The position numbers were made by a program, and so were the translations under genes. A stretch of 25,660 nucleotides of DNA from a virus. The notes below the pieces were generated by a model that worked only from the letters and a program-made list of their open reading frames with translations, had not been told where the DNA came from and did not search any database. Location of the stretch: positions 69,350 through 95,009 of IMG/VR virus record IMGVR_UViG_3300031965_000003; one strand, 5' to 3'. This document shows, in pieces, positions 1 through 25,660 of this stretch (its first letter is position 1; the number at the start of each line of letters is the position of its first letter).

Positions 1-510
1 AGATTGATAACCGTGTAAAGAGGTACCGGCAGCTTTGAAATAACTACCAACCGACTCGTGATACCGTCTGATCATGCTCACGCCCACCGACTCACGCACG
101 GTGTAGGGTAACTCGTCCACGGCTAGATCACGGTTCTTGCGCCATACCCCCATCAGGTACTGCTCCGTCTCGGTGGCGAACTGCGGGCCGGTGTCTATCC
201 TCAACGACCGCACGAACTCGGCTGACAGGCTGTTACCCTGCTCGTTGATGAGCCGTAAGAGGGAGTCGCGGGTCTGCTTGATGATCTCGCGCAGCCGCAG
301 GTCAAAGACCACAGCGTCCTCATCGAGGATCTTCTTGATGGCGGCAAAGTTGACGCGCTTCTCGGCTGGACGGAGAGGGCGTTGCTGGTAGGAGTGATTG
401 TCATGGCGATACTTCTTCGCCAACAATCGCTGCATGCCTTCAAGCCACGCTTGTGATTCAGCATTCAGTTCTTCTGAGAATTCTTGCTCGACTTCTTCCA
501 AGGTGGCCAT
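1..510 (-). CDS. N-terminal 170 aa of a probable head morphogenesis (Mu gpF/SPP1 gp7-like) protein; runs off the left edge
   Basis: Not in the ORF track. Manual translation from ATG at 510 (TAATG overlap with the upstream gene) is open to base 1: MATLEEVEQEFSEELNAESQAWLEGMQRLLAKKYRHDNHSYQQRPLRPAEKRVNFAAIKKILDEDAVVFDLRLREIIKQ... The product is inferred from position after the portal and a helical, charged N-terminus; the diagnostic MuF domain would lie outside the window. Confidence 0.55.
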   Translation of the reverse strand, partial: MATLEEVEQEFSEELNAESQAWLEGMQRLLAKKYRHDNHSYQQRPLRPAEKRVNFAAIKKILDEDAVVFDLRLREIIKQTRDSLLRLINEQGNSLSAEFVRSLRIDTGPQFATETEQYLMGVWRKNRDLAVDELPYTVRESVGVSMIRRYHESVGSYFKAAGTSLHGYQS

Positions 511-1250
511 TAAAACTTCACCGTCCCAACGTAACCTTTAGTCGCTACGTCTGATCTCCACCGAATAACCGGGTGGGTGCCGTCGAATACATGAATGTCA
601 GCTCGGCGCGTATCCGGGTTAATCACCATTGTCATAGTCTTAAGCTTTATCGGATGGCCCACTTCCTTCGATAGTTGCCGCACCAATTCATGCTTGCGCT
701 TGACGATCATTGCCTCTTTCTTTTTGTTCCACGCCAGCTTTGCAGTTGATGACGCTGTCTTAAGCCACGCCGCTTCCTTAACACTCGGTTGCCCTTTGGT
801 AAGCCGCCACTTTTGTGCATCTGGTCGATTACTCACCAAGCCTGCCTTGATCTCGAATAGCTCATGGTCATGAACAAGGTCCACCGGCAAGTTGTTCCTG
901 CCCTTAAACTCGTACTTCTGAGCGTCCCCATAACCGCGTGATTGTAAATACCCAACCGCTATCTGTTCACCCATCTCACCCGTTTTAAGTTTTGACCATC
1001 GCTCTTTAGTCTGTAGTGATTGCCCAGCAAATGCCCGACCATTTTTGGTATCGATAACTACACCACCATCAGCACCATGCCTTCCATGCTTCAATTGGTT
1101 ATGACCGCCAGGTTCATGGTATCCCCGCACCTCGCAATACTTGTCAAATAGCTTCAACCCTATGCTATCAGGTGTAAGGTCTAACTGACCGCGCCACGGA
1201 GGGAGAGTCTGAAAGAAAGATTTACCGAGATGTTTAAAATCGGCTTCCAT
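510..1250 (-). CDS. PD-(D/E)xK restriction-endonuclease-fold protein with His-rich N-terminal peptide
   Basis: GEMGEQIAVGYLQSRGY (motif I helix), PVDL (motif II), FEIKAG (ExK, motif III); leader contains HEPGGHNQLKHGRH. Confidence 0.7.
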   Translation of the reverse strand: MEADFKHLGKSFFQTLPPWRGQLDLTPDSIGLKLFDKYCEVRGYHEPGGHNQLKHGRHGADGGVVIDTKNGRAFAGQSLQTKERWSKLKTGEMGEQIAVGYLQSRGYGDAQKYEFKGRNNLPVDLVHDHELFEIKAGLVSNRPDAQKWRLTKGQPSVKEAAWLKTASSTAKLAWNKKKEAMIVKRKHELVRQLSKEVGHPIKLKTMTMVINPDTRRADIHVFDGTHPVIRWRSDVATKGYVGTVKF

Positions 1251-1298
1251 GATTATTGTACCCAGTCTTTTATTAATGCATCCGCCTTGATGACCGTA

Positions 1299-1655
1299 TC
1301 ATTCATTCGACAAATGATACGCTGCAAACTCCCAGCTATGCTTTAACCCGCTAGCTTCACGCGTAGCCGTCTCCCTATCGATACCGCTACGCTCTAGGTA
1401 TACCGCAAACTCTTTCCGCCTCAACTCCAGTTCTTCTGGCAGAAAGTCAAACCCCATCAGTGCCAGCCGGTAGCCGTCGCCGTTAGAGACGTAGGCGGTA
1501 ACAAAATCACGGCCGTGCTGTTTCTTAACTGCTTTGTGGCTCCTTACCTTTACCCGCTGCGTGTTTAGCTGCCTCAACTGAGCCAGCTTGATCAGCTTGT
1601 CAAGAAAGTCAGGCCGCAGTATGATGCTAGTCGGTACTGCCGCTGTTGTTGCCAT
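1299..1655 (-). CDS. Hypothetical protein
   Basis: 118-aa ORF co-oriented with its neighbours; no recognisable motif. Confidence 0.6.
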   Translation of the reverse strand: MATTAAVPTSIILRPDFLDKLIKLAQLRQLNTQRVKVRSHKAVKKQHGRDFVTAYVSNGDGYRLALMGFDFLPEELELRRKEFAVYLERSGIDRETATREASGLKHSWEFAAYHLSNE

Positions 1656-2121
1656 GCTTCACCTTGTCGAACTGCTTAGCCAGCTGCTCTTCCCGAATGC
1701 GGCGGATTAACTTGTTCATAGCGCCCACATCCACGGAATTATTTCTTGGCATGTGTTTTAACTCGAGGCCCAGCCTACGATAGTGAGTAGCTTTACTCGC
1801 AACGGTACCAGGCACAAGACCTAACCTACGAGCTACCTCTTCCCGACTGTTCGATTCTTCCCATGCCCTCACAAATGTCTCAACCCGGCGCCATCGGTCA
1901 TCAAGATAGTCACTGACTGTCTTTTTCTTAGGGCTCAACCTCCCCCCTGCGTTCGGGTTTGTGATGCCAGGCGGCCTGCCAGGCCTGCGCTTGACTGAGT
2001 GATCTGATTCTTCTGGAACGACTGCAAATTCATTTACAGGCAACTCATAAGTGGCCGCTAGCTCATCCCCGTCCTTCAACGACGGCACCTCGGATAGACC
2101 CACCTTATAGATCATGGTCAT
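1627..2121 (-). CDS. Putative DNA-binding protein (AT-hook-like motif plus helix-turn-helix)
   Basis: KRRPGRPP motif; SREEVARRLGLVPGTVASKATHYRRLG resembles an HTH; ATGA overlap with the upstream gene. Confidence 0.6.
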   Translation of the reverse strand: MTMIYKVGLSEVPSLKDGDELAATYELPVNEFAVVPEESDHSVKRRPGRPPGITNPNAGGRLSPKKKTVSDYLDDRWRRVETFVRAWEESNSREEVARRLGLVPGTVASKATHYRRLGLELKHMPRNNSVDVGAMNKLIRRIREEQLAKQFDKVKHGNNSGSTD

Positions 2122-2381
2122 CGGATCGCCCTCATGTCTTTGTTATCCATTACGATCAAGCTTCGTTTACTGTAAGGGTTGCACTTATCGCTACCCGAGA
2201 CGTTATAGAGAAGCTCCTGCAGCTTCAACGCCGTGACACTCAGCGTCGTGGCTACATGGGAGTCAATCTCTAACATCTTGTCAACGTCCTGGCTAAGCAA
2301 GGCCAGCGTGTGCTTCATGTGCCAAAGCATGCGCATCTGGCCAACGCTTAAGTTATAGCTGCGCTTTATCGATCTAGCCAC
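2118..2381 (-). CDS. Hypothetical protein (~87 aa; start revised to GTG at 2381)
   Basis: The track start at 2567 overlaps the zinc-finger gene. GTG at 2381 follows GGTGAG and overlaps the upstream stop. Confidence 0.5.
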   Translation of the reverse strand: MARSIKRSYNLSVGQMRMLWHMKHTLALLSQDVDKMLEIDSHVATTLSVTALKLQELLYNVSGSDKCNPYSKRSLIVMDNKDMRAIR

Positions 2382-2652
2382 ACTCACCGCCCAATCTACA
2401 GACATGGTCGGCAACAAAGCCGCGCCACTCGATCCCGCATCTCGGGCACTTGCGCCAATCCAGGTCCGGCTCATAGGGCTTGCTCTTACGCGCATAGCGC
2501 AAGGCGTCCTTCTGCCTACTCTCGCACTCGGGACACACATACCACGTATCCGCCGTTTGCTTGCCACACTTCCGGCACCACGAGGGATCGTATCGCCTGT
2601 CTAGCTCGGCTTTTAACTCATGGATTGAGCATTGTGATAGGTTGCTCATCAT
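2374..2652 (-). CDS. Small Cys-rich zinc-ribbon protein
   Basis: CRKC, CPEC, CPRC and HVC motifs; GGAGG just upstream of ATG at 2652. Confidence 0.65.
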   Translation of the reverse strand: MMSNLSQCSIHELKAELDRRYDPSWCRKCGKQTADTWYVCPECESRQKDALRYARKSKPYEPDLDWRKCPRCGIEWRGFVADHVCRLGGECG

Positions 2653-2779
2653 GGCCTCCAACCCAAGACTACGTTCAACAGTTGCTCGCCAACAAATGCT
2701 TGCCGCCGCTTTTAATGAACGTCTCTAAACCTTGAAAACGATGATAGCTGTCGGGCTGCATCGTGATCATCTAACGCCT

Positions 2780-3391
2780 TTACGGTAGCACTGGAGTAGC
2801 TGTCAACCCACTCGGAGCAGCCGGAGCAGCGATAGCCGTGAACGATGCCGTGACGCTCTTAGCCGCGTCCATCGTCACCGTGCATGTCAACCCCGTACCA
2901 GAGCACGCCCCACCCCAGCCAGCAAAGAACGATCCCGCAGCAGCCGCCGCCGTTAGCGTGACGGTTGACTTGCCTGCGAGCTTGACTGAGCACGTAGTGC
3001 CACAACTGATGCCAACAGGACTAGATGACACCGCGCCCGATCCGTTACCGATCAAGCTCACCGCCAAGACCGCCGGGGTAGTAGCACAAGCCGTGTTAGA
3101 ATAACCGCTAAAACCACCAGCGTTGAACGCTCTGATCCGATAGCAGTAGGTGGTCGCCTGCGGTAAATTATTGTCTGTAAACACCACCAGGTTAGCCCCT
3201 ACCAAGCTAAAGATCTCAGCAAACGGTCCCGCCGATGCCGTGCCGCGCTCAATCTTTGTACCGTCTTCGTTAGCCGCGTTATCCTGCCAGCTAAGCTTCA
3301 GCTGTTCGCTCTGCGCGTAGGCCATGCCTCCGCATGCAAGCATGACCACCGCCAATAAGATAACCTGTCCAACTCTTTTCACACCTGCCAT
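2780..3391 (-). CDS. Secreted protein: fibronectin type III domain plus divergent InlB B-repeat-like domain
   Basis: Signal peptide ending AYA; LSWQDN...YCYRIRAFNAGGFSGYSN (FN3); GSGAVSSSPVGISCGTTC...VTLTA...FAGWGGACSG...CTVTMDAAKSVTASF (bacterial repeat); AGGAGG RBS. Confidence 0.85.
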   Translation of the reverse strand: MAGVKRVGQVILLAVVMLACGGMAYAQSEQLKLSWQDNAANEDGTKIERGTASAGPFAEIFSLVGANLVVFTDNNLPQATTYCYRIRAFNAGGFSGYSNTACATTPAVLAVSLIGNGSGAVSSSPVGISCGTTCSVKLAGKSTVTLTAAAAAGSFFAGWGGACSGTGLTCTVTMDAAKSVTASFTAIAAPAAPSGLTATPVLP

Positions 3392-3403
3392 ATACGCATC
3401 CTC

Positions 3404-3730
3404 CTATGGTGCCACTGCGCACGCCGCGTTGCTGGGTTGACTTGACCCACCAGCTCCTTCTGCCACTACCTGATAACAGTACTCTCTACCCGGCCTCACC
3501 TCGTCGTCTAAATATGCCGTGACGTTGGCCTCCACCGACATCACCGCGTACCAGTGCGGGTTGCCCTTGGCCTGCTTCCGCCAGATGATCTGCCAAGTCT
3601 CATCGGCTGCGTTATCCTGCCACTTAAGCAAGATGCCACCTGGCGATGTTGGCTGCCCAGCGCACGGCTGAGATGGCCACGCTAGAACCATAACCACCAT
3701 CGTTATCATCACTGATCTATTAAGACGCAT
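3404..3730 (-). CDS. Small secreted single-FN3-domain protein
   Basis: Hydrophobic N-terminus; LKWQDNAADE...YLDDEVRPGREYCYQVVAEGAGGSSQPSN. Confidence 0.8.
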   Translation of the reverse strand: MRLNRSVMITMVVMVLAWPSQPCAGQPTSPGGILLKWQDNAADETWQIIWRKQAKGNPHWYAVMSVEANVTAYLDDEVRPGREYCYQVVAEGAGGSSQPSNAACAVAP

Positions 3731-3756
3731 AAGCCGTCATGCCTCCAAGGTTAATG

Positions 3757-5883
3757 CTACCTGTCATCCCGCAGCTCCTGGATGTAAGCGATCAACTCAG
3801 CCTCGTTGTCCGAGCTAAACTGCTGCTCGCCATTTTCCTCCACGTTGTCGAGCGAGGGCGCTTCGAGCGGTGCTCCTTGTTGGCCAGGCTGTAGACCGCC
3901 ACCGCCAAGACCTTCAGGCTCAGGAACCTCTACCAAGGTCTCCTCAGGCAACGGTTCAAAGCCAATCAGGTCCCGCAGCCTGTTCTCGTCGTCCGGGCCG
4001 ACCCTCAGCGCCCCACCGCCAAGCCCCATCAAGAACAGCTCAAACTGCTTCTGCTTGATCTCTTCAGTGACCTCTTTGAACGCGAACCGCGGGTACTGGC
4101 CGTGCTCGATGGTGTAGTTGAGGTCAAGCAGTGGCTTGATGAGCTGCTCGTTGATGACCGTCTCTAGATCCTTGCGCAGCTGGCCCAAGATCCACATGAA
4201 CACGTCGAACTCTTTGACCGCCCTGGCAAAGCTCCCCGTCTGCTGCTCAGCGCTTAACCCCAACAGCCCAGGCATCAGCACCGCCACCCTTAGGTACTGG
4301 TCACACAGGTTAAGAGCAGGCATGAAGGCTTCACCGGTGCCCGTGGACGGGTCACGAAAATCGATCTTGATGTTGTCTGGGATAAGGATGCCTGAGCGGC
4401 TCTGCAGATTGCGGATAAAGGCATTGACGGCATCGCGCTGCTCCTGGGTGATGGTTCCTGTGTAAGACGCCACCGCGATAGGCTCGCCATAGCGCTCTAT
4501 GGCCACCGGCATCAACCGAAAGAGCACGTCCTTACACCACCAGCTCTTATAGGCGGCCCGCAGGTCGCTCCGTCCATAAGGATTGTCACACTCTTTGTGG
4601 TACGAGTAGATGACAAACTTCGCGGCGGGCAACGGCTTGCCAAGCTGCAGGACGCCCTGCTCTTGCAGGTCACCGTCAATGGTCATCGCGAAGTCGATAT
4701 CCTCCTGCGGACGGGTCTTGATGTCCTTCAGCCCCCACTTGCCATTAAACGGACCATAATCGATAGCCCAAAACAACGTTTCTGACACCGAATTATGAAC
4801 GAAGACATGATTAGCGGCAAAATTATGGGTGCCTGGCACTTCCATATCGTAAACATCGAAATTACCACAGACCTCAACGCTAACAACCTTATGATTTTGA
4901 ATCGACACAAACCTACCCGTCGATTCATCTTTGACAGTATTCTCATCTTTATGATGAACCTGGTCATTACCGCTAATTTGTGCATCACTAAACTGTGATA
5001 TTACCCACGGAGCCCGCTTGCTCCAAACCGTTTTCCCATAACCATAACGTGTTTGAATATAAGACCTGTTATTGGAAATTTTATCAGAATAAGGAGCCAA
5101 CCTATCCCCTGGTGTTAAAGACCCGGCTTGACGATAACTTCCGTCTAGGAGCATAAACGGGTGCTCAGCCGTGCAAGTAATAGAGCCTCGTCTACGCTTA
5201 CCACCATTAGTAAACCACTCATAGTTTACTCTTACACACGGTGCGTTTTGTTTGGTACGCCATACCTTACTTGCGCGTGCTAGTTTTAACTCATCACCAA
5301 CCTTAGAAAATACCCACGGCTGTTGACCGACGAGATTTTTAATTGGAACATCTCCACTCGGAGTATGAATAAGAGTATCGCCGTGCAAACAGAAACCAAA
5401 CTCAAGAGCAGTCATGATGCCAAGGATCTTGCTGTCAAACGCCCCCGTCATCTCTTGAAGGTTGAACTCTACAAACTCCTTGTGCTCCTCAGCAGCCTCT
5501 TGAGCAGCCTCAACGTCCTCCCCGCTCTCATCGTTCGCATCTTCCTTGGGCAAGGCTGGCATCATGATCTCATAACCGGTAGACAGGACGGCATATTTCT
5601 TTGCCAGCAGGGCTGCCTTTATCTGCTCATCGGTTAGCATGGTGCGGTACATCTTGATGCCCTTCTTCTGCACCATGTCATCAGGGTTGTAAGGCAAGAT
5701 GTTGAAAAACTTGCTCCCAGCGAAAGCCGCTCCCGTGAAACCGAACAAGCTTCCTGCCGTGCTGACCGTGTTACGCAGCTCTTGAGGCAACGCCTTGGCA
5801 TAGTCCTTGACCTCGTCAGCTTGCCTGCTTGGACGGGCCAAGGCTGGCAGGAACGCTAGCAGCGTCTCTAGGATGGATGCCAT
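3757..5883 (-). CDS. Portal protein, Mu gp29/DUF935 family, intein-containing (about 508 aa after splicing)
   Basis: D..IKAAL..KK.AV, ALEFGF|SVSE, KFVIY...DNPYGRSDLRAAY..WW.K, ERYGEP, GSFARA, INEQLIKPLLDLNY motifs; lies downstream of TerL. Confidence 0.9.
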   Translation of the reverse strand: MASILETLLAFLPALARPSRQADEVKDYAKALPQELRNTVSTAGSLFGFTGAAFAGSKFFNILPYNPDDMVQKKGIKMYRTMLTDEQIKAALLAKKYAVLSTGYEIMMPALPKEDANDESGEDVEAAQEAAEEHKEFVEFNLQEMTGAFDSKILGIMTALEFGFCLHGDTLIHTPSGDVPIKNLVGQQPWVFSKVGDELKLARASKVWRTKQNAPCVRVNYEWFTNGGKRRRGSITCTAEHPFMLLDGSYRQAGSLTPGDRLAPYSDKISNNRSYIQTRYGYGKTVWSKRAPWVISQFSDAQISGNDQVHHKDENTVKDESTGRFVSIQNHKVVSVEVCGNFDVYDMEVPGTHNFAANHVFVHNSVSETLFWAIDYGPFNGKWGLKDIKTRPQEDIDFAMTIDGDLQEQGVLQLGKPLPAAKFVIYSYHKECDNPYGRSDLRAAYKSWWCKDVLFRLMPVAIERYGEPIAVASYTGTITQEQRDAVNAFIRNLQSRSGILIPDNIKIDFRDPSTGTGEAFMPALNLCDQYLRVAVLMPGLLGLSAEQQTGSFARAVKEFDVFMWILGQLRKDLETVINEQLIKPLLDLNYTIEHGQYPRFAFKEVTEEIKQKQFELFLMGLGGGALRVGPDDENRLRDLIGFEPLPEETLVEVPEPEGLGGGGLQPGQQGAPLEAPSLDNVEENGEQQFSSDNEAELIAYIQELRDDR
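4792..5391 (-). mobile_element. Intein (200 aa) in the portal gene with a degenerate HNH homing-endonuclease remnant
   Basis: Block A CLHGDTLIHT, block B ITCTAEHPFM, block F VYDMEVPGTHNFAAN, block G VFVHN followed by Ser+1; internal VHHKDEN. Confidence 0.93.
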
Positions 5884-5907
5884 CGTGTCAACTCGTCTCT
5901 CTGCCCT

Positions 5908-6159
5908 CTAATCGTTATCCCGCTCTTCAATTTCAAAAATATACACGGACGCGTCTCTAAGAGAAGCATGAGTAACAAGCGACTTGTCGCTATTTTCATA
6001 TTCCTCAACTTCAACTATCCGTGCGTTGTCTGGAATCCTTGCCAATGCCGCCTTTAACGCTCTTGCATCAGCATGAACACCAATAACAAGCGCATGTTGA
6101 GTGCGGGTTACTTTGATGGTCTGTCGCTGCTGATAGAAACCGTCGATGTAGCTATTCAT
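5908..6159 (-). CDS. Hypothetical protein between TerL and portal
   Basis: 83 aa; TAATG overlap with the TerL stop. Confidence 0.6.
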   Translation of the reverse strand: MNSYIDGFYQQRQTIKVTRTQHALVIGVHADARALKAALARIPDNARIVEVEEYENSDKSLVTHASLRDASVYIFEIEERDND

Positions 6160-7637
6160 TACCAGTCCGGCCTCGGCCGCTCATTGCCCAGCAGCATGAT
6201 CATCGAGGTATCGATAGGCTTCAACTCGGTCAACGAGTTAAAAGCGCCCGAGGTCGCCACCACTATGTCGTCATGACCGCCGCGAGGAAACACCTCGTGC
6301 TCGTCCAAGAAGTCTTTGTTCCACTCCCCGGCCACCATGAACACGTTGCCCGCCTCGGCCTGAGAAGCGAACCCGTTGGTCCGCAGCTCTTTTGGCCCCG
6401 TCACCTTGTCGCCACTAAAGTCATAACCAGCCAAGATCGCCGCGTAGTCTGAAATCACTCTCACCCCAGCGCTTCCCGGCTCTTGCTCGATCCTGATCGC
6501 TACGCTTGAACCGTCTACCGCTGCCGTTTGCTTGATCAGCTCCTCAACCCCCCTTGGCGTCAACCGGTCACGCCTTACGTCAACGACGTAATACTGGCCG
6601 TTCAACTCACCAACTAAGACCCCCACGGTCCAACTCGGGTCTTTGCCTGGTGCAGGCTCCGTGGCAGCCAGATCCCAGTAACGCGCGCACCGCAGCCCAA
6701 CCGGTGGCAGCCGTGCCAGCTTGAACCACTGGCGTTTAAACTTGCCAGACGCCTGCGCGTCCCAGTCGCCGTGCAGCAGCTGAGCAGCCTCTACCGGCCC
6801 CAAGTTACGAGACAGGTTGCTCTTATAGGTCTCACGGTCAAGGTAATGGTTGTCGTTGATGGTAGCCGGAACAAACACCCTGTTGCCCCTAGTCGTTGGA
6901 TCCACGTAACGGCCCTTGACCCACAGGCGGCCAGGTCCGTTGGGGTTACTAGCAGACCGAAACCTCAACGGTATCGGGTTATCAGCAGCTCGACGGAGGC
7001 GTGAGAACATAAAGGTGATATCAGCTTCCGAAAACATCGTGACCTCATCTACCCCTATAAAGTGGAAGTTAGCAGACTGGTACCTAAGCTTATCGTTCTC
7101 ATTTTCAAGATACCCAAACGTCAACCTGCTAGAAGAAGCGCCGGCAAAGGTAGCAAACTCAAACACCGTGCCCTCGTGACGCGTCACGCCAGGCAATCCG
7201 TACCACCAGCTGTTAGCGAGGTCCAGCAACGCACCGCTCATCTTCAACTCAGCAAAGGTGCGGCGAAGGACCAAACCGTTGTACCCAGGCACGTCAGCAA
7301 ACTGCGCGAACGCCATCAACAAGGCCAGGCTCTTCCCGCCGCCAGCTGCCCCGCCATAGTATGCATCCTCGCAGTCTAGCATCAAGAAGCGCCGCTGCTG
7401 CTCGGTAGGGTCTTTCAACGGCGGGTTGCCTCGTCCCTTGGCTATCACTTCTGTGATGTAGCGGCTAAGCCTTGGCTGCAACACGCCTTCTTTATCAACC
7501 ACACAGGTCGCTGGTACCAGCCGTAGCAGCGGCTCCAACAGCTTCTTACGAGCCTCCTGGGGTGTCTTAAACGCACTGCGCAGGCTACGCTGCACCGAAC
7601 CCCAATCAATAGCAGAGGCCGCAACTGCCTTGTTCAT
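6159..7637 (-). CDS. terL: Terminase large subunit
   Basis: Walker A YGGAAGGGKS, Walker B IGVDEVT, coupling motif SASNP, nuclease motifs YWDLA, IEQEPGSAG and FPRGGHDD. Confidence 0.95.
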   Translation of the reverse strand: MNKAVAASAIDWGSVQRSLRSAFKTPQEARKKLLEPLLRLVPATCVVDKEGVLQPRLSRYITEVIAKGRGNPPLKDPTEQQRRFLMLDCEDAYYGGAAGGGKSLALLMAFAQFADVPGYNGLVLRRTFAELKMSGALLDLANSWWYGLPGVTRHEGTVFEFATFAGASSSRLTFGYLENENDKLRYQSANFHFIGVDEVTMFSEADITFMFSRLRRAADNPIPLRFRSASNPNGPGRLWVKGRYVDPTTRGNRVFVPATINDNHYLDRETYKSNLSRNLGPVEAAQLLHGDWDAQASGKFKRQWFKLARLPPVGLRCARYWDLAATEPAPGKDPSWTVGVLVGELNGQYYVVDVRRDRLTPRGVEELIKQTAAVDGSSVAIRIEQEPGSAGVRVISDYAAILAGYDFSGDKVTGPKELRTNGFASQAEAGNVFMVAGEWNKDFLDEHEVFPRGGHDDIVVATSGAFNSLTELKPIDTSMIMLLGNERPRPDW

Positions 7638-8170
7638 GGCACCTCTCCCTGACCGCCGTCATCGTAGCCGTTGCTACCGTTCACGGTCAAAGCCCCGTTG
7701 CCACCGATCACCGATGCAGGCAACGATAACCTACCAGCCGCCATCAAGGCCCCCATCAGCTGCGTGATCCGTTCGTAAACGTTATCGGTCATCTCTTCCT
7801 GCCGCTGCTGAAAGGTAAAGTTCTGCTGAACCGGCTGCAAGATATCTGGACGCTCTATGTAGCCACGGTCCTTGGCCTGAGTCTTTAGGTAAAAGCAGAT
7901 GGCCCAACCCTCTCCAGCTCTTATCTGCTTGGCTAACGCCTCCTCAGCCGTGTCTGTCAAGAACTCCTTCGCCTCCTTGGCCACCTCAGCTATCTTAGGG
8001 TTCCTGTTCATGGCGTCATAGACGGCTTTTGGCGTGCATCCCAACCGTCTAGCGGCAGAATAGATCCTGCCTTCTGACGCCTTCAGCGCCTTTATGAACT
8101 TAACGTCCCCGTACCTAGCGCCGTACTTGTATTTCTTGCCCTTAAGGGCTGGTGGCTTTTTTTTAACCAT
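7634..8170 (-). CDS. terS: Terminase small subunit (HTH)
   Basis: N-terminal HTH (IYSAARRLGCTPKAVY), AICFYLKTQAKDRGY motif typical of TerS-like proteins; ATGA overlap with TerL. Confidence 0.85.
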   Translation of the reverse strand: MVKKKPPALKGKKYKYGARYGDVKFIKALKASEGRIYSAARRLGCTPKAVYDAMNRNPKIAEVAKEAKEFLTDTAEEALAKQIRAGEGWAICFYLKTQAKDRGYIERPDILQPVQQNFTFQQRQEEMTDNVYERITQLMGALMAAGRLSLPASVIGGNGALTVNGSNGYDDGGQGEVP

Positions 8171-8242
8171 CTAATTAAGCTTACCAGCCAAGCCCACTAT
8201 TGCTCTGACACGTTGATGGTCTTCCTTTTCCTTGATCGCTAC

Positions 8243-8386
8243 TCATCGCCGCCAATCTATGTCCGGCCCGTAGATAGGGATACGGTTCATTCTGGGTTGA
8301 TGCAGTACATGGTTTGGCGGAGGTGGAAATATCATCTGCTTGATCACCCAAGCATAAAACACAACAGCCAAGACTACCCAACCCAT
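8243..8386 (-). CDS. Small 47-aa peptide with hydrophobic N-terminus
   Basis: Manual translation MGWVVLAVVFYAWVIKQMIFPPPPNHVLHQPRMNRIPIYGPDIDWRR; purine-rich AGGACGGGTGAG upstream. Confidence 0.4.
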   Translation of the reverse strand: MGWVVLAVVFYAWVIKQMIFPPPPNHVLHQPRMNRIPIYGPDIDWRR

Positions 8387-8391
8387 AGCTC

Positions 8392-8492
8392 ACCCGTCCT
8401 ATGGCCCAAGTCTAGTAGCATTCCTAAGAACCACACCTTTCTTGCCTGCAATAGACATTAAACGCCAATCTTACTGGTACCACAGGACGGGC
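8392..8492 (-). ncRNA. Candidate structured RNA or cis-regulatory leader (~100 nt)
   Basis: Ends pair as a 14-bp helix GCCCGUCCUGUGGU/GCCAUAGGACGGGU with three G.U wobbles on the minus strand; nested helices GUCUA/UAGAC, GCA/UGC and AAGAA/UUCUU. Confidence 0.5.
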
Positions 8493-8502
8493 TGCCCTCA
8501 CT

Positions 8503-8736
8503 TTAACGACCATCATCGTCAAGATCACCCTTGACTTGATCCTCAGCGACTAGCTTCTTTACGCTAACCACGGCCTCTGCCTCGCCATGAGCAGCAGAGG
8601 CCTCGTCTCGTCGCCACCCCAAGCCTGGGTCTAAAAACTCTGCGTTGCACGCTGTGCATGTAGGGATGGTCTCATGAGCCTTGGCCACCTGCTCAAGCGG
8701 GCGGCCGCACGTTGGACAATAGGCTGGCATAGTCAA
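8503..8736 (-). CDS. Small zinc-ribbon protein
   Basis: CPTC...CTAC; AAGGAGG RBS upstream. Confidence 0.65.
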   Translation of the reverse strand: MTMPAYCPTCGRPLEQVAKAHETIPTCTACNAEFLDPGLGWRRDEASAAHGEAEAVVSVKKLVAEDQVKGDLDDDGR

Positions 8737-8755
8737 GCCTCCTTATCTCACGGTG

Positions 8756-9763
8756 TTAGGCTAACACCTGTGGTTCATAGTAGATCAGCTGGCTGCCCTG
8801 GTGCTCAAACTCAAACGGCACCGGCACGCAATCAGGCAACGCCTCACAAACGGCTTGCTTTGATTCAGGCGGAGCCACTAACAACAGGCAACCTCCGCCA
8901 CCGGCTCCCAAGAGCTTGCCACCTTTTGCCCCAGCAGCCGCGGCCCGTCTAAAGCAATCCAGTGCGTGATCATTGTCCACCGCAAAAGACATGGCCCGCT
9001 TCAACGCCCAGCCCTCGCGCAGCAACCTGGCTAACTCCTCGTGGTCACCGGCTTCCAAGGCGTCCATCGTTGGAGCTACAAGGGCTTGCTGGTCGCGCAA
9101 TATAACATCGTGGGCAGGAAGCGGGCGGTTTTGCCACTTGGCGGCTTCTATCTCGCTAGCTTTACCATCACGGGTCTTGGTATAGAGCAAGAGTAGATGC
9201 TCCTGTAACTCTACCAACTTACCATTATGCAAAGGCAGCCGGGTGAGCGAATAGTCATGGCGCTCTGGACCGAACTTGACGTGATTTAAGCCTCCGTGGG
9301 CAGCCGCCACATGGTCCTGACAACCAGCCACTTCGCCAGTGAGGTCCTGATCAACGTGCATGGCGTGTTTAGCCAACTCTCTCGGCGACACAGCCAAACC
9401 ACGCAGGACATGCAGCCCGTGCAGCAAGCCTACGGTGAACGAGGCCGACGTGCCCATGCCCGATTGAGCAGGCAGATCCCCGTCGTGGTGGATCTGGATG
9501 GCTGGCTTATCGATGCCCATGAACTTCAGACACGACTTGATTGACGGGTGCTGGATGGCCTCTAGGTCATCGATCTTTTCAACGCAAGACCAGACGAACC
9601 GGCTCTTAAAGGGAAAGAACGGAGGTAGCTGTCGCAAGGTCAGATAGGAGTAACGGTTGATGGTAGCAGAAACAACGCTGCCGGGCTGCTCGGTAAACCA
9701 AGCCGCAAAATCCGTCCCGCCCCCGGCGAATGAGATGCGATATGGAGTTCGGACCATCAACAC
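8756..9763 (-). CDS. GHMP-family sugar kinase, HddA-like (D-glycero-alpha-D-manno-heptose-7-phosphate kinase-like)
   Basis: RTPYRISFAGGGTD, DLPAQSGMGTSAS (ATP-binding loop), GCQDH, GGKLLGAGGGG. Confidence 0.9.
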   Translation of the reverse strand: MLMVRTPYRISFAGGGTDFAAWFTEQPGSVVSATINRYSYLTLRQLPPFFPFKSRFVWSCVEKIDDLEAIQHPSIKSCLKFMGIDKPAIQIHHDGDLPAQSGMGTSASFTVGLLHGLHVLRGLAVSPRELAKHAMHVDQDLTGEVAGCQDHVAAAHGGLNHVKFGPERHDYSLTRLPLHNGKLVELQEHLLLLYTKTRDGKASEIEAAKWQNRPLPAHDVILRDQQALVAPTMDALEAGDHEELARLLREGWALKRAMSFAVDNDHALDCFRRAAAAGAKGGKLLGAGGGGCLLLVAPPESKQAVCEALPDCVPVPFEFEHQGSQLIYYEPQVLA

Positions 9764-9836
9764 CTAGTGCCAAGCCTCTTATAGCTGCCCTTGGTCTTAC
9801 CTTATAGGCTGTTTTAGCAAAAAAGTAAACCAGCTT

Positions 9837-10769
9837 CTAAAATAAACCGCGCCGGGCCGCCCAATCAAGAAGATACCTGGTCGGGTCAGCAAAATAATGC
9901 ATGATGCAGTCCTCAAAATACCTGCGAACCTGCCTGTTAAACCGTTCCTGTTCGTAGGCTGGCGAGTAACGCTCAAAGCACAACCTAAGCCAGTCGGCCA
10001 ACTCATCCAGGCTCTTGGTGGGCGAGGCCCACTCCATCGGGACCGTCGCGTCCGTCGTGTCATCCATCCCACACCAGTCGTTGTATGAGATGGCAAACGG
10101 CATCCGCCCCAACCCACAGGCCTCGTAGAACCTGACCGTCATCATGTTAGCCGTCCCGCCAGGGCACAACGGCCAGGACCACTCCAACAGCCCAGCCTCA
10201 TAGCTCTGAACCACCGGCTGGTCAGCGCTGGTTTGAGCGTTCCAACCCTCGGTCCACTCCCACCGGTACGGCACGCCGGACACCTCTAGCGCCTCTTTCA
10301 CCTTTTCACGCAGACCGTGAGGATCGCGCTGCCCCTTGAAAAAATAGCCGGTCTTTTGCGGTGGCACGTAGGTGACACCCTTGCCGCGCCTGATCAGCGC
10401 CATCAAGAACCTCGAACAGGCCGGGCGCACCATGACGTTCCAGCCTGAACGGTGGGTGAGCAGGGCATTCATGGCCGACAAGATACACGGTTGCACCAAA
10501 TCGGGGATCTCAAATGAGTGGTCGCCCTCAAGATCAAACACGTGCCTGGCTTCATTGCCCTTGAAGAACTGAAACCGATTAGGGTGCAACAGCCAACGGG
10601 TTGCCTTGTTGTACTGGCCGCCGTAGAACAGCTCAGCGTCCTCTGGTCCAACCAACTCACACCATCGTTCGACCCCCGGCCTACAAAACGGGATGCAGTT
10701 CGGGTAGCCGTCACGGGTGTAGATCTCCTCAAGAGCGTGCTCGTAGATATAGATCTTTACCTTTCTCAT
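9837..10769 (-). CDS. Exostosin-like (GT47-like) glycosyltransferase
   Basis: N-terminal KIYIY...PEDAELF; C-terminal FFKGQ...LREKV...YEAGL...LCPGG...RFYEACGLGRMP pattern. Confidence 0.65.
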   Translation of the reverse strand: MRKVKIYIYEHALEEIYTRDGYPNCIPFCRPGVERWCELVGPEDAELFYGGQYNKATRWLLHPNRFQFFKGNEARHVFDLEGDHSFEIPDLVQPCILSAMNALLTHRSGWNVMVRPACSRFLMALIRRGKGVTYVPPQKTGYFFKGQRDPHGLREKVKEALEVSGVPYRWEWTEGWNAQTSADQPVVQSYEAGLLEWSWPLCPGGTANMMTVRFYEACGLGRMPFAISYNDWCGMDDTTDATVPMEWASPTKSLDELADWLRLCFERYSPAYEQERFNRQVRRYFEDCIMHYFADPTRYLLDWAARRGLF

Positions 10770-10796
10770 AAAGTTTTATTGCTATCTTTTCACCGT

Positions 10797-10817
10797 AGCT
10801 ATCACACCGTGATAGCT
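10797..10817. promoter_or_regulatory. Perfect 9-bp inverted repeat AGCTATCAC-ACC-GTGATAGCT upstream of the GT47-like gene
   Basis: Directly visible palindrome about 28 nt upstream of the ATG at 10769. Confidence 0.45.
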
Positions 10818-10846
10818 CGAAGCTGCACGGTATGACACCTAGCTGC

Positions 10847-10939
10847 CTACTTGGGAGTAAATCCGTTGTCGGTAGCCCACGCCTCCAAGATAGCGTCGGG
10901 AAACACGTCCTCTGGGTTTAAGTTCTTTATCTCAGTCAT
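10847..10939 (-). CDS. Small 30-aa hypothetical peptide
   Basis: Manual translation MTEIKNLNPEDVFPDAILEAWATDNGFTPK; fills the gap between neighbouring genes. Confidence 0.35.
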   Translation of the reverse strand: MTEIKNLNPEDVFPDAILEAWATDNGFTPK

Positions 10940-10954
10940 GACCTTATAATATTC

Positions 10955-11197
10955 CTACTTGATCTTGCTTGGAAAGCCACCGCTGTGCTCCTTTGTGCTT
11001 TTTGCCAAAGCTGGCTTGCACGCCTCAAGTTCCCCCTCATCAAGCCATAAACCGTCTGGCAGCTTGCCATCCTTATCAACAGTTGGAGCGATCCAATATC
11101 TGTTACACCCATTAAGGTGTTCAGCCCGTGATGTGGCTATGCCCATAAACCCGCTAATCGTACTGATTACCTTTGTCCCTAACTTGATCTTAAACAT
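10955..11197 (-). CDS. Small phage hypothetical protein (SH3-like beta fold)
   Basis: KLG.KV...ISGF.GIAT.R.EHLNGC.RY.I.P...KDG......WLDE..L pattern, common in phage ORFs; AAGGAAG RBS. Confidence 0.75.
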   Translation of the reverse strand: MFKIKLGTKVISTISGFMGIATSRAEHLNGCNRYWIAPTVDKDGKLPDGLWLDEGELEACKPALAKSTKEHSGGFPSKIK

Positions 11198-11247
11198 GTT
11201 TTATCTTCCTTTCGTAAAAATAAGCTCCATCATTTATCTATCTAGCC

Positions 11248-11376
11248 CTAACTTTCTGCTACAAGCTTAACATTACGCGACAACCGCAACGTCCACCGCC
11301 TCACCTGCTCGCGTCGTATCACACGACTGACGATGTCCTCGATCATGGATTCGTATGTGGTCGGTTGGTCAGGCAT
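11248..11376 (-). CDS. Small 42-aa hypothetical peptide
   Basis: Manual translation MPDQPTTYESMIEDIVSRVIRREQVRRWTLRLSRNVKLVAES; tiles the gap. Confidence 0.35.
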   Translation of the reverse strand: MPDQPTTYESMIEDIVSRVIRREQVRRWTLRLSRNVKLVAES

Positions 11377-11381
11377 GACGT

Positions 11382-11639
11382 TTATCTGCCGCTCCTGATT
11401 GCCTCGGCGATAACTTCACAATTCGTGAAGCCGATATTCCCAAGGTAGCTCTTCGCCTTTTCCGCACAGCGCTCCCGCTCCTCGCGCAACATTACGGCAA
11501 TCGGCGGCACCCATCTACGAAAGTAACACTGCTCATATGTGGTCATTTCGCTAATCGACTTGTCGATAGGATAGTCCGGTGTTATCACAAGCCGCACCAA
11601 AGTTTCTGCCCGAACGGTCGCCCAGTCAGGTGTGTTCAT
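11382..11639 (-). CDS. Phage hypothetical protein
   Basis: C-terminal EERERCA...IAEAIR pattern typical of small phage proteins; ATGA overlap. Confidence 0.65.
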   Translation of the reverse strand: MNTPDWATVRAETLVRLVITPDYPIDKSISEMTTYEQCYFRRWVPPIAVMLREERERCAEKAKSYLGNIGFTNCEVIAEAIRSGR

Positions 11640-11860
11640 CTCGATTCCCCTAACGGAGAAATTCTCAGAAAGCTGCGACCGCCGTTGACGAGGGAGTAGT
11701 GATAGTCTGATTCACAACTGAACCAGCCTCCCCATGGGAATCCTAATCCACCGCAGACGGCACATCTGTTTTTATCGACCGCGTAGTCATATCTTGCAGC
11801 GACTTCGACAAATCGGCCTGTCAATCCCGGTATTTCCACAATCTCAGCGGGTTCACTCAT
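11636..11860 (-). CDS. Small Cys/His zinc-binding hypothetical protein (start revised to ATG at 11860)
   Basis: CAVCGG...CESDYH; the longer track start overlaps the upstream gene. Confidence 0.5.
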   Translation of the reverse strand: MSEPAEIVEIPGLTGRFVEVAARYDYAVDKNRCAVCGGLGFPWGGWFSCESDYHYSLVNGGRSFLRISPLGESR

Positions 11861-11883
11861 CGTTTCTCTTATCAATTCTCTGC

Positions 11884-12075
11884 TCACAACTCCCAACCTC
11901 GCTTCCTTGCCTGAATAACCGCCCATGTGCTTGTTGGAATCGCTTTTCCCTCTTCCACCAACCAAGCAACTTGATCATCAAAAGCGAACTTTTGAATCAA
12001 TCCCATATTCATCGTTGCCTTAATTAAAGCAGCCAGAAGAGTTGGATCTTCTCCATAGGTAAAAAAAGGTTTCAT
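11884..12075 (-). CDS. Hypothetical protein
   Basis: 63 aa, co-oriented, tiles the region. Confidence 0.45.
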   Translation of the reverse strand: MKPFFTYGEDPTLLAALIKATMNMGLIQKFAFDDQVAWLVEEGKAIPTSTWAVIQARKRGWEL

Positions 12076-12083
12076 GAGGGTCC

Positions 12084-12341
12084 CTATGGCTTAATCTCCC
12101 AATTCCAACCAGATGTAGAGATCAAAGGTGAGACATAGGGCGTTTTAAACGGAATGGCACGCTTACCATCCGGCAACCTAATTTCTTCAATATCATCAGG
12201 CTGCTGGCCCGATACTGATGAAACAAATTCGAGATACACATCTATCCACGTTTTTACTTGAATGTCAGGTATCTGTTCGCCGTTTTCGTCCAAGGCAGCG
12301 ACATTACCGTTTGTAAAAAAGAACAGGCTTTTCACTTTCAT
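12084..12341 (-). CDS. Phage hypothetical protein
   Basis: 85 aa; GGAGGT RBS. Confidence 0.65.
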   Translation of the reverse strand: MKVKSLFFFTNGNVAALDENGEQIPDIQVKTWIDVYLEFVSSVSGQQPDDIEEIRLPDGKRAIPFKTPYVSPLISTSGWNWEIKP

Positions 12342-12443
12342 GGCTTACCTCCAACGCATCATCAATATGATAAAAACATAACTAGAAGTCGCAAAGCTGC
12401 TGAGCTAAATTTTTCTCGGTGCCGCAGATTCTACAAGTCTGCA

Positions 12444-12749
12444 TTACTTCTCTCCCCCAAAATAATCCCGTCGATCACAAACGTATTCATCCTTCACTTC
12501 ATCGTAACGCTCTGTAAATTCGATTGTGTAAATGGAAGTCCCAACGTTGTATAAATCTAAATATCCAAGCTTGCGCCTGTAAATCTCAATAGTATAACTC
12601 TCGCTGCCAATGTCATCACATGGTACAGAGTGCGGGTTATAACAGTCAGCCAACGCCTGTAAACAATCGTCCAACGTGGCGCAAACACCGATCGGCCAAT
12701 ACTGCTCATCGCTTGTTGCATCAACGATCTCATAAACGTGATCCATCAT
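12444..12749 (-). CDS. Acidic hypothetical protein
   Basis: 101 aa; ATGA-coupled to a 30-codon ORF at 12746..12838. Confidence 0.6.
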   Translation of the reverse strand: MMDHVYEIVDATSDEQYWPIGVCATLDDCLQALADCYNPHSVPCDDIGSESYTIEIYRRKLGYLDLYNVGTSIYTIEFTERYDEVKDEYVCDRRDYFGGEK

Positions 12750-12848
12750 TTCACCCTCAGCGTCACATGAGCTTCTTCCACTTGCTGATCAACTCGCTCA
12801 TGCACAATGAACAGAGACGGACTAACAAGCCGCCTCATGCTTAAACGT

Positions 12849-13709
12849 CTATGACCATGCTCCCCGTCCTATGGGCGTCACAATGCTCTCCAACCCTGCA
12901 TTGATTGCATTGATCCGTGCTAAGTACAGCTGATAATTCTCATCCGATGTTCGCGTGTATGGTTTGCCACGCTTCGGGATCGCCTTCAACGACTCTTGAG
13001 TGCCTAACTTATAAAGCAGGTACCTCACGTTCAACACCCAGCGCCACCCAAGAGCATTCGCCCGAACAGCTAAATCAATGTCGTTGATGCCCCTACCACC
13101 GTCATACTGCTGGTCCCAACCATTAAGGGTCTTTAACAACACCAGTGGGATAGAGTCACCAATAAAATAAATCACGTGCCCCGGTATTTCCCACAGCCCA
13201 AATTCTATCTCCTGCCCGAATAGCCGCCCTTTACGCTCCTGATACTCAGGCGTGTGCTTGTCAAAATACTCTTTGGCAAACACAGCGTTAAACTCCCGCT
13301 CAAAGACCGTCCAACGTTGATCGCTGTCAGTGTGAAGCGGAGGCGGCGCGTAACGGTCCAAATAATGTGTCATGCCGCAGCCCAACCGCTCGTACCAGCG
13401 CCAATGGGTGTCTAAATATTCTGGATACACCCAACAATAGTCCGTGAGATAAGTCACCAGCTCGCCAGCGCAGTATGTAGCCCCAACGTTCAACGCCCGC
13501 GTGTTATCGTAAAAATCATCTACCGAGGGAGCCGGGTAATGCCGTATCGGCAAGTCTACCTTAGCCAACAAGTCTTTTCGGTCAGCATAAAACTCGTCAA
13601 TGACGATCAACTCCCAATCGGTAACAGGCATGGTCTGCTGCAGAAACGCGTTCACCATCACGTCCAAACCACCAAGACGCGCTGTCACTATCACGTTAGA
13701 TATCTTCAC
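12849..13709 (-). CDS. GT2-like (GT-A fold) glycosyltransferase
   Basis: ISNVIVT...QQT.....WELIVIDE; RALNVG.....GELV.YLTD; NGWDQQYDGGRGINDIDLAVRA (GGFDE...ED.DL..R-type motif). Confidence 0.85.
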   Translation of the reverse strand: MKISNVIVTARLGGLDVMVNAFLQQTMPVTDWELIVIDEFYADRKDLLAKVDLPIRHYPAPSVDDFYDNTRALNVGATYCAGELVTYLTDYCWVYPEYLDTHWRWYERLGCGMTHYLDRYAPPPLHTDSDQRWTVFEREFNAVFAKEYFDKHTPEYQERKGRLFGQEIEFGLWEIPGHVIYFIGDSIPLVLLKTLNGWDQQYDGGRGINDIDLAVRANALGWRWVLNVRYLLYKLGTQESLKAIPKRGKPYTRTSDENYQLYLARINAINAGLESIVTPIGRGAWS

Positions 13710-13747
13710 AACCGCTCTTTCTTACACGGTGCAGTCAGAGCCTTGAT

Positions 13748-13942
13748 TTAACCATCGCTCATCAGTCTCCACTTCTCAGTTGTCCAATGGCTGCACAGGT
13801 CATCGGCGTTCTTTCTGGTCATAACTGGTTCAAATTGACACCATCCCATTGAGCCGTCGCGGGTCCAGCCATTCACACACCAAATCCCATAATCCGGCTT
13901 GAAATATCGACACGTCAAACAGCAAACTTCGGGCTTAGTCAT
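13748..13942 (-). CDS. Small Cys-rich phage protein
   Basis: CLTCRYF...GWC...P......DDLCSHW four-Cys pattern. Confidence 0.65.
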   Translation of the reverse strand: MTKPEVCCLTCRYFKPDYGIWCVNGWTRDGSMGWCQFEPVMTRKNADDLCSHWTTEKWRLMSDG

Positions 13943-14234
13943 CGCTCAACTCCCTTTGCACTTCGGCACGCCAATCGTCATCGGTTCTCGAATGCCATTC
14001 GCTGTTTTCTGATTCTACACAATCCCATTTAAGACCTAGATATATTAAACCATCATAGACTCGCTGCAATCGACATTCCCAATGGTCCACCTCAAACTTC
14101 GTTTTTCGTCTCATCGCTTCAGCTTGAATAAAAGCGTCACGCAATACCTGAAGTGTGCATAACGCCGGATCTGTCAACAGGCACTTGTGCAGCTTGGACA
14201 GCCGCCACGCTTCTTTAACCTTTGGATCAATCAT
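13935..14234 (-). CDS. Hypothetical protein
   Basis: 99 aa, GAGG-rich RBS, overlaps the downstream start. Confidence 0.55.
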   Translation of the reverse strand: MIDPKVKEAWRLSKLHKCLLTDPALCTLQVLRDAFIQAEAMRRKTKFEVDHWECRLQRVYDGLIYLGLKWDCVESENSEWHSRTDDDWRAEVQRELSDD

Positions 14235-14295
14235 CCCTCACCCCTCGCTCCAGGTAAATTGTCGAGCGGCCTTACAAATCGTATAACACGTTAAT

Positions 14296-14799
14296 TTAAT
14301 TTTGGGCATCACACACTGCACTAAGCGCTGCCAAGCAAATTGCATGGGGAGCGGTAGGTGCCCACACCTGAATAAACTTATAATCCTCACGCCAAGGGGC
14401 ATTATCGTCACCATGTGTCATATCACAATACCAACGTTCTAGATCATCGCTTGATAATTTAGAAGAAAGAGATATAGATACGTCAAAATCGTAACTTGAC
14501 ATTTTCTCTACGACTTCCCACGCTGCGGTTATATCTGTAGAATACTCAGGGCAAGCATCATGATAAGCAATTTCATTATCATCTGGACGACGAACCGTGA
14601 TACCTGGACGAATGATAGAATACGACTCCCTCCACCCTGCTATTTTTCCCGGCGTAAAATATTCATCCTGTTTCGGTTCTACCCAGGAGTTCAACGCTTT
14701 CTCAGTTTCATAATTCGGCTTAAATCTACAACCCCTCGCGACTTCCAGCCCCATCACCTTCTCCGCAATTAAAGCGTCAAGCTCGTGTCCGGCTTCCAT
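14296..14799 (-). CDS. Phage ABA-sandwich (BC1872-like) domain protein
   Basis: ELDALIAEKVMG...PEYSTDITAAWEVVEKM...APTAPHAICLAAL. Confidence 0.85.
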   Translation of the reverse strand: MEAGHELDALIAEKVMGLEVARGCRFKPNYETEKALNSWVEPKQDEYFTPGKIAGWRESYSIIRPGITVRRPDDNEIAYHDACPEYSTDITAAWEVVEKMSSYDFDVSISLSSKLSSDDLERWYCDMTHGDDNAPWREDYKFIQVWAPTAPHAICLAALSAVCDAQN

Positions 14800-14813
14800 G
14801 TTTTTAGATCCTG

Positions 14814-16319
14814 CTAAAAATCAGATTTTGGATGGTTCATGACCGGACTTAATTTAATCCTGTGAATCCATTCCGCGTACACCAGCTTGATCAACCGAAA
14901 CAACTGTAAGATAAACCCAACAATACCATGCTTTTTCCACACCGGCCCCCAGCGCCACGGTTTGCCGTATATCTTTACAAAACCCCAATTCTGTAGCTCT
15001 ATTAGATCCTGCGCTTTAAGGTCGCCAACGTTGGTAACCGCATTGCCATAACGTAGGTATTCGCTGAAGTCCTCCGACAACAACTCTAAGCCGTGCTCGC
15101 CGCCAACTGCCATGCGATGAAACTCAGTGCCTGGATACGGCACGGCGATGGCCAGATTGGCCTGCTTGATATCACGCTGGTTAGATACCCACTGGATGGT
15201 GTTCCTGACTGTCTGTCGAGTCTCGCCCGGCAGCCCAATCATCAGGCTGTTCATAGCCTCTACTCCATGCTCAAAGCAAATCTTGTTGGCTCTAGGATAA
15301 TCGTCAATCGGAACCTTCTTCCCCATCGTGACACGCATCACCGGATCTATCGTCTCCAACCCAAAGCTCAGTCGTATCAATCCACTTTTGGCCAATCGCT
15401 TGACCAGCGGCTCGGTAACGGTGTTAGCTCTCGTGCTCGATTCAAACGTAAATCTCAACCCCTCGGCGTCCATGCGGTCAACGATCTCCAAGATGTGTTC
15501 GGGCCAAAACAGCAGCACGTCATCAACTATGTAAAGGTGAGTGATAAAAGGAAACCGTGTTGCAACGTCCTTCATCTCCTCAACCACCCGCTTAGGCGAC
15601 TTCATAATGACGCGCCGTGTCTGGATGGCGTCGCTGGCACAAAAAATACATGACCAATAGCAGCCACGCTGCGTGGCCAATGACGTAAAATTATTTCTTC
15701 CACGCGGCGTGCCAAGCCTATATTTCTCCATAGGCAATAGATGTCGTGCGGGTAACGGCAGCCTATCCAACGGATAGTTGTGCCCCAAGTCACTCTTCTT
15801 CATAGCGTCAAGCGTAATCCAGCGCGGCACAGCCTCTTTGATCTCGTTATTAACTCGCCGCATGACTCCCGATGGCTCATTGCCAGAAAATCCGCTACCA
15901 TACCACTGTAAAAAATCTTTTAAACTATCCTCCGCTTCACCTAAAAACCCATAATCAAATTGTGGCAAGAACGCTTTCTGTTTAACAATGGTTACATGCG
16001 GCCCGCCGACAATAATCGGTATATTTTTATTTTTTCTCTTGATTACGCTGGCAGCGTCGCACGACAAATGAAAAAACGGTGAGTAGGCAGAAAAACCAAC
16101 CACGTCAGGTTTCTGTTCTAAAATCTTATCTGCCAACTGCTCGTTGTCCCATCCGTTGGCCTCTGCATCGATGATTACAGCCTCATGCCCGGCTTCTTCT
16201 ACGACTGCTCCAAGCTGCGCCAGGTTTAATGGCGGCCAGGTAGAATTTCGCTTGGCAAAGTGGCCAAAGAGACCATACTCTCCAGTCCACCGAGGATAGG
16301 CAAACAACACCTTTATCAT
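14814..16319 (-). CDS. Cobalamin-binding radical SAM enzyme (class B methyltransferase-like)
   Basis: PPLNLAQL, KPDVVGFS, IIVGGPH, GEAE (B12 domain); RGCYWSCIFC (CxxxCxxC); FGLET, MIGLPGET, PYPGTEF. Confidence 0.93.
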   Translation of the reverse strand: MIKVLFAYPRWTGEYGLFGHFAKRNSTWPPLNLAQLGAVVEEAGHEAVIIDAEANGWDNEQLADKILEQKPDVVGFSAYSPFFHLSCDAASVIKRKNKNIPIIVGGPHVTIVKQKAFLPQFDYGFLGEAEDSLKDFLQWYGSGFSGNEPSGVMRRVNNEIKEAVPRWITLDAMKKSDLGHNYPLDRLPLPARHLLPMEKYRLGTPRGRNNFTSLATQRGCYWSCIFCASDAIQTRRVIMKSPKRVVEEMKDVATRFPFITHLYIVDDVLLFWPEHILEIVDRMDAEGLRFTFESSTRANTVTEPLVKRLAKSGLIRLSFGLETIDPVMRVTMGKKVPIDDYPRANKICFEHGVEAMNSLMIGLPGETRQTVRNTIQWVSNQRDIKQANLAIAVPYPGTEFHRMAVGGEHGLELLSEDFSEYLRYGNAVTNVGDLKAQDLIELQNWGFVKIYGKPWRWGPVWKKHGIVGFILQLFRLIKLVYAEWIHRIKLSPVMNHPKSDF

Positions 16320-17770
16320 GTGTACAGCCTCCGTTTGATCTTGACCTCAATCATACGCTTGACAGCCTCAACAGCTTCTGAGCCAAACTTATAAGCAATC
16401 AAGGTTTGATACGTGTCAGAGCTATAGTAACGCCGAAACGCCTCGTCTCTGAACCTCAACACGTCTGCAGAGGTCAAAGTTTCAGTAGGTAATGGACAGC
16501 TGTCATAGCTGTGGTGCGAGTAAGCGGCCCAACCGCCTTCTGGCTTCCAACTGTCCTTCACTTGCTCATACAACGCGCTGCCTGGGTATGGCATGCAGCC
16601 GTAAATGTTAAACCACTCTGGCAAGATGGTCTGCGCCATCTGAAATGTGTGCTCTATGCTCTCATAGGTATCACCAGGTAAGCCCACGATGAAGTTAGCC
16701 GCTATGTTGATATCGTGCTGCTTGATACGCGCGCAGGTCTGATAAATGTCCTGCTCTCCGTATTGTCCCTTGTCTATGCCATCACGCACCTGATCAGAGG
16801 CCGACTCGATGCCTAGACCCAACCACCTGACCCCAGCCCGTCGCAGCGCAGCCAAAAACCTGTCCTTGGTGCAATCAACTCGCCCGTAGCACCAGATGTT
16901 CAAGTGATCGCTCCAGCCCCTCTCAATGATGCCTTCACAGATGCCCATGACATGCCTATAATTGAGCACAAACATCTCGTCGCAAATCTTTATGTGCTGA
17001 ACGTTATAGCCCTCGATCAAAATTTCCAACTCCCGCAGCACCATTTCAACCGGCCACATGCGATAAGAATTTACCGACCCGCCCAACGCCAATTGGTCAC
17101 CTCTACGGAATGGAGCTTGGATACAACAGAAGAGGCAGCTAAATGAGCAGCCTAACGACGTGTAAATGCTCGCGTAAGGCATGCGGTCGGCGTGACCGAA
17201 ACAATGCCAGTTATGCGCCCGATAATTCTTAGGATGCACCCTAGCCCATTGCCCGCCAGGCATCTCACGCACGTTGATGTTAACCACCGTCTCCGTAAAC
17301 ACCGGCACCCCATGCTCCAACCGGCACACCCCACGAGGTGGCTCTACGCCTTGAAGTACGTCCAGAATAGACACCGGTCCCTCGCCAGTACAAACGTAAT
17401 CGGCACCAGTTTCCAGCAAAGCTTGCCTCGGCAACGCCGCCGGATGAGTACCCACCAGCATGAGACGCGTTGACGGACTCACCTGCTTAACAAGTCTACA
17501 TAGGTCAATGACCGCTGGCATGACTTGAGTAGACGCGCTGGGCTGATGACCTTGACAAACAATGACAACGAACTTGGTATCAAGATATTCCAAGATGTTA
17601 ACCCGTGAGTTGGCATTTAAATCCACTATCTCAGCCGAGTAACCTTGGCCTTCAACGTAAGAGGCTAGCAATCGACACCACACCGGAGGTTCTATGGCAG
17701 TCAACTCCACTGCCAGCTCCTGATAAACCAACTCGCGACCAAAAGGGTTGATAAAGATAACGTCGCTCAT
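16316..17770 (-). CDS. Cobalamin-binding radical SAM enzyme (start revised to ATG at 17770)
   Basis: IEPPVW, VGTHPAALP, GEGP; SLGCSFSCLFC; LGIESA, FIVGLPGDT, PYPGSALY; ATGA overlaps at both ends. Confidence 0.93.
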   Translation of the reverse strand: MSDVIFINPFGRELVYQELAVELTAIEPPVWCRLLASYVEGQGYSAEIVDLNANSRVNILEYLDTKFVVIVCQGHQPSASTQVMPAVIDLCRLVKQVSPSTRLMLVGTHPAALPRQALLETGADYVCTGEGPVSILDVLQGVEPPRGVCRLEHGVPVFTETVVNINVREMPGGQWARVHPKNYRAHNWHCFGHADRMPYASIYTSLGCSFSCLFCCIQAPFRRGDQLALGGSVNSYRMWPVEMVLRELEILIEGYNVQHIKICDEMFVLNYRHVMGICEGIIERGWSDHLNIWCYGRVDCTKDRFLAALRRAGVRWLGLGIESASDQVRDGIDKGQYGEQDIYQTCARIKQHDINIAANFIVGLPGDTYESIEHTFQMAQTILPEWFNIYGCMPYPGSALYEQVKDSWKPEGGWAAYSHHSYDSCPLPTETLTSADVLRFRDEAFRRYYSSDTYQTLIAYKFGSEAVEAVKRMIEVKIKRRLYT

Positions 17771-18531
17771 TCGACCACCTTCGCCCAAATCTGACCAAAC
17801 CGAGTGTAACCCGGTAACATCTCCTTGACCGCCCTGACTACGCCAAAGTGCATTTTACCGTCGATGTAATAATCCAACTCTGGCTCTCCACATAGCCGCT
17901 CCCACTCCTTTGACCCCATCTCCACGTCACCCGTGAAAGCATGACCGCATATCACACCACCAGACCGAACCTTTGGCAGCCACGCCAGAATGTCTCTCTT
18001 GATCCCCGAATACCTGTGGTCGCCGCCTATATAAACGTAATCAATCGACCGATCTGGCAACAGCGCTGCTGGCTCCCATGATGTACCTATGACCACTGAC
18101 ACATAATTCAATGCATCCGCAATCTCTATATTCTTCAACAGCTGCAGCAACACTGTGCCAGCTGGAAACTGCCCCCACTGATAGTCAGCTATCTGACTGT
18201 TGACTCCACCTTTAAACCAATCAACACAATAAAAATGACCGCCATTAGCAGCAAAGACTGACCACACGCACGATGCAGTCCATCCCGTGTAGCATCCCGT
18301 ATCGAACCCAATCATACCAGGGCGTGCTACATTTTCCGCCAAGCTATGAAGGAAGTAGGCAACTGACACCTCAAGCCCACCGCCCAAAGAATCCCACTCA
18401 TTGCCCTCCTCCAACCATTGATGCTTCGCCATCTGCTCACAACGATGGTCGCTATTGTCATAAATATTCTGATCACACAAGGAACACTTAACATACGTGA
18501 CCCCGTTATCATCTTTACACTGAATAAACAC
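17767..18531 (-). CDS. Class I SAM-dependent methyltransferase-like protein (Methyltransf_24 type) with N-terminal Cys cluster
   Basis: DTGCYTGWTA, YCVDWFKG, IDYVYIGGDHRY..IKRDI.AWLPKVRSGGVICGH, GVVRAVKE. Confidence 0.8.
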   Translation of the reverse strand: MFIQCKDDNGVTYVKCSLCDQNIYDNSDHRCEQMAKHQWLEEGNEWDSLGGGLEVSVAYFLHSLAENVARPGMIGFDTGCYTGWTASCVWSVFAANGGHFYCVDWFKGGVNSQIADYQWGQFPAGTVLLQLLKNIEIADALNYVSVVIGTSWEPAALLPDRSIDYVYIGGDHRYSGIKRDILAWLPKVRSGGVICGHAFTGDVEMGSKEWERLCGEPELDYYIDGKMHFGVVRAVKEMLPGYTRFGQIWAKVVE

Positions 18532-18534
18532 CGC

Positions 18535-20337
18535 CTACTCGCTCCTTCTGTCTTGCCAACCGGGTACAGGATCAATGATCATGTTTCCGAGAAATTCATT
18601 TTCCGGCAGCGATGGCCACTGCTCCTCTATACCAGCATCCCAACGCATCATGCGCGGCTCGTACTGATGAAAGTCACCGCAGTCAACATCACACACAACC
18701 GCCTCTCGACTATTCAGCACCTCCGAAATAACTCGATCAGCGTCCCTTGTCTTGCTCACTGTTCTGGTTGATAACCCATATGCCCGTGCGATCTCAAGAA
18801 AGTTGGGCACGCTGTAACCCTTGGGGCCGCAAGCCTCGCGCTTGCCGCCAAAGTTCGTCTCTTGATACGCAACCGTGATCCCATAGGTATGGTTGTTAAG
18901 AACAAAAATCTTAAGCGGCACGTTGTAGTGCTTAATCGTCTGAAGCTCTTGGATGTTCATCTGAAAACCGCCGTCACCTATCACACACACGACACGCCTA
19001 GCAGGATCGGCGAACCACGCGCCCATCGCTCCGCACATCGAGAAGCCCATCGGAGAGTTGCCGTTGTTGGTCAAGTACCGCTGGCCAAACTTAGTCTTGA
19101 AGGCATGATTGCACACCACGATGTTACCGCCGCAATCAGCCACGAGCACGTCGCTAGATGCCATTAACTCAGACAGTTGGCGCACGAAAGCGTATGGATG
19201 AATGCTTGATTGTAAGAACTGCTGAGCCTGCACCGGATCGTAACGATCACGCCACTCAACAACTTGCCGCCGCCACGGGTCAATATCTAACCGCGGGTCT
19301 TGACCACCAACAACTATATCAAGCAGGCACTTTAAGAATATATAAGCGTCACACCGCGCACAGACATCAAACGGCAACTGTTGCAGGTAGCGCTGAAGCA
19401 ACGCAGGGTCAACGTCAATAACGTACTTTTTTGCCCCACGAGCAAATGATTGAATGTTGCCTCCAGTGATCCTGCCAGACAACCGGCACCCGATGGCAAC
19501 TAATAGATCGCTGTTCTGCACAGCAAAGTTACGCCCCGCTCCACCATATGTACCTATCCTACCGCCATAAAAATCAAGATCACTCGTGATAACGTCTAGC
19601 GCGTTCCATGTCGGGAAGCATGGCACGCCCAGCCGCTGGCTCAACTCATTAATAACCGATACCGCACCAGCTATACGCACTCCTCCCCCAACCAAGATCA
19701 CTGGGCGCGAAGCCCGCTGTAAATCGTCTAGCAGTCTAAACGCAACTCGCCGCACTTCAAGCATGTCATAAAAAGCAGCCTCAACACTTGCATCAAACCC
19801 GTGTAACTTACCAGGGTCAATCTCAGCTTTTTGAACGTCCATCGGCAGATCAATCAGCACCGGCCCAGGCCTCTCATTACGACACAGCCAATACGCTTTT
19901 TCCATCTCATAGCGAATAGCCCTTGGGTCGGTCACCATAACCGCGTACTTAGTTATGGGCTTGACGATAGAGACAATATCAGTTTCTTGAAAACCAACTT
20001 GACGCACCGAAGGATCTGGCCGTAAGAATCGGGAATTGATTTGCCCCGTGATAAAGATGCAAGGCACCGAATCGTAAAAACAATTGCCTATCGGCGTCAC
20101 GAGATTCATGCCACCTGGCCCACTGGTAACTATCACTGCACCTGGCTTGCCACTGATCTTGGCGTAACACTCCGCAGCAAATCCGCCGCCTTGCTCGTGG
20201 ATGACTGAAATGTATTCCGTCTGTTTAGTACGGGTAAATGCATCGCATAAATCTCCCATCGCCGACCCATACACCATGCACACCTTATCGATGCCATTCC
20301 GCCCCAAAAAATCAACAGCGTAATCAGCCAGCTTCAT
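18535..20337 (-). CDS. ThDP-dependent acetolactate-synthase-fold enzyme, probably a YerE-like sugar-branching carboligase (start revised to ATG at 20337)
   Basis: HEQGGGFAAE, VTSGPGGMN, GFQETDIV, RPGPVLIDLPMDVQ, GDGGFQMNIQEL...LNNHTYG (GDG-x-NN). Sugar-pathway context and no ilvN/ilvC. Confidence 0.88.
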   Translation of the reverse strand: MKLADYAVDFLGRNGIDKVCMVYGSAMGDLCDAFTRTKQTEYISVIHEQGGGFAAECYAKISGKPGAVIVTSGPGGMNLVTPIGNCFYDSVPCIFITGQINSRFLRPDPSVRQVGFQETDIVSIVKPITKYAVMVTDPRAIRYEMEKAYWLCRNERPGPVLIDLPMDVQKAEIDPGKLHGFDASVEAAFYDMLEVRRVAFRLLDDLQRASRPVILVGGGVRIAGAVSVINELSQRLGVPCFPTWNALDVITSDLDFYGGRIGTYGGAGRNFAVQNSDLLVAIGCRLSGRITGGNIQSFARGAKKYVIDVDPALLQRYLQQLPFDVCARCDAYIFLKCLLDIVVGGQDPRLDIDPWRRQVVEWRDRYDPVQAQQFLQSSIHPYAFVRQLSELMASSDVLVADCGGNIVVCNHAFKTKFGQRYLTNNGNSPMGFSMCGAMGAWFADPARRVVCVIGDGGFQMNIQELQTIKHYNVPLKIFVLNNHTYGITVAYQETNFGGKREACGPKGYSVPNFLEIARAYGLSTRTVSKTRDADRVISEVLNSREAVVCDVDCGDFHQYEPRMMRWDAGIEEQWPSLPENEFLGNMIIDPVPGWQDRRSE

Positions 20338-21545
20338 AGTATGGCCCCGTCCCTCCTGTGGTCGCGCACGAAGCAAATCAATCGCTTGATACCTTCTGTG
20401 ACCTCATCAACGCTGCCTCCACAAGCTAGCCTAACATACTGATCCCAACGCACCCCGCCAAAAGCCTTGCCAGGAGTCACAGCCACGTAGGCATCCTCAA
20501 GCGCAAGCTTAGCGAACTCCACGCTGTTTAACCCGGTAGACCCGATATTCAAGAACAGATAATAAGCCGCCATCGGCATATCGCACCTCAAGACACGGCT
20601 ATCGTTAACCAAGGCCGCATATTGACGCATGAGGGGCGCATACCGCACACGCAATGACATGCAATGGTTATCAATCTCATCAAGCGCAGCCAGAACGCCT
20701 GCCTGAGTAAATGAGGACAGACAACTTATTGAAGTCGATATCGACAACACGACTTTTTCGATGAACTGCGAATCAGCTATCACGTACCCGACGCGATAAC
20801 CCGGCACCCCAAAGAGCTTTGACAAGCTGCCTATACGCACCACTTTCTCCTGGAGCCTAGGGATAAAATAACATTCAGGGAGCTCCATAACGTATCTCAA
20901 TCTTTCATAAGTCTCGTCAATAAGCAGCCAGATATCATGCTCCTCACACTTGTCGATCAAATACGACATCACCGCCAGCGGGTAAACCGCTCCGGTAGGG
21001 TTGTTCGCGCTATTGACGATGATGGCCCCGCGGCATCCACGCAATCGCGTAGGAGATTTGCTGTTTATGCAATATACCGCATGGTCAACGTCTTCTCTCG
21101 TCAGCTCCCAATTAATTTTTTCGTTGAGCGGCAATACATAAACATTAGAGCAAAGATGGGCAGACGCAGCCATGTACGTTGGAAACGCTGGCGAGAACAA
21201 TACAACCGGCGTGGTCTGGTCACTGGCTATGGTTAAAAACTGACTGATGGCGAAATTTGCCGGAGTGATCGCTACATTAGCCGCTGTCAACTCTCCGCAC
21301 CCAAACTTCTCTGCAATCTTCTGCCTCAATGCAGTGAGCCCACCTGCCAGCGTGTAACCGTGATAACCACTCTTAAGCATCCTTAAGCTGCTCTCTATAA
21401 GCCGCAAGGGCGGTGGTACACAAACGGCTCCAAGCTCCAAGTGACAAATCCTATGGCCTCTGCTCTCAAGCTCAGTTGCCTGATCAGCTATCTTAAACAT
21501 CTCCTGGCCAATCAAGGTGTTAGCACGATTAGAGAATTGAACCAT
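20334..21545 (-). CDS. PLP-dependent aminotransferase, class I/II
   Basis: NSANNPTG, IDETY, SLSKLFGVPGYRVGY (catalytic Lys), VTPGKAFG, YVRL. Confidence 0.92.
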   Translation of the reverse strand: MVQFSNRANTLIGQEMFKIADQATELESRGHRICHLELGAVCVPPPLRLIESSLRMLKSGYHGYTLAGGLTALRQKIAEKFGCGELTAANVAITPANFAISQFLTIASDQTTPVVLFSPAFPTYMAASAHLCSNVYVLPLNEKINWELTREDVDHAVYCINSKSPTRLRGCRGAIIVNSANNPTGAVYPLAVMSYLIDKCEEHDIWLLIDETYERLRYVMELPECYFIPRLQEKVVRIGSLSKLFGVPGYRVGYVIADSQFIEKVVLSISTSISCLSSFTQAGVLAALDEIDNHCMSLRVRYAPLMRQYAALVNDSRVLRCDMPMAAYYLFLNIGSTGLNSVEFAKLALEDAYVAVTPGKAFGGVRWDQYVRLACGGSVDEVTEGIKRLICFVRDHRRDGAIL

Positions 21546-21551
21546 ACTACG

Positions 21552-22544
21552 TTACCTCGACACCCCAACTATCTTAGCAATACCATCCCAAAACACCCTA
21601 CCGTCAAACGTCTCAACCGCCTTCCGATGACCAGCCCTCGCAATATCTTCAGCCTCTTTAGCACCAACCCCCATGTAGTATCTCAACCGTTCTATCAAGT
21701 TAGTGTCCTGAAATTCTAGCTGCCCGTTGTTGTAATGAAATGGCTCAGTAAATGGCACGTACTCCGCCATGGTACTAAATAATCGGCTGGTCTCGATGCT
21801 CTCAGACTCAAGCAACATGGCTCCGCACATCGTAGCTTCTGCTGTCCTACCCGTAAGATGCTCAAACGTACACGCAGAGGTGAAGTTCAGCGTGATCTTA
21901 GACCGTCTGAGCCAACCCACATAATCATAGATAGACCCACGACTGCTAGGATGCGCCCCACCTAACACCTTAACCTCTATACCGCTGCCTGTCACCCATG
22001 CCAGATTTAATGCGCGATCAATCCTCCCCAGAACAGACCCGACAAACGTTAACGGCAGATCACGCTCAATCTTTTCGTCACAATTAAAAAGCGTCGGATC
22101 TCTAGGCTCCGGCAGCCAATAAGTCTTGTCAGGGTGCTTAGTAAACTTTTTCCAATGCTCGTAGGTATCAAAAAACACGTTGGCCGTAGTACCAGCTGCA
22201 TACATATCAGCCCAAGTTACCACGTTGGGAGCAGACTCCAACCACAACGAGACTACTGGTATACCCATACGGTCTCTGATAACTTGATAGCACTCAGGGG
22301 GAATATTATTTTTTTCCAGCGCCAACACTGGCGTGGTCAATACGATATCAGGACCAAACGTATGACACGCCGTCAATAAGGCTTTAGAACTCTCTTGTAC
22401 ACTAGTGAATTGGTTGTAAAAAAACAGAAACTCTCTGTGTCCTAGAGCGCGCAATGACCCTATCAAAGAATAAAGTGCAAGTGTTGGCTCATGATCGCCA
22501 GGGAACCGGCACATCGTGCTTTCTAAAGATAATAACACCCTCAT
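21552..22544 (-). CDS. CgeB-like (GT-B fold) glycosyltransferase
   Basis: DPTLF, LTFVGS...R, SKITLNF, GRTAEATMCGAMLLE, EDIARAGHRK. Confidence 0.78.
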   Translation of the reverse strand: MRVLLSLESTMCRFPGDHEPTLALYSLIGSLRALGHREFLFFYNQFTSVQESSKALLTACHTFGPDIVLTTPVLALEKNNIPPECYQVIRDRMGIPVVSLWLESAPNVVTWADMYAAGTTANVFFDTYEHWKKFTKHPDKTYWLPEPRDPTLFNCDEKIERDLPLTFVGSVLGRIDRALNLAWVTGSGIEVKVLGGAHPSSRGSIYDYVGWLRRSKITLNFTSACTFEHLTGRTAEATMCGAMLLESESIETSRLFSTMAEYVPFTEPFHYNNGQLEFQDTNLIERLRYYMGVGAKEAEDIARAGHRKAVETFDGRVFWDGIAKIVGVSR

Positions 22545-22810
22545 GCGTCATGCTCGCTCACTATTGGTTTTTCGATCAAGCCCCAATCGATACCTAATCG
22601 CGAGTCGTCCCACTTCACATAAACCCGCTGCTTAGTATAATAACCGCTCCATCTGTACCAAAACACCGCAACATCGGACCGTACTGAATGCCCGTTCACT
22701 ACGTACCAACCAACTACATAATAATAATAATTTTCATTAAATGGACTTAGTGGATCCATAAGGTTCATAAACCCATTTGGATCAGCAATTGACATATCGT
22801 TCTTTCCCAT
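22541..22810 (-). pseudogene. Truncated or chimeric RmlC-like (NDP-4-keto-6-deoxyhexose 3,5-epimerase) C-terminal fragment
   Basis: NGHSVRSDVAVFWYRWSGYY...KWDDSRLGIDWG...PIVSEHD resembles the RmlC C-terminus; the N-terminal half with the RGLH motif is absent. Confidence 0.65.
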
Positions 22811-22811
22811 T

Positions 22812-24098
22812 TTATCGTACCGCCTTTCGCAAAACTCCCGCTATGTATTCCATACACTCACGGTTGAGCAAAGGATGCACCCCAACAAAAAATCCGTCTT
22901 TCATGATCTTATCGGTGTTCTTTAAATCGCCGTGAACACGATGAGAAATATTCCTAAAGGCAGGCTGGCGAAGTAGGTTACCACCAAAGATTGGCCTAGT
23001 CTCGATCTTTGCAGCCTCCAACTCAGCAATCACCCTTGCGCGGTCAACCCCATCGCGACAGATCAACGGATACGCATACGGCGACGGAACCGCTGTTTTT
23101 AAAATACGCGGCAAGATAAAATAATCTTCAAGATCGCCATGACACAGCCGGTCAAGCAGATAAAAATTTTCACGCCGCCTACTAATGATAAAATCTAGCT
23201 TATCAAACTGAGCACACAGCACGGCAGCTTGCATGTCAGTAGCTTTCAGGTTGTAGCCGATATAAGTATAGATGTATTTGTGGTCTGTCCCAAGCGGCAA
23301 ACTGGGACGAAAATCCCAATCAAACCTCATACCGCAAGTATTCGACAGACCGGGCTTACAGTAACAGGCCCGTCCCCACTCGCTCAGTGACCGCGCCGCC
23401 ACAGTCAACTTCGAAGAATTGATGATACAAGTCCCACCTTCGCCTGCTGTCGTGTGATGCGCTGGAAAGTGAGACAAGCTAGAAGCATGACCAAACGTAC
23501 CAACCAACTTACCTTTGATGGTGGCCGCTAAAGCATCGCAACCGTCTTCAAAAAACCACAGGTTGTTCTCATCCGCTATGTTGCGCACCCACCATGCGTC
23601 AAAAGGTAAACCTAACGGGTGCGGCAACATGATTGCCTGCACGTCATCATCACAATCAGCCACGTCATCTATCGTCTCAAGACTAGGATTGTAAGTGTCC
23701 AGCTCAACATCAACAAACACCGGGCGCAAACCCAATTGAATGATCGGAGCTAATGTCGTCGGGAAACCCAAGGCTGGTACTACAACCTCAAAGCCAGCCT
23801 TCAACTGTTGATCCTCAGAAGCGCACGCCGCCGCCAGCATCAACAGGTTAGCTGATGACCCCGAATTGACAAGCACCGCAGACCTGCACCCAAATAATTT
23901 GATGATCTTGCTCTCAAACTCCTCTGTCCAACGCCCAGCCGTTAAGTGTCCCGACAACGCACAATCGACCAAGTTGACCATCTCATGATAATCGAACACC
24001 TCCGTGCTGTACGTGATCCTATCCGCGCCAGGCCGAGGAGAACACTTGGATTGCACGTACTTCTGCACGCTTTCTAGAATGCTCTCACGGGTGATCAT
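22812..24098 (-). CDS. rfbH: CDP-4-keto-6-deoxyglucose 3-dehydrase-like (E1, DdhC/RfbH), PMP and [2Fe-2S] dependent
   Basis: VNSGSSANLL, FPTTLAPIIQ, EDGCDAL, SHFPAHHTTAGEGG (His at the usual Lys position), WGRACYCKPGLSNTC (CxCx7C), DHKY, GYNLKATDMQAA, ETRPIFGGNLLRQP. Confidence 0.9.
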   Translation of the reverse strand: MITRESILESVQKYVQSKCSPRPGADRITYSTEVFDYHEMVNLVDCALSGHLTAGRWTEEFESKIIKLFGCRSAVLVNSGSSANLLMLAAACASEDQQLKAGFEVVVPALGFPTTLAPIIQLGLRPVFVDVELDTYNPSLETIDDVADCDDDVQAIMLPHPLGLPFDAWWVRNIADENNLWFFEDGCDALAATIKGKLVGTFGHASSLSHFPAHHTTAGEGGTCIINSSKLTVAARSLSEWGRACYCKPGLSNTCGMRFDWDFRPSLPLGTDHKYIYTYIGYNLKATDMQAAVLCAQFDKLDFIISRRRENFYLLDRLCHGDLEDYFILPRILKTAVPSPYAYPLICRDGVDRARVIAELEAAKIETRPIFGGNLLRQPAFRNISHRVHGDLKNTDKIMKDGFFVGVHPLLNRECMEYIAGVLRKAVR

Positions 24099-24108
24099 AA
24101 GTAATGCT

Positions 24109-24456
24109 CTAATCTTCTACGTGTCGTAACATCTCACCCTGCCAATCGTACTCGCGCTGATGCACCACTTTGTATGTTCCAGTAGGCAGCTCATGCGCAC
24201 AATGACCGTCTTGCTGCACCCTGGCAGTAGGCGTCGATCCATGATTCAACGACACGAATCGTGACTCGACCTTAAAATACAAATCGTTGTTGGCATCCCT
24301 GAAGTATCTAACGCGCCCGCCAACCAACTGATGCTTATGGCCGGTGGTTTCGCCATAAGCCAACACGCCATCGTGTGCAACTTCTTTTGCTCCTTTCGGG
24401 ATACTACTTTCGATCACGCCCACGTCTCCCTGTCGCCATGCCTTCTGTATCGCCAT
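24109..24456 (-). CDS. Small conserved His-rich protein (RQGDV...LAYGETTGHxH...HQREY family), partner of DUF6745 (start revised to ATG at 24456)
   Basis: AAGGAGG RBS before MAIQKAWRQGDV; family motifs present; 115 aa. Confidence 0.8.
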   Translation of the reverse strand: MAIQKAWRQGDVGVIESSIPKGAKEVAHDGVLAYGETTGHKHQLVGGRVRYFRDANNDLYFKVESRFVSLNHGSTPTARVQQDGHCAHELPTGTYKVVHQREYDWQGEMLRHVED

Positions 24457-24475
24457 AGGTATACCCTCCTTTATC

Positions 24476-25660
24476 TTAACTTTCTGCCACAATATTAACA
24501 GCGCCTGGTTTCCAACCAAATGTCCACAATCTGACCTGCTCAAAATCGTCGATATTATCGGGACCATCAACACCAAATTGCTCACGAGTAGCCGGTACTG
24601 GCAAAACAGTCTGGTGCTCACCATCGTTCTCACTCCAATGCAGGTGTAACGCTCTAATCATTTGTCCGTCGCCTAAATCAATTGATAGTAGGCGATCATC
24701 GCCAACTCTAGATATGCATCGTGTTTTTAAATGTTTTAATATCGTCTGTAACCCTATCTTACCGATAACCGCCATTCTAACCTGAGCATTAGATTCTTTT
24801 AGCAGATCTCGTGGATCAAGATTTTTAACCTTGATATATTTTTCCGGTACAGTTACACCGTGCAAGCTATACAATCCCCAGCCGTCGCGATACTTGATAG
24901 CCATGTCATTTTCGTCGTGCAATCTACCGCGAACGTCACGATGGATATATTCGGGACGATTACTTACCATGACAAAATGTTTATTAGGCCACCAGTAACC
25001 AGCAGCCATTTGTGTCTTACGATAAACATCCGCACGTGCATTCAAATCACCAGGCAATTCCAATCCACAATACTGAGTAAAAAACGACTCAAAGGACAGC
25101 CATGCTGGCCACAGTGAACCACCAAACCAATAGTGCCAAAATAAATCATTCTTTTTCTCCAATTTGACCGCCGAGTGAACCGCCGAGTGAACCGCCGAGT
25201 AAACCGTCGAGTCAACCGCCGACTCAACCGTCGAGCGAACCGCCGAGCCAACCGCCGAGTCAACCGCCGAGTAAACCGTCGAGTCAACCGTCGAGTAAAC
25301 CGTCGAGTAAACCGTCGAGCCAACCGCCGACTCAACCGCCGAGCGAACCGCCGAGTCAACCGCCGAGTAAACCGTCGAGCGAACCACCGAGTCAACCGCC
25401 GAGTAAACCGCCGACTCAACCGCCGAGCGAACCGCCGAGTAAACCGCCGAGCCAACCGCCGAGCCAACCGCCGAGTGAACCGCCGAGTGAACCGCCGAGT
25501 AAACCGCCGGGTAAACCGCCGAGTAAACCGCCGAGTGAACCGTCGAGTCAACCGCCGAGTAAACCGCCGAGTCAACCGCCGAGCCAACCGCCGAGTGAAC
25601 CGCCGAGTGAACCGCCGAGTCAACCGCCGAGTAAACCGCCGAGTCAACCGCCGAGTGAAC
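24476..25660 (-). CDS. DUF6745-like protein with N-terminal (V-x-S-A/T)n repeat; 5' end beyond the window
   Basis: Frame is open to base 25660; GYWWP....VMVSNRP..IHRD..GRLH.....AI.YRDGWGLYSLHGVTVP, E.NAQVR. Confidence 0.82.
   Translation of the reverse strand, partial: VHSAVDSAVYSAVDSAVHSAVHSAVGSAVDSAVYSAVDSTVHSAVYSAVYPAVYSAVHSAVHSAVGSAVGSAVYSAVRSAVESAVYSAVDSVVRSTVYSAVDSAVRSAVESAVGSTVYSTVYSTVDSTVYSAVDSAVGSAVRSTVESAVDSTVYSAVHSAVHSAVKLEKKNDLFWHYWFGGSLWPAWLSFESFFTQYCGLELPGDLNARADVYRKTQMAAGYWWPNKHFVMVSNRPEYIHRDVRGRLHDENDMAIKYRDGWGLYSLHGVTVPEKYIKVKNLDPRDLLKESNAQVRMAVIGKIGLQTILKHLKTRCISRVGDDRLLSIDLGDGQMIRALHLHWSENDGEHQTVLPVPATREQFGVDGPDNIDDFEQVRLWTFGWKPGAVNIVAES
25169..25660 (-). repeat. Coding tandem repeat, at least 41 copies of a 12-nt unit (GTT NRS TCG RCG on the minus strand)
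   Basis: Directly visible; 492 nt in perfect 12-nt register up to the window edge. Confidence 0.97.

Follow-up and report, generated by a model that had tools for sequence, protein, structure and literature searches.

What would a tailed phage do with genes that probably serve to make and transfer an unusual sugar, placed directly before its packaging genes, when carbon-branching deoxysugar chemistry has so far been known only from bacterial cell-surface sugars? The window, the whole stretch of 25,660 nucleotides analysed here, is the end of a viral contig of 95,009 bp on which 118 of 129 open reading frames (ORFs) share one strand; the whole is co-directional phage DNA that includes modules for head, tail and replication. 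Besides terminase and portal, the contig encodes a head morphogenesis protein, a protease, a major head protein, tail proteins, a helicase, and C5 and N6/N4 DNA methylases. The same 12-nt repeat array stands at both contig ends, which makes a closed and nearly complete genome probable; the host of this uncultured phage is possibly a nitrite-oxidising Nitrospira. The sugar genes are real and intact, are tightly coupled, lie directly before terS, TerL and portal, and are conserved in a related phage clade. Most likely, and with moderate confidence, they form a resident glycan module whose product, a methylated deoxysugar with a carbon branch, is transferred within the infected cell.

All genes named in the original prediction were found on the minus strand at their predicted positions, and the four ATGA overlaps (16316-19, 17767-70, 20334-37 and 22541-44) were read directly in the sequence. 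Catalytic decay is not widespread, motifs being intact in every enzyme but an 89-aa RmlC remnant. The product of 22812-24098 is assigned as an NDP-4-keto-6-deoxyhexose 3-dehydrase of the RfbH/E1 type, dependent on PMP and [2Fe-2S]: it scores 471 bits with NCBIfam NF011936 (cut-off 423 bits), matches the E1 structure 3BCX (E 7.5e-103), and conserves PAHH (His220) and the equivalents of Cys193/251/253/261, the four Fe-S cysteines. In the RmlC-like cupin remnant (22541-22810; PF00908, 32 bits), homology is confined to the C-terminal ~50 aa (profile positions 108-161 only), and the remnant is 45% identical to the C-terminus of a full 195-aa RmlC-like protein in the sister phage L096. The contig carries no E3-type reductase, CDP-glucose 4,6-dehydratase or nucleotidyltransferase (cytidylyltransferase included), so that E1 is without its usual partner and the pathway cannot start alone; a YerF-like reductase is also lacking, in the operon and in the genome.

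Upstream of RfbH, the cluster reaches beyond the window: joining the contig ends through the repeat array places an SDR gene (contig 430-1509) two genes before RfbH. Between them, a minus-strand gene (24476-25660) encodes a C-terminal DUF6745 domain (PF20530, E 2e-20) preceded, in translation, by at least 41 tetrapeptide repeats S-A/T-V-x; these are encoded by the 12-nt tandem array (25167-25660; 41.2 copies by TRF), which runs off the contig. The array and the N-terminus of the protein are also found at contig bases 1-417, and the gene therefore crosses the contig junction. This is one member of the DUF6745 pair proposed earlier; the second did not hold, the next ORF (24109-24456, minus strand, 10 nt upstream of RfbH) encoding instead a 115-aa protein of phrog_27831 (E 1e-9). 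None of its 13 homologues has a Pfam domain, the homologue P0139 occurs in phage-like contigs without sugar genes, and for its all-beta AlphaFold model (pLDDT 78.6) Foldseek found no match in the PDB.

Three genes downstream of E1, in the same tightly coupled string, lies the gene of a ThDP carboligase (18535-20337; TPP_enzyme_N/M/C; 600 aa from the ATG at 20337), with three domains in the acetolactate-synthase fold and an intact GDG-x24-NN motif. It misses every AHAS equivalog cut-off in NCBIfam (379.6 vs 538), and its nearest solved structures are JanthE (8RPH, E 1.7e-86) and PpYerE (5AHK, 1.8e-79), before AHAS, with a modest lead in the PDB search (294 vs 248 bits). JanthE and PpYerE are described as YerE-like lyases accepting ketones (PMC12247030), and E1 yields the 4-keto-3,6-dideoxy acceptor in the known pathway (PMC9306805). 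The yersiniose-like logic, E1 plus a YerE-like ThDP enzyme, agrees with these sequence and structure matches (PMC12247030), which support a YerE-type branching module as the core of the cluster. In a tree that holds no authentic YerE, ErwE or MygE sequences, the phage ThDP genes are monophyletic (SH-aLRT 98), the window's gene falling inside their clade, which is sister to a variable Nitrospira chromosomal cassette; no bacterial protein exceeds 68% identity to the window's enzyme.

Translationally coupled to the ThDP gene is that of a class I/II (AspAT-like) PLP aminotransferase (20334-21545; PF00155, Aminotran_1_2, E 3.5e-35), whose NNPTG, DETY and SLSK motifs and carboxylate-binding Arg align with 2Z61/1O4S, and whose orthologues (38-41% identical) adjoin the radical SAM A and ThDP genes in Nitrospira. 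Aminotransferase and PanB alternate among cassettes, the former occurring in the window, L189, Nitrospira and P0003/P0014 and the latter in L096, L097, L188 and L002; PanB was not found on the window's contig. A class I SAM methyltransferase (Methyltransf_24; 17767-18531; PF13578, E 1.5e-14) has counterparts in the cassettes of L096, the 102-kb phage (L097) and L188, and in the bacterial cluster this domain is fused to glycosyltransferases. Two cobalamin-dependent radical SAM enzymes, A (class B; 16316-17770) and B (14814-16319), each with PF02310, PF04055 and CxxxCxxC, are only ~24% identical to each other. The gene for A accompanies the ThDP gene in every examined relative having adjacent sequence, with orthologues (43-55%) in L096, L097, L188, L189 and Nitrospira; B has a 69% orthologue in L096 that is split by an intein, and 56% orthologues that adjoin the ThDP gene in two Nitrospira genomes. 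The roles of both are guessed from the enzyme class, their nearest solved structure being AprD4 (6FD2, E 4e-22 for B), a dehydratase and not a methylase.

Three glycosyltransferases accompany these enzymes. The CgeB-like Glyco_trans_1_2 protein (GT-B; 21552-22544; PF13524, E 1.6e-11) has a 47% identical orthologue in L096. The GT2-like (GT-A fold; 12849-13709) and Exostosin/RXYLT1_C-like, or GT47-like (GT-B; 9837-10769), enzymes have no Pfam matches of their own, and their earlier assignments were corroborated through the ESM Atlas and the Pfam matches of homologues; both families are mostly viral. The former (ESM Atlas feature score 0.98) shows TM values of 0.66-0.73 to GT2 clusters that are mostly 72-100% viral, a weak EpsD N-terminal NCBIfam match and orthologues (37-39%) in L096 and L188. 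For the latter, the TM values are 0.87 with a viral cluster and 0.73 with plant GT47 (Exostosin/RXYLT1_C clusters), and PF24785/PF03016 matches are present in its orthologues from L096, L188, the 102-kb phage and L002. No cassette protein, the CgeB-like transferase included, has a TM segment, nor do the 95 kb encode a polytopic membrane protein like Wzx, Wzy or Gtr; from this, we infer that transfer by the three soluble enzymes would be cytoplasmic. The HddA-like GHMP kinase (8756-9763; GHMP_kinases_N/C) scores 100 bits with the HddA model (cut-off 600), contains PAQSGMGTSAS and GAGGGG, and is nearest to 3K85, 4USM/4USK (WcbL) and 4N3O (HddA) (E 1e-30 to 7e-26), HddA and WcbL being heptose kinases; in L096 and L075, its orthologues (45-51%) stand immediately before the terminase.

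Phage-type genes bracket and interleave the cassette and lead into terS, as had been proposed, being found on both sides and inside. Downstream of radical SAM B come a Phage_ABA_S (ABA-sandwich) gene (14296-14799; PF18066, E 4e-15; phrog_8017) and, interleaved with the GT2-like gene, seven small ORFs (13935-14234, 13748-13942, 12444-12749, 12084-12341, 11636-11965, 11382-11639 and 10955-11197) without Pfam matches or TM segments, only the last of which matches a PHROG (phrog_16275, E 2e-18). Beyond the kinase lie a small zinc-ribbon ORF (8503-8736; PF13453, E 2e-4; two CxxC pairs), terS (7634-8170; phrog_4044, E 4e-6; HTH_8), TerL (6159-7637; Terminase_6C/6N), which overlaps terS by ATGA and is 66% identical to that of L075 and 38% to that of L096, and a Mu-type portal (3757-5883; Portal_Mu, E 2e-43) with an intein (Intein_splicing, residues 179-364), all on the minus strand.

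The original prediction saw the pathway as embedded in a phage and not as a host island beside a prophage, and the co-directional phage nature of the whole 95-kb contig bears this out. The cassette is common to four or five other independently assembled virus contigs (L096, L075, L097/102-kb, L188 and L189) and its ThDP genes form a phage clade of their own; it is therefore phage-resident, neither host flank nor chimera. L096 carries the GT1_2, GT2-like and GT47-like transferases, both radical SAM enzymes, the ThDP enzyme and the kinase, then TerL and portal, so that the neighbourhood before terminase and portal recurs there, and in fragment L075 for the kinase alone; L188, L097 and L189 share the core, and in L188 an ABA-sandwich gene separates the ThDP gene from that of radical SAM. 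A host O-antigen island misjoined to phage DNA, or a prophage flank, would suit the slightly lower GC of the cassette (0.42-0.52, against 0.54-0.58 in the terminase region) and the partial Nitrospira synteny, yet it is extremely improbable given the phage genes around and within the cassette, the continuous GC skew, the recurrence in independent assemblies, also before the terminase in L096, and the separate ThDP clade. Synteny with a chromosomal locus does exist for the core (kinase, aminotransferase, radical SAM A and B, ThDP; B in some genomes only), while near-identity does not, Nitrospira proteins being just 38-62% identical. This synteny suggests that the chemistry is probably of the host's kind; of the non-host glycan proposed earlier, what stands is that RfbH and the glycosyltransferases do not come from the Nitrospira cassette.

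As a scheme, a nucleotide sugar made by the host or primed by the kinase would be oxidised to a 4-keto sugar, for which the SDR two genes upstream is a candidate, and E1/RfbH would remove the 3-hydroxyl. The YerE-like enzyme would then decarboxylate a 2-oxo acid and attach the acyl unit at the 4-keto carbon, creating a branch that bears a tertiary alcohol. The coupled class-I aminotransferase may supply this 2-oxo acid from an amino acid, a task that PanB, which makes 2-oxo acid, would take over in sister phages; less likely, the aminotransferase would aminate the branch ketone. C- and O-methyl groups might be added by the two radical SAM enzymes and the Methyltransf_24 enzyme, and the three soluble transferases would load the sugar on an acceptor in the cytoplasm. 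The most likely acceptor would be a phage protein, either of the virion or the neighbouring repeat protein, this being the least supported step; the bacterial counterpart adjoins heptosyltransferase-type genes, which points to LPS and counts against a phage protein.

The same pathway may instead serve the host envelope, the sugar being placed on lipid-linked O-antigen, LPS-core or capsule intermediates at the cytoplasmic face so that the altered cell surface would, for example, block superinfection or keep progeny from sticking to debris; we regard this as possible, at perhaps one chance in a few. LPS sugars are the known setting of YerE-like enzymes (PMC12247030), lipid-linked units are the normal product of soluble glycosyltransferases, and among bacteria the nearest cassette is a variable glycan locus of the chromosome, found in 45 of 301 Nitrospiraceae genomes; Glyco_transf_9 (heptosyltransferase) genes come after it in the single large genome that was read. 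Against it, no Gtr, Oac, Wzx, Wzy or initiating transferase was found on the contig, the GT2-like and GT47-like enzymes belong to mostly viral clusters and not to the host cassette, and the only trace of an integrase on the contig is a 133-aa fragment, which makes classical lysogenic conversion unlikely. The classical way in which phage glycosyltransferases act against host defence is to glycosylate DNA, and in sister phages helicase, DNA methylase, MazG and RlaP genes are interleaved with those of the cassette; that the sugar decorates a hypermodified base and blocks restriction is nevertheless very unlikely, as no thymidylate-synthase-like hydroxymethylase was found on the near-complete contig, the phage's own methylases act on ordinary bases, and none of the three glycosyltransferases matches a DNA glucosyltransferase family.

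It is scarcely less unlikely that the ThDP, aminotransferase and radical SAM genes are auxiliary metabolic genes supplying branched-chain amino acids or 2-oxo acids and not a sugar. Acetolactate synthases are indeed the best NCBIfam names, the aminotransferase is AspAT-like, and a prasinovirus 'acetolactate synthase' has been read as serving valine, leucine and isoleucine synthesis (PMC5371798); however, the ThDP enzyme falls under all AHAS cut-offs, window ORFs of at least 60 aa give no Pfam match to an AHAS small subunit, IlvC or IlvD, the gene is coupled to those of E1, a glycosyltransferase and a methyltransferase within one sugar operon, and a DegT/RfbH-family gene adjoins ThDP in 64 of 71 viral loci.

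The favoured reading, a phage-borne branched deoxysugar, can be placed among known systems. As in the yersiniose A pathway (DdhA-D/E1-E3, YerE, YerF) and the 'unifying scheme' clusters of erwiniose, caryophyllose and gastriose (ErwE, MMAR_2332, MygE) (PMC9306805, PMC12247030), E1/RfbH would give a 4-keto-3,6-dideoxy sugar (PMC9306805) and an ALS-fold ThDP lyase would add an acyl branch derived from a 2-oxo acid (PMC9306805, PMC12247030). A glycosyltransferase is likewise included and a donor-supply gene lies beside the lyase, an aldolase in Erw and an aminotransferase or PanB in the phages. Unlike yersiniose, the module is phage-borne, in a genome without cytidylyltransferase, CDP-glucose dehydratase, E3 or YerF; its acceptor is probably not LPS via Wzx/Wzy; and the two B12 radical SAM enzymes, Methyltransf_24 and HddA-like kinase are absent from that pathway as described (PMC12247030, PMC9306805). 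The uncharacterised Nitrospira cassette (DegT-SDR-GHMP kinase-NTP transferase-aminotransferase-B12 radical SAM-ThDP) shares its syntenic core; in contrast, the phage has E1/RfbH where the bacteria carry a 27%-identical DegT, has neither the NTP transferase nor the bacterial SDR, adds the viral-type GT2-like and GT47-like enzymes, and belongs to a separate ThDP clade.

Soluble virus-encoded glycosyltransferases also serve mycobacteriophage virions and the capsid or fibril glycans of chloroviruses, prasinoviruses and mimiviruses, which are made in the cytoplasm, sometimes with sugar-nucleotide enzymes, without host export machinery (PMC5371798). Unlike theirs, a virion glycan of the present phage is putative, and literature searches found ThDP branching with B12 radical SAM enzymes in no characterised viral system. 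The searches also returned no paper on a phage system of this kind, in keeping with the earlier statement that this enzyme combination had not been characterised in phages; ThDP/PanB/DegT cassettes are nonetheless common in uncultured viruses, PanB accompanying 43 of the 71 viral ThDP loci in IMG/VR. Those with ThDP, PanB, DegT and SDR, such as a GroEL-encoding phage contig (L099) and a prasinovirus-like contig (L098), likewise place an ALS-fold ThDP enzyme within a glycosyltransferase-rich sugar cluster on viral DNA. They differ in having PanB where the window's phage has the aminotransferase, most are without a relative of its B12 radical SAM enzymes within about 10 kb, and the ThDP genes of L099 and L098 are only 31-35% identical and fall in other clades.

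About 34 co-directional genes occupy the minus strand of the window, and profile searches bore out the gene list drawn up from the sequence alone, namely RfbH/E1, glycosyltransferase, aminotransferase, ThDP enzyme, methyltransferase, two radical SAM enzymes, kinase and terminase. RfbH/E1 (22812-24098, minus strand; matched by NF011936 and by the structure 3BCX) is accompanied by an 89-residue RmlC remnant (22541-22810, minus strand), the other cassette members on the same strand being a Glyco_trans_1_2 protein, a class I/II aminotransferase (20334-21545), a three-domain ThDP enzyme (18535-20337), a Methyltransf_24 protein, two B12-binding radical SAM proteins (here A, 16316-17770, and B, 14814-16319), an ABA-sandwich protein and a GHMP kinase. 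Past the kinase come, in order, terS, TerL and a Mu-type portal (3757-5883), the last of which carries an intein (residues 179-364, Intein_splicing). ATGA stop/start overlaps proposed at four sites of the operon (16316-16319, 17767-17770, 20334-20337 and 22541-22544) were read directly in the sequence; they place the start of the ThDP gene at 20337 and that of radical SAM A at 17770. A fifth overlap lies at the terS/TerL junction. Two labels required revision. In place of a pair of DUF6745 genes, profile and PHROG searches of the window ORFs found a single DUF6745 protein, and the ORFs called GT2 and GT47-like have no Pfam hit of their own, these names being sustained by placement with GT2 and Exostosin/RXYLT1_C clusters of the ESM Atlas, mostly viral, and by the Pfam hits of their homologues.

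Catalytic motifs are whole throughout the cassette: both radical SAM proteins have CxxxCxxC, the ThDP enzyme has GDG-x24-NN, the aminotransferase has SLSK, NNPTG and DETY, and the kinase has both GHMP motifs. The RmlC remnant is the sole decayed gene: only its ~50 C-terminal residues are of RmlC type, matching the C-terminus of a 195-residue RmlC-like protein of the sister phage L096, and its first ~40 residues match nothing. A 115-residue protein encoded upstream of RfbH was considered as a small cupin replacing the broken RmlC and was rejected, its AlphaFold model (pLDDT 78.6) finding no PDB match with Foldseek; the phage-like contigs that carry its homologue P0139 lack sugar genes in the vicinity.

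The same 12-nt tandem array (consensus ACCGCCGAGTCA) is found at both contig ends in identical orientation and reading frame (S-A/T-V-x), covering the last ~490 bases (window 25167-25660, 41 units) and the first ~190 contig bases (at least 13 units), so that the assembly must have broken inside one repeat. The DUF6745 gene crosses this junction, with its N-terminal part of ~75 residues at contig 417-190. The contig is thus probably a nearly complete genome of circular or circularly permuted form, the 80% completeness estimate being probably too low, and gene absences on this contig carry weight. Profile searches of the 95-kb contig found no nucleotidyltransferase, E3-type reductase, thymidylate-synthase-like enzyme or PanB.

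RfbH scores above its equivalog cut-off (NF011936, 471.4 bits versus 423) and matches the E1 crystal structure 3BCX with E 7.5e-103. With 3BCX residue numbers counted off the alignment, its PAHH aligns with His220, the active-site residue found in place of the PLP lysine, and the equivalents of Cys193, 251, 253 and 261, the [2Fe-2S] ligands of E1, are conserved. Of the E1 partners, neither an E3 reductase (NAD_binding_1) nor a cytidylyltransferase (NTP_transferase) is matched on the 95-kb contig, whose only SDR reaches 27 bits on the CDP-glucose dehydratase model; both the nucleotide sugar and the electrons for E1 must come from the host. This SDR (contig 430-1509), located two genes upstream of RfbH across the contig junction, has a 33-residue N-terminal extension, low and mixed NCBIfam scores, and the motifs SSSEIYG and YDESKR, which resemble those of UDP-xylose synthase or ArnA-type enzymes. 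Its candidate activities are those of a 4,6-dehydratase, of a UXS/ArnA-like decarboxylase and of a side-chain ketoreductase of YerF/ErwF type, the last of these having no gene in the operon. The kinase is HddA-like as judged from its sequence, short of demonstrated HddA membership, since it reaches 100 bits on the HddA model, below the equivalog threshold of 600, and its nearest structures are all of HddA/WcbL type (heptose-7-phosphate kinases). Phage L096 additionally carries an HddC/mannose-1-P-guanylyltransferase-like gene, an SDR and an RmlC-like gene; the heptose-kinase-like enzyme together with this HddC-like gene suggests that the scaffold may be a GDP-heptose rather than CDP-glucose.

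The ThDP enzyme has all three domains (TPP_enzyme_N, M and C), yet it misses every AHAS cut-off (TIGR00118, 379.6 versus 538), and none of the window ORFs has a Pfam match to the AHAS small-subunit, IlvC or IlvD families. Its nearest solved structures are JanthE (8RPH, 294 bits) and PpYerE (5AHK, 271 bits), ahead of the best plant or bacterial AHAS (248 bits) by a modest margin, and both are YerE-like lyases in which a 2-oxo acid, once decarboxylated, is joined to a ketone acceptor (PMC12247030, PMC12188165). In known pathways E1/RfbH gives a 4-keto-3,6-dideoxy sugar that is branched by YerE, ErwE and relatives, the gene making the 2-oxo acid donor adjoining that of the lyase (PMC9306805). The enzyme is most likely a YerE-like lyase that would act on an NDP-4-keto sugar, so that E1/RfbH would produce the 4-keto-3,6-dideoxy sugar and the lyase would add to it an acyl branch taken from a 2-oxo acid.

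This donor would come from the aminotransferase, or from PanB in sister phages. The gene overlapping that of the lyase encodes an AspAT-like aminotransferase, while in sister phages its role as donor gene is taken by a bona fide PanB (267 bits versus a cut-off of 207.55), and the two never co-occur in the cassettes compared. PanB makes only a 2-oxo acid (ketopantoate), and for this reason both enzymes are read as donor suppliers. Donor supply is somewhat favored for the aminotransferase, amination of the branch ketone being a quite plausible alternative; the carboxylate-binding Arg is conserved, but it cannot separate these two activities, since the amino-donor half-reaction needs it too. Radical SAM A and B both combine PF02310 with PF04055, their CxxxCxxC motifs being at residues 208 and 220, and neither comes near any equivalog cut-off. 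In all examined relatives with sequence beside the ThDP gene, radical SAM A is found with the lyase, and this constant pairing indicates that it probably acts on the same intermediate. C-methylation, the usual reaction of class B radical SAM enzymes, is only presumed here, as the nearest radical SAM structure is that of a dehydratase, AprD4.

The cassette recurs in other phages. Contig L096 (95.5 kb, assembled independently) has orthologues of the CgeB-like glycosyltransferase (47% identical), the GT2-like (39%) and GT47-like (37%) proteins, the radical SAM enzymes (45% and 69%), the ThDP enzyme (61%) and the kinase (45%), followed by TerL (38%) and portal; its radical SAM B orthologue (L096:3517-6195, 892 aa) is split by an intein (PF14890), and the window copy is intact and intein-free. 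A 7.4-kb fragment, L075, has kinase, TerL (66%) and portal (62%) in the order of the window. In a 102-kb phage (with contig L097) and in contig L188 a shared core lies amid helicase, DNA methylase and RlaP genes that match their counterparts on the window contig at 42-61% identity, this core comprising an RXYLT1_C glycosyltransferase, the ThDP enzyme and a B12 radical SAM enzyme in the former, and homologues of the GT2-like, GT47-like, ThDP and radical SAM A proteins in the latter. The closest ThDP relative (68%), on contig L189, keeps the order aminotransferase, ThDP, radical SAM A. Two divergent phages have a gene for an ABA-sandwich protein between or beside those for ThDP and radical SAM enzymes (14296-14799 here, L188:12678-13055), and this protein may belong to the sugar module.

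In a quick maximum-likelihood tree, which took in no YerE, ErwE or MygE sequence, the ThDP genes of the phages fall in a single clade (SH-aLRT 98), sister to a bacterial group including Nitrospira (fork support 94) inside a 21-row clade (SH-aLRT 100). This clade and the independent contigs sharing the cassette exclude for practical purposes a host flank, as the original prediction had argued, or a chimera, and point to long retention in phages. That phages with terminases sharing only 38% identity have kept the module implies that the exotic sugar serves them in a selected function.

Among species-representative genomes, the best ThDP matches are in Nitrospira/Nitrospiraceae (60-61%), the next best reaching at most 42%; the one exception, a record titled 'Nitrosospira', groups with Nitrospira in the tree. 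An orthologue (60-62%) is present in 45 of the 301 Nitrospiraceae genomes searched, at a locus ordered DegT, SDR, GHMP kinase (38-41%), NTP transferase, aminotransferase (38-41%), radical SAM A (43%) and ThDP (60%), with radical SAM B (53-56%) in two genomes. A 4.1-Mb genome has the same set, then a giant methyltransferase/glycosyltransferase protein and Glyco_transf_9 genes. This synteny indicates that the phage core is a copy, since diverged, of a variable cassette for bacterial surface glycans, whereas RfbH, at most 45% identical to that of any bacterial neighbor and with no counterpart in Nitrospira, and the viral-type transferases are the phage's additions. No described product was found for the Nitrospiraceae ThDP cassette, a variable surface-glycan locus of these nitrite oxidizers. 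The host is most likely Nitrospira, the cassette's nearest relatives being the sole basis for this assignment; a TerL-like match occurs in only three of the 301 Nitrospiraceae genomes (35-47%). With such a host, the cassette would represent an interaction of phage and host through glycans in an important nitrifier.

Regarding the destination of the sugar, no cassette protein has a TM segment, and a hydropathy scan of the 129 contig ORFs found no polytopic membrane enzyme (GtrABC/Oac-type flippase, transferase or acyltransferase), both observations indicating cytoplasmic transfer. Considering (i) the viral-type transferases, (ii) the cassette heading the late module, and (iii) the precedent that mycobacteriophages and giant viruses offer for virus protein glycosylation, our first choice of acceptor is a virion or other phage protein, with a host lipid-linked glycan as a serious rival. 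The likeness to phage virion glycosylation systems lies here only in the compatible position of the glycosyltransferase genes, just upstream of the packaging and head module. Phage DNA is an unlikely acceptor, since the contig has no thymidylate-synthase-like hydroxymethylase (PF00303) and encodes methylases for normal bases.

For a phage protein as acceptor, one speculative candidate is self-encoded. The DUF6745 protein, placed between the SDR and RfbH, has at least 54 tandem S-A/T-V-x tetrapeptides with one serine per unit, and is absent from the sister cassettes examined. Serine-rich repeat adhesins of Gram-positive bacteria are glycosylated in the cytoplasm, and it is in such glycosylation of serine repeats that the likeness would consist. 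It is nevertheless quite improbable that this protein is a serine-repeat glycoprotein coated by the three soluble glycosyltransferases with the branched, methylated sugar, forming a virion or cell-surface coat.

More widely, 71 IMG/VR loci carry a ThDP relative, with a DegT/RfbH-family gene in 64, an SDR in 51 and PanB in 43, and include a GroEL-encoding phage and a prasinovirus-like contig; their ThDP genes fall in two other clades of the tree. The prasinovirus-like contig (L098, 159 kb) has PanB, ThDP, SDR, DegT, SDR, GT2 and DegT in one block (9129-16540), along with chlorophyll a/b-binding, TFIIS, Asn synthase and Cu/Zn SOD genes. The prasinovirus 'acetolactate synthase' has been read as serving branched-chain amino acid synthesis (PMC5371798). 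The sugar-gene setting suggests instead a glycan role, and this protein may be a sugar-branching enzyme. Viral ThDP and PanB genes are common and lie in sugar clusters, not in amino-acid pathways, so that their usual amino-acid or vitamin reading may be wrong.

To our knowledge, bacterial LPS sugars are the only ones in which YerE-type branching has been found; ThDP branching enzymes related to it are known for antibiotic sugars. Our literature search found no paper on phage YerE-type or B12 radical SAM sugar cassettes, and a 2025 review of ThDP branching enzymes considers viruses unexplored ground (PMC12247030). The present clade of ~95-100 kb phages keeps a putative YerE-type module with B12 radical SAM tailoring and glycosyltransferases of their own. 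The observation of a sugar pathway embedded in a phage beside its packaging genes is confirmed, and its interpretation as a heavily tailored, non-host glycan for anti-defense or shielding is supported in part. E1, the ThDP lyase, the aminotransferase and the two B12 enzymes make a compact, expressible set for new tertiary-alcohol sugars.

The contig as a whole, a 95,009-bp IMG/VR record whose bases 69350-95009 form the window, is that of a phage, with 118 of its 129 ORFs on one strand. The portal gene is followed by those for head morphogenesis, for a maturation protease and for a major head protein (contig 63882-64916; phrog_1005, E 1.6e-64), and further along by genes for tail proteins, an SNF2 helicase, a Cas4-like nuclease and DNA methylases. 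Searches turned up no cultured relative, TerL being at most 43% identical to its counterpart in any cultured phage, and tblastn with ThDP and PanB against 50,697 phage records giving only ~30% matches, mostly apparent host contamination, plus the panB of one jumbo Microcystis phage. A tyrosine recombinase at contig 3788-4048 retains its C-terminal part only (Phage_integrase profile positions 83-168; open frame of 133 aa), and this apparent remnant argues against a functional temperate lifestyle. At contig 4706-6763, an RlaP-family nucleotidyltransferase of 685 aa, versus 512 aa in the 102-kb sister phage, contains a LAGLIDADG-like insert that may be a second intein or a homing-endonuclease insertion. 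A ParB-like protein adjoins a PAPS-reductase/DUF3440 protein at contig 25223-27054, a pair common in phages.

Follow-up and report, generated by a model that had tools for sequence, protein, structure and literature searches.

The stretch of DNA analyzed here, referred to below as the window, is 25,660 nt long (positions 69,350 to 95,009 of IMG/VR record IMGVR_UViG_3300031965_000003) and comes from the 95-kb record of a soil phage with a CheckV completeness of 80%. All of the genes of interest in the window are on the minus strand, and the E1, ThDP, and aminotransferase (AT) genes are present and intact. The relevant features are as follows.

8756..9763, minus strand: GHMP sugar kinase (HddA-like; 100 bits, below the HddA cutoff of 600)
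14814..16319, minus strand: B12-dependent radical SAM enzyme B (66% identical to the copy in the SDR–E1 phage locus L267)
16316..17770, minus strand: B12-dependent radical SAM enzyme A (PF02310 and PF04055; CxxxCxxC intact)
17767..18531, minus strand: SAM-dependent methyltransferase (Methyltransf_24; PF13578, 1.5e-14)
18535..20337, minus strand: YerE-like ThDP/FAD carboligase, 600 aa (TPP N, M, and C domains; start overlaps the AT stop)
20334..21545, minus strand: class I aminotransferase, AspAT subgroup Ib fold, glycan-cluster “GQEMF” subfamily (PF00155)
21552..22544, minus strand: glycosyltransferase (GT; Glyco_trans_1_2, PF13524, 1.6e-11), likely to transfer the product sugar
22541..22810, minus strand: RmlC-like cupin fragment, 89 aa, probably a remnant (PF00908 positions 108–161 of 168 only)
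22812..24098, minus strand: E1/DdhC/RfbH-type PMP/[2Fe-2S] NDP-4-keto-sugar 3-dehydrase, 428 aa (NF011936, 3bcx)
24476..25660, minus strand: DUF6745 gene, 3′ part; its 12-bp (SAVx) repeat is the site of the contig break

The gene run and the presumed contig join

The genes of the E1-to-ThDP region are packed tightly in a single run, with the GT gene and the RmlC fragment (TIGR01221, 33 bits against a cutoff of 156) lying between E1 and AT. The AT stop codon and the ThDP start codon overlap as ATGA at 20337–20334, and it is because of this overlap that the ThDP protein is taken to be 600 aa (18535–20337). The first-pass annotation had described an E1, a YerE-like ThDP enzyme, a class I/II aminotransferase ATGA-coupled to the ThDP gene, and the absence of an SDR from the window; each of these observations holds. 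The flanking genes also have relatives in similar settings. For example, the GT is 49% identical to a GT in the SDR–E1 module of phage locus L267, radical SAM enzyme A is the usual third member of cassettes that pair ThDP with AT (76 of 84 loci) or with PanB (28 of 41), and the GHMP kinase is of the same family as that in Nitrospira-type ThDP clusters, grouping with the kinases of 94 related loci.

Both ends of the record fall in one 12-bp repeat within a single DUF6745 gene. The opposite contig end carries the 5′ part of DUF6745 and a UXS-like SDR gene (C1:430–1509, beyond the window), which is the sole extended SDR in the record. From these sequences, we infer that the contig ends join inside the DUF6745 gene. 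First, the two DUF6745 parts align to residues 5–154 and 63–348 of one full-length homologue. Second, the ends share a 39-nt exact overlap, and the DUF6745 frame is open once they are joined (481 aa). Third, one 7.3-kb Logan contig ends in the repeat and continues into the sequence from C1:185 on, consistent with the join though not proof of it; no contig bridging the repeat was found among the Logan contigs from four soil runs aligned to the window end. Across the presumed join, the SDR lies upstream of E1, with 1,826 bp between the SDR stop and the E1 start.

The E1 dehydrase, the SDR, and the acceptor

The E1 protein passes the NCBIfam model NF011936 (471 bits, cutoff 423), and its top PDB match is the E1 structure 3bcx (E = 7.5e-103), against which His214 replaces the PLP lysine and Cys245, Cys247, Cys255, and His273 align with the Fe-S ligands. 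It falls in a clade of support 99 with three phage E1s located after a UXS-like SDR; a scan of viral sequences with E1 alone returned no matches. Is the product of E1 the acceptor of the ThDP enzyme? We consider this somewhat more likely than not. The case for coupling comes from this one phage, since none of 167 loci with relatives of the ThDP enzyme pairs it with RfbH; 121 of them have ColD-type His enzymes. This distribution would fit a division into two modules, with the SDR, E1, and GT making an unbranched 3-deoxy sugar and the AT, ThDP, and radical SAM enzymes acting on a GDP-4-keto-3,6-dideoxy sugar made by the host, which is the expected substrate of the ColD-linked relatives. Indeed, E1, the SDR, the GT, and radical SAM enzyme B track with phages L267, L269, and L274. 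Against such a division, the genes stand close together in a single run. The phage has neither ColD nor a separate 4-ketoreductase, which leaves branching as the evident route for the 4-keto group. In addition, the ThDP enzyme of the phage departs from otherwise conserved residues (N27M, K489V, and the C-terminal 563–573), changes that fit a new acceptor. Two separate modules are therefore unlikely in our view.

What, then, is the SDR? The S/T-S-E and YxxxK motifs and the C-terminal Arg of the UXS family are all present, and the protein is matched best, in sequence as in fold, by UXS and other decarboxylases; against TIGR02622, the model for CDP-glucose 4,6-dehydratase (DdhB), it scores 27 bits (cutoff 278). 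The cellular relatives adjoin UDP-glucose dehydrogenase (UGDH) in four of four cases, including the order rfbF-SDR-UXS-like-UGDH-rfbH at locus L268, and the phage relatives directly precede an E1-size gene, again in four of four. UGDH itself is absent from the phage record. Judged by its sequence and neighbors, the SDR resembles a UDP-glucuronate decarboxylase that accompanies this E1 and does not resemble YerF. A 3-deoxy-4-keto-pentose may therefore serve as acceptor, a tentative assignment to which we give somewhat less than an even chance. If this holds, with NDP-3-deoxy-4-keto-pentose as the product, E1 enzymes would gain a new class of substrate. No pentose-acting E1 is known to us, and a literature search of incomplete coverage returned no paper on the subject.

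The SDR could instead be the equivalent of YerF: host CDP-4-keto-6-deoxyglucose would then be converted into a hexose of the yersiniose type whose C3 branch is reduced. In classical rfbF-rfbG-rfbH clusters, the SDRs that neighbor YerE-like genes are likewise distantly related to UXS, and the branch uniting the phage SDR with UXS has a support of only 86, in a tree that includes no authentic YerF sequence. However, the UXS motif set is complete in the phage SDR, down to the Glu and Arg equivalents, which are missing from most ThDP-adjacent SDRs, and the protein lies outside the starred clades of those SDRs; the UGDH neighborhoods of its cellular relatives argue the same way. We regard a YerF role as distinctly unlikely. 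The first-pass annotation had held that a YerF-like reductase elsewhere on the contig would count against its proposal; no clear one was found, because the sole SDR, whose motifs, tree position, and context resemble those of UXS, is probably something other than YerF. The phage is without a clear branch reductase: genes of the SDR4 and SDR16 types and AKR genes are all absent from its record. The two-module and YerF alternatives are both compatible with an AT that supplies the donor.

The aminotransferase, the carboligase, and the donor

The AT matches PF00155 (3.5e-35), its only family match; it is not a member of PF01041, the family of DegT sugar aminotransferases. Its subfamily is defined by ~40% identity (E ≤ 1e-67), beyond which matches fall to 1e-46. 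Residues K243, D210, N182, Y213, R251, and R372 are invariant (across 54 sequences for K243, D210, and R372); we take K243 to be the PLP lysine, D210 the pyridine Asp, and R372 the α-carboxylate Arg. The phage protein is long-branched and has Ala-Val at positions 40–41 where the family has Asn-Pro. A predicted model (pLDDT 90; TM 0.83–0.87 to AspAT and prephenate aminotransferase) resolves the fold, not the substrate, and on this model the fold and the invariant R372 and N182 are those of α-carboxylate-binding enzymes.

Two roles had been proposed for the AT: amination of the branch ketone in the reductase's place, or supply of a non-pyruvate 2-oxoacid. The second is the better supported, and the AT is probably a donor supplier. 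First, it alternates with a specialized PanB-like hydroxymethyltransferase. Among 125 loci selected by the ThDP gene, AT occurs in 42, PanB in 41, and both in none (Fisher 6e-10 raw, 1e-4 dereplicated), with neither in one third; among 79 viral loci selected by PanB, none has AT and 72 have the ThDP gene. The ThDP tree implies at least 7 changes of AT/PanB state, although 7 phylogenetically independent pairs gave no significant result (median p 0.5). In all, three distinct lineages of AT have been taken up next to the enzyme. Second, the ThDP active-site columns are almost alike beside AT and beside PanB. Third, one AT-type cluster (L435) runs directly into aspartokinase/homoserine dehydrogenase (thrA) and Asd; this link is a single lineage, to which the AT of L101 also belongs, and its AT shares just 27% identity with the phage protein. 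The cluster PanBs retain all catalytic residues and have L179/Y200/L212/I214 in 40 of 40 sequences, where E. coli PanB and five housekeeping copies have V/I/(I,V)/V; I212 and V214 of PanB shape the nucleophile pocket (PMC7610986). Transamination between homoserine and 4-hydroxy-2-oxobutanoate (HOB) is already known (PMC8879981), and ErwE, MyGE, and MMAR_2332 accept HOB in vitro (PMC9306805). That homoserine and HOB are specifically the substrate and product is close to an even call, leaning slightly against. At loci without a YerE-type gene, the same AT can adjoin PDH-E1 α/β-type ThDP pairs and LeuA-like genes. In our literature search, which was incomplete in coverage, neither the Nitrospira cluster nor any association of a YerE-like gene with PanB or AT was described.

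For branch amination, the ThDP enzyme would add an acyl branch whose ketone the AT turns into an amine, replacing YerF. Known sugar transaminases belong to the DegT family, whereas this AT has an amino-acid-transaminase fold. Moreover, 75 of 84 AT loci also carry SDR4 or SDR16, which probably reduce the branch, beside the AT; it alternates with PanB, not with these SDRs. The lack of SDR4, SDR16, and AKR genes from our phage would suit amination, as would two other phages (L183 and L188) with radical SAM, AT, and ThDP genes and no SDR in the available sequence, and transaminases are listed among branch-modifying enzymes (PMC9306805). We consider amination improbable.

The ThDP enzyme has the three-domain decarboxylase-family fold, with an invariant Glu48 (the catalytic Glu) and, at GDGG 454–457 and N481/N482, the GDG...NN motif. 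Its top PDB matches are JanthE (8rph, 4.5e-86) and the YerE homologue 5ahk (3.1e-78), followed by plant AHAS (3.4e-72). In the tree it is nested among sugar-cluster enzymes; characterized YerE and ErwE enter the comparison only through the PDB matches. No authentic YerF, ErwF, YerE, or ErwE was among the best matches listed from plasmid and phage collections (best identity, 30–33%). The enzyme is YerE-like and outside the AHAS clade, and activity on a sugar acceptor is predicted from its sequence. An ordinary AHAS and housekeeping transaminase, carried as auxiliary metabolic genes, can be set aside as very improbable: although the best NCBIfam match is TIGR00118 and identity to IlvB/IlvG is 30–31%, the protein is below every AHAS cutoff (380 bits against 538), relatives 55–68% identical adjoin sugar genes wherever the flank suffices, and the grouping with true IlvB that would have counted against the YerE-like call is replaced by a split from IlvB/IlvG/IlvI at support 100.

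A proposed pathway and its known relatives

With perhaps slightly better than even odds, we favor a reading of these genes in which the AT feeds the branch, the phage both supplying the donor and branching C4 of a 3-deoxy-4-keto sugar. The pathway would be chimeric and would yield a C4-branched 3-deoxy sugar with a side chain longer than C2. First, the UXS-like SDR would form an NDP-4-keto sugar, most likely a 4-keto-pentose from host NDP-glucuronate. Second, E1, whose family function is known, would strip the C3 hydroxyl from this presumed substrate using electrons from a host reductase. Third, the AT would deaminate an amino acid, most likely L-homoserine to HOB, which is what the interchangeable PanB-like enzyme would form from pyruvate and a C1 unit. 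Fourth, by known family chemistry, the ThDP enzyme would decarboxylate the donor and add a 3-hydroxypropanoyl unit at C4, giving a tertiary alcohol. Fifth, and most speculatively, the radical SAM enzymes and methyltransferase may tailor the product, the branch ketone may be retained or undergo reduction by an enzyme of the host, and the sugar may be transferred by the GT, probably to virion proteins. The complete combination, which would unite two previously undescribed modules (UXS-like SDR and E1 to NDP-3-deoxy-4-keto-pentose, a homoserine AT and YerE-like C3 branch, radical SAM tailoring, and GTs acting on the virion), is unlikely to be right in every part. We found no description of the proposed product in the literature.

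How does this compare with known systems? The yersiniose A pathway (DdhA-D, YerE, and YerF; Yersinia pseudotuberculosis O:6/O:12; PMC5399914, PMC9306805) shares the E1-type 3-dehydrase and a single-chain ThDP/FAD carboligase of AHAS fold, predicted to branch C4 of an NDP-4-keto-3-deoxy sugar. In contrast, the phage lacks DdhA, DdhB, DdhD, and a clear YerF, its ThDP and E1 clades differ, and it adds a dedicated donor-supply gene, two B12 radical SAM enzymes, and a viral setting. The phage record has no PF00483 or PF00175 match (DdhA/DdhD), and at 80% completeness the host could supply DdhA, DdhB, and DdhD. Yersiniose itself is unlikely because these three are missing, and “yersiniose-like,” as the module was first called, is a loose term: it suits the E1 and the YerE-like enzyme and not the absent Ddh genes, the ColD-type pairing of the relatives, or the UXS-tied E1. 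The gene context argues for a donor other than pyruvate in the phage. In the erwiniose, caryophyllose, and gastriose systems (ErwI/J-ErwE-ErwF, MMAR_2331/2332, and MygI/E/F), a neighboring gene makes a hydroxylated 2-oxo acid for the YerE-like enzyme (PMC9306805); there it is a pyruvate aldolase, and here it would be an AT or, in relatives, a PanB paralogue. In that work, transamination served solely to prepare donors in the laboratory. JanthE (8rph) and PpYerE (5ahk), the closest solved structures, share an extended C-terminal region beyond the AHAS alignments but are only distant relatives, and JanthE has a CDG motif where the phage enzyme has GDG. The EvdS6/eurekanate route of everninomicin (PMC10338323), with UXS, resembles the phage in passing from an NDP-glucuronate decarboxylase to a 4-keto-pentose that is the proposed ThDP acyl acceptor; its carboligase, however, is a PDH-like heterodimer and its proposed route has no E1-type 3-deoxygenation, whereas the phage E1 is tied to a decarboxylase-like SDR. 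For bradyrhizose, the accessible part of the literature names rfaL and a 4,6-dehydratase only and gave no link.

The published scheme for acyl-branched sugars draws long donors from aldolases. Here there would be two further interchangeable routes, a transaminase or a PanB paralogue, feeding one widespread, uncharacterized ThDP subfamily found in Nitrospira, other uncultured bacteria, and many viruses, with homoserine/HOB as a concrete substrate prediction. The decarboxylase–E1 link and the homoserine evidence are new here, the chemistry being predicted throughout. The module also suggests that E1-type deoxygenases may act on pentoses. Because YerE-like enzymes are prized for catalyzing the formation of tertiary alcohols, a ThDP clade tuned to a new donor would be of practical use. 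Finally, Che8-type mycobacteriophages with glycosylated virions (PMC11256854) also encode soluble glycosyltransferases, making the virion a plausible class of target. In its available part, the Che8 account names glycosyltransferases only, whereas our phage also encodes predicted biosynthesis of an unusual sugar, and phages may build exotic sugars themselves.

Gene content of the run

The virus record is 95,009 bp long, comes from soil metagenomes and carries terminase, portal and major head genes; the window is its final 25.7 kb. One gene run in the window contains the following features:

22812-24098, minus strand: E1, a DegT-family protein (RfbH/DdhC-type sugar 3-dehydrase) that passes the RfbH cutoff
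between E1 and the aminotransferase, minus strand: RmlC fragment
between E1 and the aminotransferase, minus strand: glycosyltransferase (GT)
20334-21545, minus strand: class I aminotransferase (AT)
18535-20337, minus strand: YerE-like ThDP enzyme
same gene run, minus strand: methyltransferase
same gene run, minus strand: two B12 radical SAM (rSAM) genes

The AT stop codon and the ThDP start codon overlap as ATGA. Gene calls, domains and this overlap confirm the combination reported in the first-pass annotation: E1, a YerE-like ThDP gene and an ATGA-coupled AT. Aligned with the Yersinia E1, the window E1 keeps His214 and the Fe-S ligands. The ThDP enzyme scores under all acetohydroxyacid synthase (AHAS) cutoffs, is better matched by JanthE and PpYerE than by AHAS, and is nested among sugar-cluster enzymes, with IlvB, IlvG and IlvI splitting off at support 100 (trees here are quick SH-aLRT or FastTree trees). 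It is very unlikely to be a true AHAS, and the clustering with IlvB that the annotation had named as grounds for rejection is not seen. The phage enzyme belongs to a large uncharacterised ThDP subfamily at 58-68% identity.

The portal gene (window 3757-5883) contains an intein, and two more weak GT-like genes lie at 9837-10769 and 12849-13709 (RXYLT1_C and GT2 matches, below cutoff). An RlaP-like nucleotidyltransferase gene with a LAGLIDADG-like insert lies at 4706-6763 of locus L001.

The aminotransferase and the proposed donor

What is the role of the AT? It had been proposed either to aminate the branch ketone in place of the reductase YerF or to supply a non-pyruvate donor. About 190 loci, a sample rich in Nitrospira and marine viruses, were fetched by AT or ThDP and their genes mapped. 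The commonest layout, in Nitrospira, comprises a ColD-like gene, SDR, GHMP kinase, nucleotidyltransferase, AT, rSAM and ThDP. Nitrospira defluvii, a cultured species, has a cluster of the AT type. Because 75 of 84 AT loci carry one of two SDR types, SDR4 or SDR16 (most of the remaining nine are short), the AT is not an SDR replacement, and the first proposal is not borne out. SDR4 and SDR16 are nearly mutually exclusive (both in 2 of 125 loci), are without the dehydratase acid or UDP-glucuronate decarboxylase (UXS) Arg, and are candidate branch reductases.

The partner with which the AT alternates is a PanB-like hydroxymethyltransferase. Among 125 ThDP-selected loci, 42 have AT, 41 have PanB-like genes and none has both (p 1e-4 after dereplication); 79 PanB-selected viral loci, overlapping that set, have no AT. 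The state changes at least seven times on the ThDP tree, and an independent-pairs test of AT against PanB was not significant. Whether the neighbour is AT or PanB, the ThDP active-site columns are nearly identical, and both cluster types therefore probably share one donor. The cluster PanB copies, one of which lies at L167:7710-8648, keep every catalytic residue and carry a signature, L179/Y200/L212/I214, in the 40 copies aligned; in all 40, L179, L212 and I214 are bulkier than in housekeeping PanB. PanB chemistry yields 4-hydroxy-2-oxo acids. The nucleophile pocket is shaped by residues 212 and 214 (PMC7610986), and the bulkier side chains would suit something smaller, for instance pyruvate, which would be converted to 4-hydroxy-2-oxobutanoate (HOB).

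HOB is accepted by characterised YerE-like enzymes (PMC9306805), and among common amino acids the one yielding it by transamination is homoserine (PMC8879981). In L435:10001-20397 (GCA_030648895.1), a ThDP-GHMP-NTPt-AT-SDR-ColD series leads directly into bifunctional aspartokinase/homoserine dehydrogenase (ThrA) and Asd, as does its relative L101; this link is confined to one lineage, whose AT was recruited separately and is 27% identical to the phage AT. In the tree, ATs from three lineages partner this ThDP subfamily. ATs of the phage type are also found with PDH-E1 alpha/beta pairs, with LeuA-like genes and with other YerE-like clades, which likewise suggests 2-oxo-acid supply. The predicted structure of the phage AT has the AspAT subgroup Ib fold, with the alpha-carboxylate-binding Arg present. 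Donor supply is thus the proposed role favoured by the PanB alternation and the shared active sites, with homoserine as the putative substrate.

Several other arrangements were observed. Alphaproteobacterial and Nitrospiraceae glycan loci (L022, L047, L060) hold the AT subfamily with a LeuA-like gene and a PDH-E1 alpha/beta pair. Among viral contigs L356-L434, 72 of 79 loci place the specialised PanB paralogue close to a YerE-like gene, and more distant ThDP clades are represented among them. Across L068-L195, rSAM_A (79 of 125 loci) and SDR16 (20 of 125) never occur together, which suggests two product subtypes. T4-like-looking viral contigs (L135, L150-L152, L156-L158, L148) have a compact rSAM-ThDP-(AT)-GHMP-ColD-SDR cassette, with the AT present in L148 and missing from its close relatives. 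In L005-L060, the Nitrospira cluster adjoins a very large GT gene and, by eye, PilZ-, HD-GYP- and FliW-looking genes; a link to flagellar glycosylation is speculative.

The probable contig join and the proposed sugar substrate

Both record ends lie within one 12-bp repeat of a DUF6745 gene, and this repeat broke the assembly. Aligned to a single full-length homologue, the two DUF6745 parts fall in the right order and their reading frames connect, which makes a circular genome probable; a search for a read bridging the repeat found none. At window 24476-25660 the 12-bp SAVx repeat opens long Arg-rich frames on both strands, which are repeat artefacts.

The record has a single extended SDR (430-1509), located on the far side of the join and 1,826 bp upstream of E1. 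The annotation would have been undercut by a YerF elsewhere on the contig; one SDR is there, but it is UXS-like and probably not YerF. It keeps UXS motifs, its top sequence and fold matches are glucuronate decarboxylases including EvdS6, and it falls outside the clades of ThDP-adjacent SDRs, although the branch joining it to UXS has support of only 86. Cellular relatives adjoin UDP-glucose dehydrogenase; one such locus reads rfbF-SDR-UXS-like-UGDH-rfbH. Phage relatives directly precede an E1-size gene; the three of these E1s that could be placed in a tree group with the window E1 at support 99, separate from the classical RfbG-linked E1s. The GT and rSAM_B co-occur with this SDR-E1 module. Most probably, E1 receives its 4-keto substrate from the SDR; the absence of RfbF and RfbG from the phage would then be accounted for. 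For eurekanate, a 4-keto-pentose has been proposed as the ThDP branching acceptor (PMC10338323).

A recurrent cellular cassette (L268:6260-11856) combines nucleotidyltransferase, SDR, UXS-like SDR, UDP-glucose dehydrogenase and RfbH/DegT, suggesting a route to 3-deoxy-pentoses of which we found no description. In other SDR-E1-GT phages (L267:8690-10008, L269:19989-21026), the place of the YerE-like gene is taken by short genes for an E1-alpha and a transketolase-pyrimidine domain, 199 and 174 aa long in L267.

Likely product, proposed target and known systems

Two units make up this chimeric locus, an SDR-E1-GT module and an AT-ThDP-rSAM cassette; RfbH pairs with this ThDP subfamily in 0 of 167 relatives. 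Several otherwise conserved residues are changed in the phage ThDP enzyme, consistent with, though not proof of, a new acceptor. The gene identities, motifs, trees and co-occurrence counts are observations; every substrate, the E1-to-ThDP coupling, the joining of the record ends and the glycan target are inferred. The most likely product would be a 3-deoxy sugar with a C4 branch from 3-hydroxypropanoyl, tailored by radical SAM enzymes. The reductase slot in the phage is empty, meaning that the branch ketone may persist or undergo reduction by a host enzyme; amination is less likely. The soluble GTs in the phage include a 1331-aa GT4-methyltransferase-GT2 protein (L004:3849-7844; record 58849-62844), with an intein and an HNH domain, directly downstream of the major head gene, which suggests virion proteins as the putative glycan target. 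In Che8, virion proteins are reported to be glycosylated by soluble GTs (PMC11256854).

How does the locus compare with known systems? In the literature searched, we found no description of AT or PanB donor routes for YerE-like enzymes, or of an E1 acting on a pentose. The phage locus falls outside the yersiniose A pathway; its scheme is like that of erwiniose and caryophyllose, in which a dedicated donor gene accompanies a YerE-like enzyme.
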